A DNA stretch of 64,000 bases from Haliotis cracherodii. Its lineage: Eukaryota. The position numbers and the translations under genes were made by a program. The stretch's first letter is position 1. Each line of letters begins with the position of its first letter. The DNA is taken from assembly GCF_022045235.1 (NCBI RefSeq), contig NW_027266267.1, positions 35,154,001-35,218,000 of the forward strand, in the 5' to 3' direction. Under the pieces are notes generated by a model that had not been told where the DNA came from, did no database searches, and was given only the letters and a program-made list of their open reading frames with translations. This document shows, piece after piece, positions 1 to 64,000 of this stretch.

Positions 1-405
1 CCAGGAATGTTTCCTCGAATGTTGTAACCTTGATCAAACAGGTTTTTAGCAAGGCATGTATTACGCTCTTTTTGAAATCTTGATTAAAAGTGCATGCTCG
101 AATGTTCTTCTGAAGTTGTGAAACGTAGACAGCAATAGCTGTACCTACAGGAATACTGCTTGACATAAAGGGAAAGCTGACTGTTGGAAAGTTGAAGTCA
201 TTCCACTTGTCATGCAGTCTAGTGCTTAATCCCTTCTGAATCTTTGTGCATAGTTCTACATATGAAACAGACGAAGTGGTTTCATTTGTCTTCTTTATTT
301 CTAGTTCAGGTGGGTAAATCAATGGAAGGGAACTGTCTATTTGGTGGTTATTGAACGATTTCCGATACCTATGCCAACAATATACCTATGACGACTCATA
401 CGGGC
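1..405 (-). mobile_element. Penelope-like retroelement RT C-terminal fragment, degenerate
   Basis: Reverse translation includes IYPPELEIKKTNETTSSVSY and DFNFPTVSFPFMSSSIP..VYVSQL. Confidence 0.6.
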
Positions 406-409
406 ATTG

Positions 410-587
410 TGGTGAGGTGAGGTGAGGTGAGGTGAGGTGAGGTGAGGTGAGGTGAGGTGAGGTGAGGTGAGGTGAGGTGAGGTGAGGTGAGGTGAGGTGA
501 GATGAAGGGAAATCAGGTTTAACGTCGCGTCCAAGATTATTGCACTTACATAGCGACGCTCTACCACTAGACCACGGAGGCGGTCCC
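410..587 (-). mobile_element. Internally deleted tRNA-derived SINE with expanded (CTCAC)n tail
   Basis: Head GGGACCGCCTCCGTGGTCTAGTGGTAGAGCG; (GTGAG)n at 410-500 on the + strand; paralog at ~51106-51234. Confidence 0.6.
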
Positions 588-651
588 GGGCATTACGTGA
601 TCATGAAATTCAAAGGTCGTATACAGTGGAAATACTTGACACTCTACTCAC

Positions 652-3600
652 GTAACATAAAGTGGGTTTTCTGAGACCTCTGCACAACTGTCCGCATCGC
701 TGATAGCTGTGAACAGACATGACGACCAATACCTTTGTTCATTTATCATATTTCTGTTATTATTACTCTTGTGATATGTGTTGATGTATATTCAGATAAG
801 CTATTTTATTACAAGGAGGGATAAGGAAATGATTTGACAGATGAGAGCTGTATGTTATTACTTTTTATGAAACTGACATTTAATCTTTACATCTGAAATG
901 CTTTATAACGCTGTCACCAATGTTCCAGTTTCATCTTCAATCACTTAACATCAAATTAGAATCTGATACCAAATAATAGTAATATATTCTGACGGTCATC
1001 AAAGAGGTGTAGTTTACCTTCTGTGACGTTTCCCTTTCTTCTCGTCCTTACAACACATACACAGATAACGATTACAATGAGGATGAAGATTCCTCCACCT
1101 GTCCCAGCAGCGATATACATGGTGTCATCTGAAAGAGAAAAGAGATACTGGACAAGTAAGTATACTGTCCTTGAACTTGGCACATGGATAAGTCTATATA
1201 AGTCAAGTTATGAGTATAAGTACTGAATAATCTAAGACAACATATCTTTTACATAAAGAGAGTCCATGCTGTATACATACTCAGATAGAGATGGTGACGT
1301 CCGTCTATGAGGAGCAATGATACGAAGTTACTAGTATTTCATTGATAATGTTTCACCATATAATTTAGTTTGATTGGGAAGTTTTCGAAGCACAATAAAG
1401 ATCTAGCTACCAGGGGGCGGTTGGGTAGCTTAGTGGTTATAGTGTTCGCTCGTAACGCCGAAAACACGGGTTCGATTCCCGCCATCGGTACAATGTGTGA
1501 CAACGCGTAACCTGATAGATACGAGTAACCTTTCATACAGAACTGTACAAAACTAGGTTTTAGGCATACTAAGCAGAGATGGAGATTATATATGAGTACT
1601 ACATTCTTAAGTTTCTGTAAGAAAACCTATAATTGCAATCATGGCCAACTAACATTATAATTCAGCTGATCCAACTTTTCTTCAGTTACCCGATGAAGTT
1701 AATAAGCACGTCGTTAGCAATAGGTGTATGGTCCATGTTTTTTTCCGTGCCACTTATCGTGGCGTGACGACAATATTGCTTACTCTGTTATTCATAATCG
1801 TTCATTCATGTACAATGACAAAGCTAAGTCAATATACGAACTTTAATCAAATGCCGCACCGAAATAATGGGGTTGATCTATCACAATATCATGTGAAAAC
1901 TGTAATGTCTAGAGCTATCACAGTACTGTTTGTTTTAAATGCACATTCAGTGCACATTGTTGCTATGTCTTGCTATGTCCTGGGTCAGTATATGGTTTTG
2001 TTATATATTCATGAATGTTTCTAAATATCCTATATATCGTACCCAAAGGTTAGTATGACGACTAGTACACAACTACCTTGATTATCGTTACTCGGGGCGG
2101 TAGATATCTTGATAGTTGTAAGATTTGCCAATGTTGTCAGCTGTGAACTTGTTTTATAAGTAGCCCCGTTAAAGCCTGACGACATAAATAATATATACAA
2201 ATAATTATGAAATTGGCTCGCTCACCACAGAGGACATAAAATAACACACTTCTATGGTTTGAATAATCCGATAGACGAGCCATATCATGTTCAATTAATG
2301 TTTAGTGTGTTTAGGAACGCACGTTCGAACATTTTACATACAAAGTTACTAAATGTGTGGATAGCTGAAACATATATTAGGTTAATGACATACAGAGGAT
2401 TATTAAAACAGATAAAATGGCTTTCGCTGGCATCAGTGTGAATGACATCACTGGTATCAATACAATGTATCTCTAAATATATAATACATCGTTAGTTTAA
2501 CTGATACAAATCTACCATGAGTATCGCTGTCTGTGATGATCGTTGTTGCTGAATCAGTCAGTGGTGTAGTTGGCTTATCAGTAGTCCCAGGAATGACTGC
2601 ATACATAAATAATATATATTATTTATGACATTTACTAGCTTAATATCGATACACATGAACAAGCGATTTTATATTGACCGCCTCCATGGTGAACTGGTTA
2701 GAGCGTTTGTCCTGAGAGGGGAAGATCCGTGGCTTTGACACCAGGCCAGGTCATACGACAAGGCATAGTATTCTCCTTCGGGAAAAACACGGTTTGGTCT
2801 GTTCGGAGTTAGTCTACTGTTTCTGAATGGGGAATGCATTTAAACTGCGCCACGCTGTCTGAGGTATCACTATGAAACAGGCATGTGTCCTGACNNNNNN
2901 NNNNNNNNNNNNNNNNNNNNNNNNNNNNNNNNNNNNNNNNNNNNNNNNNNNNNNNNNNNNNNNNNNNNNNNNNNNNNNNNNNNNNNNNNNNNNNNNNNNN
3001 NNNNNNNNNNNNNNNNNNNNNNNNNNNNNNNNNNNNNNNNNNNNNNNNNNNNNNNNNNNNNNNNNNNNNNNNNNNNNNNNNNNNNNNNNNNNNNNNNNNN
3101 NNNNNNNNNNNNNNNNNNNNNNNNNNNNNNNCTATATAAGTGGAGAAATGATGGACGCGACGTAACAATTTCACCTCACTCTCCGATAGTGCTAATACCG
3201 TATGTATCTATTGGTGACCGATTTATACAGTTCTTAATTTGTAGATGGCGTGTTCATAGTTCTTAAACATGTACGTATGGTTCCCAGGTATATATTTCAT
3301 GAATCAGCTACATCTGCATCCGTTCTTGCACAATCTGTCATAACATGATGTTATGAGATCAGAAAGGACACGTTGATGTAATCAAAGGAGTATGAGCGCA
3401 TAACAAAAAAGATCATACCCAACGTAAGGTTGTCACTGACTCTATTGCATTGATCCTCACACCGCCACACTGCCCCAGCTTTGATGTATTGAGTTGTAGT
3501 TAGTGTCATGTTGTGCTGGTTGTCACCACAGCTTACAATGCCATCATTTGATGTGAATAGGTCGTAACGATATGCAGTATCATTATTGGGTGGGTTTCTG

Positions 3601-4095
3601 TTACAACCATGATCATGACCTACAAACACTGACGTGAGAACTCGCACCTCATCCATATACCAATATCTGAAGGACGTGTTGATAGTGGTGTTGATGGCAC
3701 TGCAGACTAAGGTGATATTACCTCCTGACTGGAACTGAGTGAGTTCCAGAGGGAGACCACCTGCAACATTCCAAGATACAACCAGCATGAGAAGCAATCA
3801 CAACACAAACATGCAGTGGCATTCTTCGTCGTCCTTCATGTACTTACAATACCAAAATAACTGTAACATGCAAACACGAAACAGATAGGATATAAAGTGG
3901 TACAATCACTATTAAATTACACTTACGACATCCTGATGGTTCCATCCTTCGGGTGATTAGGAATTCAAACCTACTGTTATTTGTGTACGAAAACCATCCT
4001 ATACACAGCATGATTAGAAATTCAAACCTACTGTTATTTGTGTACGTAAACCATCCTATACACAGCAGAGTAATCAGGCGAATCCTTGTGTCCAT
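652..4095 (-). CDS. Ig-like single-pass receptor, copy A (tail type II; 3' end runs off the window)
   Basis: GT/AG exons in phase: leader 4095-4032 (MDTRIRLITLLCIGWFTYTNN), Ig 3760-3419 (LVC..YWY..GC..SC..WRC), stalk1 2596-2516 (VIPGTTDKPTTPLTDS..), stalk2 2175-2077, TM 1128-1018 (IAAGTGGGIFILIVIVICVCVV-RTRRK), cytoplasmic 706-652 (AISDADSCAEVSENPLYV). Joined frame is open. Confidence 0.8.
1413..1500 (+). mobile_element. SINE family 1, 5' half
   Basis: A box TAGCTTAGTGG and B box GGTTCGATTCC; 3' part deleted relative to 19710-19878. Confidence 0.75.
2676..3180 (+). mobile_element. Old tRNA-derived SINE in the Ig-stalk1 intron, present in all six copies
   Basis: Degenerate tRNA-like head, CA-rich middle, ggacgcgacgtaac end; paralogs at ~9192, ~14308, ~21151, ~37142 and ~53723. 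Confidence 0.55.
2895..3131. other. Assembly gap
   Basis: N run. Confidence 0.99.
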
Positions 4096-6289
4096 GTTTC
4101 TCCTTAATCAAACTTCCTCTCGTCAATATTCGGTTGAAATAAGTTACTACACATGAAATACACACAGAGCAACATGCAGCATTCTTCGTGAACAAACATT
4201 AGAGCTCCGCTATCTGTGAAATACATCCTTATGAAGGAGGAAATATTCCTACAATCAGCATTCGCTCACCTGCAGCTGTTTGTCCTGGTTTAGGTACTGA
4301 TAAATACATACCTTTAGATATTTTACACAAAGTACAACTTGCATTACTGCCAGTTTGCGGTCGCGCACAGTTGTCGGTACATATACCAAAGGGATAATGT
4401 TTCATTGTCTATCCTGGCGTATTTGGATCATGTAATCACTTTGTTGGTGGGGGGTTTACATTCTTCGTGTGATGTTAATGAGAACATACTAGACACTGTC
4501 AATTCATGAATACGTTTTAAGCTGTTTCTCTTTGCAGCATATCCGGGCCACGTAGATGTTAATTTTCATTTTGCCGAGGCTTTGCATAAGCGTTGTTATA
4601 AGAATAGAGGTTTTTTTTCTGAGCACCTGAAAGATAAACAATCATTTGGGATGTTCACATTGAAATAACCACGTGTGTGATAATCATATTCCATGCTAGC
4701 ATGCAAGCATCCAAATTGTCTGCCCCGGATTAAACATGCACGTCCAAACTGTGAATCACGACCTTAAAGTCAAGGATGTCTCCATGCATATGCACTGTAA
4801 GATGTATTATTAGTTTTTTTTAAATTCAATACTTTTCTTTTTATTAAAATTTATTAACCACAGTTATATATGCATATTTCCTTATCTAGAATAGTCATAC
4901 AATATCATTGTCCCCGTCGTAAGTGCGCTGAGTCATTTTGCACCAATTTTCCAGGTCTGCACCTTGTGTTGTAATCAAAAATGCATCTTACCAAAAAACT
5001 GTCCCATTGTCGATACTCGCTTACACATTCTGGTGGGTAGGAGTTACATAAACACAATATAAATATAACTTTAATGTGTGTTTTTTTTCAGGTCGTAGTA
5101 TATATCATGTTGTGGTGAAAGTAGTAATCTAGTTGTATTATACTGCAATGCTTGATGGAACATGCATGAGACACGAATTAATTGAAAACAAAGCCAGTAA
5201 TCTGTCAGCCTATCAAGCCTTTATTTCTACAGGAAGAGGACAATAAACATTGAATAGATACTCAAATAAAGCCGAACGAGTACCTCACACAATGTAATAG
5301 ATAATGTGAATTCAGGACATTCAACTATTGAGTTTCAGTCATTCACGCTTTCCTGTTAGAGATTCAGTGAACATGATATTTACACAACATATTACGTGGA
5401 TACCCTTTGCGTAACTAATGATTCCAAAGGGACAAGTAACAGATATATTTGAAGTGACACAAACACGAAATATACATTACAGATGCTAGTAATCCCCAGC
5501 TAAAATAATCACATATGCATGCTATATACAGGTCCTAACAACTGTTCAGATGATAAGATGAAAATAGGTTATGACACAATTTAAAACGTCAACACCATGG
5601 AACTAGTGTCGAATATCTGCCGAAAGGCAAAATAATGATGACAACCGCATGAATGCATCACTGAAAATCAGTTGTGACACCAGGTTTTACGAAAAAGGGT
5701 AAGCTTGTCTTGTCTTTTACAGCGGTACCTCCTATGCACAATTTTCATAAAACATGGTGTTTGTTTTTGCAACACCCAGCAATAATCCTGCTATACGACG
5801 ATACATCAGTAGTGACAAAATGTTTTTATTATACCAATGGCGTAATGTCATTATGATAATAGCTTAACATATTGGCCGAAAATGACACAAACACTGGAGG
5901 ATGTATATATATTTGCTGGTCTGACAACTTGAAACAGTGGTTTTCACACTACTATGTTCTCATTGGTGGATTTTCGTAGTCAGCATTCTCGGTCACAGTG
6001 TTGTAGTAAACATCGTTGGCATTTATGCTGGACTGTCTGGAGGCTTCCTTCTTGATCTCGGAGTAACAGGGATCTGTATTGCCATCGTGAGCCAAAGTGT
6101 CGTATTGAGGTGCGTCAACCTCAGCCAGTGATACATCTGTACAAACACAGATACAAATAAGGAGTGTTGTAGACACGAGTCATGTTTTACGTTACACACT
6201 GACACAAGATGCTTCACAACAGTTTATTTGTGATACAAAGCTCCACAGCATTAATATTGTTTATTATTTGTATGGAGATGATCTGTCAT

Positions 6290-7015
6290 AACCAGCTGTC
6301 AGCCAATGTTTGGCTGCCCTACTTGAGGTCAGTATGTTAATTGAGGATGAAATCTCCCGAATCAAAGAATCAGTAACATCAACTTTTGACTTGGCTGTAA
6401 AACCTGAAGACATATCCATTCCTCTTTCTTATTGTCACAGAAAATATTTGAGACAAATGGAATTATTACCATGTAGATTCTCCAAAAAATAAATGATTTG
6501 CTTGACTTTGTTACAAACTCTGAAAAGAACCAACTTCAATTATGTCAAAACATTTGACTTTTCAACTTTGTACACCACAATACCATATGGGAAACTTGAA
6601 GGAAAACTTAATGCCTTGAATCATGGGGCTTGTTTAAAAACATGGTGACCATATATAGCGTTACTTATTTATCATCAGATCTAGAGGTTCAGGTCAGTTT
6701 GTCAAACATGGAAGCAAATGCCCAAAAAAGGGATGACTTCAACTTTGCAGTGCTCAACGTTCACTTTGTTTAGAACAGTGTTCCATCAGCAAGAGCCCTT
6801 GGTGTTTTTCATTTCACAACTTTTGAGGTATTGTGCTCTTTCTACCAAGATCTCAAAGAGCGTCACACAACTCTTGCTCCGAAACTGATTGATCAGGATC
6901 ACAGCATTTAAGGCACCAGTAAAGCTTTCACAAAGATTGATTGTAGACATGTGGTGGAGATGTGGAATCACTATATGTCGACAGTATTTTGACACATGTA
7001 TTAAAATCCATTCTT
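6290..7015 (+). mobile_element. Penelope-like RT fragment, internally deleted
   Basis: VKTFDFSTLYTTIP and RDDFNF segments; paralog of 17600-18855. Confidence 0.6.
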
Positions 7016-7133
7016 TAAATCAGTAACGGCAAACGGTACAAGTACGACCTACAAATCACATGATATTAAATCAGTTTCTGAATACAAATAATTGTAAAAT
7101 ATTGCTACCCTCCTTACAAGAGGTGTAGATTAC

Positions 7134-7241
7134 CTTGCTTGACTTTTCAATTTCGTCTCCTGTAAACACCTACACAGATAACGATTACGATGAGGATCAT
7201 GATGCCAAACCCTGTCCCAGCAGCGATGTACATGGTGTCAT
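7134..7241 (-). other. Duplicate TM exon (TM2) of copy B with early stop
   Basis: DDTMYIAAGTGFGIMILIVIVICVGVYRRRN*; AAG acceptor and GT donor retained. Confidence 0.7.
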
Positions 7242-10200
7242 CTTGAACATGAAACTTATACTGGGCTACTGGGTGTCTGGTCCATGCTTAATGGTGTTGA
7301 TCTTTTAAAACTATAATGTGAAAAGCGGATTATCTAGAAATATAGCCTGAATGCTTTATAACGCTGTCATGAATGTTCTGGTTTGATCTTCAAATCACTT
7401 AATATCAAATTAGAATCTGATACCAAATAGTTCAAATTTGTTCTGACCGTCATCAAAGAGGTGTAGTTTACCTTGCTTGACGTTTCCCTTTCTTCTCGTC
7501 CTTACAACACATACACAGATAACGATTATAATGAGGATGAAGATTCCTCCACCTGTCCCAGCAGCAATATCTTGAAGAGAATAGAAATACTGGACTAGTA
7601 AGTATACTGTCCTTGAACTTGGCACATGGATAAGTCTATATAAGTACATTTATGTGTTCGTATATATAAGCAATGAGTATAAGTGCTGAATGATATAAGA
7701 CAACATAACTTTTACATAAAGAGAGTCCATGCTGTATACACGCAGATAGAGTTGGTGACCTCGATCTATGAGGAGCAATGATACGAAGTTACTAGTATTT
7801 ACTTGTTTCACAACATAATTTAGTTTGATTGGGACGTTTTTGAAAGGGAAATGTGATATATATAAAGCACAGTAAAGTTCTAGTTCCCAGGCACAATATA
7901 GTAAAATTAGAATAAGTGGAGTAAGATTAAACACAGTTTGAATTGGCTAACTCTTTCAACTCGTACCACGTATGAGTCTCATGAGGCCATAACTGAATAA
8001 CGAACATGAAGTTATGTAACGCGTAACCGGAGAGATACGAGTAACCTTTTATGCAGGACTGTACACAACTAGGTTTTAGGTATACAAGGCAGAGATGGAG
8101 ATTATATATGAGTACTACATTCTTAAGTTTCTGAATATCAGTAACCTTTAATTGCCGTCATGGCCAAATGACATTAGAATTCAGCTGATCCAACTTTTCT
8201 TCGGGTATCCGATGATGTTAATAAGCACGTCGTTAGTAATGGGTGTATGGTCCATGTTTTTTTCCATGCCGCTTATCGTGGCGTGACGACAATATTGCTT
8301 ACTCTGTTATTTATAATAGTTCATTCGTTTACAATGACAAAGCTAAGTCAATATAAGAAGTTTAATAAAATGCCGCACCGAAATAATGGGGTTGATCTAT
8401 CACAATAGCATGTGAAAACCGTAATGTCTAGAGAGCTATCACAGTACTGTCTGTTCAAATGCCACTCAGTGCACATTGTTGGTATGTCTTGGATCCTGGG
8501 TCAGTATATGGTTTTGTTATATATTCATGAATGTTTCTAAATATCCTATATATCGTACCCAAAGGTTAGTATGACGACTAGTACACAACTACCTTGATTA
8601 TCGTTACTCGGGGCAGTAGATATCTTGATAGTTGTAAGATTTGCCAATGTTGTCAGCTGTGAACTTGTTTTATAAGTAGCCCCGTTAAAGCCTGACGACA
8701 TAAATAATATATACAAATAATTATGAAATTGGCTCGCTCACCACAGAGGACATAAAATAACACACTTCTATGGTTTGAATAATCCGATAGACGAGCCATA
8801 TCATGTTCAATTAATGTTTAGTGTGTCTAGGAACGCACGTTCGAACATTTTACATACAAAGTTACTAAATGTGTGGATAGCTGATACATATATTAGTTCA
8901 AATAAATGCATTGAATTATTAAAACAGATAAAATGGCTTTCGCCGGCATAAGTGTAAATGACACAACTTGTATCCATACAATGTTTCTCTAAATATATAA
9001 TACATCGTTAGTTTAACTGATACAAATCTACCATGAGTATTGCTGTCTGTGGGGATCGTTGTTGCTGAATCAGTCAGTGATGTAGTTGACTTATCAGTAG
9101 TCCCTGGAATGGCTGCATACATAAATAATATATATTATTTGTGACATTTATTAGCTTAATATCGATACACATTAACAAACGATTTCATATTGACCGCCTC
9201 CATGGTCAACTGGTTAGAGCGTTTGTCCAGAGATGGGAAGATCCGTGGGTTTGACACCAGGTCAGGTCATACGAAAAGTCGTAGTTTTCACCCTGTCCGG
9301 TATCAAGGGGAAAACACGTGGTGTTGTCTGTTTGGAGTAAGTCTACTGTGTCTGAATGAGGCATGCATGTTAAACTGCGCCACGGTATCTGAGTGGGCAG
9401 ACACTATGAAACGGGAATTGTATACGGAATAATACAAGCAACCACACACAAACACACACGCACTCAATCACTACACACATACACACACAAACACGTGCAT
9501 GTACGTCGCTATATAAGGCGAGTAATCATGGACGCGACGTAACAAATTTCACCTCTCTTCCGATAGTGTTAACACCGGTTGTATCTCTGGGTGACCGTTT
9601 TATAAAGTGCCTCATCTGTAGATGTCGTGTTCATAGTTCTTGAACATTTACGTATGGTTCTCAGGTATATATTTCATGAATCAGTTACATCTGCATTCGT
9701 TCTGGCACAATATGTCATAGCATGATGTATGGGATCAGAAAGGACACGTTGATGTAAATAAAGGAGTATGAGCGCATGACAAAAAGATCATACCCAACGT
9801 AATGTTGTTACTGACTCTATTGCGTTCATCCTCACACCGCCACACAGTCCCAGCTTTGATGTATTGAGTTGTAGTTAGTGTCATGTTGTGCTGGTGGTCA
9901 CCACAGCTTACACCGACATCATTTGATGTGAATAGGTCGTAACGATATGCAGAAGTATCGTCTGTACCATTGGGTGGGTTTCTGGTACAACCAGTAACTG
10001 CAAACACTGACGTGAGAACTCGCACCTCATCTAAATACCAATATGTGAAGGAACTGGTTTTTTTCCAGGTCGGAGTATATATCATGTTGTGGTGAAAGTA
10101 GTAATCTAGTTGTATTATACTGCAATGCTTAATGGAACATGCACGAGACACGAATTAATTGAAAACAAAGCCAGTAATCTGTCAGCCTATCAAGCCTTTA

Positions 10201-10984
10201 TTTTTACAGGAAGAGGACAATAAACATTGAATAGAAACTCCAATAAATCCGAACCAGTACGTCACACAAGCATTTTCCAGAAAAGTGACCAGTATAATAG
10301 ATAATGTGAATTCAGGACATTCAATCATTGACTCTTCAGTCATTCACGCTTTCCTGTTAGAGATTCAGTGAACATGATATTTACACGACATACATATTAC
10401 GTGGATTCCGTTTGCGTAACTAATGATTCCAAAGGGACAAGTTACAGACATATTTGAAGTGACACAAACACGAAACATACAATACAGATGCTAGTAATCC
10501 CCAGCTAAAATAATCATATATGTATGCTATATACAGGTCCTAACAACTGTTCAGATGTTTAGGTGGAAATAGGTAATGAGACAATATAAAACGTCAACAC
10601 CATGGAACTAGTGTCGAATATCTGCCGAAAGGCAAAATAATTATGACAACCGGATGAGTGCATTACTGAAAATCAGTTGTGACACCAGGTTTTACGAAAA
10701 AGGGTAAGCATGTCTTGCCTGTTCCAGCAGTACCTCCTATGCACAATTTTCTTTAAAAAATATGTGTTTGTTTTTTGCAACACCCAGCAATAATTCTGCT
10801 ATATGAGAATACATCAGTATTGACAAAATGTTTTTTCGCAAAGATTTGCCTTCATACCTATTATACCAATTTGCGTAATGTCATTATGATAATAGCTTAA
10901 CATACTGGCCGAAAATGCCACAAACACTGGAGGATGTATATGTTTTTGCTGGTCTGACAACTTGAAACAGTGGTTTTCACACTA

Positions 10985-13900
10985 CTATGTTCTCATTGGT
11001 GGATTTTCGTAGTCAGCATTCTCGGTCACAGTGTTGTAGTAAACATCGTTTGCATTTATGCTGGACTGTCTGGAGGCTTCCTTCTTGATCTCGGAGTAAC
11101 AGGGATCTGTACTGCCATCGTTAGCCAAAGTGTCGTATTGAGGTGCGTCAACCTCAGCCAGTGATACATCTGTACAAACACAGATATAAATAAGGAGTGT
11201 TGTAGACACGAGTCATGTTTTACGTTACACACTGACACAAGATGCTTCACAACAGTTTATTTGTGATACAAAGCTCCTCAGCATTAATATTGTTTATTAT
11301 TTGTATGGAGATGATCTGTCATAACCAACTGTCAGCCAATGATTGGCTGCCCTACTTGAGGTCAGTATGTTAATTGAGGATGAAATCTCTCGCATCAAAG
11401 AATCAGTAACATCAACTTTTGACTTGGCTGTAAAACCTGAAGACATATCCATTTCTCTTTCTTATTTTCACAGAAAATATTTGAGACAAATAGAATTATT
11501 ACCATGTAGATTCTCCAAAAAATAAATGATTTGCTTGACTTTGTTAGAAACTCTGAAAAGAACCAACTTCAATTATGTCAAAACATTTGACTTTTCAACT
11601 TTGTACACCACAATACCATATGGGAAACTTGAAGGAAAACTTAATGCCTTGAATCATGGGGCTTGTTTAAAAACATGGTGACCATATATAGCGTTACTTA
11701 TTTATCATCAGAGGTTCAGGTCAATTTGTCAAACATGGAAGCAAATGCCCAAAATAGGGATGACTTCAACTTTGCAGTGCTCAACGTTCACTTTGTGTGG
11801 AGCAGTGTTCTATCAGCAAGAGCCCTTGGTGTCTTCATTTCACAATTTTTGAGGTATTGTGCTCTTTCTACCAAGATCTCAAAGAGCGTCACACAACTCT
11901 TGCTCCGAAGCTGATTGATCAGGATCACAGCATTTAAGGCACCAGTAAAGCTTTCACAAAGATTGATTGTAGACATGTGGTGGAGATGTGGAATCACTAT
12001 ATGTTGACAGTATTTTGACACATGTATTAAAATCCATTCTTTAAATCAGTAACGGTAAACGGTACAAGTACAACCTACAAATCACATGATATTAAATCAG
12101 TTTCTGAATACAAATAATTGTAAAATATTGCTACCCTCCTTACAAGAGATGTAGATTACCTTGCTTGACTTTTCAATTTCGTCTCCTCTAAACACCTAAA
12201 CTGGTGACCCCCGCCGTGATATTGCTGGAATATTGCTAAAAGCGGCGTAAAACCATACTCACTCACTCACTCACTCACTAAACACCTAAACAGATAACGA
12301 TTACGATGAGGATCATGATGCCAAACCCTGTCCCAGCAGCGATGTACATGGTGTCATCTTGAACATGAAACTTATACTGGGCTAGTGGGTGTCTGGTCCA
12401 TGCTTAATGGTGTTGATCTTTTAAAACTATAATGTGAAAAGCGGATTATCTAGAAATATAGCCTGAATGCTTTATAACGCTGTCATGAATGTTCTGGTTT
12501 GATCTTCAAATCACTTAATATCAAATTAGAATCTGATACCAAATAGTTCAAATTTGTTCTGACCGTCATCAAAGAGGTGTAGTTTACCTTGCTTGACGTT
12601 TCCCTTTCTTCTCGTCCTTACAACACATACACAGATAACGATTATAATGAGGATGAAGATTCCTCCACCTGTCCCAGCAGCAATATCTTGAAGAGAATAG
12701 AAATACTGGACTAGTAAGTATACTGTCCTTGAACTTGGCACATGGATAAGTCTATATAAGTACATTTATGTGTTCGTATATATAAGCAATGAGTATAAGT
12801 GCTGAATGATATAAGACAACATAACTTTTACATAAAGAGAGTCCATGCTGTATACACGCAGATAGAGTTGGTGACCTCGATCTATGAGGAGCAATGATAC
12901 GAAGTTACTAGTATTTACTTGTTTCACAACATAATTTAGTTTGATTGGGACGTTTTTGAAAGGGAAATGTGATATATATAAAGCACAGTAAAGTTCTAGT
13001 TCCCAGGCACAATATAGTAAAATTAGAATAAGTGGAGTAAGATTAAACACAGTTTGAATTGGCTAACGCTTTCAACTCGTACCACGTATGAGTCTCATGA
13101 GGCCATAACTGAATAACGAACATGAAGTTATGTAACGCGTAACCTGATAGATACGAGTAACCTTTTATGCAGGACTGTACAAAACTAGGTTTTAGGCATA
13201 CAAGGCAGAGATGGAGATTATATATGAGTACTACATTCTTAAGTTTCTGAATATCAGTAACCTTTAATTGCCAGCATGGCCAAATAACATTAGAATTCAG
13301 CTGATCCAACTTTTCTTCGGGTATCCGATGATGTTAATAAGCACGTCGTTAGTAATGGGTGTATGGTCCATGTTTTTTTCCGTGCCGCTTATCGTGGCGT
13401 GACGACAATATTGCTTACTCTGTTATTTATAATAGTTCATTCGTTTACAATGACAAAGCTAAGTCAATATAAGAAGTTTAATAAAATGCCGCACCGAAAT
13501 AATGGGGTTGATCTATCACAATAGCATGTGAAAACCGTAATGTCTAGAGAGCTATCACAGTACTGTCTGTTCAAATGCCACTCAGTGCACATTGTTGGTA
13601 TGTCTTGGATCCTGGGTCAGTATATGGTTTTGTTATATATTCATGAATGTTTCTAAATATCCTATATATCGTACCCAAAGGTTAGTATGACGACTAGTAC
13701 ACAACTACCTTGATTATCGTTACTCGGGGCGGTAGATATCTTGATAGTTGTAAGATTTGCCAATGTTGTCAGCTGTGAACTTGTTTTATAAGTAGCCCCG
13801 TTAAAGCCTGACGACATAAATAATATATACAAATAATTATGAAATTGGCTCGCTCACCACAGAGGACATAAAATAACACACTTCTATAGTTTGAATAATC

Positions 13901-15525
13901 CGATAGACGAGCCATATCATGTTCAATTAATGTTTAGTGTGTTTAGAAACGCACGTTCGAACATTTTACATACAAAGTTACTAAATGTGTGGATAGCTGA
14001 TTCATATATTAGGTCAAATAAATGCATTGAATTATTAAAACAGATAAAATGGCTTTCGCCGGCATTAGTGTAAATGACACAACTTGTATCCATACAATGT
14101 TTCTCTAAATATATAACATATCGTTAGTTTAACTGATACAAATCTACCATGAGTATTGCTGTCTGTGGGGATTGTTGTTGCTGAATCAGTCAGTGATGTA
14201 GTTGACTTATCAGTAGTCCCTGGAATGGCTGCATACATAAATAATATATATTATTTGTGACATTTATTAGCTTAATATTGATACACATTAACAAACGATT
14301 TTATATTGACCGCCTCCATGGTCAACTGGTTAGAGCGTTTGTCCAGAGATGGGAAGATCCGTGGGTTTGACACCAGGTCAGGTCATACGAAAAGTCGAAG
14401 TTTTCACCCTGTCCGGTATCAAGGGGAAAACACGTGGTGTTGTCTGTTGGGAGTAAGTCTACTGTGTCTGAATGAGGCATGCATGTTAAACTGCGCCACG
14501 GTATCTGAGTGGGCAGACTCTATGAAACGGGAATTGTATACGGAATAATACAAGCAACCACACACAAACACACACGCACTCAATCACTACACACATACAC
14601 ACACAAACACGTGCATGTACGTCGCTATATAAGGCGAGTAATCATGGACGCGACGTAACAAATTTCACCTCTCTTCCGATAGTGTTAACACCGGTTGTAT
14701 CTCTGGGTGACCGTTTTATAAAGTGCCTCATCTGTAGATGTCGTGTTCATAGTTCTTGAACATTTACGTATGGTTCTCAGGTATATATTTCATGAATCAG
14801 TTACATCTGCATTCGTTCTGGCACAATATGTCATAGCATGATGTATGGGATCAGAAAGGACACGTTGATGTAAATAAAGGAGTATGAGCGCATGACAAAA
14901 AGATCATACCCAACGTAATGTTGTTACTGACTCTATAGCGTTCATCCTCACACCGCCACACAGTCCCAGCTTTGATGTATTGAGTTGTAGTTAGTGTCAT
15001 GTTGTGCTGGTGGTCACCACAGCTTACACCGACATCATTTGATGTGAATAGGTCGTAACGATATGCAGAAGTATCGTCTGTACTATTGGGTGGGTTTCTG
15101 GTACAACCAGTAACTGCAAACACTGACGTGAGAACTCGCACCTCATCTAAATACCAATATGTGAAGGAACTGTTGGTGGTGGTGTTGATGGAGCTGCAGA
15201 CTAAGGTGACATTGTCGCCTGACTGGAACTGAGTGAGTTGTAGAGGGAGACCACCTGAAACATTCCAAGGTACAACCAGCATGAGAAGAAATCAGAACAC
15301 AAACATGCAGTGACATTCTCTGTCGTCCTCCATGTACTTACAATACCCAAATAGCTTTAACAAGCAAACATGAAACAGATTGGGTGCTACAGTCACTATT
15401 GAATTACACCTACGACATGTCATTGGCTCTACCCTTCGCGTGATTAGAAATTCAAACTTACTGTTATTTGTGTACGCAATCCATCCTATACACAGCAGAG
15501 TAATCAGGCGAATCCTGGTGCCCAT
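10985..15525 (-). CDS. Ig-like single-pass receptor, copy C, complete (~290 aa; tail type I)
   Basis: Leader 15525-15462, Ig 15254-14910, stalk1 14228-14148, stalk2 13807-13709, TM 12686-12588 (AAG acceptor), tail 11169-10985. Total 873 nt, all introns phase 1, no internal stop seen. Confidence 0.85.
11325..12045 (+). mobile_element. Penelope-like RT fragment, internally deleted
   Basis: Near-identical to 6290-7015. Confidence 0.6.
12160..12357 (-). other. Duplicate TM exon (TM2) of copy C, SINE-interrupted
   Basis: Paralog of 7134-7241 plus a 90-bp insertion; reads ..ICLGV*. Confidence 0.65.
12201..12277 (+). mobile_element. 5'-truncated SINE family 1 with TSD
   Basis: (CACT)n tail; TSD CTAAACACCTAAA at 12188-12200 and 12278-12290. 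Confidence 0.85.
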
Positions 15526-17267
15526 GTTTCTCCTAAATCAAACTTCCTCTCGTCAGCAATCTTTTAGGTTTGGTTGAAATAACCCGACAGAAGTTACTAC
15601 ACATGAAATACACACAGAGCAACGTGCAGCATTCTTCGTGAACAAACATTAGAGCTCCACTATGTGTGAAAGACATCCTTATGAAGGAGGAAATATTCCT
15701 ACAATCAGCATTCACTCACCTGCAGCTGTTTTTCCGGGTTTAGGTATTGATAAATACATACCTTTAGATATTTTACACAATGTACAACTTGCATTACTGC
15801 CAGTTTGTGGTTGCGCACAGTTGTCGGTACATAACAAAGGGATGATGTTTCATTGTCTATCCTGGCGTATTTGGATCATGTATTTCAGTTTGCAGAGGCT
15901 TTGCATAAGCGTTATTTATGTTCAAAGAAAATAGGGTTTTTTCTGAGCACCTGAAAGATAAACAATCATTTGGGATGTTCACATTGAAATAACCACGTTT
16001 GTGATAATCATATTCCTGACTAGCATGCAAGCATCCAAATTGTCTGCCACGGATTAAATATGCACGTGCAAACTGTGAATCACGACCTTAAAGTCAAGGA
16101 TGTCTCAATGCATATGCACTGTAAGATGTATTATTAAATTTAAGAAATTCAATACTTTTCTATTTATTAAAATTTATTAACCACAGTTATATATGCATAT
16201 TTCCTTATCTAGAATAGTCATACAATATCATTGTCCCCGTCGTAATTGCGCTGAGTCATTTCGCAAAACATTTCCAGGTCCGTGTACCTTGTGTTGTAAT
16301 CAAAAATGCATCTTACCAAAAAACTGTCCCATTGTCGATACTCGCTTACACATTCTGGAGTTACATAAACACAATATACGTCGTAGTATATATCATGTTG
16401 TGGTGAATGTAGTATTTAGTTGTATTATACTGCAATGCTTAATGGAACATGCACGAGATACGAATTTATTGAAAACAAAGCCAGTAATCTGTCAGCCTAT
16501 CAAGCCTTTATTTTTACAGGAAGAGGACAATAAACATTGAATAGAAACTCCAATAAATCCGAACCAGTACGTCACACAAGCATTTTCCAGAAAAGTGACC
16601 AGTATAATAGATAATGTGAATTCAGGACATTCAATCATTGACTCTTCAGTCATTCACGCTTTCCTGTTAGAGATTCAGTGAACATGATATTTACACAACA
16701 TACATATTACGTGGATTCCGTTTGCGTAACTAATGATTCCAAAGGGATAAGTTACAGATACATTTGAAGTGACACAAACACGAAATATACAATACAGATG
16801 CTAGTAATCCCCAGCTAAAATAATCACATATGCATCCTATATACAGGTCCTAATAACTGTTCAGATATTCAGATGAAAAAAGGTTATGACACAATTTAAA
16901 ACGTAAACACCATGGAACTAGTGTCGAATATCTGCCGAAAGGCAAAATAATGATGACAACCGCATGAGTGCATTACTGAAAATCAGTTGTGACACCAGGT
17001 GTTACGAAAAAGGGTAAGCTTGTCTTTCCTTTTACAGCGGTACCTCCTATGCACAATTTTCATAAAACATGGTGTTTGTTTTTGCAACACCCAGCAATAA
17101 TCCTGCTATACGACGATACATCGGTAGTGACAAAATGTTTTTAATTATACCAATGGCGTAATGTCATTATGATAATAGCTTAAGATATTGGCCGAAAAAG
17201 ACACAAACACTGGAGGATGTATATATATTTGCTGGTCTGACAACTTAAAACAGTGGTTTCCACACTA

Positions 17268-20200
17268 CTAAGTTATCATTTGTGGATTTTCGTAGTCAGC
17301 ATTCTCGGGCACAGTGTTGTAGTAAACATCGTTTGCATTTATGCTGGACTGTCTGGGGGCTTCCTTCTTGATCTCGGAGTAACAGTGATCTGTATTGCCA
17401 TTGTGAGCCAAAGTGTCGTATTGAGGTGCATCAATAACAGCCAGTGATACGTCTGTACAAACACAGATACAAATAAGGAGTGTTGTAGACACGAGTCATG
17501 TTTTACGTTACACACTGACACAAGATGCTTCACAACTGTTTATGATACAAAGCTCCTCAGCATTAATATTGTTTATTATTTGCATTGAGATGATCTGTCA
17601 GAACCAGCTGTCATCCAATGTTTGGATGCCCTAATTGAAAAGTTTGAGGTTGTTCCTACTGACAAGGCCTCAAATAACATAACCATTTTGTGTAAGCATC
17701 ACTACATGAAATGTTTGATCAAAGAATTTGGCATAAGTGACATGTCAAATAATGCCACATATGAGGTCAGTATGTTAACTGAGGATGAAATCTGCTGAAT
17801 CAATGAATCAGTAACATCAACTTTTGACTTGGCTGCACAACCTGAAGACATATCCGTTCCTCTTTTGTATTGGATTCCAAAGCTCCATAAAAATCAGTAC
17901 AGAGAGAGATATATTGCTGGGTTCAGCAAATATACCACAAAATCCCTGTCTCTACGATTAACCATAATCATTCATACAACCAAGAAAGAACTTTCTTATG
18001 TTCACAGAAAATATTTGAGACAAATGGAATTATTACAATGTGGATTCTCAGAAAAATTAATGATATGCTTGTCGTTTTTACCATCTCTGAAAGGAACCAA
18101 GTCCAATTCTGTCAAAACATTTGATTTTTCAACTTTGTACACCACAATACCATATGAGAAACTTGAGGGAAAACTTCATTGCCTTGATCCATGGGGCTTG
18201 TTTAAAAAAATGGTGACCAGATACAGCGTTACTTATCTATCATCAGAGGTTCAGGTCAGTTTGTCAAACATGGAAGCGAGACGTGAAGAATTCCGGGGTA
18301 GAATAGGTCTTCAGCAACCCATGCTTGCCGTAAAAGGTGACTATGCTTGTCGTAAAAGACGACTAACGGGATCGGGTGGTCAGGCTCGCCGACTTGGTTG
18401 ATGCATGTCATCGATCCCAATTGCGTGGATCGATGCTCATGATATAAATCACTGGATTGTCTGGTCCAGACTCGATTATTTTCAGACCGCCGTCATATAG
18501 CTGGAATTTTGCTGAGCACGACGTTAAACAACCAACCAACCAACCAACCAACCAAACATGGAAGCAAATGCCCAAAATAGGGATGACTTCAACTTTGCTG
18601 TGCTAAACGTTAACTTTGTGTGGAGCAGTGTTCCATCAGCAAGAGCCCTTGGTGTCTTCATTTCACAACTTTTGAGGTAAGTTGCTCTTTCTACCAAGAT
18701 CTCAAAGAGCGTCACACTGCTCTTGCTCCGAAGCTGATTGATCAGGGTCACATCATTTTAGGCACCAATAAAGCTTTCAAAAAGATTTGTGGTGGAGATG
18801 TGGAATCACTATATGTTGACAATATTATGACACATGTATTAAAATCCATTCTTTAAATCAGTAACGGCAAACGGTACAAGTACAACCTACAAATCAGATG
18901 ATATTAAATCAGTTTCTGATTATAAATAATTGAAAATATTGCTACCCTCCTTACAAGAGATGTAGATTACCTTCCTTGACTTTTCAATTTCGTCTGATCA
19001 CAACACCTACACAGATAACGATTACGATGAGGATCATGATGCCACCCCCTGTCCGAGCAGCGATGTACATGGTGTCATCTTGAACATAAAACGTATACTG
19101 GGCCACTGGGCGTCTGGCCCATGATCTTTGAAAACTATAATGTGAAAAGCTGATTATCTAGAAATATAGCCTGAATGCTTTATAAGCTGTCATGAATGAT
19201 CGGGTTTGATCTTCAAATCACTTAACATCAAATTCTAATCTGATACCAAATAATTCTAATTTGTTCTGACCGTCATCAAAGAGGTGTAGTTTACCTTGCG
19301 TGACGTTTCCCTTTCTTCTCGTCCTTACAACACATAAACAGATAACGATTATAATGAGGATGAAGATTCCTCCTCCTGTCCCAGCAGCGATATACGTGGT
19401 GTCATCTGGAAGAGAAAACAGATACTGGGCTAGTAAGTATACTGTCCGTGAGCTTGGCAGATGCATAAGTTTATATAAGTACATTTATGAGTTCGTATAT
19501 ATAAGCAATAAGTATATGTACTGAATAATCTAAGACAACATAAGTTTTACATGAAGAGAGTCCATGCTCTATACACGCAGATAAAGAAGGTGACCTCGGT
19601 CTTATGAGGAGCAATGATACGAAGTTACTAGTATTTACTTGATAATGTTTCACCATATAATTTAGTTTGATTGGGAAGTTTTCGAAGCACAGTAAAGATC
19701 TAGCCCCCAGGGGGGCGGTTGGGTAGCCTAGAGGTTAATGTGTTCGCTCGTCACGCCGAAGACCCGGGTTCGATTCCCGACATGGGTACAATGTGTGAAG
19801 CCCATTTCTGGTGTCCCCTACCGTGATATTGCTGGAATATTGCTAAAAGTGGCGTAAAACAATATACACTCACTCACTCTAGCTCTCAGGCACACAATAG
19901 TAAAATTGGAATAAGTGGAGTAAGATTAAACACAGTTGTAATTGGCTAGCGCTTTCAGCTCGTACAAAGATGAGTCTCATGAGGCCATAACTGAATACCG
20001 AACATAAAGTTGTGTAACGCGTAACCCAATAGATACGAGTAACCTTTAATGCAGAACCGTACAAAACTAGGTTTTAGGCATACTAAGCAGAGATGGAGTT
20101 TATATATGCCTACTACATTCTTAAGTTTCTGTATATCAGTAACCTTTAATTGCCATCATGGCCGACTCACACTTGAATTCAGCTGATCCAATTTTTCTTC

Positions 20201-22322
20201 GGTTACCCGATGACGTTAATAAGCGCGTTGTGAGTAATGGGTGTATGGTCCATGGCTTTTTTCCGTGCCACTTATCGTGACGTGACGACAATATTGCTTA
20301 CTCTGTTATTCATAATCGTTCATTCATTCACAATGACAAAGCTAAGTCAATATAAGAATTTCAATAAAATGCTGCACCGAAATAATGGGGTTGATCTGTC
20401 ACGATATCATGTGAAAACCGCAATGTCTAGAGAGCTATCACAGTACAATCTGTTCAAATGCACATTCAGTGCACATTGTTGGTATGTCTTGGACCCTGGG
20501 TCAGTATATGTTTTTGTTATATTTTCATGAATGTTTCTAATGTACACAACTACCTTGATTATCGTTGGGCTGGGCAGTAGTTATCTTGATAGTTATCAGA
20601 TTTGCCAACGTTGTCAGCTGTCTTATAAGTAGTCCCGTTAAAGCCTGACGACATAAAAAATATATACAAATAATTATGAAATTTGCTCGCTCACCACAGA
20701 GGACATAAAATAACACACTTCTGTAGTTTGAATATTCCGATAGACGAGCCACGTCATGTTCAATTAATGTTTAGTGTGTTTAGGAACGGACGTTCGAACA
20801 TTTTACACACAATGTTACTTACTAAAATGTGTGGATAGCTGATACATATATTAGGTCAATAACATACAGAAGATTATTAAAACAGATAAAATGGCTTTCG
20901 CCGGCATTAGTGTGATTTCACATAACTGGTATCAATACAACGTTTCTCTAAATGTATAACACATCGTTAGTTAAACTGATACAAATCTACCATGAGTACC
21001 GCTGTCTGTGGTGATCGTTGTTACTGAATCAGTCAGTGGTGAAGTTGACTTATCAGTAGTCCCTGGAATGACTGCATGGAAAAATAATACATATTATTTG
21101 TGACATTTACTCGCTCAATATCGATACACATGAATAAGCGATTTTATATTGACCACCCACCTCCATGGTCAACTGGTTAGAGCGTTTGTCCTGAGAGGGG
21201 AAGATCGGTGGGTTTGACACCAGGCCAGGACATACGAGAAGTCGTAGTTTTCACCCTGTCCGGTATCAAGGGAAAAACACGCGGTGTTGTCTGTTCGGAG
21301 TTGGTCTACTGTTTGTGAATGGGGCATGCATGTTAAACTGCACCAAGGTATCTGAGTGGGCAAACACTATGAAACGGGAATTGTATACGGAGTTATACAA
21401 GCAACCAGACAGAAACACACACGCACTCACTCACTACACACATACACACACAAACACGTGCATGTACGTCGCTATCTAAGTCGAGTAATCATGGACGCGA
21501 CGTAACAAATTTCACCTTACTTACGATAGTGTTAACACCGGATGTATCTCTGGGTGACCGTTTTATAAAGTGCCTCCTCTGTAGATGTCGTGTTCATAGT
21601 TCTTGAACATTTACATATGGTTCCCAGGTATATATTTCATGAATCAGCTACATCTGCATCCGTTCTGGCACAATGTGTCATAGTATGATGTATGGGATCA
21701 GAAAGGACACGTTGATGTAAACAAAGGAGTATGAGCGCATGACAAAAAGATCATACCTAGCATAAGGTTGTTACTGACTCTAATGCGTTGATCCTCACAC
21801 CGCCACACAGTGCCAGCTTGGGTGTATTGAGTTGTAGTTAGTGTCATGTTGTGCTGGTGGTCACCACAGCTTACACTGACATCATTTGATGTGAATAGGT
21901 CGTAACGATATGCAAGATTATTGGTTGTAGTATTGGGTGGGTTTCTGGTACAACCATAACCTGCAAACACTGACGTGAGAACTCGCTCCTCATCTAAATA
22001 CCAATGTGTGAAGGAGATGTTGGTAGTGGTGTTGATGGAACTGCAGACTAAGGTGATATCACCTCCTGACTGGAACTGAGTGAGTTGTAGAAGGAGACCA
22101 CCTGTAATATTCCAAAATACAACCACCATGAGAAGTAATCAGAACATAAGCATGCAGTGGCATTCTTTGTCGGACATAAAGTGCTAAAATCACTATTTAA
22201 TTACACCTATGACATCCCGATGGTTCAGCCCTTCGCATGATTAGAAATTCAAACCTACTGTTATGTGTGTATGCAAACCATCCTATACACAGCAGTGTAA
22301 TCAGGCGAATCCCAATGTCCAT
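17268..22322 (-). CDS. Ig-like receptor copy D (tail type I; stalk2 exon frameshifted, gene in frame if that exon is skipped)
   Basis: Leader 22322-22259 (MDIGIRLITLLCIGWFAYTHN), Ig 22101-21757, stalk1 21071-20991, stalk2 20644-20554 (91 nt versus 99), TM 19405-19295, tail 17452-17268. Confidence 0.72.
17600..18855 (+). mobile_element. Penelope-like RT fragment with nested SINE
   Basis: VVPTDKASNN, LYWIPKLHK, RYIAG, FDFSTLYTTIP, RDDFNF and GVFISQLLR motifs with stops. Confidence 0.7.
18278..18552 (+). mobile_element. SINE family 2 with (ACCA)n tail and TSD
   Basis: TSD CAAACATGGAAGC at 18265-18277 and 18553-18565; empty sites in the B and C paralogs. Related copies at ~34504-34705, ~39378-39561, ~49892-50094 and ~55577-55760 on the minus strand. 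Confidence 0.85.
18971..19078 (-). other. Duplicate TM exon (TM2) of copy D with early stop
   Basis: DDTMYIAARTGGGIMILIVIVICVGVVIRRN*. Confidence 0.7.
19710..19878 (+). mobile_element. SINE family 1 (tRNA-derived, (CACT)n tail)
   Basis: A and B boxes plus tail; same insertion at 35676-35840 and 52066-52234; absent in copies B and C. Confidence 0.85.
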
Positions 22323-22836
22323 GTTTCTCCTAAATCAAACGTCCTCTCGTCAACATTCTTTAAGGTTTGGTTGAAATAACCCGACAGAAGTTACTACACA
22401 TGAAATGCACACAGAGCAACGTGCAGCATTCTTCGTGAACAAACATCAGAGCTCCACTATATGTGCAATACATCCTTATGAAGGAGGAACTATTCCTACA
22501 ATCAGCATTCACTCGAACACAGCCTTTTTTTTCCTGGTTTAGGTATTCACGACTACATACCTACATGCTAGCCCACCTTAGGGAATATAGAATAACACGC
22601 TACTATTGTTTGAATACAAAGCTAGATGACTAAGGATCAGTTATGTTTAGTGTGATTGTGAAAGGACGTTCGAACATTTTACATATAACGTCACTAACTC
22701 AAATGTGTGGATAGCTGGATATAATATACAGAGGATTGTTAAAACTATCAGATGTTGTATCTAACCTACGATTGTAAAGATGGCTTGCGCCGGAATTAGT
22801 TCATGTTAAACTGTGGCCTACTATTTGAATGGGCAA

Positions 22837-22969
22837 NNNNNNNNNNNNNNNNNNNNNNNNNNNNNNNNNNNNNNNNNNNNNNNNNNNNNNNNNNNNNNNN
22901 NNNNNNNNNNNNNNNNNNNNNNNNNNNNNNNNNNNNNNNNNNNNNNNNNNNNNNNNNNNNNNNNNNNNN
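22837..22969. other. Assembly gap
   Basis: N run. Confidence 0.99.
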
Positions 22970-23278
22970 GTTCTTGAATATTATTATTGTTTTTGTTCTT
23001 TCCCTGTATTCAAAAGACTCAGTGTTAATTTTGCAGTGGCACATGCACAACCTTACTCAGAACATGATTTGTGAGATCAAAAGGACACGTTGATATTAAT
23101 GAAAGGAATATGGGCGCATGACAAAAAGATCAAAACCTGAAGTAAGGTTGTTACTGACTCTCCTGCGTTCATTCCCACACCGCCACACAGTCCCAACATG
23201 TGAGTACTGAGTTGTAGCTTGTGTAATGTTGTGTTGGAGGTCACCACAGCTTACACAGACATCCGTTGATGTGTATAG

Positions 23279-23444
23279 TGAGTGAGTGAGTATGGTTTTG
23301 CGCCGTGTTAGAGCAATATTCCAGCAATATCACGGCGGGAGACACCAGAAATGGGCTTCACATATTGTACCCATGTTGGGAATCGAACCCGGGTCTTCGG
23401 CGTGAGGAGCGAACGCTTTAACCACTAGGCTACCCGACCGCCCT
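23279..23444 (-). mobile_element. SINE family 1 inside Ig exon
   Basis: 14-bp TSD GTTGATGTGTATAG. Confidence 0.9.
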
Positions 23445-23568
23445 GTTGATGTGTATAGGTCGTAACTATATGCATAACTATCGTTTGTGCTGTTGGGTGG
23501 GTTCTTTGCACAGATATTCCCTGCAGACACTGACGTGAGAAGTCGGAAGTCATCCAGGTACCAATGTG

Positions 23569-23694
23569 AGTGAGTGAGTATGGTTTTACGCCGCTTTTAG
23601 CAATATTCCAGCAATATCACGGCGGGGGACACCAGAAAATGGGCTTCAACGTGACGAGCGAACGCTTTAACCACTAGGCTACCCGACCGCCCCT
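23569..23694 (-). mobile_element. SINE family 1, internally deleted, inside Ig exon
   Basis: 11-bp TSD GTACCAATGTG. Confidence 0.88.
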
Positions 23695-25551
23695 GTACCA
23701 ATGTGTAAACTTTATGTTAATAGTGGTTTTAGTAGGGCTGCAGACTAAGATGACATCATCGCCTGACTGGAACTGAGTGAGTTCAAGAGGGAGACCACCT
23801 GCAACATTCTAGGTACAACCAGCACATGCATGAAGTTACTTTGTATTGAGAGGTAGCCTCAGCCTACACTGTCATCCTTTGATGTGTATCAGCTGTAATG
23901 TTGGGTGATTGTTTGGTACAGACAGTACCTGCACACACTGACGTGATAACTAGCTCCTCATCTTTATCAATATGTAAATTACATGTCGATAGTGTTATTG
24001 GTCGCGCTGCAGACTAAGGTGACATTATTGCTTGACTGGAACTAAGTGCGTTCTAGAGGGAGAACACCTGTAACATTCAAGCATGAGAATATATCGGACA
24101 AACAGGTAGTGATTTTCATACTTTGTCACTCTTCAACACCTGTCATATTGGAATTCCGGAGACGTGCACAAAACAAAAGTGGTACAATACAATTACACGG
24201 CATACACCATATCTGTATGTATATAGATAATTCAATACTTAGTATACTGACATAGGGAAACCTACGTGTGTCCACAATCCGTCCTATCAACAACAGAGTA
24301 GTCAGGTAAACAAAACAGCCCATGCTGCCAACACATCGAATCCACTCTCGTGAACGTCCCTTGAAGGTTGCAAATATACTGTTAAACTAGTCACTGCACA
24401 CCATGTCCTACACTGAGCCGCATGCAGAGAGGTCTGTGCAGTCACCAACCACTCTCATGGAACTGTTATTTCCTGGTTTAGATAGAGTCGGAATCAAGAT
24501 TTCTTTATGAATATGAAAAGGTTTTCGCTGCTTTTATTTAGATAATGATGAATTCCTACCCGTTAGTGTGGAAAAATGGAACGAGTCGCTATTGAATTCA
24601 ACTGACCTGAGACAGTACATTTACCATTTAAAATACATTTGGTTTGCCAAAAAATAATGACTTGAAATATACTTTCTCAGAAAAAAACTATGTTCAGATA
24701 GTCGCGCGTTTGAGTCTTTTTGGTGGTATTGTTACTTGTTAATTTAAGTTTGACTGTCGTATCGTGACACAGTGGCAGCTTTCACAAAGCAGCCTCGGGT
24801 AACCTGCCGATGTATGATATGTGTGCGAGGTAGGCTACAAAAGGTTCGTTATCACAACCTATTAAAACTGCCCTAGCCAAATACAACTTAGCAGATTCTT
24901 ACAAAAGTTTGCACATTGTCTTTTCGATTCATACCTCAATGAACCGAAAAAATACACAGTCAATGCTTGTAATTAAATTCAATAACAAAAACATGTTTTA
25001 TCTACAATAGTTTAACCAAAAACAGTTGTATATATCAAAGCGGATAAAAATGACGAGATTGATAAACATTCCGGGTGTAGGAATACATACTGTGGCGTGA
25101 CATGAAGCTGGTGACTGTTTAATTACGCACATAACTTTCCTACGCTTCAGAGTCAGTAGCCAATCAACTGAGAGTATGATACAAACAAAGTTCATAGGAC
25201 CTGTCAATCAAGGCAAGAGGCGAGGAGAACTGCAACAGTCAGACTGTAACGAACAGGAACAATTATACTCGGGAGAAGGTGGCTGTTTCAAATAACATGG
25301 TCAGTTACCGCCACTTTTAAACATTAGTTCCCTGAGAAGGGAAGACACTTTTAATAAAAATGCTGATTAGAAATGAAACCAGAAGACATGAAAGTTGTGG
25401 AACCGAGGCGAGCGGCAAAAAACAGGCGAGTGAGCCTGCACGTTTGCTGTTTCATTCCTTCTCGGCCTTCGGTCCCAAAGAGTTGTTTGGACAGTGACTA
25501 TGCATGCATTTCGCTTAATTTCCAGTGCATGACGATACACGTGAGCAGAAA

Positions 25552-25585
25552 GGGAATTCCCCCGACTGTAATAGTGGGATTCCCC
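25552..25585. promoter_or_regulatory. Paired NF-kB/Rel consensus sites
   Basis: GGGAATTCCC (25552) and GGGATTCCCC (25576) both fit GGGRNWYYCC. Confidence 0.5.
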
Positions 25586-28068
25586 GACATGCCGTAGTAA
25601 TAAAAAAAGTCCGCCTCGGTGGGCGTGGCTAAAATGTTTACATTCATTGGGAAATGAATGCAATAACACGTGACCTATTCAGCTAATCAGAATGAACACA
25701 ACGAAAATTGAAATATTCAGTAATATCACGAGCATTTATTCATGTCAAGAACATATAAAAATGAACGGATATAATCGGAGAGGTTATCTTTTAATTGAAG
25801 TTCGACTTGATAATCCATAGGATTAGAGAACTAGTGTAAGACAACTAAATATACACACACGCAAGCGTTGACATTGATAATTTTGCACAAATCTAAGTAC
25901 AATGATTGATACAGCTTGGTACTCTTCCTGTGTTCTCAATAACACATACAGCAAAATATCTGTCCTATTTTGTCTATCTTAGTTGTCATACCAGTGCGAT
26001 CTCTCCGGTTGGATATATAAACGCATATAATGTATCCCTACTGAAACCAAAGATACTTATATCAAACAGAACAGTAATAGCATCTTCAACGTATCGAACA
26101 GCAATAACATAGTTATCTTAGCAAAGAAAATTTTATCAAAACCAGTATTCCTCTCGAATACCTCCCGAACTAGTCTGTTGACTATATTTCATATAAAGCA
26201 ACAGTGTCATGTTGAGATACAAAAGAAGCAAAGCCAATATCGGACTGTTTGTAGGTTAAACCTTCTATATTCCAAGTAATGTAAAATATGCATTTGACTG
26301 TTGACTCACAATAACAGCCCTGGCCATCCCGTTATTTCCCTGAGGCTGTCTTAAGTTTGACCTTGACCGCAGCACTCGCTCCTGATCCGCAGCTGACGAT
26401 GTTCCTCTTGAGTTGCGATCTGCGACTTGGGCCGACTACTGATACTCATACCTTCCAGAAAAGAAGCTGGCATGTCCTCAATAACGAGCCTGCCATTCTT
26501 ATAATAGCCCCTCTTGTTCTCAGATTTGAGCAAAATCAGTTTCTAACGCTATCGCTATTTACGAATAATTACAACAAACCAAATGTACACTATATTTCCA
26601 ATCAATATTTTACAATAAGGGGCGATATGTATGATATTATTATTGTTTACGTTAAGGGTTGCAGGTTGTTACTCTTAATTTTGTTGTTGTTTGTTACATA
26701 CAGAGTTAACACATAACCCTCAAGGTTAAATGTTTTACATTTAGAGTATACCCTTTTACATTAAGGGTCGTAACACTGCTATAGAAAATCCGAACTTCTT
26801 TAACAAATTCAGGCGACAATGGCCCAATGGTTTCCTGAAGAGAAGGTGGTTGCTCACGATAACGGACACCAGGGCACACATGCACACATGCAAGCAGATT
26901 TGATTTTCTTTCAGGTGAGCTCCAGATTAGTGTGTATGTGCGTGTGTGTTGGGGTGCATGGTTATGTGCATGTGCGTTCGCGAGTGCGTGTGCATATGCA
27001 TGTGCTAGTCAGAACTTTTACATGTTTTAAGGTGCTGGCCTACTGTCATATCATGCCTCAACCTGGGTCTTCGGCGTGACGACCACATGGCTACCCACCG
27101 CTCCAATTCAGAAAACAGATACTCTTGGACCCATAGTTCAAGAGCTTACATGGTGGTAGTTTGCTCTTATAAATTTGCACAGTTTATCTGAACATGAAAA
27201 CATCTAATCTAAGCATATAAACATTTAACATGTGTGTTTGTGAAAGACATGACAAGGGCGCAACAAAGCGATCTGATACCACAACGGGCACAACAATATA
27301 GAATCAATGTGGAATCATTGTCGTTATACAACTTTGAAATGACATTGATATTTGGTGGAATTTGAAAGTTGAAATGAAGTCGAAATGTCGACATGGAATC
27401 AACATCAGACATTAATGTTGAAACAATGTTTGTTATGGTATTGGTTGAATATTGGTTCCAATGATCCATAATTCTCTAAACACTATATTTACAGATCAAA
27501 GAAATTCCCAAATGCTTCTCCGTTGTAATGCTAACATTTAGGACGCTTTCAGTTCTTTGACTCTATACTTGCAGGATAAGCCTTTTTTATCTAACAACAG
27601 GTAGAATGAAAACGTTGTTTTTTCTCAAAAACACTTCCCCATGTATGCTGTCCTAACTTTAGTTCCTGGCAATCTATAGCACATTTTTATCTTTTGTTGT
27701 TAAGTGATTATTTACTCTTTAAAATGGTCCCAAATTGTTTTTTTAAAATTAAATATGTGATACATTACTAGCTATGGTACTTTCTATCGCTATTAGGGTA
27801 TAATATATTATTAATGTGTCACATTTTCCCGTCACAATATGGCTGAAATACTGCCGCTGTGACTATGAAAGTTAACTGACTTAATCACTCAAACACAACA
27901 TGCCCACTCAACCAAACTCACTCACTCCAGAGTAATGAAGGCATCCGGTCGAAAACGGAAAGCACATTCATATTACACGAAGTCCGTGACATAACTTTTC
28001 TGATCTATATATATTTTTTTTTTATTGTATTGTAGAAGTTTTCATCCAAATAAAATCTTCTGCTTCTG

Positions 28069-28638
28069 AACAATATTGCGTTATACCGAACAATACTGAA
28101 GAATGTTGATCAATAGTGGGTAACACTGAGTAATACTGAACAATACTGAGTTATACCGAACAATACTGAACAATGTTGATCAATAGTGGGTAACACTGAG
28201 TAATACTGAACAATACTGAGTTACACCGAACAGCACTGAACAATGTTGATCAATAGTGGGTAACACTGAGTAATACTGAACAAAACTGCGTTATACCGAA
28301 CAAACTCAACAATGTTGATCAATAGTGGGTAACACTGAGTAATACTGAACAATACTGAGTTACACCGAACAATACTGAACAATGTTTATCAATAGTAGGT
28401 AACACTGAGTAATACTGAACAATACTGAGTTATACCGAACAACAATGAACAATGTTGATCAATTGTGGGTAACACTGAGTAATACTGAACAATACTGAGT
28501 TATACCGAACAATACTGAACGATGTTGATCAAAAGTGGGTAACACGGAGTAATACTGAACAATACTGAGTTATACCGAACAATAGTGAACAATGTTGATC
28601 AATAGTGGGTAACACTGAGTAATACTGAACAATACTGA
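28069..28638. repeat. 70-bp minisatellite, ~8 copies
   Basis: TTA(T/C)ACCGAA recurs at 28081, 28151, 28221 and 28291. Confidence 0.92.
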
Positions 28639-30537
28639 CATGTTTATTTGTTTGTTTAATTGCTAATATTCCAGCTATATGAAGATGGCCTGTCAATAAT
28701 CGCGACTTGGTTGACGTTTGTCATCGTATTCCAATTTCGTAAATAGATCCTCATGATTTCAATCACTGGATTGTCATGTCCATACTCAATTATTTACAGA
28801 CCACCGTCATCTAGCGTTAAAAAACACACAAACAAACACAAAATAATTTTAAAAAACTAATTGAAAAGGAGATCGGATGGACCGTAACCTGGCTGGTTGT
28901 GTGTTGTTCCCTGTGACTTGGGACTTGGGACTATGGTATCAACTACTGTTTCCTTTTCCTTTTCCCACCCTCTGACTGGTGTAATGCAACAGACAAAACA
29001 TTCAACGTTTGTACTGTCGGGTTGCTGCAGGCCGAGCGTACAGTCATATTTCCTCGAGCTTATGTTCTCATCGTACAGATGCGATCGTTTATTGATATAT
29101 TCATAATGTGGAATTTGTTGTTTAGACGGTTTGGCAATTCACGTATGTTATATAGGCGTGATGAATAGCACGCTTAATAGAGTAAAATATATATCACCAG
29201 GATCTGCTTGGCCTGATTTCATTGATTACGAACCTTGGGTTCTTACTTAGCACGGTGAACTTGTTTGGGGATTCAGTTACTTTGTGGAGGGTCACTTAAA
29301 CGTTGGTGGAAAGTCGGAACTTACGCATGTGAAGTTTGACTATTCTTACGAGCATTGAATATTAGGTTGGAGAGTAAAAGAACACAGTTATTCAGGTGAG
29401 GCATATTTATTTGATGCCGAAAGCAGATAAGGAAGTAAAAGCCACATGTTAAAACAAAACTTGATCAACAGGTTTGACAACATAAAAACGACTGTCCTAC
29501 TGACCTATGTGTGGAAACGTAAATGATTGAACAATAGGAAATAGGAAAACAATAAGGTCAAAATCAAATAAGTGTAATTTCTGCACACTTAAAACATTGA
29601 AAACATGACACAGGGGAGCATGCAGTACATTTATAACTGATTGCATAAACATCAGCAGCAAGAATCATTTTGTAAAACTACAAAAAGAACTCCCAGTATG
29701 CAGTATGCTATGTTTTTACCTTGATACCTGTATACACGAGCTTACAATCAGTTCGATATGAACATGATCAAATGGAGTTCAGATATGCTTCATAATAACC
29801 AACATTTTGTTATATTCAAATCCGTTAGGTCTGGCATATATTCGCTTGAATTGAATGTTTCTGTAGCAGGCACAATTATCCTTTGCTGAGGTGCTTTGTA
29901 TGACGAAACCTTAAATGCGAAGTATATAACTTGCTGATAAGCGATACAATGTTACACAACACACAAATAAGATAATGTTGATTTGAGTTCCCCGAGGTAC
30001 GCGGTGGAGGAAAACCACTTTGAAACCGTTTCACATCCCTGTTGCAGTATTTTCCTGCCATACTTGAATCACCTGCCCCACTGAAATTTTTGAAATATTC
30101 TATCACGATTTTCCTGGTATATTCATATTCGGTTTTCACAAATATTTTAACTGATCGCTATTTTCCGCTAGTTAGACATTCGTGATACGATTGAAAACAA
30201 CAACGCATAATGTAGCCAAATATGTAGAATGACGTTTTTCAAACAGGCCCATGCGATACGCCCGGAGTTGGAACATCCAAAATAAATATTTGTTGCATTG
30301 AAATAAGTATGAATGTCAAAAGCATGACAACCAATACGACCAATATATATAACACAGCAGAGAAATGTCCTTGCAAAAAGCTTGAACAATATTAAAGTTT
30401 GAAAAATGTGAAAAAAATAAACGCACAAATATTCGTCAAATGTGTTATAGATACTAGTGTCCAAAAGAAAGTATATACAAGCTAACAAGTTTTTAACTAT
30501 TTTGATCACTTGAAAAAATCAATGTAAATTAAGACTT

Positions 30538-30538
30538 T

Positions 30539-30582
<44 letters not shown>
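30538..30582. repeat. (CAT)n microsatellite
   Basis: Seen directly; shorter paralog at ~46158-46189. Confidence 0.95.
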
Positions 30583-31281
30583 TTATTGTATTCAGGCCAT
30601 AGGCCCATATACATACAATAATATTATATATATATATACAATTTTGTACATGTACAAGTATAAACATGCAGACTTCTATGCAAAGAGATGTGCACATGCA
30701 CAATTTTTTATGAAAAATAAATCGCATTACAACACAACAAGAAGAGATTAAAGCATTTGATTAATAAAGGCAAATAACCTCAAGAATAATTAAACATCAT
30801 TTGTACAAAGACGGTTGCGAAGTCGTAAACCATAATTAACGTATAGGATAGTATTCTTTTGTTGCTCGTTAGATATTTCATCAAAACGGAGGAGCTTAAT
30901 TAGTGTCTTAAATATGTCGCACGAAGACAACCAAATGTATTTTGTGACAAAAAGTAGAAGAAATGAAATCTTTTGTAAAAATCGTGTATTTTGCCAAAAC
31001 GACTTTGGCTATGAAGAGCGACATGCACGTGCAAAAGTGCTGTATAAAACTGAGAATACGGTACGTTATGGAGACATCAACCAAAAGCACGTTTAACATC
31101 TGTACAGAGGGAGAGACGCGTTGGTTGGCGCAACAAGGAGCCACTCACGCCACCCACGCCACCATGTCGAACAAGAGCTGTGACAGTGATATTGTGAAAC
31201 GTGTCATTGTTGACCACCATGTGTCTTTGTGTTTCCGTCGATCGTAAAGTGCTTGTTTGAATAACATGAGCAGTTATGCAC

Positions 31282-31451
31282 NNNNNNNNNNNNNNNNNNN
31301 NNNNNNNNNNNNNNNNNNNNNNNNNNNNNNNNNNNNNNNNNNNNNNNNNNNNNNNNNNNNNNNNNNNNNNNNNNNNNNNNNNNNNNNNNNNNNNNNNNNN
31401 NNNNNNNNNNNNNNNNNNNNNNNNNNNNNNNNNNNNNNNNNNNNNNNNNNN
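31282..31451. other. Assembly gap
   Basis: N run. Confidence 0.99.
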
Positions 31452-31603
31452 TTTTTTTTATTTCAAATTCTTCCAAAATCTTGTTATACTTTCTTTTGGG
31501 CATTAATTGAAATAACACATCTTCTTACATACTTAATAACGGCTGCTGAAATTGGTTGATATTGATTGAGTTATATTTACCAACAATGTGTAATTAATTA
31601 TGT

Positions 31604-31894
31604 GGGGGCACGGGTGGCCCAGTCGTCTATGGCGCCGCAATTCGCTGTGCAGAGTTTTAGTCCTTTGGGCGAGCCAGAAACCTATGATTCTGGGTTCGAA
31701 TCCCGGTTCGCCCCGATTATGTTTCTAGGATTGTCAGCACCATACCCATGCTCGAGGGTTTCACCAAAGTGGTAAACGTCTAAGGCATGCCCCACTTCGA
31801 GATTTCCTCCCACATTAAGCTGACATGTCGTGATATAACTGGAATACTGTTAAAAGCGGTGTAAAAAACCAAACTCACTCACTCACTCACTCAC
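31604..31894 (+). mobile_element. SINE-like element with (CACT)n tail
   Basis: B box GGTTCGAATCC and 3' end shared with family 1; deleted paralog at ~47089-47291. Confidence 0.6.
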
Positions 31895-33267
31895 TAATTA
31901 ATTATATACTAGTATTACATCCTGGTATAAACAGAGACGGGACTAAGATTCTATTTACCATCTACAATAATAACCCTAACTTTCACTCAGTAATAACCAA
32001 TGTCTTGAGTGTAAGAATTACAGCTTTCTAGCTACAATGGCAGATATAATTTATCAGTGATGTCATTTGATTGTGACATCAGGGCAATGGTCTGCAAAGA
32101 TTTTGAGGCAGGTGCATTGAAGTGATGTTAGGTTTAGATGAAAATCCCAGCTTTACTGATGCATGTCATATATGTTTAGTGGAAACAATGACATAAATAT
32201 ATGTTGCAATTGAAATAAGTATAGATGCTAACAGAATTATATGATAATAACCTAAAACATATATGTGTCCATCAAAACAAATATTAAAGTTTGAACAATT
32301 TAAAACAACATAAAACCACAGTGGTAAACTACTTAACACATACAGAGGAAAGTGTTAGTTTTCTCAGTTTAAGAAGCAGTCTTACATATGAAAAAAGACG
32401 TCTCATGACTTTCTCATATGTATGACACATATAAAACAGTTACACGATAGTATAAACATAACGGTTTTGAACAGCTCACGATGTGAGCTAACACCAGAGC
32501 GTTTACTCTGGACTCAGTACTGATAATGCTATTTTCTTCTTTAATGTGACATTTAACAGTAACACTAGTCCTAAAATATATGTACAGATGGGCAATTCCA
32601 AAGTAACTACATGATAGTGTTGTTTTTCAAACTGTTCAAACCCGTTCTCGTATTGACCACATTTCAGGCATGGATTGCTTACATCTGCATATTGTCATTG
32701 TATTTGTCATGGCAATTGAAATCAGTCGACCGCGATGTAAATTATAGTGTATTTGTATTCCATTGTTTTAGAATCATTTTCATGAGACGGCTGTGTCAAA
32801 ATCAAAACTGAACGTTTTCAGTATTTTCCTAACCGCCATCAGTCTTTGAAGCCATGACAACCGATAGTACATCTGGATTACATTGTTGATCAGTACAGTA
32901 CACTGCGGTTATGACGAACTCAAAGGGACCTCTAATTTTAGTTCGTTATAACCATATTTCGTTATAAGTATATATGCGGCAACAGGCCGGGGTCCAAAAA
33001 GAATAAGTTTTATCTGTTAGTTCGTTATTAATTAGCATGTTCGTTATAAAGGTAGTTTACTGTACATTTATATCAACTTACCCTACATTGAAATAATGTC
33101 TGAGTTCAACGCAGAACTATTCACAGTAGAGAGAGAGCTATACACAACAAGGAGAACACCCAAAGGAGCAGAGCCCCATTTGAATTTGTTTGTCGAACAC
33201 ACGTGGTGAGCGTTGTGTCGCCCTAGAACATCGGCTGCACCGAATTAGCTGACGTCGCTTCCTCTAT

Positions 33268-36200
33268 TTAGATTTCACTATACTCATTGTCGGCTTCGGA
33301 CCAAGTACTATCTGCAACAACCAATGTGTTTATGTCATCCGCACATATTCCATCCAAACATCAACGTTGTCTTTCTGTCATAAATCCCTCAAGGGATGTT
33401 ACATTTTGTAGGTAAGTTGTTTTACGCCTCAGTTAAATATTCCTGATGACATCCTTTAAATAGTCGAGTCTGGAGTAGACAAACCGACGGTTACTGTTAT
33501 AGTAAATGTTCCACGTCGTTGGGCAAAGATGACATACTATGTACCAAGTTCGTTTGTTTGCTGTTTGCTGTTTAACCGCGAATATTACAGCTTTTTGATG
33601 GGGTCTGTAAACCATTGATTATGGACCAGACAACACAGTGACTGATATCATGAGCATCTAAAACATTCGGATCCAATGACATGACATGCACAAGTCGCCG
33701 ATTCTAACCACTCGATGCCGTTAGTTGACAAATCAACTAAGTCACCGAGCCAGACCATCCGACCCATTCAGAGCCTCTTACGACAGACGTGGATAAGGAG
33801 ACGCATTCTAACCCGTTGTCCGGTCAATCGCACTTCCGTGTATACTTACTCGTTCCGTTCTTTGTTTTTTCATGGACATGTCCGGTACGGCATACAGATC
33901 ACCAATGTTCACAGCACCGCCTACAGCTGACTGGTGTTTGGGTGTCGTGTCCGGGACGCCGTACTTGTCACCATCATTGACAGCTCCACGTACAGCTAGC
34001 TGGTGTTTGGGTGTCTTGTCTGGTACGGCATACAGATCACCAACGTCGACAGCGCCGCCAAGAGCAGGTATGTGTTCGGGTGTATTGTCTGGTACGGCAG
34101 TTGAATATAGAATTATGGTGTTTATATTTCAACAAGTAACAACATATTATTCTCCCTAGATATTCTTTCTGAAATTAGTAAGCTTAATTTAGAAGGCAAC
34201 ACTCAAACTATAATCACAATTTGAATACAATAGTCAGATATGTGATGAAGTGAAGAACACCATAACAGAAAAGACTTACAAGTGAAGAGCACCTTGTTGT
34301 CAACAGGTTCAACTTGGTATCTGAAAAGAAATATCATATTGTTTTTAAGTTATTGCTCGTTTCAACACTGGGAAAAATTTGAAGGAAAAAGTTTCAACAT
34401 TTTCATGAATAATATTATTTTTTTCACATTTGAGGCGTTACCATTGATCTGTCAACTTGTGTCATCGTATCCCAAAAGGTGATGGGCGTTACCCGCAGTA
34501 TCATTGGTTGGTTGGTGTGTTGTTTAACGCCACACTAAGAAATATATGACTAAGCTATATGACGGCGGTCTGTAAATAATTCAGTATGGACCAGACAAGC
34601 CAGTGCTGAATATCATCAGCATCGATCCGATCAATTTGGATCGATGACATGCATCAACCAAGCGTGACGATCCGATCCCGCTTGTCGCCTCTTACGACAA
34701 GCATGGCCGCCTTTACAAAGCATCAATATCTAATGTGTCTATTTATAGTCCATTGTCCTCCAACAACTTAGAATCAACGATCACGCTTATTAATACAATA
34801 CAAATTTGAAAATATTTTAGAACTACCTGTGGATACAAAAATGCGCGTTTTTTTAATCAGTTACATTATAAAAGAACAATTGTGAAGAAAATATTTGAAC
34901 GACGAATTAACCATGATCAGGGTTGATGATGCGACCGTTGTTGTGTGTGTTAATTATATTAATGAATACTTTTAAATGAAGGCGACAAGGTCACCCATCT
35001 CTATCGAGAGTATTATGATGAAAACAATTAATTAACGTATTATGTACTACATAAATGCGGTAAAACCCTTTTTTATATTTATAAGATATCTCCGTCAAGT
35101 CGATTGCTTGATTACTTTTTATGAAACTGACATTTAATCTTCACATCTGAAATGCTTTATAACGCTGTCATGAATGTTCAAGTTTGATCTTCAAATCACT
35201 TAACATCAAATTAGAATCTGATATCAAATAAGTCTTATGTATTCTGACGGTCATCAAAGAGGTGTAGTTTACCTTCTTGTGACGTTTCCCTTTCTTCTCA
35301 TCCTTACAACACATACACAGATAACGATTATAATGAGGATGACGATTCCTCCTCCTGTCCCAGCAGCGATATCTTGAAGAGAATAGAAATACTGGGCTAG
35401 TAAGTATATTGTCCTTGATCTTGGCACATGGATAAGCCTATATAAGTACATTTATGAGTTTGTATATGTAAGCAATGAGTATAAGTACTGAATTATCTAA
35501 GACAAGATAACTTTTACGTGAAGAGAGTCCATGCTGTATACACGCAGATAGAGATGGTGACGTCCGTCTATGAGGAGCAATGATACGAAGTTACTAGTAT
35601 TTAATTGATATTGTTTCACCATACAATTTAGTTTGATTGGGAAGTTTTCGAAGCACAGTAAAGATCTAGCTCCCAGGGGGGCGGTTGGGTAGCCTAGTGG
35701 CTAAAGTGTTCGCTCGTCACGCCGAAGACCCGGGTTCGATTCCCGACATGGGTACAATGTGTGAAGCCAATTCTGGTGTTCCCCGCCGTGATATTGCTGG
35801 AATATTGCTAAAAGTGGCGTAAAACCATATTCACTCACTCTCAGGCACACTATAGTAAAATTGGAATAAGTGAAGTAAGATTAAACACAGTTGTAATTGG
35901 CTAGCGCTTTCAGCTCGTACAAAGTATGAGGCTCATGAGGCCATAACTGAATAACGAACATGAAGTTATGTAACGCGTAACTCGATAGATACGAGTAACC
36001 TTTTATGCAGAACTGTACAAAACTAGGCATACTAAGCAGAGATGGAGATTATATATGAGTACTACATTTTTAAGTTTCTGAATATCAGTAACCTTTAATT
36101 GCCACCATGGCCAACTAACATTAGAATTCAGCTGATCCAACATTTCTTCGGTTACCCGATGACGTTAATAAGCACGTAATAAGCAGTAATGGGTGTATGG

Positions 36201-38384
36201 TCCATGTTTTTTTCCGTGCCAATTATCGTGGCGTGACGACAATTTTGCTGACTCTGTTATTTATAATAATTCATTCGTTTACAATGGCAAAGCTAAGTCA
36301 ATATAAGACATTTAATAAAATGCCGCACCGAAATAATGGGGTTGATCTATCACAATATCATGTGAAAACTGCAATGTCTAGAGAGCTATCACAGTACTGT
36401 CTGTTTTAAATGTACATTCAGTGCACACTGTTGCTATGTCTTGCTATGTCCTGGGTCAGTATATGGTTTTGTTACATATTCATGAATGTTTCTAAATATC
36501 ATATATATCGTACCCAAAGGTTAGTATGACGACTAGTACACAACTACCTTGATTGTCGTTGCTCGGGGCAGAGGTTATCTTGATAGTTGTAAGATTTGCC
36601 AACGTTGTCAGCTGTGAACTTCTCTTATAAGTAGTTCCGTGAAAGCCTGACGACATAAATAATATATACAGATAATTATGAAATTTGCTCGCTCACCACA
36701 GAGGACATAAAATAACACACTTCTATAGTTTGAATATTCCGATAGACGAGCCACATCATGTTCAATTTAGTGTGTTTAGGAACGGGCGTTCGAACATTTT
36801 ACATACAAAGTTACTAAATTTGTGGATAGCTGAAACATGTATTAGGTTAATGACATACAGAGGATTATTAAAACAGATAACATGTCTTTCGCTGGCATTA
36901 GTGTAAATGACATCACTGGTATCAATACAATGATTCTCTAAATATATAATACATCGTCAGTTTCACTGATACAAATCTACCATGATTATCGCTGTCTGTG
37001 GTGATCGTTGTTGCTGAATCAGTCAGTGGTGTAGTTGACTTATCAGTAGTCCCAGGAATGACTGCATACATAAATAATAAATATTATTTGTGACATTTAC
37101 TAGCTTAATATCGATACACATGAACAAGCGATTTTATATTAACCGCCTCCATGGTCAACCGGTTAGAGCGTTTGTCCAGAGAGGGGAAGATCGGTGGCTT
37201 TGACACCAGGCCAGGTCATACGACAAGGCATAGTATTCTCCTTGGGGAAAAACACGGTTTTGTCTGTTCGGAGTTAGTCTACTGTTTCTGAATGGGGAAT
37301 GCATTTACACCGCACCACGCTATCTGAGGTATCACTATGAAACAGGCATGTGTACTGACCAATACAAGCAACCACACACACACACACGCACACACACACA
37401 CACGCACGCACGCACGGAAGCACGCACGCACACACACATGTACACACACACACTCACACACGTACATGTACGTCGCTATATAAGTGGAGTAATGATGGAC
37501 GCGACGTAACACATTTCACCTCACTCTCCGAAAGTGCTAATACCGTATGCATCTGTGGGTGACCGATTTATAAAGTGCTTAATTTGTAGATGGCGTGTTC
37601 ATAGTTCTTGAACATTTACGTATGGTTCCCAGGTATATATTTCATGAATCAGTTACATCTGCATTCGTTCTTGCACAATATGTTATAGTATGATGCATGG
37701 GATCAGAAAGGACACGCTGATATAAATAAAGGAGTATGAGCGCATAACAAAAAGATCATACCAAACGTAAGGTTGTTGCTGACTCTAAAGCGTTGATCCT
37801 CACATCGCCACACAGTGCCAGCATTGAGGTATTGAGTTGTAGTTAGTGTCATGTTGTGCTTGTAGTCACTACAGCTTACACTGACATTATTTGATGTGAA
37901 TAGGTCGTAACGATATGCAGGATTATTGGCTGTATAATTGGGTGGGTGTCTGGTACAACGATGACCTACAAACACTGACGTGAAAACTCGCTCCTCATCT
38001 AAATACCAATGTGTCAAGGACATGTTGATAGTGGTGTTGATGGCACTGCAGACTAAGGTGACATTATCGCCTGATTGGTACTGAGTGAGTTGTAGAGGGA
38101 GACCACCTGTAACATTCCAAGATACAACCACAATGAGGAGCAATCAGAACACAAACACGCAGTGGTATTTGTTGTCGTTCTTCATGTACTTACAATACCC
38201 AAATAACTGTAACACTCAAACATGAAACAGATAGGATATAAAGTGGTACAATCACTATTAAATTACACCTACGACATCCTAATGGTTCTACCCTTCGCAT
38301 GATTAGAAATTCAAACCTACTGTTATTTGTGTACGCAATCCATCCTATACACAGTAGTGTAATCAGGTGAATCCTGGTGTCCAT
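33268..38384 (-). CDS. Ig-like receptor copy F (tail type II, lacks the NPxY exon)
   Basis: Leader 38384-38321, Ig 38106-37762, stalk1 37061-36981, stalk2 36646-36548, TM 35372-35273 (100 nt, phase-2 end), 41-nt exon 34320-34280. Candidate YAVP-repeat exon 34088-33850 and terminal segment 33311-33268; distal splicing is uncertain. Confidence 0.7.
35676..35840 (+). mobile_element. SINE family 1
   Basis: A and B boxes, (CACT)n tail. Confidence 0.85.
37372..37461. repeat. Imperfect (CA)n/(CACG)n microsatellite
   Basis: Seen directly. Confidence 0.9.
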
Positions 38385-38763
38385 GTTTTTTTCTAAATCA
38401 ACATTCTTTTAGGTTTGGTTGAAATAACCCGACGGAAGTTACTACACATGACATACACACAGAGCAGCATGCAGCATTCTCCGCGAGCAAACACGAGCGC
38501 TCCACCAAATATGATATACATCCTTATAAAGGAGGAACTATTCCTACAACCAGCATTCAGCTGTTTTTCCTGGTTTAGGTATACACGAATACATACCTGT
38601 TATATTTGTATAAGTGGGTAACAAGGACAAATTCGACATGTACGTTCTGAAGGGTTGGTGTTCGAAGTGGGATTGTACTATTTTTTCCTGACTAGTACAA
38701 ACAGCCACACACAACAACTAACACTGTGATATAATCTTGAACGCAATGTTAAACTCCTTTTCA

Positions 38764-39638
38764 TCATACACTGACATCCGTTGAAGTGAAAAGGTCGTAA
38801 CTATATGCATAACTATCGCCTGTGATGTTGGGTGTGTCTTTTGCACAGACATTCCCTGCAAACACTAACTTGAGAACTCGTACGTCATCCACATACCTTT
38901 GTGTAAACTCCATGTAGATAGTGGTGTCAGTAGTGCTGCAGACTAAGGTGACATCAATGCGCATGCCCACCTGCAATATTCCAAGGTACAACAAGCACAT
39001 GCATGAAGGTACTGAGTATTGAGTTGTAGTCAGTGTCATGTTGTGCTGGAGGTAGCCACACCTTACGCTGTCATCCTTTGATGTGTACAGGACGTCTCAT
39101 TATCAGCTGTAATGTTGGGTGAGTGTTTGGTACAGACATTACCTGCGCACACTGACGTGATAACAAGCTCCATATCTTTATCAATATGTAAATTACATGT
39201 CGATAGTGTTATTGGTCGGGATTTTCACTCTTCAATACCTGTCATGTTGGAATTCCCACGACGTGCACAAACAAAAGTGGTAAGGGAGTACTTTTCAATG
39301 CTTCGATCGCGATACAATTACACGACATACACCATATCTATACGTATATAATAGATAATTCAATACTTTGTATAATGTTGGTTGGTTGGTTGGTTGGTTT
39401 GTTGTTTAACACCGCACTCAGCAATATTCCAGCTATATGTAAATAATCGAGTCTGGACCAGACAACCCAGTGATTAATATCATGAGCATCGATCCACGCA
39501 ATTGGGATCGATGACATGCATCAACCAAGTCAGCGAGCTTGATCACCGGATCCTGTTAGTCTTGACACAGGGAAACCTACGTGTGTCCGTTATCTGTCCT
39601 ATCAACAACAGAGTAGTCAGGTATACGAAACAGCCCAT
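38764..39638 (-). pseudogene. E-type Ig paralog 2 (leader plus truncated and deleted Ig exons)
   Basis: Leader 39638-39581; Ig remnant (DVTLVCSTTDTT..NVCAKDTPN..YDLFTSTDVSV*) has Trp to Arg and stops before the F-strand Cys. Confidence 0.7.
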
Positions 39639-40623
39639 GTTGCCAACACATTGAATACACTCTCGTGAATGCCCCTTGAAGGCTGCTAAAATACTGTAAA
39701 ACCAATCACTACGAACCATGCCCTACACTGAGCCGCATACAGTGTGGCTGTGCAGTCACCAACCACTCTCAGGGAAATGTTATTTCCTGGTTTACATAGA
39801 GTCGGAATCAAGATTTTTTTTATGAATATGAGAGTGTTTTCGCTGCTTTTATGTAGATAATGATGAATGCATACCCGTTACTATGGATAAAACGGAACTG
39901 GTCGCTGTTAAATTCAACTGGCCTGTGACTGTACATTTGCCGTTTAAAAAATACATTTTGTTTGCCAAGAAATAATAACTTTCGCAGAAGAACTATGTTT
40001 AGATAGTCGCGCGTTGAGTCCTTTTGGTGGTATTGACACTTGTTAATTTACGTTTTACTGTCGGATCGTGACACGCAGCCTCGGGTAACCTGCCAATGTA
40101 TCATATGTGTGCGAGGCAGGCTACAATAGGTTCGTTATCACAACCTATTAAAACTGCCCTAGCCAAATATAACTTAGCGGATTCTTACAAAAGTTTGCAC
40201 ATTGGCATTGTTCATACCTCAATGAACCGAAAAAATACACAGTCAATGCTTATATTTAAATTCAATAACAAAAACATGTCTTATCTACAATATTTTAACC
40301 AAAAACAGTTGTATATATCAAATCGGACAAAAATGATGAGATTGATAAACATTCCGGGTGTAGGAATACATACTGTGGCGTGACATGAATCTGGTGACTG
40401 TTTTGTTACGCACATAATTTGACACGCCTACAAAGTCAGTAGCCAATCAACTTAGAGTATGATAAAAACAAAGTTCATGGGACCTGTCAATCAACGCAAG
40501 AGGCGAGAAGAAATGCAATAGTCAGACTGTAACGAACCGGAACAAATATGTTCGGGAGAAGGCGGCTGTTTCAAATGACATGGTCATACCGCCAGATTCA
40601 AACATTATTACTCTCAGAAGGGA

Positions 40624-40790
40624 GTGAGTGAGTGAATACGGTTTTACGCCGCTTTTAGCAATATTCCAGCAATATCACGGCGGGGGACACCAGAAATGGG
40701 CTTCACACATTGTACCCATGTTGGGAATCGAACCCGGGTCTTCGGCGTGACGAGCGAAAGCTTTAACCAGTAGGCTACCCGACTGCCCCT
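40624..40790 (-). mobile_element. SINE family 1
   Basis: TSD-like CTCAGAAGGGA flanks; empty site at ~25330. Confidence 0.85.
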
Positions 40791-40993
40791 CCCTCAGAAG
40801 GGAAGCCACATTTGGAAAAAATACTGATTAGAAATGAACCCAGAAGACATGAGCGGGAGAAAACAGGCGAGCGATCCTATACGTTTGCTGTTTCATTCTC
40901 TCTAGGCCTTCGGTCCCAAAGAGATGTTTGGACAATGAATATGCAAGCATTTCGCTTAATGACCTGTGCATGACAATGACGAATACGCAGAGA

Positions 40994-41027
40994 GGAAATT
41001 CCCCTGATTGTAATATTGGGATTCCCC
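40994..41027. promoter_or_regulatory. Paired NF-kB/Rel consensus sites
   Basis: GGAAATTCCC (reverse complement GGGAATTTCC) and GGGATTCCCC, same 24-bp offset. Confidence 0.5.
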
Positions 41028-43680
41028 GACATTCCCTAGTAATAAAAGTAGTCCGCCTCGGTGGGCTTGGCTTAAGTTTTTACATTCATTGGGAAATGAA
41101 TGCAATGACACGTGACCTATTCAGCTAATCTGAATGCAAGAATTTCAATAAACACAACGACAATTTAATTCAGTAATACCACAAGAATTTATTAATGTGA
41201 AGAATATGTAAACCTGAATGGATATAATAGGATAGATGATCTTTTAATTGAAGTTAGACTTGATACTCCATAGGATTACAGAACTAGTGTAAGACAACTA
41301 AATATACACACACGCAAGCGTTGACATAGATGTTTTTTCACAAATCTAAATACTATGTTAGAAACAGCTGGGTACTCCTTCTGTGTAATCAATAAAACAT
41401 ACAGCAAAATATCTACCCTTTTTTGTCTATCTTTGTTGTCATACCAGTTCGATCTCTCTAGCTGGATATATAAACACACATAATGTTTCCCTTCTGAAAG
41501 CAAATATACTTATATCAAACATAATAGTAATAGCATCTTCTCCATTTCGAACATCAATAACATAAATAACTTACCGGTGAATATTTTATCAAAACCAGTA
41601 CTAGTATTCCTCTCGAATACCTCCCGAACTAGTCTATCGACTATATTTCATATAAAGCAACATTGTCATGTTGAGATACAAAAGAAACAAAGCCAATATA
41701 TATCGGACTGTTTGTAGGTTAAACCTTCTATGTTCCATGTAATGTAAAAGATGCATTTGCGTGTTAAAAGCCCTGGGCATCACGTTATTTCCCTGAGACT
41801 GTCTTACGTTCGACCTTGACCGCAGCATTCGCTCCTGATCCGCAGCTGACGATGTTCCTCTTGAGTTGCGATCTGCGACTGGAGCCGACAACTGATAATC
41901 ATACCTTCCAGAGTAGTAGCAGGCATGTCCTCAATAAGGAGCCTGCCATTCTTATAATAACCCCTCTTGTTCTCAGATCTGAACAAAATCAGTTTCTCAC
42001 GCTGTCGCTTTTTACGAATAATTACAACAAACCAAAATCAATCCAATGTGTGAAAAAAGCAAAAATTAGACTATGTTTCCAATCAAATATTTTACAATAA
42101 GGTGCGATATGTATGATATTATTATTTTTTACGTTAAGGATTGCAGGTTGTTACTCTTAATGTTGTTGTTTTTTACATTAAGAGTTAACACATAACCCTT
42201 AATGTAATATGTTTTACATTAAAAGTATTATTTACATTAAGGGTTGCGGGTTGTTACTCTTATTGTTTTATTTTTACATTAAGAGTTAACACATACCCTC
42301 AATGTTAAATGTTTTACATTTAGAGTATAATTTTACATCAAGGGTTGTAACACTGTTATAGAAAGTCCGAACTTCTTTAACAAATTCAGGCGACAATGGC
42401 CCATTGTTTTCCTGAAGAAAAGATGGTAAGGTTGCTGACGATGACAGAAACCCGGGCACACATGCACACATGCCAGCAGATTTGATTTTCTTTCAGGTGA
42501 GCTCCAGATTAGTGTGCGTGTGCGTGTGCGTTCGGGAGTGCGTGTGCGTGTGCGCGTGTGTGTTGGGGTGCATGGTTATGTGCATGTGCGTTCGGGAGTG
42601 CGTGTGCATATGCATGTGCTAGTCAGAACTTTTACATGTTTTAAGGTGCTGGCCTACTGTCATATCATGCCTCAACCTGGGTCTTCGGCGTTACGACCAC
42701 ATGGCTACCCACCGCTCCGATTCAGAAAACAGATACTCTTGGACCCATAGTTCAAGAGCTTACATGATGGTAGTTTGCTCTTATAAATTTGCACAGTTTA
42801 TCTGAACATGAAAACATCTAATATAAGCATATAAACATTTAACATGTGTGTTTGTGAAAGACATGACAAGGGCGCAACAAAGCGATATGATACCACAACG
42901 GGCACAATAATATAGAATCAATGTGGAATCATTGTCGTTATACAACTTTGAAATGACATTGATATTTGGTGGGATTTGAAAGTTGAAATGAAGTCGAAAT
43001 GTCGACATGGAATCAACTTCAGACATTAATGTTGAAACAATGTTTGTTATGGTATTGGTTGAATATTGGTTCCAATGATCCATAATTATCTAAAGCACTA
43101 TATTTACAGATCAAAGAAATTCCCAAATGCTTCTCCGTTGTAATGCTAACATTTAGGATGCTTTCAGTTCTTTGACTCTATACTTGCAGGATAAGCCTTT
43201 TTTGTCTAACAACAGGTAGAATGAAAACGTTGTTTTTTTCTCAAAACACTTCCCCATGTATGCTGTCCTAGCTTTGGATCCTGGCAATCTATAGCACATT
43301 TTTATCTTTTGTTGTTAAGTGATTATTTACTCTTTAAAATGATCCCAAATTGTTTTTTTTAATTACATATATTATACAATGATAGCTAACGTGCTTTCTA
43401 TCGCTATTAGGGTATAATATATTTTTAATGTGTAACATTTTTCTCGTCACAATATGGCTGAAATACTGCCGTTGTGGCTATGAAGGTTAACTGACTTAAT
43501 CACTCAAACACAACATGCCCACTCAACCAAACTCACTCACTGCAGAGCAATGAAGGCATCAGGTCGAAAACGGAAGGCACATTCATATGACACGAAGTCC
43601 GTGACATAACTTTTCTGATGTATATATAATTTTATTTATTGTATTGTAGAAGTTTTCATCCAAATAAAATCTTCTGCTTC

Positions 43681-44250
43681 TGAACAATATTGCGTTATAC
43701 CGAACAACACTGAAGAATGTTCATCAATAGTGGGTAACACTGAGTAATACTGAACAATACTGCGTTATACCGAACAAACTGAACAATGTTGATCAATAGT
43801 GGGTAACACTGAGTAATACTGAACAATACTGAGTTACACCGAACAGCACTGAACAATGTTGATCAATAGTGGGTAACACTGAGTAATACTGAACAATACT
43901 GCGTTATACCGAACAAACTGAACAATGTTGATCAATAGTGGGTAACACTGAGTAATACTGAACAATACTGAGTTACACCGAACAACACTGAACAATGTTG
44001 ATCAATAGTGGGTAACACTGAGTAATACTGAACAATACTGCGTTATACCGAACAACAATGAACAATGTTGATCAAGGTGGGTAACACTGATTAATACTGA
44101 ACAATACGGCGTTATACCGAACAATACTGAACGATGTTGATCAAAAGTGGGTAACACGGAGTAATACTGAACAATACTGAGTTATACCGAACAATAGTGA
44201 ACAATGTTGATCAATAGTGGGTAACACTGAGTAATACTGAACAATACTGA
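43681..44250. repeat. 70-bp minisatellite, ~8 copies
   Basis: Same unit as 28069-28638. Confidence 0.92.
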
Positions 44251-46158
44251 TATGTTTATTTGTTTGTTTAATTGCTAATATTCCAGCTGTATGAAGATGG
44301 CCTGTCAATAATCGCGACTTGGTTGACGTTTGTCATCGTATTCCAATTTCGTAAATCGATGCTCATGATTTCAATCACTGGATTGTCATGTCCATACTCA
44401 ATTATTTACAGACCACCGTCATCTAGCTGGAACATAGTGCGGCGTTAAAAAACACACAAACAAACACCAAATAATTTAAAAAAACTAATTGAAAAGGAGA
44501 TCGGATGGACCGTAACCTGGCAGGTTGTGTGTTGTTCCCGGTGACTTGGGACTTTGAGCATGGTATCAACCACTGTTTCCTTTTCCTTTTCCCACCCTCT
44601 GACTGGTGTAATGCAACAGACAAAACATTCAACGTTTGTACTGTCGGGTTGCTGCAGGCCGAGCGTACAGTCATATTTCCTCGAGCTTATGTTCTCATCG
44701 TACAAATGCGATCGTTTATTGATATATTCATAATGTGGAATTTGTTGTTTAGACGGTTTGGCAATTCACGTATGTTATATAGGCGTGATGAATAGCACGC
44801 TTAATAGAGTAAAATATATATCACCAGGATCTGCTTGGCTTGATTTCATTGATTAGGAACCTTGGGTTCTTACTTAGCACGGTGAACTTGTTTGGGGATT
44901 CAGTTACTTTGTGGAGGGTCACTTAAACGTTGGTGGAAAGTCGGAACTTACGCATGTGAAGTTTGACTATTCTTACGAGCATTGAATATTAGGTTGGAGA
45001 GTAAAAGAACACAGTTATTCAGGTGAGGCATATTTATTTGATGCCGAAAGCAGATAAGGAAGTAAAAGCCACATGTTAAAACAAAACTTGATCAACAGGT
45101 TTGACAACATAAAAACGACTGTCCTACTGACCTATGTGTGGAAACGTAAATGATTGAACAATAGGAAATTGGAAAAAATAAGGTCAAAATCAAATAAGTG
45201 TAATTTCTGCACACATAAAACATTGAAAACATGACACAGGGGAGCATGCAGTACATTTATAACTGATTGCATAAACATCAGCAGCAAGAATCATTTTGTA
45301 AAAACTACAAAAAGAATTCCCAGTATGCAGTATGCTGTGTTTTACCTAGGTACCTGTATACACGAGCCTACACTCAGTTCGATATGAACATGATCAAATG
45401 GAGTTCAGATATGTTTCATAAAAACCAACATTTTGTTATATTCAAATCCGTTAGGTCTGGCATATATTCGCTTGAATTGAATGTTTCTGTAGCAGGCACA
45501 ATTATCCTTTGCTGAGGTACTTTGTATGACGAATCCTTAAATGCGAAGTATATAACTTGCTGATAAGCAATACAATGTTACACAACACACGAATAAGATA
45601 ATGTTGATTTGAGTTCCCCGAGGTACGCGGTGGAGGAAAACCACTTTGAAACCGTTTCACATCCCTGTTGCAGTATTTTCCTGCCATACATGAATCACCT
45701 GCCCCACTGAAATTTTTGAAATATTCTATCACGATTTTCCTGGTATATTCATCTTCGGTTTTCACAAATATTTTAACTGATCACTATTTTCCGCTAGTTA
45801 GACATTCGTGATACGATTGAAAACAACAACATATAATGTAGCTAAATATGTAGAATGACGTTTTTCAAACAGGCCTATGCGATACGCCCGGAGTTGGAAC
45901 ATCCAAAATAAATATTTGTTGCATTGAAATAAGTATGAATGTCAAAAGCATGACAACCAATACGACCAATAACACAGCAGAGAAATGTCCTTGCAAAAAG
46001 CTTGAACAATATTGAAGTTTGAAAAATGTGAAAAAAATAAACGCACAAATATTCGTCAAATGTGTTATAGATACTAGTGTCCAAAAGAAAGTATATACAA
46101 GCTAACAAGTTTTTAACTATTTTGATCACTTGAAAAAATCAATGTAAATTAAGACTTT

Positions 46159-46190
<32 letters not shown>

Positions 46191-48660
46191 TTATTGTATT
46201 CTGGCCATAGGCCCATATACATACAATAATATTATATATATACAATTTTGTAGATGTACAAGTATAAACATGCAGATTTATATGCACGGAGATGTGCACA
46301 TGCACAATTTTTTATGAAAAATAAATCGCATCACAACACAACAAGAAGAGATTAAAGCATTTGATTAATAAAGGCAAATAACCTCAAGAATAATTAAACA
46401 TCATTTGTACAAAGACGGTTGCAAAGTCGTAAACCATAATTAATGTATAGAATAGTATTCTTTTGTTGCTCGTTAGATTTTTCATCAAAACGGAGGAGCT
46501 TAATTAGTGTCTTAAATATGTCGCACGAAGACAACCAAATGTATTTTGTGACAAAAAGTAGAAGAAATGACATCTTTTGTAAAAATCGTGTATTTTGCCA
46601 AAACGACTTTGGCTATGAAGAGCGAAATGCATGTGCAAAAGTGCTGTATAAAACTGAGAATACGGTACGTTATGGAGACATCAACCAAAAGCACGTTTTA
46701 CATCTATACAGAGGGAGAGAGACGTTGGTTGGCGCAACAAGGAGCCACTCACGCCACCCACGCCACCATGTCGAACAAGTGCTGTGACAGTGATATTGTG
46801 AAACGTGTCATTGTTGACCACCATGTGTCTTTGTGTTTCAGTCGATCGTAAAGTGCTTGTTTGAATAACATGAGCAGTTATGCACAGGGTGTTAAAACTA
46901 AGCTCTCTCTCTCTATATATTGACTTTCTACATGCTTTTTTTTATTTCAAAGTCTTTCAAAATCTTGTTATACTTTCTTTTGGGCATTAATTGAAATAAC
47001 ACATCTTCTTACATACTTAATAACGGCTGCTGAAAGTGGTTGATATTGATTGAGTTATATTTACCAACAATGTGTAATTAATTATGTTGGGGGCACGGGT
47101 GGCCCAGTCGTCTATGGCGCCGCAATTCGCTGTGCAGAGTTTTAGTCCCTTGGGCGAGCCAGAAACCAAAGTGGTAAACGTCTAAGGCATGCCCCACTTC
47201 GAGATTTTCTCCCACATTAAGCTGACATGTCGTGATATAACTGGAATACTGTTAAAAGCGGTGTAAAACCCAACTCACTCACTCACTCACTAATTAATTA
47301 TATACTAGTATTACATCCTGTTATAAACAGAGACGGGACTAAGATTCTATGTACCATCTATAATATTAACCCTAACTTTCACTCAGTAATAACCAATGTC
47401 TTGAGTGTAAGAATTACAGCTTTCGAGCTACAATGGCAGATAAAATTTATCAGTGATGTCATTTGATTGTGACATCAGGGCAATGGTCTGCAAAGATTTT
47501 GAGGCAGGTGCGTTGAAGTGATGTTAGGTTTAGATGAAAATCCCAGCTTTACTGATGCATGTCATATATGTTTAGTGGAAACAATGACATAAATATATGT
47601 TGCAATTGAAATAAGTATAGATGCTAACAGAATTATATGATAATAACCTAAAACATATATGTGTCCATCAAAACAAATATTAAAGTTTGAACAATTTAAA
47701 ACCACATAAAACCACAGTGTTAAACTACTTAACACATACAGAGGAGAGTGTTAGTTTTCTCAGTTTAAGAAGCAATCTTACATATGAAAAAAGGTATCTC
47801 ATGACTTTCTCATATGTATGACACATATAAAACAGTTACACGATAGTATAAACATAACGGTTTTGAACAGCTCACGATGTGAGCTAACACCAGAGCGTTT
47901 ACTCTGGACTCAGTACTGATAATGCTTTTTTCTTCTTTAATGTGACATTTAACAGTAACAATAGTCCTAAAATATATGTACAGATGGGCAATTCCAAAGT
48001 AACTACATGATAATGTTGTTTTTCAAACTGTTCAAACAGTTCTCGTATTGACCATATTTCAGGCATGGATTGCTTACATCTGCATATCGTCATTGTATTT
48101 GTCATGGCAATTGAAATCAGTCGACCGCGATGTAAATTATAGTGTATTTGTATTCCATTGTTTTAAAATCATTTTCATGAGACGGCTGTGTCAAAATCAA
48201 AACTGAACGTTTTCAGTATTTTCCTAACCGCCATCAGTCATTGAGGCCATGACAACCGATAGTATATCTGAATTACATTGTTGATCAGTACAGTACACTG
48301 CGGTTATGACGAACTCAAAGGGACCTCTAATTTTAGTTCGTTATAACCACATTTCGTTATAAGTATATATGCGGCAACTGGCTGGGGTCCAAAAGGAATA
48401 AGTTTTATCTGTTAGTTCGTTATTAATTAGCATGTTCGTTATAAAGGTAGTTTACTGTACATTTATATCAACTTACCCTATTTACATTGAAATAATGTTT
48501 AAGTTCAACGCAGACCTAATCACAGTAGAGAGAGCTGTACACAACAAGGAGAACACCCAGAGGAGCAGAGCCCCTTTTGAATTTGTCTGTCGAACACACA
48601 TGAGCGTTGTGTCGCCTAGAACATCGGCTGCACCGAATTAGCTGACGTCGCTTCCTCTAT

Positions 48661-51600
48661 TTAGACTTCACTATACTCATTGTCGGCTTCGGACCAAGTA
48701 CTATCTGCAACAACCAATGCGTTTATGTCATCCACACATATTTCATCCAAATATCAACGTTGTCTTTCTGTCATAAATCCCTCAAGGGATGTTACATTTT
48801 GTAGGTAAGTTGTTTTACGCCTCAGTTAAATATTCCTGATGACATCCTTTAAATAGTCGAGTCTGGAGTAGACAAACCGACGGTTACTGTTATGGTAAAT
48901 GTTCCACATCGTTGGGCAAAGATGACACACTATGTACCAAGTTTGTTTGTTTGCTGTTTACGGTTTAACCGCGAATATTACAGCTTTTTGATGGGGTCTG
49001 TAAATCATCGATTATGGACCAGACAACACAGTGACTGATATCATGAGCATCTAAAACATTCGGATCCAATGACATGCATCGACCAAGTCACCGATTCTAA
49101 CCACCCGATGCCGTTAGTTGACTAATCAACCACGTCACCGAGCCAGACCAACCGACCCATTTAGAGCCTCTTACGACAAACATGGATAAGGAGACATATT
49201 CTAACTCCTAGTCCGGTCAATCGCACTTCCGTGTATACTTACATGTTCCGTTCTTTGTTTTTTCATGGACATGTCCGGTACGGCATACAGATCACCAATG
49301 TTCACAGCACTGCCTACAGCTGACTGGTGTTTGGGTGTCGTGCCCGGGACGCCGTACTTGTCACCATCATTGACAGCACAACGTACAGCTAGCTTGTGTT
49401 TGGGTGTCTTGTCTGGTACGGCATACAGATCACCAACGTCGACAGCGCCGCCAAGAGCAGGTATGTGTTCGGGTGTATTGTCTGGTACGGCAGTTGAATA
49501 TAGAATTATGGTGTTCATATTTCAACAAGTCACACCATATTATTCTCCCTAGATATTCTTCCTGAAATTATTAAGCTTAATTTAGAAGGCAACACTCAAA
49601 CTATAATCACAATACAATAGTCAGATATGTGATGAAGTGAAGAACACCACAACAGAAAAGACTTACAAGTGAAGAGCACCTTGTTGTCAACAGGTTCAAC
49701 TTGGTATCTGAAAAGAAATATCATATTGTTTTTAAGTTATTGCTCGTTTCAAACCTGGGAAAAATTTGCAGGAATAAGATTCAACATTTTCATGAATGAT
49801 ATTATTTTTTTTTCACATTTGAGGCGTTACCATTGATCTGTCAACTTGTGTCATCGTATCCCAAAAGGTGATGGGCGTTACCCACATTATCATTGGTTGG
49901 TTGGTGTGTTGTTTAACGCCACACTAAGCAATATATGACAAAGCTATATGACGGCGGTCTGTAAATAATTCAGTATGGACCAGACAAGCCAGTGCTGAAT
50001 ATCATCAGCATCGATCCGATCAATTGGGATCGATGATATGCACCAACCAAGCGTGACGATCCGATCCCGCTAGTCGCCTCTTACGACAAGCATGGCCGCC
50101 TTTACGCAGCATCAAGATCTAATGTGTCTATTTATAGTCCATTGTCCTCCAACAACATGCAACCAACGATCACGCTTATTAATACAATACAAATTTGAAA
50201 ATATTTTAGAACTACCTGCGGATACAAAAATGTGCGTTTTTAAAAAAAAAGAGTTGCATTATCATTATAAAAGAACAATTGTGAAGAAAATATTTGAACG
50301 ATGAACTACCCGTGATAAGGGTTGATGATGCGACCGTCGTTGTGTGTGTTAATTACATTAATGAATACATTTAAATGAAGGCGACAAGGTCACCCACATC
50401 TATGGAGAGTTTTGTGATGATAACAATTAATTAACGTATTATGTACTACATAAATGCGACAAAACCCTTTCCATATCTCCGCGAAAAACACAGTCGATTG
50501 TTCGATTCGGACTATATCATGAGCATGTGTTTATGAATCACTATTAAATAGTGATGATACCAGGTGTTCGCCCCATCAGCGACACCCGTCAAAAACACAT
50601 GCAAACACAAGTCAAATAATCACATGAAAAAAACCTACAAGTCTGAATAGGGACTGGAGCCTCAATGTTCCCAACGTGTCTACAGTGAACCTTTTTAAAG
50701 CTTTTCTGAGGCCAGGAATGTTTCCTCGAATGTTGTAACCTTGATCAAACAGCTTCTTAGCAAGTAATGTATTACGCTCTTTTTGAAATATTGATTGAAA
50801 GTGCATGCTCGAATGTTCTTCAAAAGTTGTGAAATGTAGACAGCAATAGCTGTACCTACTGGAATACTGCTTGACATAAAGGGAAAGTTGACTGTTGGAA
50901 AGTTGACGTCATCCCACTTGTCATGCAGTCTAGTGCTTTATCCCTCTGAATCTTTGTGCATAGTTCTACATAAGAAACAGACGAAGCGGTTTCATTTGTC
51001 TTCTTTATTTCTAGTTCAGGTGGGTAAATCAGTCTATTTGGTGGTTATTGAACGATTTCCGATACCTATGACAACAATATACCTATGACGACTCATACGG
51101 GCATTGAGGTGAGGTGAGGTGAGGTGAGGTGAGGTGAGGTGAGGTGAGGTGAGGTGAGGTGAAATCGGGTTTAACGTCCAAGATTTTTGCACTTACATAG
51201 CCACGCTCTACCACTAGACCACGGAGGCGGTCCCGGGCATTGAGCGATGAAATTCAAAGGTGGTATACAGTGGAAATACTTGACACTCTACTCACGTAAC
51301 ATAAAGTGGGTTTTCTGAGACCTCTGCACCATTGTCTGCATCGCTGATAGCTGTAAACAGACATGACGACCAATACCTTTGTTCATTTATCATATTTCTG
51401 TTATTATTACTCTTGTGATATGTGCATGTATATTCAAATAAGCTATTTTATCACAAGGAGGGGTAAGGAAATGATTTGACGGATGAGAGCTGTATGTTAT
51501 TAATTTTTATGAAACTGGTAGTTAATCTGTACATCTGAAATGTTTTATAACGCTGTCATGAATGTTCCAGTTTGATCTTCAAATCACTTAACATCAAATT

Positions 51601-54576
51601 AGAATCTGATATCAAATAGTTCAAATTTGTTCTGACCGTCATCAAAGAGGTGTAGTTTACCTTGCGTGACGTTTCCCTTTCTTCTCGTCCTTACAACACA
51701 TACACAGATAACGATTATAATGAGGATGAAGATTCCTCCTCCTGTACCAGCAGCGATGTACATGGTGTCATCTGGAAGTGAAAACAAATACTGGGCTAGT
51801 AAGTATAGTGTCCTTGTTCTTGGCACATGGATAAGTCTATATAAGTCAATCTATGAGTTCGTATATATAAGCAATGAGTATAAGTACTGAATAATCTAAG
51901 ACAACATATCTTTTACATGAAGAGAGTCCATGCTGTATACACGCAGATAGAGATGGTGACGTCCGTCTATGAGAAGCAATGATACGAAGTTACTAGTATT
52001 TACTTGATAGTGTTTCACCATATAATTTATTTTGATTGGGAAGCATAGTAAAGATCTAGCTCCCAGGGGGGCGGTCGGGTAGCCTAGTGGTTAAAGTGTT
52101 CGCTCGTCACGCCGAAGACCCAGGTTCCATTCCCGACATGGGTACAATTTGTAAGCCCATTTCTGGTGTCCCCCGACGTAGTATTGCTGGAATATTGCTA
52201 AAAGTGTCGTAAAACCAAATTCACTCACTCACTCCAGCTCTCAGGCACACTATAGTAAAATTGGAAAAAGTGGAGTAAGATTAAACACAGTTGTAATTGG
52301 CTAGCGCTTTCAGCTCCTGCAAAGTATGAGTCTCATGAGGCCATAACTGAATAACGAACATGAAGTTGTGTAACGCGTAACCCGATAGATACTAGTAACA
52401 TTTTATGCAGAACTATACAAAACTAGGTTTTAGGCATTCTAAGCAGAGATGGAGATTATATATGAGTACTACATTCTTAAGTTTCTGAATATCAGTAACC
52501 TTAAATTGCCATCATGGCCAAAAAACATTAGAATTCAGCTGATCCAACTCTACTTCGGTTACTCGATGACGTTAATAAGCATGTCGTTAGTAATGGGTGT
52601 GTGGTCCATGTTTTTTTCCGTGCCACTTATCGTGGCGTGACGACAATATTGCTTACTCTGTTATTTATAATAGTTCATTCGTTTACAATGACAAAGCTAA
52701 GTCAATCTAAGAAGTTTAATAAAATGCCGCACCGAAATAATGGGGTTGATCTATCACAATATCATGTGAAAACCGCAATGTCTAGAGAGCTATCACAGTA
52801 CTGTCTGTTTTAAATGTACATTCAGTGCACATTGTTGCTATGTCTTGCTATGTCCAGGGTCAGTATATGGTTTTGTTACATATTCAGGGCAGTCGGGTAG
52901 CCTAGTGGTTAAAGCGTTCGCTCGTCACGCCGAAGACCCGGGTTCGATTCCCGACATGGGTATATTGTGTGAAGCCCATTTCTTGTGTCCCCCGCCGTAG
53001 TATTGCTGGAATATTGCTAAAAGCGGCGTAAAACCATACTCACTCACTGTTATATATTCATGAATGTTTCTAAATATCATATATATCGTACCCAAAGGTT
53101 AGTATGACGACTAGTACACAACTACCTTGATTATCGTTGCTCGGGGCAGAAGTTATCTTGACAGTTGTAAGATTTGCCAACGTTGTCAGCTGTGAACTTC
53201 TCTTATAAGTAGTCCCGTGAAAGCCAGATGACATAAATAATATATGCAGATAATTATGAAGTTTGCTCGCTCACCACAGAGAACATAAAATAACACACTT
53301 CTATAGTTTGAATAATCCGATAGACGAGCCACATCATGTTCAATTGATGTTTAGTGTGTTTAGGAACGCACGTTCGAACATTTTACATACAAAGTTACGA
53401 AATGTGTGGATAGCTGATACATATATTAGGTCAATAACATGCATAGAATCATTAAAACAGATAAAATGGCTGTCGCCGGCATTAGTGTGAATGACATATC
53501 TGGTATCAATACAACGTTTCTCTAAATATATAATACATCGTTAGTTTAACTGATACAAATCTACCATGAGTATCGCTGTCTGTGGTGATCGTTGTTGCTG
53601 AATCTGTCAGTGGTGTAGTTGACTTATCAGCTGTCCCAGGAATGACTGTATACATAAATAATAAACATTATTTGTGACATTTACTAGCTTAATATCGATA
53701 CACATGAACAAGCGATTTAAATTGACCGCCTCCATGGTCAACCGGTTAGAGCGTTTGTCCTGAGAGGGGAAGACACCAGGCCAGGTCAAACGACAAGGCA
53801 TAGTATTTTCCTTGGGGAAAAACACGGTTTTGTCTGTTCAGAGTTAGTCTACTGTTTCTGAATGGGGAATGCATTTAAACTGCGCCACGCTATCTGAGGT
53901 ATCACTATGAAATACAAGCAATACAAGCAGCAACACACACGCGCGCGCATGACAAAAAGATCATACCTAGCGTAAGGTTGTTACTGACTCTCAGGCGTTG
54001 ATCCTCACACCGCCACACAGTGCCAGCTTGGGTGTATTGAGTTGTAGTTAGTGTCATGTTGTGCTGGTGGTCACCACAACTTACACTGCCATCATTTGAT
54101 GTGAATAGGTCGTAACGATATGCTGTATCATTGGCTGTGTTATTGGGTGCGTTTCTGTTACAACCATGACCTCCAAACACTGACGTGAGAACTCGCACCT
54201 CATTCATATACCAATTTGTGAAAGACGTGTTGAGAGTGGTGTTGATGGGACTGCAGACTAAGGTGACATTATCGCCTGACTGGAACTGATTGAGCTGTAG
54301 AAGAAGACCACCTGTAACATTCCAAGATACAACCAGCATGAGAAGCAATCACAACACAAACATGCAGTGGCATTCTTCGTCGTTCTTCATGTACTTACAA
54401 TACCCAAATAACTGTATGAAAAAGATAGGATATAAAGTCCTACAATCACTATTAAAATACACCTATGACATCCAAATGGTTCTATCCTTCACGATTAGAA
54501 ATTTAAACCTACTGTTATTTGTGTACGCAATCCTTCCTATACACAGTAGTGGAATCAGGTGAATCCTGGAGTCCAT
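48661..54576 (-). CDS. Ig-like receptor copy G (tail type II; stalk2 acceptor mutated)
   Basis: Leader 54576-54513, Ig 54311-53967, stalk1 53645-53565, stalk2 53224-53126 (acceptor TG), TM 51771-51661, NPLY exon 51350-51296, 41-nt exon 49707-49667. Candidate YAVP exon 49481-49243 and terminal segment 48704-48661; distal splicing is uncertain. Confidence 0.72.
50660..51105 (-). mobile_element. Penelope-like RT C-terminal fragment
   Basis: Paralog of 1-405 (MSSSIPVGTAIAVYISQLLKNIRAC). Confidence 0.6.
52066..52234 (+). mobile_element. SINE family 1
   Basis: A and B boxes, (CACT)n tail. Confidence 0.85.
52887..53047 (+). mobile_element. SINE family 1, specific to copy G
   Basis: TSD TGTTA(C/T)ATATTCA; empty in the paralogous introns. 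Confidence 0.88.
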
Positions 54577-54959
54577 GTTTATCCTAAATCAAACATGCTC
54601 TCGTCAACATTGATTAAGGTTTGGTTGAAATAACCCGGCGGAAGTTACTACACATGACATACACACAGAGCAACATGCAGCATTCTCCGCGATCTAACAA
54701 GAGAGCTCCACCAAATATGAAATACATCCTTATAAAGGAGGAACTATTCCTACAATCAGCATTCAGCTGTTTTTTCCTGGTTTAGGTATTCACGAATACA
54801 TACCTGTTATATCGGTAACAAGGACAAATTCACCATGTACGTTCTGAAGGGTTGGTGTTCGAAGTGGGATTGTACTATTTTTTCCTGACTAGTACAAACA
54901 GCCACACACAACAACTAACACTGTGATATAATCTTGAACGCAATGTTAAACTCCTTTTC

Positions 54960-55834
54960 ATCATACACTGACATCCGTTGAAGTGAAAAGGTCGTAACTA
55001 TTTGCATAACTATTGCCTGTGTTGTTGGGTGTGTTTTTTGCACAGACATTCCCTGCAAACACTAACTTGAGAACTCGTACGTCATCCACATACCTTTGTG
55101 TAAACTCCATGTAGATAGTGGTGTCAGTAGTGCTGCAGACAAATGTGACATCATCGACTGACTGGAAATGAGTGAGTTCTAGAGGGAGACCGCCTGCAAT
55201 ATTCCAGGTACAACCAGCACATACATGAAGGTACTAAGTATTGAGTTGTAGTCAGTGTCATGTTGTGCTGTCATCCTTTGATGTGTACAGGTCGTCGCAT
55301 TATCAGCTGTAATGTTGGGTGAGTGTTTGGTACAGACATTACCTGCTCCCACTGACGTGATAACTAGCTCCTCATCTTTATCAATGTGTAAATTACATGT
55401 CGATAGTTTTATTGGTCGTGATTTTCACTCTTCAATACCTGTCATGTTGGAATTCCCACGACGTGCACAAACAAAAGTGGTAAGGGAGTACTTTTCAATG
55501 CTTCGATCGCGATACAATTACACGACATACACCATATCTATACGTATATAATAGATAATTCAATACTTTGTATAATGTTGGTTGGTTGGTTGGTTTGTTG
55601 TTTAACACCGCACTCAGCAATATTCCAGCTATATGTAAATAATCGAGTCTGGACCAGACAACCCAGTGATTAATATCATGAACATCGATCCACGCAATTG
55701 GGATCGATGACATGCATCAACCAAGTCAGCGAGCTTGACCACCGGATCCTGTTAGTCTTGACACAGGGTAACCTACGTGTGTCCGTTATCTGTCCTATCA
55801 ACAACAGAGTAGTCAGGTATACGAAACAGCCCAT
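54960..55834 (-). pseudogene. E-type Ig paralog 3 (leader plus truncated Ig)
   Basis: Leader 55834-55777; Ig from 55193 (GLPLELTHFQSVDDVTFVC..) ends at SV* like paralog 2. Confidence 0.7.
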
Positions 55835-56789
55835 GCTGCCAACACATCGAATACACTCTCGTGAATGTCCCTTGAAGGTTGCTAAAATACTGTAAAACCA
55901 GTCACTACACACCCTGTCCTACACTGAGCCGCATACGGTGTGACTGTGCAGTCACCAACCACTTTCAGGGAACTGTTATTTCTTTGTTTAGATAGAGTCG
56001 GAATCAAGATTTGTTTATGAATATGAAAGTGTTTTCGCTGCTTTTACTTAGATAATGATGGATACCTACCCGTGAGTGTGGATAAAACGGAACGGGTCGC
56101 TTTTGAATTCAACTGACCTGTGACTGTACATTTGCTGTTTAAAATACATTTGGTTTGCCAAGAAATAAAAACTTGAAATATGCTTTTGCAGAAAAACTAT
56201 GTTCAGATAGTCGCGCATTGAGTCTTTCGATAGTATTGATATCGGAACGTGACACAGTGGCAGTGCTCTCCAAGCAACCTCGGGTAACCTGCCATTGTAT
56301 GCTGTGTGTGCGAGGCAGGCTACAATAGGTTCGTTATCACAACCTATTAAAACTGCCCTAGCCAAATATAACTTTGCACATTGGCTTTTCGATTCATACC
56401 TCAATGAACTGAAAAAATACACAGTCAATGCTTGTAATTCAATGACAAAAACGTGTTTCATCTACAATAGTTTAACCAAAAACAGTTGTATATATGAAAG
56501 CGGTAAAAAATGATGAGATTGATAAACATTCCGGGTGTAGGAATACATACAAGAATCTGGTGACTGTTTAATTACGCACATAGTTTGACACACCTACAAA
56601 TTCAGTAGCTAATCAACTGAGAGTATGATAAAAACAAAGTTCCTAGGACATGTCAATCAAGGCAAGAGGCGAGAAGAACTGCAACAGTCAGACTGTAACG
56701 AACTGGAACAAATATGTTCGAGAGAAGGCGGTTGTTTCAAATGACATGGTCAGTTACCGCCAGATTCAAACATTATTTCCCTCAGAAGA

Positions 56790-56958
56790 GAGTGAGTGAG
56801 TGAATACGGTTTAACGCCGCTTTTAGCAATATTCCAGCAATATCATGGCGGGGGACACCAGAAATCGGCTTCACACATTATACCCATGTTGGGAATCGAA
56901 CCCGGGTCTTCGGCGTGACGAGCGAACGCTTTAACCATTAGGCTACCCGACCGCCCCT
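56790..56958 (-). mobile_element. SINE family 1
   Basis: Same insertion site as 40624-40790. Confidence 0.85.
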
Positions 56959-57161
56959 CCCTCAGAAGGGAAGACACATTTGGAAAAAATACTGATTAGA
57001 AATGAACCCAGAAGACATGAGTGGGAGAAAACAGTCGAGCGAGCCTGTACGTTTGTACGTTTCATTCCCTCTCGGCCTTCGGTCCCAAAGAGATGTTTGG
57101 ACAATGAATATGCAAGCATTTCGCTTAATGTCCTGTGCATGCCAATTCACGGGAGCAGAGA

Positions 57162-57195
57162 GGAAATTCCCCCGATTGTAATATTGGGATTCCCC
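57162..57195. promoter_or_regulatory. Paired NF-kB/Rel consensus sites
   Basis: GGAAATTCCC and GGGATTCCCC, same 24-bp offset. Confidence 0.5.
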
Positions 57196-59799
57196 GACAT
57201 TCCCTAGTAATAAAAGTAGTCCGCCTCGGTGGGCGTGGCTTAAGTTTTTACATTCACTGGGAAATGAATGCAATAACACGTGACCTATTCAGCTAATCTG
57301 AATGCAGGAATTTCAATCAACACAACGACAATTTAATTCAGTAATATCACAAGAATTTATTAATGTCAAGAACATGTAAACCTGAATGAATATAATAGGA
57401 TAGATGATCTTTTAATTGAAGTTCGACTTGATAATCCATATGATTACAGAACTAGTGTAAGACAACTAAATATACACACACGCAAGCGTTGACATTGATG
57501 GTTTTGCACAAATCTAAGTACAATGTTAGAAACAGCTGGGTACACTTCCTGTGTTCTCAATAACACATGCAGCAAAATATCTGTCCTATTTTGTCTATCT
57601 TAGTTGTCATACCAGTGCGATCTCTCCGGTTGGATATATAAACGCATATAATGTATCCCTACTGAAACCAAAGATACTTATATTAAACAGAATAGTAATA
57701 GCATCTTCACCGTATCGAACAGCAATAACATAGTTATCTTAGCAAAGAAAATTTTATCAAAACCAGTATTCCTCTCGGATACCTCCAAACTAGTCTATTG
57801 ACTATATTTCATATAAAGCAACAGTGTCCTGTTTAGATACAAAAGAAACAAAGCCAATATCGGACTGTTTGTAGGTTAAACCTTCTATATTCCAAGTAAT
57901 GTAAAATATGCATTTGACTGTTGACTCACAGTAACAGCCCTGGCCATCCCGTTATTTCCCTGAGGCTGTCTTAAGTTTGACCTTGACCGCAGCACTCGCT
58001 CCTGATCCGCAGCTGACGATGTTCCTCTTGATTTGCAATCTGCGACTGGGGCCGACAACTGATGATCATACCTTCCCGAGAAGTAGCTGGCATGTCCTCA
58101 ATAAGGAGCCTGCCATTCTTATAATAGCAGATCTGAACAAAATCAGTTTCTCACGCTGTCGCTATTTACGAATAATTACAACAAACCAAAAATAATGTGT
58201 GAAAAAAGCAAAAAGTACACTATATTTCCAATCAATATTTTACAATAAGGTACGATATGAATGATATTATTATTTTTACGTTAAGGATTGCAGGTTGTTA
58301 CTCTTAATGTTGTTGTTTTTGACATTAAGAGTTAACACATACCCTTAATGTAATATGTTTTACATTAAGAGTATTATTTACATTAAGGGTTGCGGGTTGT
58401 TACTCTTATTGTTTTATTTTTACATTAAGAGTTAACACATACCCTCATTGTTAAATGTTTTACATTTAGAGTACAATTTTACATTAAGGGTCGTAACACT
58501 GCTATAGAAAGTCCGAACTTCTTTAACACATTCAGGCGACAATGGCCCATTGGTTTCCTGAAGAAAAGATGGTAAGGTTGCTGACGATGACGGACACCAG
58601 GGCACACATGCACACATGCAAGCAGATTTGATTTTCTTTCAGGTGAGCTCCAGATTAGTGTGTATGTGCGTGTGTGTTGGGGTGCATGGTTATGTGCATG
58701 TGCGTTCGGGAGTGCGTGTGCATATGCATGTGCTAGTCAGAACTTTTACATGTTTTAAGGTGCTGGCCTACTGTCATATCATGCATGAACCTGGGTCTTC
58801 GGCGTTACGACCACATGGCTACCCACCGCTCCGATTTAGAAAACAGATACTCTTGGACCCATAGTTCAAGAGCTTACATGATGGTAGTTTGCTCTTATAA
58901 ATTTGCACAGTTTATCTGAACATGAAAACATCTAATATAAGCATATAAACATTTAACATGTGTGTTTGTGAAAGACATGACAAGGGCGCAACAAAGCGAT
59001 ATGATACCACAACGGGCACAACAATATAGAATCAATGTGGAATCATTGTCGTTATACAACTTTGAAATGACATTGATATTTGGTGGGATTTGAAAGTTGA
59101 AATGAAGTCGAAATGTCGACATGGAATCAACTTCAGACATTAATGTTGAAACAATGTTTGTTATGGTATTGGTTGAATATTGGTTCCAATGATCCATAAT
59201 TATCTAAAGCACTATATTTACAGATCAAAGGAATTCCCAAATGCTTCTCCGTTGTAATGCTAACATTTAGGATGCTTTCAGTTCTTTGACTCTATACTTG
59301 CAGGATAAGCCTTTTTTTTATCTAACAACAGGTAGAATGAAAACGTTGTTTTTTTCTCAAAACACTTCCCCATGTATGCTGTCCTAGCTTTGGATCCTGG
59401 CAATCTATAGCACATTTTATCTTTTGTTGTTAAGTGATTATTTACTCTTTAAAATGATCCCAAATTGGTTTTTTTAATTAAATATATGATACAATAATAG
59501 CTAACGTGCTTTCTATCGCTATTAGGGTATAATATATATTTTAATGTGTAACATTTTTCTCGTCACAATATGGCTGAAATACTGCCGTTGTGACTATGAA
59601 GGTTAACTGACCTAATCACTCAAACACAACATGCCCACTCAACCAAACTCTCTCACTGCAGAGCAATGAAGGCATCCGGTCGAAAACGGAAAGCACATTC
59701 ATATGACACGAAGTCCGTGACATAACTTTTCTGATGTATATATAATTTTTTTTTATTGTATTGTAGAAGTTGTCATCCAAATAAAATCTTCTGCTTCTG

Positions 59800-60500
59800 A
59801 ATAATACTGAACAATGTTGATCAATAGTGGGTAACACTGAGTAATACTGAACAATACTGAGTTATACCGAACAATACGGAACGATGTTGATCAATAGTGT
59901 GTAACACTGACTAATACTGAACAATAATGAGTTATACCGAACATTACTGAACAATGTTGATCAATAGTGGGTAACACTTAGTAATACTGAACAATACTGA
60001 GTTATACCAAACAATACTGAACAATGTTGATCAATAGATCAACTGAGTAATACTGAACAATACTGAGTTATACCGAACAATACGGAACGATGTTGATCAA
60101 TAGTGTGTAACACTGACTAATACTGAACAATACTGAGTTATACCGAACATTACTGAACAATGTTGATCAATAGTGGGTAACATTAAGTAAAACTGAACAA
60201 TACTGAGTTATACCGAACATTACTGAACAATGTTGATCAATAGTAGGTAACACTGAGTAATACTGAACAATACTGAGTTATACCGAACAATACTGAACAA
60301 TGTTGATCAATAGTGGGTAACATTAAGTAATACTGAACAATACTGAGTTACACCGAACAATACTGAACGATGTTGATCAATAGTGGGTAACACTGACTAA
60401 TACTGAACAATACTGAGTTATACCGAACATTACTGAACAATGTTGATCAATAGTGGGTAACACTGAGTAATACTGAACAATACTGAGTTATACCGAACAA
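59800..60500. repeat. 70-bp minisatellite, ~10 copies
   Basis: Same unit as 28069-28638. Confidence 0.92.
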
Positions 60501-62379
60501 TCCGTCAATCACTGGATTGTCATGTCAAGACTCAATTATTTACAGACCGCCGTTATATAGCTGGAATATAGTGCGGCGTTAAACAACACACAAATACAAA
60601 CAAAACAAAACAAAACTAATTAAAAGGAGGTCGGATGGACCGTAACCTGGCTGGTTGTGTGTTGTTCCCGGTGACTTGGGACTTTGAGTATGGTATCAAC
60701 CACTGTTTCCTTTTCCTTTTCCCACCCTCTGACTGGTGTAATGCAAAAAACAAAATATTCAACGTTTTTACTGGCGGGTTGCTGCAGGCCGAGCGTACAG
60801 TCATATTTCCTCGAGCTAATGTTCTCATCGTACAGATGCGATCGTTTATTGATATATTCATAATGTGTAATTCGTTCGTGTTTAGACGGTTTGGCAAATC
60901 ATGGATGTTACATAGCTCTGATGATTAGCACTCTTAATAAAGTAAGATAAATATCACCAGGATCTGCTTTGCCTGCTTTTCGCTGATTAGGAACCTTGGG
61001 TTCCTACTTAGCACGGTTAACTTGTGTGGTGATTCAGTTTGTCAGTTCAACGTTGATGGCCATGGAGAGTCGGAAGTTACGCATGTGAAGTTTAAACTGT
61101 TCTTACAAGTATTGAATATTTGGTTTGAAAGAGAAAAGAACACAGTTATTCAGTTGAGGCATATTTATTTCATGCTGAAAGCAGTTAAGGAAGTAAAATC
61201 CACATGTCAAAACAAAACACTTACACTTGATCAACATGTAGGACTACATAAAACCGACTGTGCGGCTAACCTGTGAGTGGAAATGTAAATGATTGAACAA
61301 TAGGACAATGCATTGTGAAAATCAAATCTGTGTCATTTCTGCACACATAAATCATTGTAAACATGATACAGGGGACCATGCAGTAATAAAGTACATTTAT
61401 AACTTTGCATAAACATCATCAGCAAGAATCCTTATGTAAAAACGACAAAAAGAATTCCTGGTATGCTATGTTTTTTAACTAAGTACATGTATATACGAGA
61501 CTACAATCAGTTCGTTATAAACATGGTCCAATGGAGTTCAAATATATTTCATAATAACCGACATTTTGTTATATTCAACCCCGTTATGTCTGACATATAT
61601 TCTATTGGCATGATTTGAATGTTCCTGTAGCAGTGACAACCATGTTTTGCTGAGGTATTTTGTGCGACGAAACCTTAAATGCAAAATATATAACTTGCTG
61701 ATAAGCGATACAATGTTACACAATACACGAATAACATAATGTTGATTTGCGTTGCCCGAGATACGCGGTGGAGGAAAACCGGATTGAAACTCTATCACAT
61801 CCCTGTTGTAGTATTTCCCTGCCATACATGAATCACCTGCCCCATTGAAAATTGTTGAAATATTCTGTCACGACTTTCCTGGTATATTCATATTCGGTTT
61901 TCATACATATTTTAACTGATCGCTATTTTCCGCTAGTTAGACATTCGTGATACGACTGAAAACAACGACACATAATGTTGCCAAATATATACAATGGCGT
62001 TATTGAAACAGACCTATGCGATACGACCGGAGTGGGAACATCCAAAATATATATTTTTTGCACTGAAATAAGTAAAAAAGTCAAAAACATGACAACCAAC
62101 ACTAACAATAACATGAATATTAAAGTTTGGACAATGTGAAAAAAATAAAAACACACATATTCGTCAAATATGTTATATAAACTAGTGTCCAAAAGAAGGT
62201 ATAGAACATAAAAAGTTTTTCCCCATTATGGTAACTTGACAAAATCAATATAAATTAAGACTTGAATATGGCAGATGACAACTCAATGAATTCGGTGAGA
62301 AAAAGTGGAAAAAATGACATTATTTGTAAAAATCGTGTATTTTCCCGAAACGACTTTGGGCTATGAAGAGCGAAATGCA

Positions 62380-63565
62380 CGTGTACAAGAGCTGTATAAA
62401 ACTGAGGATACGGCATGCTATGACGACATCAACAAGCAGCACGTTTAACATCTATACAGAGGGAGAGAGCCGTTGGTGGGCGCAACATGGAGCCACCCAC
62501 GCCACCATTGCAAGAACGTTTCAGTGCATCCGTGCCACCTTTAACAGATTGATGCAACGCTTGCAACAGACAGGACAGACATCAGACAGTCTTAGAAGCG
62601 AGTGACCACGCCCAATTATCGGTCCAATCATCTCCGGAATCGCCTTATTACAGCGACGGTAACGGCAGCGACGGCACTGGGACACAGGGTGAGTCGACGA
62701 ATAGTGTGGAGATTAAGAGAACGTGGTATCAGTGCAGGTCGACCCTACTGCGGAGTGATATTAACACGTCAACATCGACGTAACAGATTGACATAGGTCA
62801 GATCAAGAGTCTTGGGACGCGTCATGTTCTCTGATGAGAATAGATATTCCTTGTACGTTTAGCGACAAATTGTGTTCCATGTAACGAACTTTTCAGCACT
62901 CAAGTACGTACGTGTCTGTGACATGGCTATAAACAACTACCGCTCGGTCAGATACAATAGAAAGGCAACTCGTTTCATAAAAAAATGTTATCTGACGAGA
63001 ATGAGTGCAGTATTCTTTATTGTCAACTTACATATGTCATGATATTAACTTTTACAGTGCATGAATTATTTGCTGTACCATGTATAAGCAATTGTTCACG
63101 AATTCGCATTGACAATCCTGAGCGTGTCGCATTCCCGTCTAAACGTTATGTAATTTCTGAAATGAAACACGTGTACAGGAATTCATTGTTCATAGCCCTT
63201 AGTTTCATGTTAGAGGGACGCGAACATGTTCAAAACTGTACCTACAACACTGAGTTAAACTCCTCGACTCCCTCTTGCTTAATGCTGAAGGCAGTTCAGC
63301 ACATGGAAATGGGAGAGTGAGCTCAAAAGAGAAGCGGTAGCATCACGGTCTGGGGAGGTGTCTGCGGTGATGTCCTTGTTCGTTATTATTCAGGGAAACC
63401 TGAATGCTTAGAGATACAGGGATGAAGTTTTGAGACCCGTTGGGGAATCATTCATTCAGCATCAGTAACGAGGCATTGTCTTCAGCAAGGCGAGACCGCA
63501 TACGACAAGGCTCACATAGAACTTTCTGAATAACGCGAACATTCACGTGTTAACCTGGTCGTTCA
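62380..63565 (+). mobile_element. Tc1/mariner-like transposase remnant
   Basis: HTH-like IARTF..RLQQTGQTSD, HLRNR..RLRERGISAGRPY..LTRQHRRNRL, VMFSDE, VWGG, GNLNA.RYRDEVLRP and ARPHT segments with stops and frameshifts. Shorter 5' pieces at ~31000-31180 and ~46600-46780. Confidence 0.75.
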
Positions 63566-64000
63566 TAGCAACCGATCATGTCATAATGGTCTGCACATAT
63601 TTTGAGGCAGGTTAATTGAAGTGATGTTAGTTTTAGATGACAATCCCGGCGTCACTGATGCATGTCAGCTGTGTTCAGTGGAAACAACGAAATGAATATT
63701 TGTTGCAATTGAAATATGTATAGATGCTAACAAAATAATACAATAATAAATGTGTCATACAAAAAGGTTATTAGATTAAATATATTATAATAAAGCTTGA
63801 ACAATTTAAAACAGCAAAAAGCCATAAAAATGTAAATTCAAAATGTCCTACTAAAGCAAAAAATATTCCGACACGGTTGTTAAAGGTGAATGTGTTACGT
63901 CAGTTCGTAATTTATAAGTGAGTTTGTTATAAAGGCAGTTTACTGTACATTCATATCAACCTAACAGTTACACTCTTTACGTCGAAATAATGTCTAAGTT

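Follow-up and report, generated by a model that had tools for sequence, protein, structure and literature searches.

Known Receptor Clusters and the Abalone Array

CD300 receptors have a single V domain plus a stalk. CD300A and CD300C are described as clustered paired receptors of the Ig superfamily, whose ectodomains are kept alike by gene conversion and whose tails differ, with many pseudogenes (PMC12447643). In Hydractinia, the positively selected, specificity-changing sites of Alr2 lie on the C/C' strand side of its V-set domain (PMC8282982). Alr1–Alr38 combine several Ig domains (V-set and I-set) with an Fn3-like fold and are devoid of the Cys-Trp-Cys pin (PMC9546547). Among gastropods, PTC2 and GRC of Biomphalaria glabrata form clusters of single-pass membrane proteins that have diverged strongly (PMC7494358). 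The non-syntenic Chr4 of Haliotis gigantea is enriched in Ig domains, the genes named being NCAM-like and bearing PF13895 (PMC12627906).

The stretch analysed here (the window) comprises 64,000 nt of Haliotis cracherodii (GCF_022045235.1, NW_027266267.1, positions 35,154,001–35,218,000, forward), and all positions below are window-based. Its minus strand carries a tandem array of predicted single-pass receptor genes, each with a signal sequence, one V-type Ig domain, a Ser/Thr stalk, a transmembrane (TM) segment, and a tail with tyrosine motifs that is of either of two types. Compared by features and not by homology, the array resembles CD300 in its similar ectodomains, differing tails, gene conversion, and pseudogenes, but each abalone tail bears its own tyrosine motifs and the abalone TM segment is uncharged. 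Like the Alr genes, it is an invertebrate cluster of single-pass receptors with V-type Ig domains and tails of ITAM/ITIM pattern, in which pseudogenes, gene conversion, and a variable C/C' side occur; however, the abalone gene has one Ig exon with the pin followed by a Ser/Thr stalk, which is not the Alr architecture. The likeness to PTC2/GRC, again of features and not of homology, lies in the gastropod clusters of divergent single-pass membrane proteins, whereas the snail clusters are allelic haplotype polymorphisms linked to schistosome resistance, with synonymous divergence exceeding nonsynonymous (PMC7494358). The family has at least 80 genomic matches, and 72 of 80 lie on one contig, which recalls the H. 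gigantea chromosome rich in duplicated Ig-domain genes; the domain there is PF13895, whereas the present one falls below all Pfam cut-offs, and the supplementary tables of that paper may include some of these genes. No description of this family was found in the literature searched, which consisted mostly of papers outside subscription. Since diversifying single-Ig receptor clusters are familiar from vertebrates and Hydractinia, the pattern belongs to a known kind.

Gene Copies, Tails, and Transcripts

The features of the array are listed in Table 1. Open reading is possible for genes A, C, D, F, and G, while B is 5'-truncated and E is broken. The remaining type-2 tail exons of copy A lie just beyond the window edge, and its 380 aa product equals the RefSeq model P0006; it carries two substitutions, R>C and N>D, where the sequence is invariant elsewhere. 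Copy B, 99.0% identical to C over 7163–10056, is devoid of the signal exon, the Ig splice acceptor, and the first 27 Ig codons, including Cys1. An 8-nt deletion in the second stalk exon of D leaves this gene open (261 aa) only if the exon is skipped; the second stalk exon of G has TG as its acceptor, and skipping it gives an open gene of 327 aa. Copy F has no first tail exon, and its TM exon contains an additional base; the two changes together keep the frame open (338 aa). The last exon is in a shifted frame in both F and G. Copy E is split by two repeat insertions, and the broken Ig exons at 23126..24078 are of the H/I/J type. Further copies, H, I, and J, were observed beyond the window, the signal exon of J being degraded. 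Neither stops nor frameshifts were detected in the Ig exons of A, C, D, F, G, H, I, and J, in which all four Cys are retained. The Ig domains are 75–82% identical to that of copy C. A Pfam scan of eight other window ORFs gave nothing above the cut-off.

Table 1. Positions of receptor genes, Ig exons, and variable segments in the window.
Feature	Position	Strand	Description
Copy A gene	652..4095	-	Exons: signal 4032-4095, stalk 2516-2596 and 2077-2175, TM 1018-1128, first tail 652-706
Copy A Ig exon	3419..3760	-	6-nt insertion, 9-nt deletion, extra Cys via R>C at FG hairpin
Copy B, 5'-truncated duplicate	5952..10056	-	Stalk, TM, and type-1 tail exons present
Copy B Ig exon	9794-10056	-	
Copy C, complete six-exon gene	10985..15525	-	290 aa, every intron GT-AG, type-1 tail
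Copy C Ig exon	14910-15254	-	
Variable segment 3 (C numbering)	14929..14949	-	Residues 102-108: FG hairpin
Variable segment 2 (C numbering)	15067..15117	-	Residues 46-62: end of C', C'C'' turn, C'', C''-D loop
Variable segment 1 (C numbering)	15157..15195	-	Residues 20-32: end of strand B, BC loop, start of C
Copy D	17268..22322	-	Type-1 tail
Copy D Ig exon	21757-22101	-	
Broken Ig exons	23126..24078	-	Stop-containing fragment 23886-24078 and copy E 23126-23809
Copy F	33264..38384	-	Type-2 tail
Copy F type-2 tail exon	33850..34088	-	69-bp repeats encoding YAVP/YGVP motifs
Copy F Ig exon	37762-38106	-	
Two broken Ig fragments, upstream of F	38767..39214	-	
Copy G	48657..54576	-	Type-2 tail
Copy G Ig exon	53967-54311	-	
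Two broken Ig fragments, upstream of G	54964..55407	-	

The type-1 tail exon was found in B, C, D, I, and J, and the type-2 exon in A, F, G, and H. In copy C, the type-1 tail contains YDTL-x9-YSEI, VYYNTV, and YENP, comprising an ITAM-spaced pair and a match to the ITIM pattern. Such a spaced pair arose by chance in 0.26% of 10,000 tail shuffles, and of the 36 relatives examined, 31 bear a TM segment and only 3 of these show the ITAM pattern. The type-2 tail carries YxxP repeats, with the ITIM-pattern SEYSEI in A and absent from F and G. No charged residue is present in the TM segment. Similar ectodomains are thus found on differing tails within one cluster with gene conversion; the A-type ectodomain has a type-2 tail in the window and a type-1 tail in a H. 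rufescens model.

The RefSeq entries XP_071095265/266/268 and H. rufescens XP_048254008, all annotated as 'uncharacterized protein', cover A, C, F, and a close relative of A. In XP_071095268, the F ectodomain is fused to the TM segment and tail of D, though F has its own tail exons. The scheme suggested by this model, several 5' units splicing onto one shared tail, was dropped as unnecessary, though not disproved. Two contigs from a single run, guessed to be RNA, contain a spliced Ig-to-stalk junction. Three guessed-RNA runs (one study, sparse cover) gave no copy-to-copy joints among those listed, and a search of recorded data sets for copy C listed no RNA source.

Predicted Fold of the Ig Domain

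The AlphaFold2 model of the Ig domain (pLDDT 85) contains strands A, B, C, C', C'', D, E, and F. The top matches in a structure search with this model were VH, TCR V, and CD8 alpha (Z 9.2–10.7; best Z 10.7, rmsd 2.8, 97 aligned). The V-set hallmarks given in PMC9546547 are the Cys23-Trp41-Cys104 pin, Gly16, and a hydrophobic residue at 89, and all of these are found in the abalone domain. C19, W33, C101, and L87 are present in every full copy, and G12 in all except H; family-wide, C19 is kept in 75/80 matches, W33 in 80/80, and C101 in 75/80. The Arg75-Asp98 salt bridge and the Tyr102 corner are absent from the window copies, which have D/N73, A95, and W99, and at these columns the family has R73 in 67/80, D at the aligned column in 10/80, and W99 in 79/80. 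With V-type strands and the pin present but the salt bridge and Tyr corner missing, the domain is predicted to have a V-type fold with a non-canonical V-set sequence, the strand assignment likewise being that of the model. A second disulfide, Cys50-Cys78, is likely. All five domains scanned stayed under the Pfam V-set/Ig cut-offs (best Ig_3, E = 0.041), the sequence search of solved structures gave weak matches only (best E 0.063), and atlas V-set clusters at 0.88–0.89 serve as a lead only.

Distribution of Variable Sites

The initial annotation described almost invariant framework blocks and substitutions clustered in three CDR-like loops. The blocks themselves hold: TLVCS is invariant in the five copies having it, and AYRYDLFTSN, HNMTLTTTQY, and VWRCED are invariant in 6/6; nevertheless, 24 of 77 columns outside the variable segments vary (dN/dS 0.68), so 'almost invariant' does not extend to the framework as a whole. 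The motifs at Cys2 (VGHDHGC, AVTGC, AGYGC, VGHRC, and GGHGC) were found as first noted. Indels, described there as following PPN, are confined to copy A, which has a 9-nt deletion after PPN and a 6-nt insertion before Cys2. The FG site reads N, N, Y, I, F, and L in A, B, C, D, F, and G and R in E, but the last is not a further A–G state, because E is of the H/I/J type, whose FG site is K, K, and R.

Hypervariable columns were defined as those with at least three amino acids among A, C, D, F, and G, and 11 of the 15 fall inside the three segments (39/116 columns, p = 0.0009), the segments having been picked after seeing the data. These are residues 21, 26, 28, and 32 in segment 1, residues 46, 48, 57, 59, 61, and 62 in segment 2, and residue 106 alone (14935-14937) in segment 3. 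The same bias recurs in H, I, and J outside the window, with 16/39 variable columns in the segments versus 15/77 elsewhere (p = 0.013), and in 24 other paralog pairs (segment pN 0.109 vs 0.054), which were drawn, at no more than 20% nucleotide distance, from 72 exons, none of these exons being dropped. Over the 261 Ig nucleotides shared by B and C, exactly two substitutions separate them, at 9821/14937 and 9968/15084, and each is nonsynonymous, in agreement with the earlier count; this rate (2/261) is not above that of the remainder of the duplicate (26/2633), and both differences fall on sites hypervariable among A, D, F, and G alone (chance 0.7%).

As judged from the topology of the predicted model, the variation lies on an outward surface of a V-type domain, but 'three CDR-like loops' is too narrow a description. 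The BC, C'C'', and FG tips (16 columns) hold only 4 of the 15 hypervariable sites (p = 0.13), the remainder being spread over strands C and D, the final parts of B and C', the C''-D loop, DE, and EF. In the predicted topology, the residues following PPN form the C''-D loop and not a CDR2 equivalent; this loop is the most variable element in the other pairs (pN 0.161). Across the same 24 pairs, pN was 107/998 (0.107) in distal and 35/776 (0.044) in proximal loops, a 2.4-fold difference (p = 7e-7) at equal pS (23/277 vs 20.5/226). A hand-picked set of 'outward face' residues (dN/dS 5.5) was rejected as evidence, as it was chosen knowing the variable sites. The clustering is real, and the predicted outer loops and edge carry most of the copy-to-copy differences. 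On the modeled topology, the contrast between membrane-distal and proximal loops is the best support for a putative binding surface.

Tests for Selection

The recombination screen revealed a mosaic Ig exon (PHI-like p = 0.001). Codon models were custom-written (GY94-type, F3x4/F1x4, six beta classes, and naive empirical Bayes), and the values may deviate slightly from those of PAML. The diversifying selection first proposed for the loops was significant in plain site models, with M8a/M8 likelihood ratio tests (LRT) of 11.3 for five copies and 21.2 for eight, but significance was lost with codon rate variation. A separate tree per exon segment gave 6.3–8.3 (five copies) and 10.6–17.1 (eight), and gamma codon rates in both models gave 3.1–3.7 (p 0.16–0.21) in all four set-ups. 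For the other pairs (n = 22, the 24 minus two identical ones), the LRT on 2 df was 5.55 with gamma rates versus 38.3 without. For five copies, M1a plus gamma matched the fit of M2a (lnL -948.9 vs -949.2). The eight-copy LRT was reached in 0/60 mosaic-tree null simulations and in 2/60 with codon rate variation added; the five-copy LRT was reached in 4/53 and 8/53, respectively. The real frame (11.3) exceeded all 10 controls, comprising eight intron pseudo-codon sets (2.1–7.0) and two shifted frames (3.0 and 4.4).

Between the segments and the rest of A, C, D, F, and G, dN was 0.52 versus 0.22 and dS 0.21 versus 0.33. Outside the segments, dN/dS was 0.49–0.68. Segment dN/dS was near 1 in eight copies (1.05), and in the other pairs segment pN was 0.109 versus a pS of 0.116, the latter being higher inside than outside (0.116 vs 0.082). 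The 15 A–G hypervariable sites showed a pN of 0.082 versus a pS of 0.115 in those pairs. Over the whole Ig exon dN/dS was 1.1, and its divergence (0.10–0.13) was intron-like (introns 0.05–0.16). Tri-allelic sites were more frequent at codon positions 1-2 (9/228) than in introns (16/1491, p = 0.003), an excess that was gone in comparison with intron 1 alone (4/128, p = 0.47). The hottest 42-nt windows contained 17 changes in the exon and at most 18 in introns. Residues 63–72 and 83–92 had no nucleotide changes at all, synonymous ones included. The evidence for selection, rather than loose constraint, as the driver of the differences is suggestive. The array is a clear case in which standard M7/M8 tests overstate selection under gene conversion.

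Interpretation

We favor, at a probability of roughly 0.55, an array of single-V-Ig surface receptors whose differences concentrate at the distal loops and the C'/C'' edge, a surface that would bind a variable ligand, with a handful of codons under mild diversifying selection. The exon anatomy, the two tail types, the clustering, the mosaic ancestry of the exons, and the conservation of the Cys/Trp core are direct observations. Copies would arise via unequal crossing-over and be partly homogenised by gene conversion; purifying selection would hold the Ig core, while the outer surface would be free to vary, with change favored at perhaps 10-25% of codons. Ligand binding would signal via phosphorylated tyrosines, in type-1 tails by the ITAM-spaced pair and in type-2 tails by repeated YxxP. 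The most likely candidate ligand is a microbial or non-self cell surface.

A possible but less probable account needs no positive selection: constraint on the outer loops would simply be absent, and codons would look hypervariable through uneven mutation rates together with patchy gene conversion. It agrees with the equal fits of M1a plus gamma and M2a for five copies, the recombination within the exon, the two blocks free of any change, the family-wide segment dN/dS near 1 with pS raised as well, and the inflated LRTs of the intron controls. Relaxed loops alone, however, leave the distal/proximal gap at equal pS unexplained, although proximal loops may be structurally tighter; moreover, segment dS is not elevated in A–G, few null simulations reach the eight-copy LRT, and with few synonymous sites codon-level gamma rates would be hard to tell from selection. 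Decay of most copies into pseudogenes, with a dN/dS near 1 reflecting lost function, is highly improbable. The truncation of B, the breakage of E and of five other fragments, the stalk-exon damage in both D and G, the shifted last exons of F and G, the two substitutions in A, the degraded signal exon of J, and the whole-exon dN/dS fit such decay; against it stand the eight intact Ig exons with four Cys each, 78 of 80 family matches free of stops, the lower dN/dS outside the segments, and the spliced contigs from the guessed-RNA run.

Abalones are solitary animals, to which colony fusion does not apply, and this lowers the standing of homophilic receptors, by which each copy or allele would bind its like on other cells, giving a code for allorecognition or cell identity comparable to Hydractinia Alr2, with diversification creating new self-specificities. 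Sites 32, 46, and 48 do lie on or beside C and C' (DSSP of the model), comparable to the C/C' side of Alr2, and Alr genes are likewise clustered single-pass receptors with ITAM/ITIM tails (PMC9546547), but the architecture of one Ig domain plus stalk is unlike Alr, and the canonical Cys-Trp-Cys core is missing from Alr domain 1. We regard this explanation as quite unlikely. Somewhat less doubtful, though still unlikely, is a broader view of the locus as an undescribed abalone immune or self-recognition complex, with at least 80 V-type Ig receptors that escape Pfam and lie mostly on one chromosome, surfaces diversifying under selection, and ectodomains swapped between two signaling tails, which would make it the molluscan parallel to paired receptors or to the allorecognition complex of Hydractinia.

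Haliotis is a farmed, disease-prone genus. This large unnamed abalone family, with its tyrosine signaling tails and mapped variable surface, provides a useful candidate set for pathogen or non-self recognition.

Organization of the Ig Receptor Array

All motifs quoted in the initial annotation are on the minus strand. Comparing the window with itself revealed that the tandem duplication is nested, its units measuring ~5–7 kb and 16 kb, and the RefSeq models matching the copies are named Haliotis. The features are listed in the table. Three more copies (H, I, and J) and two distant ones were found beyond the window, within 41 kb. The degenerate second transmembrane (TM) exon of C is interrupted by a repeat insertion. 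Stalk exon 2 is 99–100% identical between A and C and the Ig exon ~10% different; judging from the sequence, this near-identity is a recent conversion tract.

Gene copies and other features (positions in the window)
Feature	Position	Product (aa)	Description
Copy A		380	open
Copy B			starts within the Ig exon, joined to C 3′-flank sequence; without signal exon and Cys1
Copy C		290	complete, six exons: signal, Ig, two Ser/Thr-rich stalk, TM, tail; GT-AG introns
Copy D		261	open if the damaged 99-nt stalk exon is skipped
Copy F		338	open
Copy G		327	open if the damaged 99-nt stalk exon is skipped
Copy E and five other fragments			broken
Copy F, tail changes	33850–35372		55-nt first tail exon lost; one base gained at the TM exon end
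Extra degenerate TM exons (B, C, D; one each)	7124–7245, 12150–12361, 18955–19082		with stop
Stalk exon 2, A versus C	13700–13925 versus 2067–2290
70-bp tandem arrays	28066–28638, 43680–44250, 59799–60501		8–10 copies; in every long duplication unit (n = 3)
RefSeq model P0001	17268–38384		F signal, Ig, and stalk exons linked to D TM and tail over 17 kb
Match to sequencing runs X1 and X2	3423–3744		two contigs with Ig variants absent from A–J

Distribution of Variable Sites and Predicted Fold

On re-reading of the copies, the motifs, the residues at the FG site, and the two differences between B and C reported initially were all correct, and the reported indels were present in A but absent from all other copies. 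Among A, C, D, F, and G, 45 of 116 columns were variable: 21 of 39 in the three segments proposed to be CDR-like (domain residues 20–32, 46–62, and 102–108) and 24 of 77 elsewhere. The proposed clustering held for the segments, which contained 11 of the 15 hypervariable columns (at least three residues among these copies), but not for the CDR-equivalent tips, with 4 of 15 (p = 0.13). Since the segment borders had been picked post hoc, after the data were seen, the bias was re-tested outside A–G. It recurred in H, I, and J (p = 0.013) and in 24 paralog pairs drawn without overlap from other clusters (pN 0.109 inside versus 0.054 outside the segments, p = 1e-13). Two invariant blocks were also free of synonymous change, which suggests homogenisation besides constraint.

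The AlphaFold2 model (58-row alignment, pLDDT 85) has predicted strands A (4–11), B (14–21), C (30–35), C′ (38–46), C″ (49–53), D (74–78), E (82–87), and F (98–103), with a helix at 64–70. Its closest structural matches were VH, VHH, TCR V, and CD8 alpha domains. In it, the usual core consists of Cys19, Trp33, and Cys101; a second disulfide, Cys50–Cys78, is likely (Cys50 in 54 and Cys78 in 59 of 80 family matches). On the model, the hypervariable sites map to 21, 26, and 28 (B end, BC), 32 (C), 46 and 48 (C′ end, turn), 57–62 (C″-D loop), 75 (D), 81 (DE), 93–94 (EF), and 106 (FG). In the 24 other pairs, pN and pS were 0.107 and 0.083 in the distal loops (BC, C′C″, DE, and FG) versus 0.044 and 0.091 in the proximal loops (AB, CC′, and EF), an assignment that follows standard V-domain topology. 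Strand C″ (pN 0.112) and the C″-D loop (pN 0.161, pS 0.173) were also fast.

Tests for Positive Selection

The whole Ig exon had a dN/dS of 1.1 and diverged no faster than its own introns. The diversifying selection inferred initially was favoured by plain site models, which preferred a class with dN/dS ~3–4 (likelihood-ratio statistic, LRT, of 11.3 with five copies, 21.2 with eight, and 3.9 with H, I, and J), but significance was lost when codon rate variation was fitted in both models (LRT 3.1–3.7); it was likewise not significant in 22 other pairs (5.55 on 2 df). The recombination screen recommended initially identified the Ig exon as a mosaic (PHI-like p = 0.001) with patches of near-identity between A and C. 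One tree per segment lowered the LRT to 6.3–8.3 (five copies) and 10.6–17.1 (eight), and intron pseudo-codon controls gave values up to 7.0. The observed LRT was matched by 4/53 (five copies) and 0/60 (eight) mosaic nulls, and by 8/53 and 2/60, respectively, with codon rate variation added. A tree-free count of tri-allelic sites (9/228 versus 16/1491) favoured selection; the excess was not upheld against intron 1 alone. Each of the four eight-copy fits gave posteriors of at least 0.97 at domain residues 32 and 106 (columns 32 and 108 of the alignment), and of at least 0.93 at 48, 51, 62, and 81. The peak residues differ in other subfamilies (24, 39, 51, 54, 57, and 64).

The two B/C differences, offered as a sign of selection, are indeed both nonsynonymous and in the segments (chance 0.60 and 0.067, respectively), but are not creditable to selection on B because B is truncated. 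Both fall on positions that are hypervariable among A, D, F, and G (chance 0.007), a pattern compatible with selection on C as well as with codons prone to mutation.

Overall, the initial observation was confirmed in part and its interpretation partly supported. We favour, at a probability of about 0.55 for the reading as a whole, including the favoured codons, surface receptors with a variable-ligand surface and tyrosine-phosphorylation tails. The outer loops and C′/C″ edge would contact a variable ligand, and the tails would pass the signal on via tyrosine phosphorylation. Duplication and conversion would keep the frame alike among copies and purifying selection would maintain the core, the outer surface changing at a roughly neutral rate with a handful of codons probably favoured for change. 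The main rival, pure relaxation with patchy conversion, is a possible but weaker reading: the mosaic exon and the loss of significance under codon rate variation agree with it, and the rarity of matching eight-copy nulls speaks for favoured codons. Homophilic self-recognition is ranked as unlikely. Mass decay, to which the broken copies could be assigned, is ranked as highly improbable; of the 80 genomic matches to one distant member (a lower bound), 78 contain no stop. The contig of the window carries 72 of these matches.

Tail Types

The tail of copies B, C, D, I, and J is encoded by a single exon, which in C and D carries YDTL-x9-YSEI, VYYNTV, and YENP. YDTL-x9-YSEI fits the ITAM consensus as quoted in PMC9546547 and was seen in 0.26% of tail shuffles. 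The ITAM pattern was not family-wide, being found in 3 of 31 TM-bearing relatives (36 relatives examined). In A, F, G, and H, the tail spans several exons and includes 23-residue repeats with YAVP; NPLY is also present in the A and G tails, and the A tail ends in SEYSEI. YxxP and NPxY are binding motifs for SH2 and PTB domains. The exon loss and the extra base in F jointly preserve the tail frame, hinting at continued constraint on this copy. It has tail exons of its own, despite P0001 using those of D. The H. rufescens model P0003 combines an A-type ectodomain (GHDHGC insertion, 3-residue deletion; 92% identity) with the single-exon tail type of B, C, D, I, and J; A itself bears the multi-exon type. 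The mismatch is either a real tail swap or a mis-joined model.

Family Members and Comparison with Known Systems

All named best-scoring full-length relatives were from Haliotis (9 named among 10 looked up), and two close atlas clusters were mostly molluscan. In one run guessed to be RNA, two contigs run out of the Ig exon close to its 3′ boundary and into sequence that, on visual inspection, reads as the start of stalk exon 1; they show splicing at the family level, not for any given copy. The X1/X2 variants have new residues at 38, 41, 49, and 72–73, and of the 22 codon differences from A that were listed, 19 change the amino acid, at a depth of 3–5. A relative from H. asinina, P0007 (1612 aa, automatically named mucin-22-like), contains about nine near-identical tandem copies of the Ig domain of this family. 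Two pairs of family Ig exons (L079/L080 and L089/L090; C4 12.78–12.94 Mb) have identical nucleotides, reflecting either very recent duplication or assembly redundancy.

As far as the excerpted sources describe them, CD300A/C (PMC12447643) and Hydractinia Alr (PMC9546547, PMC8282982) are clustered, gene-converting Ig receptor families that the abalone array resembles in its working, and it is reminiscent of the snail PTC2/GRC clusters (PMC7494358); the comparison is one of resemblance and not a claim of membership in any of them. Enrichment of duplicated Ig genes on one abalone chromosome has already been published (PMC12627906), and the mollusc entries in the excerpted invertebrate IgSF review are FREPs, MDM, and oyster IgIT, the abalone family being absent there (PMC11999971).

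What the first reader, a model, noticed from the sequence alone, without database searches (positions are those of the whole stretch)
652..55834. Tandem cluster of variable single-Ig membrane receptors: candidate undescribed invertebrate immune or allorecognition locus
Seen: six co-oriented genes (leader, Ig, two stalk exons, TM, Tyr-motif tail) plus three degenerate paralogs; the ORF track shows only fragments of them. Established: this layout matches vertebrate paired-receptor clusters (CD300, TREM, fish NITR) and the Hydractinia Alr complex; polymorphic TM-gene clusters are known in Biomphalaria (GRC, PTC2). Inference: this is a lineage-specific recognition receptor family under birth-and-death evolution. 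I recognise no named gene for it.
Basis: partly seen in the sequence, partly recalled or inferred. Interest (0 to 1): 0.9.

Follow-up and report, generated by a model that had tools for sequence, protein, structure and literature searches.

The report
Abalone-only cluster of single-Ig receptors
The window holds part of a real tandem array of black-abalone genes for membrane receptors with one antibody-like (V-type Ig) domain, a sugar-coated stalk and tyrosine-motif tails. The family is found only in abalones, has about 100 copies on one Ig-rich chromosome, and its function is untested.

Summary
On the minus strand there are six co-oriented paralogs and three decayed Ig remnants. Their layout is leader, one Ig exon, two stalk exons, a transmembrane (TM) exon and a tyrosine-motif tail. 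Introns are GT..AG and phase 1.

**Gene state.** Three copies are intact: c1, c3 and c5. Two have a damaged stalk-2 exon (c4, c6). One (c2) is a 5'-truncated duplicate.

**Gaps.** The three N gaps lie in an intron, a pseudogene and a spacer. Their flanks are colinear with paralogous units.

**Fold.** The Ig exon is invisible to Pfam. With 49 paralogs as alignment it folds confidently (pLDDT 82) into a V-set Ig domain (VIA Z 10-11).

**Transcripts.** Spliced contigs confirm the stalk1-stalk2-TM junctions. RefSeq already models these genes, but only as "uncharacterized protein".

**Distribution.** Relatives were found only in Haliotis. The genome (H. cracherodii) has at least 106 such Ig exons, 97 of them on the chromosome that also holds most ordinary Ig_2 domains. 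Hirase et al. 2025 reported Ig enrichment on one such structurally variable chromosome in abalones.

**Evolution.** Ectodomain loops evolve near neutrally (dN/dS 0.9). Tail A is constrained (0.38) and all its tyrosine motifs are invariant.

An immune role is inferred, not shown; allorecognition is unlikely. I file it as a new member of a known kind. The scan has two notes on this window and one on other Ig arrays in this genome.

The parts
652..4095 (-). Copy c1 (long-tail type B). Exons: leader 4032-4095, Ig 3419-3760, stalk1 2516-2596, stalk2 2077-2175, TM 1018-1128, NPLY exon 652-706. The remaining tail exons lie about 1.6-2.2 kb below the window start. Intact.
   Evidence: Most exons match RefSeq XP_071095265.1 (P0018, 380 aa) at 97-100%, the Ig, stalk-1 and tail-B exons at 100%. 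Splice sites checked.
2895..3131 (.). Assembly gap inside intron 2 of c1. It is not in coding sequence.
   Evidence: The flanks are colinear with c5 intron 2 (37065-37359 and 37476-37761), so about 116 bp is missing. In c3 this stretch is a TG microsatellite.
5952..10056 (-). Copy c2 (tail A), 5'-truncated. Exons: Ig fragment 9794-10056 (from codon 28), stalk1 9032-9112, stalk2 8593-8691, TM 7472-7570, tail A 5952-6136. It has no leader and no promoter of its own.
   Evidence: The segment 7163-10056 is 99% identical to 12279-15172, and the duplication breakpoint falls inside the Ig exon. The RefSeq model P0025 starts at an internal Met and has no signal peptide.
10985..15525 (-). Exons: leader 15462-15525, Ig 14910-15254, stalk1 14148-14228, stalk2 13709-13807, TM 12588-12686, tail A 10985-11169.
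   Evidence: Every intron is GT..AG and phase 1, and the joined frame is open. H. rufescens XP_048254008.1 (P0001) has the same exon layout. Spliced contigs join stalk1, stalk2 and TM.
17268..22322 (-). Copy c4 (tail A). Exons: leader 22259-22322, Ig 21757-22101, stalk1 20991-21071, stalk2 20554-20644 (8-nt deletion, frameshift), TM 19295-19405, tail A 17268-17452. The frame stays open only if stalk2 is skipped.
   Evidence: RefSeq P0023 (169 aa) ends by read-through after stalk1.
23142..24306 (-). Degenerate paralog 1: a leader-like piece and scrambled Ig fragments. Gap 22837-22969 lies just below it, between its Ig 3' part and a stalk-intron fragment.
   Evidence: Fragmentary blastn matches at 77-92% identity; flank analysis.
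31282..31451 (.). Assembly gap in the intergenic spacer of the 16-kb repeat unit.
   Evidence: The flanks match 46504-46885 and 46936-47167 at about 98% identity. The paralogous unit has only about 50 bp between them.
33268..38384 (-). Copy c5 (tail B without the NPLY exon), intact, 339 codons. Exons: leader 38321-38384, Ig 37762-38106, stalk1 36981-37061, stalk2 36548-36646, TM 35273-35372 (100 nt, one extra base), mini-exon 34280-34320, tail B 33846-34088, last exon 33268-33311.
   Evidence: The extra base in the TM exon restores the frame that was lost when the 55-nt NPLY exon was deleted.
38767..39164 (-). Degenerate paralog 2: a scrambled Ig remnant with stops.
   Evidence: 2 TGA, 1 TAA.
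48661..54576 (-). Copy c6 (tail B). Exons: leader 54513-54576, Ig 53967-54311, stalk1 53565-53645, stalk2 53126-53224 (acceptor AG changed to TG), TM 51661-51771, NPLY exon 51296-51350, mini-exon 49667-49707, tail B 49239-49481, last exon 48661-48704.
   Evidence: The frame is open (361 codons, or 328 if stalk2 is skipped).
54964..55912 (-). Degenerate paralog 3: an Ig remnant at 54964-55377 with stops, and a leader-like ORF at 55676-55912. It is the counterpart of an intact H. rufescens gene (LOC125381481, P0002).
   Evidence: The N-terminus of P0002 matches the ORF at 55676-55912.
12281..12357 (-). A second, degenerate TM-like exon downstream of the TM exon in the tail-A copies (also at 7134-7241 and 18971-19078). 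It would stop right after the membrane span.

Best explanation
**What it is.** The window carries six members of a Haliotis-restricted family of type I membrane glycoproteins. The cluster holds at least eleven members over about 120 kb.

**Architecture.** Each gene encodes, in order:
- a signal peptide;
- one V-set Ig domain with six N-glycosylation sequons and a second disulphide pair;
- a Ser/Thr-rich (41%) mucin-like stalk of about 58 residues;
- one TM helix followed by a basic stop-transfer stretch;
- one of two cytoplasmic tails.

**The two tails.**
- Tail A (61 residues) carries YDTL-x9-YSEI (ITAM-like), VYYNTV (ITIM consensus) and YENP (YxN).
- Tail B carries NPLY, three or four repeats of a Y-A-V-P motif (YxxP), and a terminal SEYSEI/V (ITIM consensus).

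**Proposed mechanism (inferred, not shown).** The variable, membrane-distal loops of the Ig domain bind an external ligand on a microbe or a cell. Clustering then leads to tyrosine phosphorylation of the tail and recruitment of SH2 or PTB proteins. Different tails on near-identical ectodomains would give different signalling outputs. The most likely setting is innate immune or other cell-surface recognition.

**How the array grows and decays.** It changes by unequal crossing-over, using units of about 5.1 kb and about 16 kb. This produces live genes, chimeras, truncated copies and pseudogenes.

**Shown:** gene structure, Ig fold, partial transcription, genus restriction, family size and the pattern of constraint.

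**Inferred:** ligand binding, phosphorylation and any immune role.
For: **Gene models**
- Splice sites and phases are conserved in six copies.
- The RefSeq proteins P0018 and P0001 have the same exon order.
- Spliced contigs in two of three runs join 14147|13806 and 13709|12686, with GT..AG on the minus strand.

**Ig fold**
- The family profile hits only V domains in the PDB, best E 1e-6.
- AF2 with 49 paralogs gives pLDDT 81.9 and pTM 0.77.
- Foldseek top hits are VHH and TCR V-beta domains, probability 1.0, TM 0.57-0.67.
- VIA-align gives Z 10-11.3 over 93-101 of 114 residues; all hits are V domains, CD8-alpha among them.
- Cys19, Trp33 and Cys101 are invariant in 21 paralogs.
- A distant member, P0009, passes the Pfam V-set cut-off (38.9 bits against 26).

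**Constraint**
- dN/dS is 0.44 in strands and 0.90 in top loops.
- dN/dS is 0.38 in tail A, and every tyrosine motif is invariant in c2, c3, c4 and e8, H. rufescens P0001 and H. rubra P0003.
- The TM exon is the least diverged part (p-distance 0.06, against 0.10-0.125 in introns).

**Family and setting**
- At least 106 Ig exons in the genome, 99 of them without stops and 97 on contig C4.
- 115 of the best 150 Ig_2 matches are also on C4.
- PMC12627906 reports Ig-domain enrichment, haplotype non-synteny and copy-number variation on one abalone chromosome.
Against: - There are no tissue, haemocyte or challenge expression data. The three runs are only guessed to be RNA, they cover the Ig exon barely, and they come from one study.
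- Within the window the Ig exon diverges as fast as the introns (0.107 against 0.10-0.125; dN/dS about 1.05). Relaxed constraint could explain this as well as diversifying selection.
- Half of the six copies carry a defect.
- In a relative (P0006) the tail-B repeat has Phe where these copies have Tyr, so that motif may not work through phosphotyrosine.
- In c5 and c6 the strong GTAAGT donor puts the last exon, with its ITIM-like motif, out of frame. Only a weaker donor 4 nt downstream keeps it in frame.
- Motif matches are short and common by chance.
Confidence: 0.6

Rival explanations
1. The same proteins act as cell-adhesion or tissue-recognition molecules, for example in neural or epithelial contacts, and have nothing to do with defence.
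For: Single-V-domain TM proteins such as MPZ, the JAM/CAR relatives and CD8-like folds are often adhesion molecules (established knowledge; CD8-alpha is among the VIA hits). Hirase et al. describe the Ig genes of the Ig-rich chromosome as NCAM-like. NPxY and YxxP motifs are also typical of adhesion and engulfment signalling.
Against: Adhesion molecules are usually conserved across phyla and are single-copy or few-copy. This family is genus-restricted, has about 100 Ig exons, shows fast loop evolution and turns over quickly.
Confidence: 0.15
2. The family serves gamete or reproductive recognition, another fast-evolving system that is well known in abalones.
For: Abalone fertilisation proteins (lysin, VERL) evolve fast and are lineage-specific (established knowledge). 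[quoted passage not shown]
Against: There is no similarity to lysin, sp18, or VERL/ZP proteins. Long tyrosine-motif signalling tails and about 100 paralogs are not features of the known gamete-recognition proteins. No gonad expression data exist either way.
Confidence: 0.07
3. The window's array is mostly evolutionary debris. On this view it is a recently amplified segment whose copies drift neutrally towards pseudogenes, and only one or two members, such as c1, are functional.
For: Ig-exon divergence equals intron divergence and dN/dS is about 1 within the window. Three of the six copies carry defects and three further remnants are present. RefSeq could build only odd models for c2, c4 and c5: truncated, read-through and chimeric.
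Against: All five full Ig exons, at about 10% divergence, keep open frames, only in-frame indels and intact splice sites. The true remnants, by contrast, have stops. A 1-nt insertion in c5 exactly restores the frame after the exon loss. Tail A and the TM exon are constrained. Strands are more constrained than loops. Transcripts of c3-like copies exist.
Confidence: 0.13
4. It is an allorecognition (self/non-self histocompatibility) locus like the Hydractinia Alr complex or the Botryllus receptors.
For: It shares the general design: a cluster of divergent Ig-like TM genes with ITAM/ITIM-like tails (10.1101/2022.03.04.482883 and PMC12582321, listed). It sits on a chromosome with haplotype non-synteny.
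Against: Abalones are solitary and do not fuse, so there is no known allorecognition phenotype (established knowledge). No sequence link to Alr or any non-Haliotis protein was found. Allelic polymorphism was not measured.
Confidence: 0.03

Closest known systems
Ig-domain expansion on the 'non-syntenic homologous chromosome' Chr4 of Haliotis gigantea (Hirase et al. 2025, PMC12627906)
   Same: It is the same genus. One chromosome is strongly enriched in Ig-domain genes made by repeated tandem and segmental duplication, with haplotype differences and copy-number variation. [quoted passage not shown] Here, 115 of the best 150 Ig_2 matches and 97 of 106 family Ig exons lie on one 45.3-Mb contig.
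   Different: That paper counts Pfam-recognisable Ig_2 domains and calls the genes NCAM-like. The present family is almost invisible to Pfam, so it was probably under-counted. Its single-V, mucin-stalk, tyrosine-tail architecture and its two tail types are not described there. I did not test whether my contig C4 is orthologous to their Chr4.
Teleost NITR/NILT and mammalian CD300/TREM/NKp44 clusters (single V-type Ig receptors in tandem arrays)
   Same: One V-type Ig domain, a stalk, a TM helix and ITIM- or ITAM-type motifs. The genes sit in tandem clusters with pseudogenes and lineage-specific turnover, and the domain exon is bounded by phase-1 introns.
   Different: There is no detectable sequence relationship beyond the generic V fold. 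No activating partner with a charged TM residue and a short tail exists here; both tail types are long. The extra Cys pair and the W-x-C in place of Y-x-C in strand F are peculiar to this family.
TIM family (T-cell Ig and mucin domain proteins)
   Same: The same four-part architecture: IgV, an O-glycosylated mucin stalk, TM, and a tail with tyrosine motifs. The genes are tandemly clustered.
   Different: TIM V domains have six cysteines and a metal-dependent phosphatidylserine pocket. These have four cysteines, and no such pocket was tested. No sequence hit was found.
Biomphalaria GRC and PTC2 clusters of polymorphic single-pass TM genes (PMC7494358)
   Same: Both are gastropod clusters of fast-evolving single-pass TM genes of about 170-530 codons. 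They have no recognised domain and no homologues outside a narrow clade, and copies are present or absent between haplotypes.
   Different: PTC2 and GRC are defined by extreme allelic polymorphism and a mapped resistance phenotype; neither was tested here. No Biomphalaria protein appeared in any search. Here the 'domain-less' ectodomain turned out to be a cryptic V-set Ig.
Hydractinia Alr family
   Same: A cluster of tens of genes with divergent V-set/I-set-like domains that standard profiles miss, and with ITAM/ITIM-like tails.
   Different: Alr proteins have several domains and a proven allorecognition role in a colonial animal. The abalone proteins have one domain and no such biology, and no homology was detected.
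Oyster CgIgIT2 (five Ig domains, TM, ITAM; PMC11999971)
   Same: A molluscan Ig-type TM receptor with a tyrosine activation motif, expressed in haemolymph.
   Different: It has five Ig domains and a classic ITAM, and it is not reported as a large tandem family. It did not appear as a hit in any search.

Membership tests
Immunoglobulin superfamily, V-set domain | Two-sheet beta sandwich with V-type strand order, including C' and C'' | tested here: met
   AF2 with 49 paralogs gives pLDDT 81.9 and nine strands. Foldseek top hits are VHH and TCR V-beta domains, probability 1.0. VIA gives Z 10-11.3, rmsd 2.4-2.9 A, 93-101 of 114 residues aligned.
Immunoglobulin superfamily, V-set domain | Cys (strand B), Trp (strand C) and Cys (strand F) core triad | tested here: met
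   C19, W33 and C101 are invariant in 21 paralogs. W33 is invariant and both cysteines are at least 90% conserved in 49. Strand F reads W-x-C instead of Y-x-C.
Immunoglobulin superfamily, V-set domain | Match to the Pfam V-set / Ig profiles above the curated cut-off | tested here: inconclusive
   The window copies reach only 12-14 bits. A distant family member, P0009, passes V-set (38.9 bits against 26). Others are sub-threshold. The family profile against PDB V domains gives E 1e-6.
Immunoglobulin superfamily, V-set domain | Domain encoded by one exon bounded by phase-1 introns | tested here: met
   The Ig exon is 342-345 nt with phase 1 on both sides in all five full copies.
Paired activating/inhibitory receptor clusters (KIR, CD300, TREM, NITR type) | Activating members with a short tail and a charged TM residue that recruits an ITAM adaptor | tested here: not met
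   The TM segments contain no charged residue. Both tail types are long: 61 residues, or about 130-150.
Paired activating/inhibitory receptor clusters (KIR, CD300, TREM, NITR type) | Inhibitory members with the ITIM consensus (S/I/V/L)xYxx(I/V/L) | tested here: met
   VYYNTV occurs in tail A and SEYSEI/V at the end of tail B. This is a sequence pattern only; phosphorylation and phosphatase binding cannot be tested here.
Paired activating/inhibitory receptor clusters (KIR, CD300, TREM, NITR type) | Sequence homology to a named vertebrate family | tested here: not met
   All significant hits are Haliotis proteins.
ITAM-bearing receptors | YxxL/I, a 6-8 residue spacer (up to 12 in relaxed definitions), then YxxL/I | tested here: inconclusive
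   Tail A has YDTL, nine residues, then YSEI. This fits the relaxed consensus but not the classical one. The motif is invariant across four paralogs and two other species.
Biomphalaria GRC/PTC2-type polymorphic TM1 clusters | Extreme allelic and presence/absence polymorphism between haplotypes | not tested
There are only two hints. A c3-like transcript carries 12 nt that are absent from the reference c3, and copy-number variation is published for the Ig-rich chromosome.
Biomphalaria GRC/PTC2-type polymorphic TM1 clusters | Cluster of single-pass TM genes restricted to a narrow gastropod clade | tested here: met
   At least 11 clustered members over about 120 kb, and Haliotis-only hits.
Hydractinia Alr allorecognition family | Homology to Alr genes and a fusion/rejection phenotype | tested here: not met
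   No cnidarian hit in any search. The phenotype is not applicable to a solitary gastropod (established knowledge).

The most novel reading that the evidence does not exclude
The roughly 100-member family is the abalone's own germline-encoded, haplotype-variable repertoire of V-type recognition receptors. On this reading it would be a molluscan counterpart of NITR/KIR-like systems. Loop-diversified ectodomains would be wired to alternative activating, inhibitory or engulfment tails. Repertoire differences between individuals, on the structurally unstable Ig-rich chromosome, would then contribute to differences in resistance to withering syndrome, vibrios or abalone herpesvirus. It would also suggest that the 'domain-less' polymorphic TM clusters of other gastropods (GRC, PTC2) may hide cryptic Ig folds.
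Probability: 0.15. Interest if true: 0.8.

Novelty: new member of a known kind. Interest (0 to 1): 0.5.

Why it matters
Abalones are farmed and several species are endangered by disease, yet their cell-surface recognition receptors are almost unknown. This family matters for four reasons:
- It is large, at about 100 Ig exons.
- It is genus-specific.
- Domain databases miss it.
- It sits on the chromosome already known for haplotype non-synteny and copy-number variation.

That makes it a concrete, testable candidate for variable innate recognition. It also shows that 'uncharacterized, no-domain' single-pass TM clusters in molluscs can be resolved into Ig receptors by folding them with their paralogs as the alignment.

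If the family is only adhesion-related or decaying, it still shows that the Ig content of that chromosome has been under-counted.

Tried and rejected
**Searches and folds that gave little**
- Pfam on single exons found nothing above cut-off.
- phmmer of one Ig exon against the PDB gave only weak V-domain hints, E 0.03-1.
- AF2 with only the five window paralogs failed (pLDDT 46). It worked only with 49 diverse paralogs.
- Pfam on ten spacer ORFs of the 16-kb unit found nothing.
- A search of papers for the RefSeq locus and accession numbers found none.
- The black-abalone ancient-DNA paper names selected regions on other scaffolds and does not mention Ig genes.
- The ESM Atlas gave only unnamed mollusc clusters, followed by generic V-set families.

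**Ideas I dropped**
- I first read the 12 extra letters in the spliced contigs as a micro-exon. That is wrong. They are the first 12 nt of the TM exon as found in c1, c4 and c6, and they are deleted in c2, c3 and c5.
- RefSeq's c2 model instead uses a different 12-nt micro-exon with a GC donor (7624-7635). The contigs do not support it.
- The 'paired receptor' reading fails because no TM segment carries a charged residue.

**Tools and steps not used**
- Both went on c3, so I could not test expression of c1, c5 and c6, tissue, or allelic diversity.
- Joined exon models were translated only inside scripts, to check reading frames. Searches went exon by exon by reference, or used database proteins that the tools had returned.

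Full report
**Source and setting.**
- The window is G000:C4:35154001-35218000 of a 1.18-Gb assembly.
One of these, XP_071095265.1 (P0018), matches most window exons at 97-100%, the Ig, stalk-1 and tail-B exons at 100%. The genome is therefore the black abalone.
- GC content is about 38% and the sequence is a typical intron-rich animal genome.

**The observation.**
- Self-comparison shows the region is built from repeated units at 85-99% DNA identity, introns included. A short unit of about 5.1 kb covers 7163-10056 and 12279-15172 at 99%. A long unit of about 16 kb covers 37740-44250 and 53945-60346 at 90%.
  - leader 15525-15462;
  - Ig 15254-14910;
  - stalk 1 14228-14148;
  - stalk 2 13807-13709;
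  - TM 12686-12588;
  - tail 11169-10985.
- Every intron in c3 is GT..AG and phase 1. The internal exons are multiples of three. The joined frame is open for 290 codons.
- Mapping these exons back on the window finds six co-oriented copies and three clusters of degenerate Ig pieces.
- The H. rufescens protein XP_048254008.1 (P0001, 293 aa) has exactly this exon order.

**Two tail types.**
- c2, c3 and c4 end in a single 61-residue exon, tail A.
- c1, c5 and c6 have a longer tail B. It is made of a 55-nt NPLY exon, a 41-nt mini-exon, a repeat exon with three or four Y-A-V-P motifs, and a short last exon ending SEYSEI/V. RefSeq P0018 confirms this order for c1.

**Integrity of the six copies.**
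- c1, c3 and c5 are intact.
- c5 has lost the NPLY exon in a roughly 1-kb deletion and carries one extra base at the end of its TM exon. That base moves the exon end from phase 1 to phase 2 and so restores the frame into the mini-exon.
- c4 has an 8-nt deletion in stalk 2.
- c6 has lost the stalk-2 acceptor (AG to TG).
- Stalk 2 is a symmetrical phase 1-1 exon in the intact copies, so skipping it would keep c4 and c6 in frame. Only RNA data can decide whether that happens.
- c2 starts at Ig codon 28, at the breakpoint of the 99%-identical duplication (10056/10057). It has no leader.
- In c5 and c6 the strong GTAAGT donor at the end of the repeat exon is in phase 0. The last exon is then in frame only through a weaker GTATAC donor 4 nt downstream. 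c1, as modelled by RefSeq, reads straight through in frame.

**The RefSeq models for this locus are uneven.**
- c4 is a 169-aa read-through product.
- c5 is modelled as a chimera that splices its ectodomain exons to the TM and tail exons of c4, 19 kb away.
- c2 uses a 12-nt micro-exon with a GC donor.

**Gaps.**
- Gap 2895-3131 lies in intron 2 of c1. Its flanks align to c5 at 37065-37359 and 37476-37761, so about 116 bp of intron is missing. In c3 that stretch is a TG microsatellite.
- Gap 22837-22969 lies within a pseudogene remnant, between its Ig 3' part and a stalk-intron fragment.
- Gap 31282-31451 lies in spacer. Its flanks align to 46504-46885 and 46936-47167.
- Order and strand are colinear across all three gaps, and none interrupts an exon of a live copy. 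I did not try to fill them.

**Transcription.**
- Laid on 10900-15700, contigs in two runs skip 13807-14146 and 12687-13708. The skipped stretches begin and end CT..AC on the plus strand, which is GT..AG on the minus strand. This joins stalk 1, stalk 2 and TM as in my model.
- Between stalk 2 and TM the contigs carry 12 extra letters. These are the first 12 nt of the TM exon as present in c1, c4 and c6 (DDTMY), and they are deleted in c2, c3 and c5.
- The contig matches c3 exactly in stalk 1. It therefore comes from a c3-like allele or copy that is not in the reference, which hints at variation between individuals.
- Coverage of the Ig and tail exons is thin. Nothing can be said about tissue or expression level.

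**The ectodomain is a V-set Ig domain.**
- Single exons give nothing in Pfam and only weak V-domain hints against the PDB.
- A profile of 21 paralogs hits more than 2,000 PDB chains at E up to 1. The best 60 shown are TCR V-beta, antibody and other engineered V domains, best E 1e-6.
- AF2 with five close paralogs failed (pLDDT 46). With 49 Ig exons from this genome, down to 17% identity, it gave pLDDT 81.9 and pTM 0.77 with nine strands.
- Foldseek returns VHH, VH and TCR V-beta domains (probability 1.0, TM 0.57-0.67).
- The Foldseek-independent VIA search gives Z 10-11.3, rmsd 2.4-2.9 A over 93-101 of 114 residues. All hits are V domains, including CD8-alpha.
- The B-strand Cys, C-strand Trp and F-strand Cys are invariant. 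A second Cys pair (positions 50 and 78) is nearly so.
- One distant member (P0009, H. rubra) passes the Pfam V-set cut-off.

**The rest of the protein.**
- The Ig domain has six N-x-S/T sequons.
- The two stalk exons are 41% Ser/Thr.
- The TM segment has no charged residue and is followed by R-T-R-R-K.
- Tail A carries YDTL-x9-YSEI, VYYNTV and YENP.
- These motifs are unchanged in c2, c3, c4, the neighbour e8, H. rufescens P0001 and H. rubra P0003. H. rubra lies on the other side of the deepest split in the genus according to PMC12627906.

**Distribution.**
- A HMMER scan of 1.84 billion representatives found 17 proteins at E up to 0.001. The real hits are all Haliotis 'uncharacterized' proteins; the three I judged spurious are repetitive sequences.
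- Three word-index searches, one with a 12-protein full-length profile, again found only H. cracherodii, H. rufescens, H. rubra and H. asinina.
- Within the genome the 21-sequence profile finds at least 106 Ig exons. Of these, 99 have no stops and 97 lie on contig C4. They form clusters at about 7.2, 8.8, 9.8-10.1, 12.4-13.0, 26-27.4, 29.2-29.4, 31.9, 33.6-34.1, 35.15-35.27 and 38.3 Mb. Seven more lie on C18.
- The window's cluster continues for about 55 kb above the window and holds at least eleven members, one on the opposite strand.
- The same contig holds 115 of the best 150 matches to Pfam Ig_2, although it is only 3.8% of the genome.
- This fits Hirase et al. 2025 (PMC12627906). They report that one 'non-syntenic homologous chromosome' of H. 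gigantea is enriched in Ig domains through repeated duplication, differs between haplotypes and varies in copy number. They report similar patterns in H. cracherodii and H. rufescens.
- Because the present family is nearly invisible to Pfam, it was probably under-counted there.

**Evolution.**
- Within the window the Ig exon is as diverged as the introns (p-distance 0.107 against 0.10-0.125). The TM exon is less diverged, at 0.06.
- Pairwise dN/dS of the Ig exon averages about 1.05.
- With eight close paralogs, and the AF2 secondary structure as a guide, dN/dS is 0.44 in strands, 0.90 in the BC, C'C'', DE and FG loops, and 0.59 overall.
- Tail A gives 0.38, falling to 0.2-0.35 against the most distant copy.
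- So the framework and the signalling tail are constrained, while the putative binding loops change at about the neutral rate. This is the pattern of a diversifying receptor, but it does not prove positive selection.
- All five full Ig exons keep open frames with only in-frame indels, whereas the remnants have stops. This argues against plain decay.
- A tree places c1 with two H. rufescens genes (support 99/95) and c2 with c3 (100/99); the rest is unresolved.
- The third remnant has an intact counterpart in H. rufescens (P0002).
- Together these observations support birth-and-death turnover.

**Function.**
- What is shown is a glycosylated single-V receptor architecture with conserved tyrosine motifs.
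- Everything about ligand, phosphorylation and biological role is inference.
- I rank the possible roles as follows:
  1. Innate immune or other surface recognition is most likely. The family is large, clade-specific, clustered and fast in its loops, with ITIM/ITAM-like, NPxY and YxxP tails.
  2. Adhesion.
  3. Largely decaying copies.
  4. Gamete recognition.
  5. Allorecognition is least likely, because abalones are solitary.
- The 'paired receptor' analogy fails its defining test, since there is no charged TM residue and no short tail.
- The closest analogues by design are NITR/CD300-type clusters, the TIM family (IgV, mucin stalk, TM, tyrosine tail) and the Biomphalaria PTC2/GRC clusters. 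PTC2 genes are described as having no known domain (PMC7494358).
- No sequence homology to any of these was found.

**Verdict.**
- The feature is real and correctly described.
- It is a previously undescribed but already gene-modelled family, and belongs to a known kind of system.
- The chromosome-level Ig expansion is already published, and function remains open. I therefore score interest as moderate.

**Limits.**
- Joined models were used only in scripts to check frames, and none was sent to a search.

Noticed in passing
window 12201-12248 (related copies at 23277-23400, 40623-40745, 56791-56913, 19756-19878, 35722-35840 and others): A short dispersed repeat reaches a summed contig depth above 200,000 in all three runs, with many different flanks. 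It is probably a very abundant SINE-like or small-RNA-derived element.
   Followed up: no
window 17829-18401 (+) and 11343-11914 (+): An ORF with reverse-transcriptase-like motifs sits in the intron between the TM and tail-A exons of c3 and c4. Pfam gave no hit. It is probably a decayed retroelement fragment.
   Followed up: partly
window 28066-28638, 43680-44250, 59799-60501: A tandem repeat with a period of about 70 bp lies in the spacer of each 16-kb unit.
   Followed up: no
window 38384-36548 joined to 19406-17268: The RefSeq model P0024 splices the leader, Ig and stalk exons of c5 to the TM and tail-A exons of c4, across 19 kb and over the pseudogene remnant. It is either a prediction artefact guided by the H. 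rufescens protein or a real read-through transcript.
   Followed up: partly
window 7624-7635 and 12740-12751 (-): The RefSeq model of c2 (P0025) inserts four residues (LSMY) from a 12-nt micro-exon with a GC donor. The spliced contigs instead carry the 12 nt that begin the TM exon in c1 and c6 (c4 differs by one base), so they come from a c3-like copy or allele that is not in the reference.
   Followed up: partly
window 7134-7241, 12281-12357, 18971-19078 (-): A second, diverged TM-like exon lies about 330 bp downstream of the TM exon in each tail-A copy, with an AG in front and a stop just after the membrane span. If spliced, it would give a tail-less membrane form.
   Followed up: no
window 337-567 and 51037-51253 (-): A microsatellite that reads as (TSPHL)n in one frame lies in the intron after the NPLY exon of c1 and c6. 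It is absent from c5, together with the NPLY exon.
   Followed up: no
G000 contig C4, whole: 115 of the best 150 Ig_2 (PF13895) matches in the genome lie on this one 45.3-Mb contig, in dense arrays at about 11.5-11.9 Mb and 16.3-18.5 Mb. The scan's note s1-829630 on decayed multi-Ig arrays may belong to the same phenomenon.
   Followed up: partly
window 21071-20974, and H. rufescens P0022: In two species a gene model ends by reading from stalk 1 into the intron (GRFVSV...). This would give a secreted Ig-plus-half-stalk form. It could be a real soluble isoform or a shared annotation artefact.
   Followed up: no

What the first reader, a model, noticed from the sequence alone, without database searches (positions are those of the whole stretch)
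5952..51350. Same ectodomain family coupled to two unrelated cytoplasmic tails
Seen: B, C and D end in a single 61-aa tail exon, whereas A, F and G continue into different small exons (SENPLYVT, YQVEPVDNKVLFT, then YAVP repeats). Established: paired receptor families use similar ectodomains with different signalling outputs. Inference: tail swapping gives two signalling classes for related ligands.
Basis: partly seen in the sequence, partly recalled or inferred. Interest (0 to 1): 0.8.

Follow-up and report, generated by a model that had tools for sequence, protein, structure and literature searches.

The report
Abalone Ig receptors with two tails
This black-abalone window holds a tandem row of abalone-only cell-surface receptor genes whose antibody-like outer domain is joined to one of two unrelated tyrosine-rich inner tails, as in vertebrate paired immune receptors, but several copies are damaged and no signalling role has been shown.

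Summary
The window is Haliotis cracherodii chromosome DNA. It carries, on the minus strand, six units (A, B, C, D, F, G) of a nine-gene cluster. Each unit has a signal peptide, one V-set Ig exon, two stalk exons and a TM exon.

- **Tail I:** B, C and D end in one 61-aa exon (YDTL-x9-YSEI, VYYNTV, YENP).
- **Transcript models:** RefSeq has full-length models of both classes in this genome (A = type II, C = type I) and in H. rufescens.
- **Shuffling:** trees and AU tests reject one origin per tail type. B, C and D keep a dead second TM exon as a scar of 3' module replacement.
- **Selection:** both tails show dN/dS of about 0.2-0.4. The Ig exon evolves as fast as or faster than its introns.

Caveats: B is 5'-truncated. 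D has a frameshifted stalk exon. G has lost a stalk acceptor. F has lost the NPxY exon. RefSeq joins F's ectodomain to D's type I tail. The motifs do not form a clean ITIM-versus-ITAM pair.

The scan already reported the same cluster in the adjacent window (s1-835414).

The parts
4032..4095 (-). A: signal-peptide exon
   Evidence: 100% to P0034 residues 1-22
3419..3760 (-). A: V-set Ig exon (342 nt)
   Evidence: The assembly gap at 2895-3131 lies in the following intron; its flanks are collinear with F
2516..2596 (-). A: stalk exon 1
2077..2175 (-). A: stalk exon 2 (99 nt; 100% identical to that of C, a type I gene)
1018..1128 (-). A: TM exon (111 nt, phase 1-1)
652..706 (-). A: tail II exon 1 (AISDADSCAEVSENPLYVT). 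The remaining tail II exons lie before the window start
   Evidence: P0034
9795..10056 (-). B: 5'-truncated Ig exon. The duplication junction is at 10056/10057. There is no signal-peptide exon
7472..7570 (-). B: TM exon (99 nt, 12-nt shorter form shared with C and F)
7135..7245 (-). B: relic second TM exon (TM') with an in-frame TGA
5952..6136 (-). B: tail I exon (61 aa) plus stop
   Evidence: P0005
15462..15525 (-). C: signal-peptide exon
   Evidence: P0033
14910..15254 (-). C: V-set Ig exon
14148..14228 (-). C: stalk exon 1
13709..13807 (-). C: stalk exon 2
12588..12686 (-). C: TM exon
12281..12361 (-). C: relic TM' exon, cut short by a (GTGA)n insertion
10985..11169 (-). C: tail I exon plus stop
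22259..22322 (-). D: signal-peptide exon
   Evidence: 100% to P0001 residues 1-22
21757..22101 (-). D: V-set Ig exon
20991..21071 (-). D: stalk exon 1
20554..20644 (-). D: stalk exon 2 with an 8-nt deletion, giving a frameshift and a stop. Skipping this exon would keep the frame
19295..19405 (-). D: TM exon
   Evidence: used in RefSeq model P0007
18972..19082 (-). D: relic TM' exon (in-frame TGA). Positions 19000-19102 (its 5' part plus about 20 nt of upstream flank) are 95% identical to H's working TM exon and flank
17268..17452 (-). D: tail I exon plus stop
23141..24089 (-). E: broken Ig-exon fragments (stops, several frames). There is no TM or tail. The gap at 22837-22969 lies just downstream
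38321..38384 (-). F: signal-peptide exon
37762..38106 (-). F: V-set Ig exon
36981..37061 (-). F: stalk exon 1
36548..36646 (-). F: stalk exon 2
35273..35372 (-). F: TM exon (100 nt). One extra base at the 3' end makes it end in phase 2
34280..34320 (-). F: YQVEPVDNKVLFT exon. It is in frame with F's TM exon because the 55-nt NPLY exon is deleted
33850..34088 (-). F: YAVP-repeat exon up to the GTAAGT donor
33268..33311 (-). F: terminal STWSEADNEYSEI mini-exon plus stop. It is out of frame in F because of a +2 A-run in the previous exon
54513..54576 (-). G: signal-peptide exon
53967..54311 (-). G: V-set Ig exon (the sequence that was folded)
53565..53645 (-). G: stalk exon 1
53126..53224 (-). 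G: stalk exon 2. Its acceptor reads CTG instead of CAG. Skipping it stays in frame
51661..51771 (-). G: TM exon. RNA-like contigs cover exactly this exon
51296..51350 (-). G: tail II exon 1 (AISDADNGAEVSENPLYVT)
   Evidence: P0010
49667..49707 (-). G: tail II exon 2 (YQVEPVDNKVLFT)
49201..49481 (-). G: tail II exon 3, with 3.2 copies of a 69-nt YAVP/YGVP repeat. The GTAAGT donor is at 49242. If the exon is not spliced, the ORF stops at 49201-49203
48661..48704 (-). G: terminal STWSEADNEYSEV mini-exon plus stop. It is out of frame in G as assembled

Best explanation
The window is part of a nine-gene, head-to-tail cluster (order along the genes' own minus-strand direction, from high to low coordinates: J, I, H, G, F, D, C, B, A) in Haliotis cracherodii. 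The family has been detected only in abalones. Each gene encodes a single-pass receptor made of a signal peptide, one V-set Ig-like domain with four cysteines, a Thr/Ser-rich stalk on two exons, and a TM exon. All internal exons up to and including the TM exon are phase 1-1, so whole 5' and 3' modules can be recombined without breaking the frame.

Two non-homologous 3' modules circulate in the cluster:
- **Tail I** is one 61-aa exon with four invariant tyrosine motifs: YDTL-x9-YSEI (ITAM-like), VYYNTV (ITIM consensus) and YENP.
- **Tail II** has four exons. The first carries an NPLY motif. The second is the YQVEP exon. The third holds a variable number (3 to 8) of 23-aa repeats, most with a (D)LYAVPD (YxxP) site. 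The fourth is a terminal YSEI mini-exon.

What is shown: the exon anatomy; full-length gene models of both classes; incongruence between tail type and the ectodomain tree; the relic TM exon left by a 3' replacement in the B/C/D lineage; purifying selection on both tails; and fast evolution of the Ig exon.

What is inferred: unequal or illegitimate recombination in the TM-to-tail intron has repeatedly re-coupled related, diversifying ectodomains to two different phosphotyrosine docking platforms. The cell would then read related ligands through two different outputs. Tail I would recruit SH2 kinases and phosphatases of the Syk/SHP type plus Grb2. Tail II would recruit PTB-type and Crk/Nck/Abl-type adaptors, or drive endocytosis.

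In this window only A (type II) and C (type I) are undamaged. F and G are probably still usable variants. B and D look broken.
For: - **Species and family:**. Only 20 representatives turn up among 1.84 billion proteins; the 11 whose source was looked up are all Haliotis, as are the named family members.
- **Exons, splice sites and phases:**
- **RefSeq models:** P0034 is copy A with tail II and maps at 100% on A's exons. P0033 is copy C with tail I. P0032, P0010 and P0031 show tail II chains in H. rufescens, and P0006 shows tail I there.
- **Census:** tail I occurs 5 times. Tail II occurs in 4 genes plus 1 distant paralogue. All lie in C4:35.15-35.27 Mb.
- **V-set fold:** the AF2 model has pLDDT 85.7. 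The top Foldseek hits are VH/VHH domains (prob 1.00, TM about 0.6). The C19-W33-C101 triad is invariant. The distant member P0021 passes the Pfam V-set cut-off.
- **Shuffling:** Ig clades {H,I,J} and {A,C,D,F,G} each mix the tail types (100/100 support). A (type II) groups with B and C (type I) in the stalk region (97/96). AU p values are 6e-6 and 0.02. The TM' relic region in D (19000-19102) is 95% identical to H's TM exon region. The units are mosaic.
- **Selection:** tail I dN/dS is 0.20-0.41 for I/J against B/C/D. Tail II dN/dS is 0.19-0.44. Ig dN/dS is 0.9-1.7 among the young copies, and the Ig exon is less conserved than its flanking introns.
- **Transcription:** RNA-like contigs have zero depth in the non-repeat intron bins and cover the TM, YQVEP and YAVP exons. 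One contig leaves the genome within 2 nt of the YAVP acceptor.
Against: - No read or contig was seen that joins an Ig exon of F or G to tail II. The read laying joints table was swamped by repeats. The runs are coded, only guessed to be RNA, and 1-10% different from the window.
- RefSeq joins F's signal peptide, Ig and stalk exons to D's TM exon and tail I (P0007).
- Defects: B is truncated. D's stalk exon 2 is frameshifted. G's stalk exon 2 acceptor is lost. F has lost NPLY. F and G share a +2 A-run that puts the YSEI exon out of frame.
- Ig dN/dS near 1 also fits relaxed constraint.
- Tail I holds both ITAM-like and ITIM motifs, so the two tails are not a clean activating/inhibitory pair.
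- Paralogue P0008 keeps the tail II repeats with Phe for Tyr. That weakens a purely phosphotyrosine reading of tail II.
- All signalling partners are inferred from motif rules recalled from general knowledge.
Confidence: 0.6

Rival explanations
1. Birth-and-death debris. The cluster is a fast-turning-over array in which most copies in this window are dying duplicates. On this view, the two tails on similar ectodomains are a by-product of unequal crossing-over, and no functional pairing has been selected.
For: - B lacks a signal peptide and half of the Ig exon.
- D has a frameshift.
- G has lost an acceptor site.
- F has lost an exon.
- The E fragments are dead.
- Ig dN/dS is about 1 among the young copies.
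- RefSeq models are fragmentary (P0001, P0005, P0010, P0031).
Against: - Both tails keep every tyrosine motif, with dN/dS of 0.2-0.4, across old copies and across H. rufescens and H. rubra.
- A and C are intact and are modelled full length in RefSeq.
- F's exon loss is compensated in frame.
- The defects in D and G sit in a phase 1-1 exon that can be skipped.
- The Ig exon is more diverged than its own introns. That points to selection and not to plain decay.
Confidence: 0.2
2. Tail II is not a second signalling output. It would instead be a trafficking or scaffold tail, with NPxY acting as an endocytosis signal and the repeats acting as a spacer or as a binding site that does not depend on phosphotyrosine. 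The two classes would then differ in surface residence or uptake, not in signal sign.
For: - The NPLY motif sits close to the membrane.
- Paralogue P0008 conserves the GAVDVGDL-F-AVPDKTPEH repeats with no Tyr at all.
- The first repeat of copy A has lost its Tyr.
- Repeat number varies from 3 to 8.
Against: - In A, F, G, H and the H. rufescens orthologues, most repeats (all but one each in A and its H. rufescens orthologues) keep Tyr in an acidic (D/N)(L/M)YAVPD context. That context fits Abl-type substrate and YxxP SH2 sites (general knowledge; not tested here).
- The terminal exon carries a YSEI motif like that of tail I.
- F has lost NPLY but keeps the rest of the tail in frame.
Confidence: 0.12
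3. Complex-locus reading. Neighbouring units are transcribed together and ectodomain exons are spliced to downstream units' TM and tail exons, as in RefSeq model P0007 (F spliced to D). Tail choice would then be made by splicing across units and not fixed per gene.
For: - P0007 maps at 100% to F's signal-peptide and stalk exon 1, and at 100% to D's TM exon and tail I.
- All units share one strand and phase 1-1 exons.
- The D model P0001 ends after stalk exon 1.
Against: - P0007 is a predicted model. It can be explained by homology-guided chaining that avoids F's phase-shifted TM exon and D's frameshifted stalk exon.
- It needs a 17-kb intron that skips nine good exons.
- A and C are modelled as self-contained genes.
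Confidence: 0.08

Closest known systems
Vertebrate paired immune receptors, especially CEACAM1/CEACAM3 and the Xenopus Ceacam pairs (PMC5112662); also KIR, LILR/PIR, SIRP and Siglec
   Same: - Clustered single-pass IgSF genes.
- A V-type N-domain that evolves fast.
- Members with related ectodomains but different tyrosine-motif tails encoded on separate 3' exons.
- Recombination within the cluster.
   Different: - There is no sequence homology beyond the Ig fold.
- The two tails are not ITIM versus ITAM or adaptor-coupled. Tail I mixes an ITAM-like pair with an ITIM, and tail II is NPxY plus a YxxP repeat array.
- No TM segment has a charged residue.
- Ectodomains are 75-82% identical (80-93% in the Xenopus Ceacam pairs).
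- No exon-limited gene conversion keeps them alike.
- All genes share one orientation.
Invertebrate IgSF multigene receptor families with ITAM/ITIM-type tails: the Hydractinia Alr family (bioRxiv 10.1101/2022.03.04.482883), Botryllus allorecognition receptors (PMC12582321), and oyster CgIgIT2 (reviewed in PMC11999971)
   Same: Lineage-restricted, clustered, fast-evolving Ig-type receptors with tyrosine-motif tails in animals that lack adaptive immunity.
   Different: This is a different family, seen only in Haliotis. It has a single Ig domain, and its tail II is built from a minisatellite. I took only titles, abstracts and one review passage from those papers. I did not compare sequences with them.
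YxxP substrate-domain arrays of docking proteins such as p130Cas (recalled from general knowledge)
   Same: Tandem acidic-Y-x-x-P sites in a disordered stretch. Copy number sets the number of docking sites.
   Different: Here the array sits on the receptor's own tail and is built of 23-aa repeats. It has no Cas homology; none was detected or tested.
The same cluster's next window and other abalone receptor clusters already noted by this scan (s1-835414, s1-826198, s1-834033)
   Same: An abalone-only Ig receptor family with interchangeable tyrosine tails.
   Different: This window adds:
- the A to G units and their defects;
- the TM' relic;
- the F deletion and its frame compensation;
- the terminal YSEI exon;
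- the chimeric RefSeq model.

Membership tests
Immunoglobulin superfamily, V-set domain | Beta-sandwich of V-type topology | tested here: met
   The AF2 model of G's Ig exon has pLDDT 85.7 and pTM 0.82. Foldseek against the PDB gives 157 hits at E<=1e-3. The top hits are VH/VHH domains, with prob 1.00 and TM 0.59-0.64.
Immunoglobulin superfamily, V-set domain | B-strand Cys, C-strand Trp, F-strand (Y/W)xC triad | tested here: met
   C19, W33 and C101 (in VWRC) are invariant in 8 cluster copies. W33 and C101 are invariant, and C19 nearly so, in the 20-sequence alignment. A second Cys pair (C50, C78) is also conserved.
Immunoglobulin superfamily, V-set domain | Score above Pfam's gathering cut-off | tested here: inconclusive
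   The window's exons fall below the cut-off (Ig_3 scores 14.1 bits against 30). The distant family member P0021 passes V-set (29.7 against 26) and Ig_3 (30.2 against 30). P0021 matches the family profile at E = 6.5e-5.
Paired activating/inhibitory receptors | Members with different tails are encoded in one gene cluster | tested here: met
   Nine units lie within about 90 kb, five type I and four type II, interleaved.
Paired activating/inhibitory receptors | Very similar ligand-binding domains across the two classes (80-93% aa in Xenopus Ceacam pairs, PMC5112662) | tested here: inconclusive
   Ig exons are 75-82% identical in protein and 87-90% in DNA between type I and type II copies of the young clade. 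This is at or below the usual range.
Paired activating/inhibitory receptors | Opposing motifs: ITIM on one member; ITAM, or a charged TM residue for an ITAM adaptor, on the other | tested here: not met
   Tail I carries both an ITAM-like pair and an ITIM. Tail II carries NPxY, YxxP and YSEI. The TM sequence (IAAGTGGGIFILIIIVICVCVV) has no charged residue.
Paired activating/inhibitory receptors | Similarity of the binding exon kept up by exon-limited gene conversion | tested here: not met
   Ig-exon identity (87-90%) is equal to or lower than that of the flanking introns in every pair. Conversion-like tracts are seen in the stalk and introns instead.
Paired activating/inhibitory receptors | Opposite signalling outputs on ligand binding | not testable with these tools
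   This needs cell assays.
ITIM | (S/I/V/L)-x-Y-x-x-(I/V/L) | tested here: met
   VYYNTV is invariant in B, C, D, I and J, and in P0006 and P0011. P0021 has AYYNTV.
ITAM | YxxL/I, then 6-8 residues (up to 12 in loose definitions), then YxxL/I | tested here: inconclusive
   YDTL-x9-YSEI. The 9-residue spacing is kept in H. rubra P0011 and in the distant P0021. It lies outside the strict 6-8 rule and inside the loose one.
NPxY (PTB-binding or endocytic) motif | N-P-x-Y in the cytoplasmic tail | tested here: met
   SENPLYV is present in A, G and H, and in P0010, P0031 and P0032. It is deleted in F.
YxxP SH2-docking array | Repeated Y-x-x-P sites | tested here: met
   The 69-nt period repeat has 3.2 copies in G and 8.2 in H. 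Sites read YAVP, YGVP, YAIP or YAAP. Binding itself is not testable here.

The most novel reading that the evidence does not exclude
Abalones evolved, independently of vertebrates, a true paired-receptor system. Fast-diversifying V-type ectodomains would be re-coupled by exon-module recombination to two opposing or qualitatively different outputs: an ITAM/ITIM-type tail, and a Crk/Abl-type YxxP docking array whose minisatellite copy number (3 to 8) tunes signal strength. The system would be used against pathogens, or for self or gamete recognition.
Probability: 0.15. Interest if true: 0.75.

Novelty: new variant of a known kind. Interest (0 to 1): 0.45.

Why it matters
If both classes are expressed and signal differently, this would be a molluscan case of the paired-receptor logic, reached by convergence. 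Paired receptors have so far been worked out mainly in vertebrates. This case would also keep an unusually clear genomic record of how tails get swapped: phase 1-1 exons, a dead duplicated TM exon, and a compensated exon loss.

It would also give black abalone, an endangered species hit by withering syndrome, a candidate family of variable recognition receptors. A receptor tail built from a copy-number-variable YxxP minisatellite is itself an unusual design.

As things stand, this is a well-documented gene-family architecture with untested function. Its members are already present as 'uncharacterized protein' entries in RefSeq.

Tried and rejected
I mapped the models with tblastn instead.
- **RNA evidence.** The one run search found only small, coded runs that are guessed to be RNA. 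The one read-laying run on G (48900-54700) gave exon-limited contigs. Its joints table was filled by repeat-derived joints, so no TM-to-NPLY or Ig-to-tail joint could be read. The range also stopped 200 nt short of the YSEI mini-exon, which I found only later.
- **Pfam** on the window's own exons gave nothing above the cut-off. The gerPA and TMEM154 hits on the tails are sub-threshold noise.
- **BLASTP** of tail I against a whole type II protein found no similarity.
- **Exon-limited gene conversion** of the Ig exon was looked for and not found.
- **Cryptic acceptors** for G's stalk exon 2: the two internal AGs are out of phase, so I rejected them (sequence).
- **Literature searches** for abalone or mollusc Ig receptors with ITIM/ITAM tails found nothing on this family.
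- **tRNA/SINE scan and Pfam** on the ORF at 17829-18401 found nothing.
- **Joined sequences.** Frames were checked by exon-length arithmetic only.
- **Assembly gaps** were not filled or looked up.

Full report
**What the window is.** Word-based protein searches with the large minus-strand ORFs returned only Haliotis proteins. P0001 (XP_071095267.1, H. cracherodii) matches copy D's signal-peptide and stalk exon 1 at 100%. The window is G000:C4:35154001-35218000 of the black abalone assembly. All genes discussed lie on the minus strand. A self-comparison shows tandem units of 5 to 16 kb at 85-99% identity.

**Gaps first.**
- The gap at 31282-31451 is intergenic. Its left flank matches 46486-46885 and its right flank matches 46936-47167 of the paralogous F-G junction, both at about 98%. 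The two sides are therefore collinear, and about 50 nt separate them in the sister unit.
- The gap at 22837-22969 lies upstream of D's signal-peptide exon, inside a dead unit 'E' whose Ig fragments (23141-24089) carry stops and frame changes. Its flanks are collinear with H/I/J-type units, and it could hide E's stalk exon.
- A third gap, at 2895-3131, sits in A's Ig-to-stalk intron and is collinear with F.
- No exon of any model touches a gap. I did not try to learn what the gaps hide.

**Anatomy.** Exon boundaries were fixed using returned RefSeq proteins as guides, together with alignments of all copies. Every unit has these exons:

| Exon | Length | Phase |
|---|---|---|
| Signal peptide | 64 nt | ends in phase 1 |
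| Ig | 345 nt | 1-1 |
| Stalk 1 | 81 nt | 1-1 |
| Stalk 2 | 99 nt | 1-1 |
| TM | 111 or 99 nt | 1-1 |

- B, C and D then have a second, dead TM exon (TM') with an in-frame TGA, or a microsatellite insertion in C. About 1.5 kb further on comes a 182-nt exon for 61 aa (DVSLAEVDAPQYDTLAH.GNTDPCYSEIKKEA.RQSSINANDVYYNTV.ENADYENP.M.T).
- A and G continue from the TM exon into a 55-nt exon (AISDAD..AEVSENPLYVT) and a 41-nt exon (YQVEPVDNKV.F.). Next comes an exon that starts at a conserved CCAG|AC acceptor and holds 69-nt repeats, each encoding ..GAV.(V/I/D)GD(L/M/K)Y(A/G)VPDKTPKH.. (TRF: 3.2 copies in G and 8.2 in H).
It is reached from a GTAAGT donor at the end of the repeat exon. It is present in A, F and G and is used in three RefSeq models.
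- F has lost about 1 kb that contained the NPLY exon. One extra base at the end of its TM exon brings the YQVEP exon back into frame, because 55 nt is 1 mod 3.

**Transcript-level support.** The listing of cluster members uncovered models hidden by 90% clustering.
- P0034 (XP_071095265.1, 380 aa) is copy A from signal peptide to YSEI. Its signal-peptide, stalk 1, TM, YAVP and YSEI exons align at 100% to A.
- P0033 (XP_071095266.1, 294 aa) is copy C with tail I.
- In H. rufescens, P0032 (357 aa) is a full type II protein and P0006 (293 aa) a full type I protein, with A-like Ig domains. P0010 and P0031 are partial type II models.
- These are predictions, but they are independent of my exon calls.
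- The only reads tool call laid contigs of four coded runs on G. Every non-repeat intron bin had zero depth. Contigs covered exactly the TM exon (51661-51771), the YQVEP bin, and the YAVP exon together with its 3' flank (48900-49339 in one piece, so unspliced 3' ends exist). One contig stops matching the genome at 49483, 2 nt from the predicted acceptor at 49481.
- The contigs differ from the window by 1-10%, and all lack 2 nt in the A-run at 49258. They may therefore come from a relative or a sister copy. No Ig-to-tail joint was visible.
- Against the claim for F: RefSeq model P0007 (XP_071095268.1) joins F's signal peptide, Ig and stalk exons to D's TM exon and tail I across about 17 kb. Homology-guided chaining around F's phase-shifted TM exon and D's broken stalk exon could produce such a model, but I cannot exclude that it is real.

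**Census and family.**
- In the whole genome the tail I exon occurs five times (B, C, D, plus I and J just beyond the window).
- The tail II repeat exon occurs in A, F, G and H, plus a distant plus-strand paralogue.
- Ig exons of this subfamily number nine in the cluster, with weaker relatives elsewhere on C4 and C18.
- A profile of eight Ig exons found only 20 representatives among 1.84 billion proteins. The 11 whose source I looked up are all Haliotis.
- The relatives carry yet other tyrosine tails, such as a YMxLKP array in P0024 and a DYNPSLL array in P0025. Tail I-like tails, with the same four motifs and the same 9-residue spacing, occur in H. rubra (P0011, P0021).
- The ectodomain folds confidently as a V-set Ig domain. 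The C-W-C triad is invariant and there is an extra Cys pair.

**Was the tail swapped?**
- The Ig-region tree has two 100/100 clades, {H,I,J} and {A,C,D,F,G}, each containing both tail types. Holding type II together costs 121 lnL units (AU p = 6e-6).
- In the stalk region, A (type II) groups with B and C (type I) at 97/96 support (AU p = 0.02). A and C share an identical stalk exon 2, while A's neighbouring intron and stalk exon 1 are F-like, so the units are mosaics.
- Homology between type I and type II units ends 126 nt after the TM exon.
- In B, C and D the next element is TM'. In D, positions 19000-19102 (the 5' part of TM' plus a short upstream flank) are 95% identical to H's working TM exon region. 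Their tail I exon is 84-86% identical to those of I and J.
- The simplest reading is an illegitimate junction that grafted the 3' part of another family member, from just upstream of its TM exon onward, onto an A/G-type gene. The extra TM exon was later inactivated. Ectodomain gene conversion could give the same trees, but it would not leave TM'.

**Selection.**
- Tail I: dN/dS is 0.20-0.41 between I/J and B/C/D, with all Tyr motifs invariant.
- Tail II repeats: dN/dS is 0.19-0.44 between F/G and A/H.
- Ig exon: dN/dS is 0.9-1.7 among A, C, D and F. Its DNA identity (87-90%) is equal to or lower than that of its own introns (up to 96%). This fits diversifying selection better than homogenisation, but relaxed constraint is not excluded.

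**State of the copies.**
- Clean: A (type II) and C (type I).
- Altered but in frame: F has no NPxY. G's stalk exon 2 acceptor reads CTG; skipping that phase 1-1 exon keeps the frame.
- F and G share two extra A's at 49258 and 33865. These change the C-terminus and put the YSEI exon out of frame.
- Broken: B has no signal peptide and half an Ig exon. D has an 8-nt deletion in stalk exon 2, which is rescuable only by exon skipping.

**Function.** Everything beyond motif presence is inference from general knowledge of SH2 and PTB specificities.
- Tail I combines an ITAM-like pair (9-residue spacer), a consensus ITIM and a YxN site.
- Tail II combines NPxY, several acidic LYAVP sites and a terminal YSEI.
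- The two tails share no detectable similarity, apart from the short D-x-x-YSEI motif.
- The TM has no charged residue, so adaptor coupling of the DAP12/FcRgamma kind is unlikely.
- Paralogue P0008 keeps the tail II repeat with Phe at every Tyr position. That is either a natural signalling-dead version or a warning that the repeat does something else.

**Comparison and novelty.**
- The layout works like vertebrate paired receptors, closest to the CEACAM1/CEACAM3 type in which both partners have their own long tails (PMC5112662). It fails two tested defining features: opposing ITIM-versus-ITAM motifs, and exon-limited conservation of the binding domain. I therefore do not file it as a paired-receptor family in the strict sense.
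- Clustered Ig receptors with tyrosine tails are also known in Hydractinia, Botryllus and oysters (PMC11999971).
- I found no paper on this abalone family. Its members are 'uncharacterized protein' entries in RefSeq.
- The scan's own notes describe the same cluster in the next window (s1-835414) and similar abalone-only Ig clusters elsewhere (s1-826198, s1-834033).

**Limits.**

Noticed in passing
window 49258 (G) and about 33865 (F): The A-run is 2 nt longer in F and G than in A, H and the H. rufescens models. All contigs of four runs lack these 2 nt. The difference switches the C-terminus from ..MSMKTKNGT(C KYTRKCD* or, if spliced, YSTWSEADNEYSEI*) to ..MSMKKQRTEH.. This could be a shared mutation of the F/G duplicate or a homopolymer error in the assembly.
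   Followed up: partly
window 12741-12752 and 7625-7636: RefSeq models of B and C (P0005, P0033) contain 'DLSMY' before the TM segment. This can only come from a 12-nt micro-exon (ACTTATCCATGT) with a non-canonical GC donor. It may be an annotation device to restore the 12 nt that B, C and F lack in the TM exon.
   Followed up: partly
window 28066-28638, 43680-44250, 59799-60501: A roughly 70-nt minisatellite of about 8-10 copies lies in the shared 8-9 kb region upstream of D, F and G.
   Followed up: no
window 38767-39176 and 54964-55376: Dead Ig-exon fragments (2 TGA stops each) lie just upstream of F's and G's signal-peptide exons, parallel to fragment E upstream of D. They are remnants of an H/I/J-type unit that was duplicated along with each large unit.
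   Followed up: partly
window 17829-18401 (+): A 190-aa ORF that I judged by eye to look like a reverse-transcriptase fragment lies in D's TM'-to-tail I intron. It is absent from B and C at that place and has no Pfam hit. It is probably a decayed retroelement insertion.
   Followed up: partly
window 51105-51162 and about 400-480: A (CCTCA)n/(TGAGG)n microsatellite lies in the NPLY-to-YQVEP intron of G and A. It caused read skipping in read laying.
   Followed up: no
G000:C4:35258342-35270447 (+), outside the window: Paralogue P0008/P0009 (XP_071095272.1) has a type II-like tail in which every Tyr is replaced (DLFAVPD repeats, NQVQP, no NPLY). Isoform X2 reads the repeats in another frame.
   Followed up: partly
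L002:873-1601 (window 64873-65601): Gene H has 8.2 copies of the 69-nt YAVP repeat, with a 207-nt super-period. It uses the TM type that survives only as a relic in B, C and D. Its YQVEP-exon Tyr is Asn.
   Followed up: partly

Follow-up and report, generated by a model that had tools for sequence, protein, structure and literature searches.

Tyrosine motifs in the single-exon cytoplasmic tail of a clustered V-set immunoglobulin receptor gene of the abalone Haliotis cracherodii

Does a single exon of the abalone Haliotis cracherodii encode a cytoplasmic tail for both activating and inhibitory signalling? In a preliminary description made from the DNA letters, an ITAM-like pair, an ITIM-consensus match and a YxN motif had been recognised in this exon, and a dual activating and inhibitory scaffold had been proposed. 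The receptor that carries the tail was characterised here, and its motifs were compared among homologous tails. The window is the whole stretch of 64,000 nucleotides that was analysed, and coordinates refer to it.

Structure of gene C and its tail exon

The exon is the last of six coding exons of a gene designated C. The internal GT-AG junctions of this gene are canonical and all in phase 1, and the joined exons yield 290 codons with one terminal stop. A signal peptide, a V-set Ig domain, a Ser/Thr stalk, a transmembrane helix and the tail follow each other in one open frame. The features of gene C are:

15462..15525, minus strand: signal-peptide exon with the start codon (exon-join reading frame)
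14910..15254, minus strand: V-set-like Ig domain exon (structure model, Foldseek and profile matches)
14148..14228, minus strand: first Ser/Thr-rich stalk exon (exon-join reading frame)
13709..13807, minus strand: second Ser/Thr-rich stalk exon (exon-join reading frame)
12588..12686, minus strand: transmembrane exon (helix without a charged residue)
10985..11169, minus strand: final coding exon, encoding the 61 residues of tail type I and the stop codon (acceptor in phase 1; RefSeq model P0011)
11087..11137, minus strand: ITAM-like pair YDTL-x9-YSEI (YDTL 11137-11126, YSEI 11098-11087; tail alignment)
11027..11044, minus strand: VYYNTV, with a Grb2-type YxN on the first Tyr and an overlapping ITIM-consensus match on the second Tyr
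11000..11014, minus strand: DYENP, second Grb2-type YxN site (YENP invariant in 11/11 tails)

The signal peptide was judged from the sequence. The Ig exon was modelled as a V-type Ig fold (pLDDT 80.4), with VHH (nanobody) and T-cell receptor V domains as the best Foldseek matches (TM about 0.6), and V domains were also best in a PDB profile search with this exon. The B-strand Cys (C19), the C-strand Trp (W33) and the F-strand Cys (C101) were invariant in all 23 Ig exons compared. The Pfam V-set family matched the sister member P0018 but not gene C, and the ESM Atlas neighbours, used as leads only, were generic V-set domains (0.89-0.92). With its V-type fold and its layout in one frame, the product of gene C is predicted to be a V-set IgSF type I receptor. 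Since its helix lacks a charged residue, it would signal via its own tail rather than via an adaptor chain. In the intron before tail I, a decayed second copy of the transmembrane exon was observed in gene C (window about 12281-12343) as well as in the neighbouring genes B (about 7135-7236) and D (about 18972-19073).

All motifs named in the preliminary description, i.e., YDTL-x9-YSEI, VYYNTV and DYENP, were found in the minus-strand frame 11169-10985, and YYNT was recognised as a second YxN site that its motif list had lacked. The tail exon has a canonical AG acceptor in phase 1 and forms an in-frame junction with the transmembrane exon; the same join is present in the RefSeq model XP_071095266.1 (P0011, Haliotis cracherodii), which is a prediction only. 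When the tail was shuffled 200,000 times, a loose ITAM arose in 0.6%, an ITIM in 9.8% and at least one YxN in 41% of the shuffles. All three occurred together in 0.06%, and thus the combination is above chance. No family was found in a Pfam scan of tail type I.

The tail exon is also covered by contigs of three runs guessed to be RNA (one study, about 93-96% identical to the window), one of which ends at the tail acceptor with 16 unaligned upstream letters and gives only a hint of splicing. A divergent tail I relative was seen in run X1 (contig record 2), with 75 bases in place of 153 (window 10929-11083); a DNA search of the whole genome G000 found no tail copy of this X1 type.

Conservation of the tail and its ITAM-like pair

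Gene C is one of nine such receptor genes arranged head to tail over about 85 kb, of which five have tail type I and the other four have type II, in which YAVP is repeated. The other tail exons of named genes in the window are:

5952..6136, minus strand: tail I exon copy in gene B (98% DNA identity with C)
17268..17452, minus strand: tail I exon copy in gene D (92% DNA identity with C)
33811..34100, minus strand: gene E, exon for the alternative tail type II with repeated YAVP
49204..49493, minus strand: gene F, exon for the alternative tail type II with repeated YAVP

Two further tail I copies, G and H, lie just right of the window and are 87-90% identical to C. Searches of the whole genome for the tail returned five type I copies, the same five being found with DNA, and one sister copy on contig C18, counts that derive from single-sequence searches and may miss more divergent copies in G000.

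Among B, C and D, only gene C is intact. Gene B is truncated at its 5' end: it has no signal-peptide exon, and its Ig exon lacks the beginning. In gene D, the second stalk exon (20554-20644) has an 8-base deletion that shifts the reading frame, and translation stops before the helix unless the exon is skipped; D is a pseudogene, encodes a secreted form or skips the symmetric stalk exon. As a separate observation, a tandem duplication of about 5.1 kb (window 5080-15172; 7163-10056 versus 12279-15172, 99% identical) created the truncated gene B, with an assembly artefact not excluded.

The five Tyr and their +3 residues had been described as invariant in B, C and D. This was correct but no better than chance: these tails are 92-98% identical, 10 of 61 columns vary, and the probability that the 10 sites remain unchanged is 0.14. 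Addition of G, H and a model from H. rufescens lowered P to 0.007, and with H. rubra P0013, whose tail is 63% identical, 37 of 61 columns were variable while the 10 sites were unchanged in all seven type I tails (P=2e-5); these hypergeometric P values are optimistic, since equal substitution rates are assumed and Tyr is slow in general.

A more distant comparison was provided by the weak genome-wide match on C18 (E=0.8), which is the tail exon of a two-Ig paralog from a sister subfamily. It follows a homologous Ig and transmembrane exon with a phase-1 junction as in gene C, and its alignment score with tail C exceeded those of 20,000 out of 20,000 shuffles. The sister-subfamily tails are about 36% identical to type I and retain the five Tyr, the spacer of nine residues, YYNT and YENP. 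When 11 tails were aligned, 13 of 61 columns were invariant, namely the five Tyr, T14, D22, N46, T47, E55, N56, P57 and T61, the last of which sits at the ragged end of the alignment. Related proteins were found in H. rubra, H. rufescens and H. asinina; at the level of predicted sequences, the tail tyrosines are conserved across four abalone species. Outside Haliotis, a word-based search with 7,991 scored candidates revealed no homolog with this tail. Compared with the older paralogs G and H, the tail dN/dS was 0.21-0.42, and between C and the damaged D it was 1.12 on 13 changes. For 15 motif codons, a Fisher test chosen post hoc gave P=0.001, a result that was set aside because the test is partly circular.

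These data bear on the explanation that the motifs arose by chance and are without a function in signalling, the copies that carry them being products of recent duplication and partly decaying. The damage in B and D, the unremarkable invariance among the three copies and the tail dN/dS between C and D would fit such decay, but conservation reaches H. rubra and, in four species, the sister subfamily, the dN/dS against G and H is low, and gene C is intact. This explanation is thus largely refuted and very improbable.

Regarding the ITAM-like pair, both Tyr, Thr14 and Asp22 were invariant in 11/11 tails, with a spacer of nine residues in all. The ITAM claim stood in its loose form, since two YxxL/I half-sites (6-9 or 6-12 spacer) were present in 7/7 type I tails and the spacer was kept in homologs. 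The classical form was absent: the spacer of 9 exceeds YxxL/I-x6-8-YxxL/I, and the position -3 of the first Tyr is Ala in gene C, with Asp at -4. The acidic ITAM residue is written as D/ExxY in the text drawn on here (PMC6994640). An invariant Asp stands at -3 of the second ITAM-like Tyr. The +3 residues of the pair vary across subfamilies (L/M, I/L); the first half-site of the sister subfamily is YSTM, with Met instead of Leu/Ile and unchanged spacing, and a third subfamily (P0017) has YxxL-x9-YxxL. In a survey of 43 family proteins, 36 of them with a called transmembrane helix, 12 ITAM-like pairs were found, all 12 with a spacer of 9, although these matches fall in three subfamilies and are not independent. 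P0033 (a fish protein) and P0036 (apparently unrelated) had been left out of this survey. The oyster receptor CgIgR, with the 8-spacer ITAM YTEL-x8-YEKL, is reported to recruit CgSyk and to promote ERK phosphorylation and phagocytosis (PMC6994640). Since CgIgR recruits Syk with a spacer of 8 and ITAMs of the Hydractinia Alr proteins are defined with a spacer of 6-9, a spacer of nine residues poses no difficulty.

Endocytic signals and PI3K-type sites likewise conform to YxxL/I/M. The tail might be a phosphotyrosine scaffold other than a Syk/Shark ITAM, with YDTL and YSEI acting as sorting signals (YxxPhi) or as sites for PI3K, SHP2 or other SH2 proteins, and with mainly Grb2 output, possibly in adhesion, growth or neural signalling instead of immunity. 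The spacer is indeed non-classical, and the strictly invariant columns concentrate in YYNT and YENP, while the +3 residues of the ITAM-like pair vary. On the other hand, the spacing between the two Tyr is fixed in 12/12 pairs, whereas the distance from the pair to YYNT varies (19 versus 26 residues), which fits tandem-SH2 geometry better than independent sorting signals. A scaffold of this non-Syk type is regarded as unlikely.

The ITIM match and the Grb2-type YxN sites

The ITIM consensus (I/V/L/S)xYxx(L/V), which had been claimed for VYYNTV, was present in 7/7 type I tails, but the retention of V43 and V48 in these tails was only borderline (P about 0.05), and the motif alone arises in about 10% of shuffles. 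In the sister subfamily, the consensus failed in all six tails, with Ala at -2 and A, L, V, G, V and A at +3, while YYNT was unchanged. Moreover, YYN recurs in four more family proteins without ITIM flanks, and YYNT and YENP, both of which follow the pYxN consensus, were invariant in 11/11 aligned tails. Since YYNT is unchanged where the ITIM flanks fail, the deep constraint falls on YYN as a Grb2-type pYxN site, and the ITIM match is probably an incidental overlap on this Grb2 site. Conservation in related species and in more distant homologs, proposed in the preliminary description as the check on its motifs, was thus found for the ITAM-like pair and the YxN sites but not for the ITIM consensus.

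The consensus of the Grb2 SH2 domain is pYxN (PMC4647266, PMC2425477), and Shc pYYND and LAT DpYENL are among its known ligands (PMC2425477, Table 1). The assignment of Grb2-type motifs was upheld, with both sites matching the consensus and being kept in distant homologs as predicted ligands. The ITIM match of gene C is single and has Asn at pY+1. For SHP1, Ala or a medium non-polar residue at pY+1 was favoured and polar residues failed, with Asn not among the residues named in the part of the source drawn on here; PECAM1, with the polar Thr at pY+1, is said there to prefer SHP2 (PMC8631942). Seven other family proteins have VYAxV/LYAxI tails with Ala at pY+1 and miss the strict -2 rule of the ITIM. 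These members are better candidates for a separate inhibitory arm.

According to the dual scaffold, the type I tail would activate and then damp itself, with pY44 bound by Grb2 and pY45 (VxYxxV) bound by SHP2. The retention of VYYNTV in all type I tails, that of H. rubra included, and a synonymous change in the codon for V48 are consistent with this model, as are the presence of SHP2 in the genome, the SHP type that PECAM1 with its polar pY+1 prefers (PMC8631942), and the use of both Shark and Corkscrew by Draper, though via separate isoforms (PMC8092387). The losses in the sister tails with YYNT retained, the borderline retention within type I, the chance frequency and the single site with Asn at pY+1, in view of the failure of polar residues with SHP1 (PMC8631942), argue against it. 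Thus, the ITAM-like/YxN half of the scaffold proposed initially was supported and its inhibitory half was weakened; as a whole, it is judged improbable, somewhat more so than the non-Syk scaffold.

Receptor cluster, candidate partners and known systems

Within the cluster, genes of the two tail types are intermixed, and tail type is not grouped on the Ig tree either, with four changes compared with a mean of 3.5 after shuffling, on a tree with only 2 of 11 branches well supported. H. cracherodii gene A has tail II and the H. rufescens model P0003, which is possibly mis-joined, has tail I; their Ig domains are 92% identical. Ig dN/dS was 0.9-1.7 among the full-length genes A, C, D and E and 0.26-0.9 in other full-length pairs, all on small counts. 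More distant Ig paralogs are located elsewhere on C4 and on C18 (36 matches). These patterns fit a birth-and-death receptor cluster with tail exchange, with positive selection or paired function not proven. Tandem expansion, damaged copies, interspersed tails and Ig dN/dS near or above 1 (A-E, small counts) are typical of immune receptor clusters, which also speaks against the non-Syk scaffold.

Several further observations were made in the cluster. Tail type II (window 33271-34100 and 48664-49493, and gene A left of the window) consists of repeated DLYAVP units and ends in a YSTW-x6-YSEI pair, an ITAM-like relic with Trp at +3; the model of gene A contains NPLY, an NPxY motif, in this tail. 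A Pfam match of tail II to gerPA was below the cut-off and was disregarded, as were weak Pfam matches to IL18BP and TMEM154. In the RefSeq model P0002 (XP_071095268.1), the ectodomain is taken from gene E (exons at about 36.5-38.4 kb), whereas the transmembrane segment and the tail come from gene D (exons at 17.3-19.4 kb); this is probably an annotation chimera, with read-through splicing as the alternative. Degenerate Ig exon fragments with stops were found upstream of D, E and F (window 23143-24061, 38764-39160 and 54961-55381).

A genome search for SH2 domains yielded 47 matches. Syk is represented by tandem SH2 exons, with SYK as the best PDB match of the N-SH2 exon (E=5e-15), a Shark-type locus has the order SH2-ankyrin-SH2-kinase, and SHP2 is encoded as well. 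Three tandem Grb2-like genes with SH3-SH2-SH3 order are located at G000:C12:36.80-36.91 Mb (L102-L107), one of which matches Grb2 (E=2e-22); invertebrates usually have just one Grb2/Drk gene. Against the PDB alone, the half SH2 exons L069 and L097 gave no decisive match, and they were resolved through neighbouring exons. At G000:C34:58.35-58.52 Mb, at least five clustered SH2 half exons were observed, which we take to be Src-like and which suggest an expanded Src-family kinase array. With Syk, Shark, SHP2 and Grb2-type genes present, candidate partners of the tail exist, which makes binding possible but does not demonstrate it.

On balance, and with slightly better than even confidence, the tail of gene C is read as an activating module made up of an ITAM-like pair and two Grb2 sites, and not as a dual on/off scaffold. 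In this activating module, ligand binding would cluster the receptor and a Src-family kinase would phosphorylate the tail. Syk or Shark would dock on pY12 and pY25 through its tandem SH2 domains, and Grb2-family adaptors would bind pY44-Y-N and pY54-E-N, coupling the tail to Ras/ERK-type output. An ITAM and Grb2 docking sites of the Shc/LAT type would then be united on one chain, whereas T cells have ITAM and LAT on separate proteins. The spacer beyond the classical 6-8, the missing acidic residue at -3 before the first Tyr, the YSTM half-site of the sister subfamily and the retention of V43/V48 in type I tails at P about 0.05 count against the activating module. In addition, amphioxus Syk is reported to suppress NF-kB (PMC13344425), so that Syk binding need not activate in invertebrates. 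The family protein models used here are RefSeq predictions. By analogy and from the birth-and-death pattern, an immune role in haemocyte recognition or phagocytosis may be inferred. A more elaborate version, in which the type I tail of an expanding, lineage-specific family of V-set immune receptors would fuse an ITAM and a LAT/Shc-like double Grb2 platform in one exon and, in this subfamily, add a pY44-Grb2/pY45-SHP2 switch in overlapping frames, with tails shuffled as in vertebrate paired receptors and the triplicated Grb2 as reader, is considered a long shot.

Receptors of this kind are already known from Alr, FcoR, CgIgR and Draper, and the abalone family is a lineage-specific addition. CgIgR, too, is a type I receptor of a mollusc, with Ig domains and an ITAM in its own cytoplasmic tail, and its half-site YTEL also occurs in the abalone C18 sister tail; it differs by having five Ig domains instead of one or two and a spacer of 8 instead of 9, and neither Grb2-type sites nor a tandem cluster are mentioned in the part of the CgIgR account used here (PMC6994640). 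No oyster protein was among the named matches of the abalone family searches. Hydractinia Alr shares clustered IgSF genes, divergent V-set domains, variable tails, ITAMs (6-9 spacer) together with ITIMs, and the presence of Syk, Shark and SHP homologs, but it is cnidarian, has several Ig domains and an Fn3-like fold, and is genetically linked to allorecognition (bioRxiv 2022.03.04.482883). Botryllus FcoR comprises clustered IgSF receptors with mixed tyrosine motifs, and its core-2 motif [A/D]VYxxV matches the DVYAxV tails of other abalone family members; in contrast, FcoR has hemITAMs and ITIMs without a full two-Tyr ITAM and is paired with non-signalling partners (PMC12582321). Drosophila Draper and mouse MEGF10 are also single-chain receptors with a Src-written ITAM read by Shark or Syk, but with an EGF/EMI ectodomain, and the ITIM of Draper is on a separate splice isoform (PMC8092387). 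pYxN sites are shared with the ITT-like motif of DNAM-1 (PMC4647266) and with LAT and Shc (PMC2425477), with YYN resembling Shc pYYND and DYEN resembling LAT DpYENL; unlike in these proteins, the abalone YxN sites share a chain with an ITAM-like pair.

No published description of this abalone receptor family was found in the open-access literature, abalone were unmentioned in the accessible part of a 2025 review of invertebrate IgSF proteins (PMC11999971), and the named family members are annotated solely as uncharacterised or with low-complexity labels. LAT is reported to be absent in ascidians (PMC12582321), and with the abalone family one could ask whether, in animals that lack an adaptor of the LAT type, the receptor itself carries the Grb2 sites. 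Clustered Ig receptors with ITAM/ITIM tails have been described in one cnidarian and one tunicate, and oyster has one described ITAM receptor; to these, the abalone family adds a candidate activating receptor of gastropod haemocytes. The family also lends itself to testing whether a spacer of nine residues in the ITAM is preferred by the Syk or Shark of invertebrates. Abalone are both farmed and endangered, and candidate immune genes of this family could matter for work on their disease resistance.
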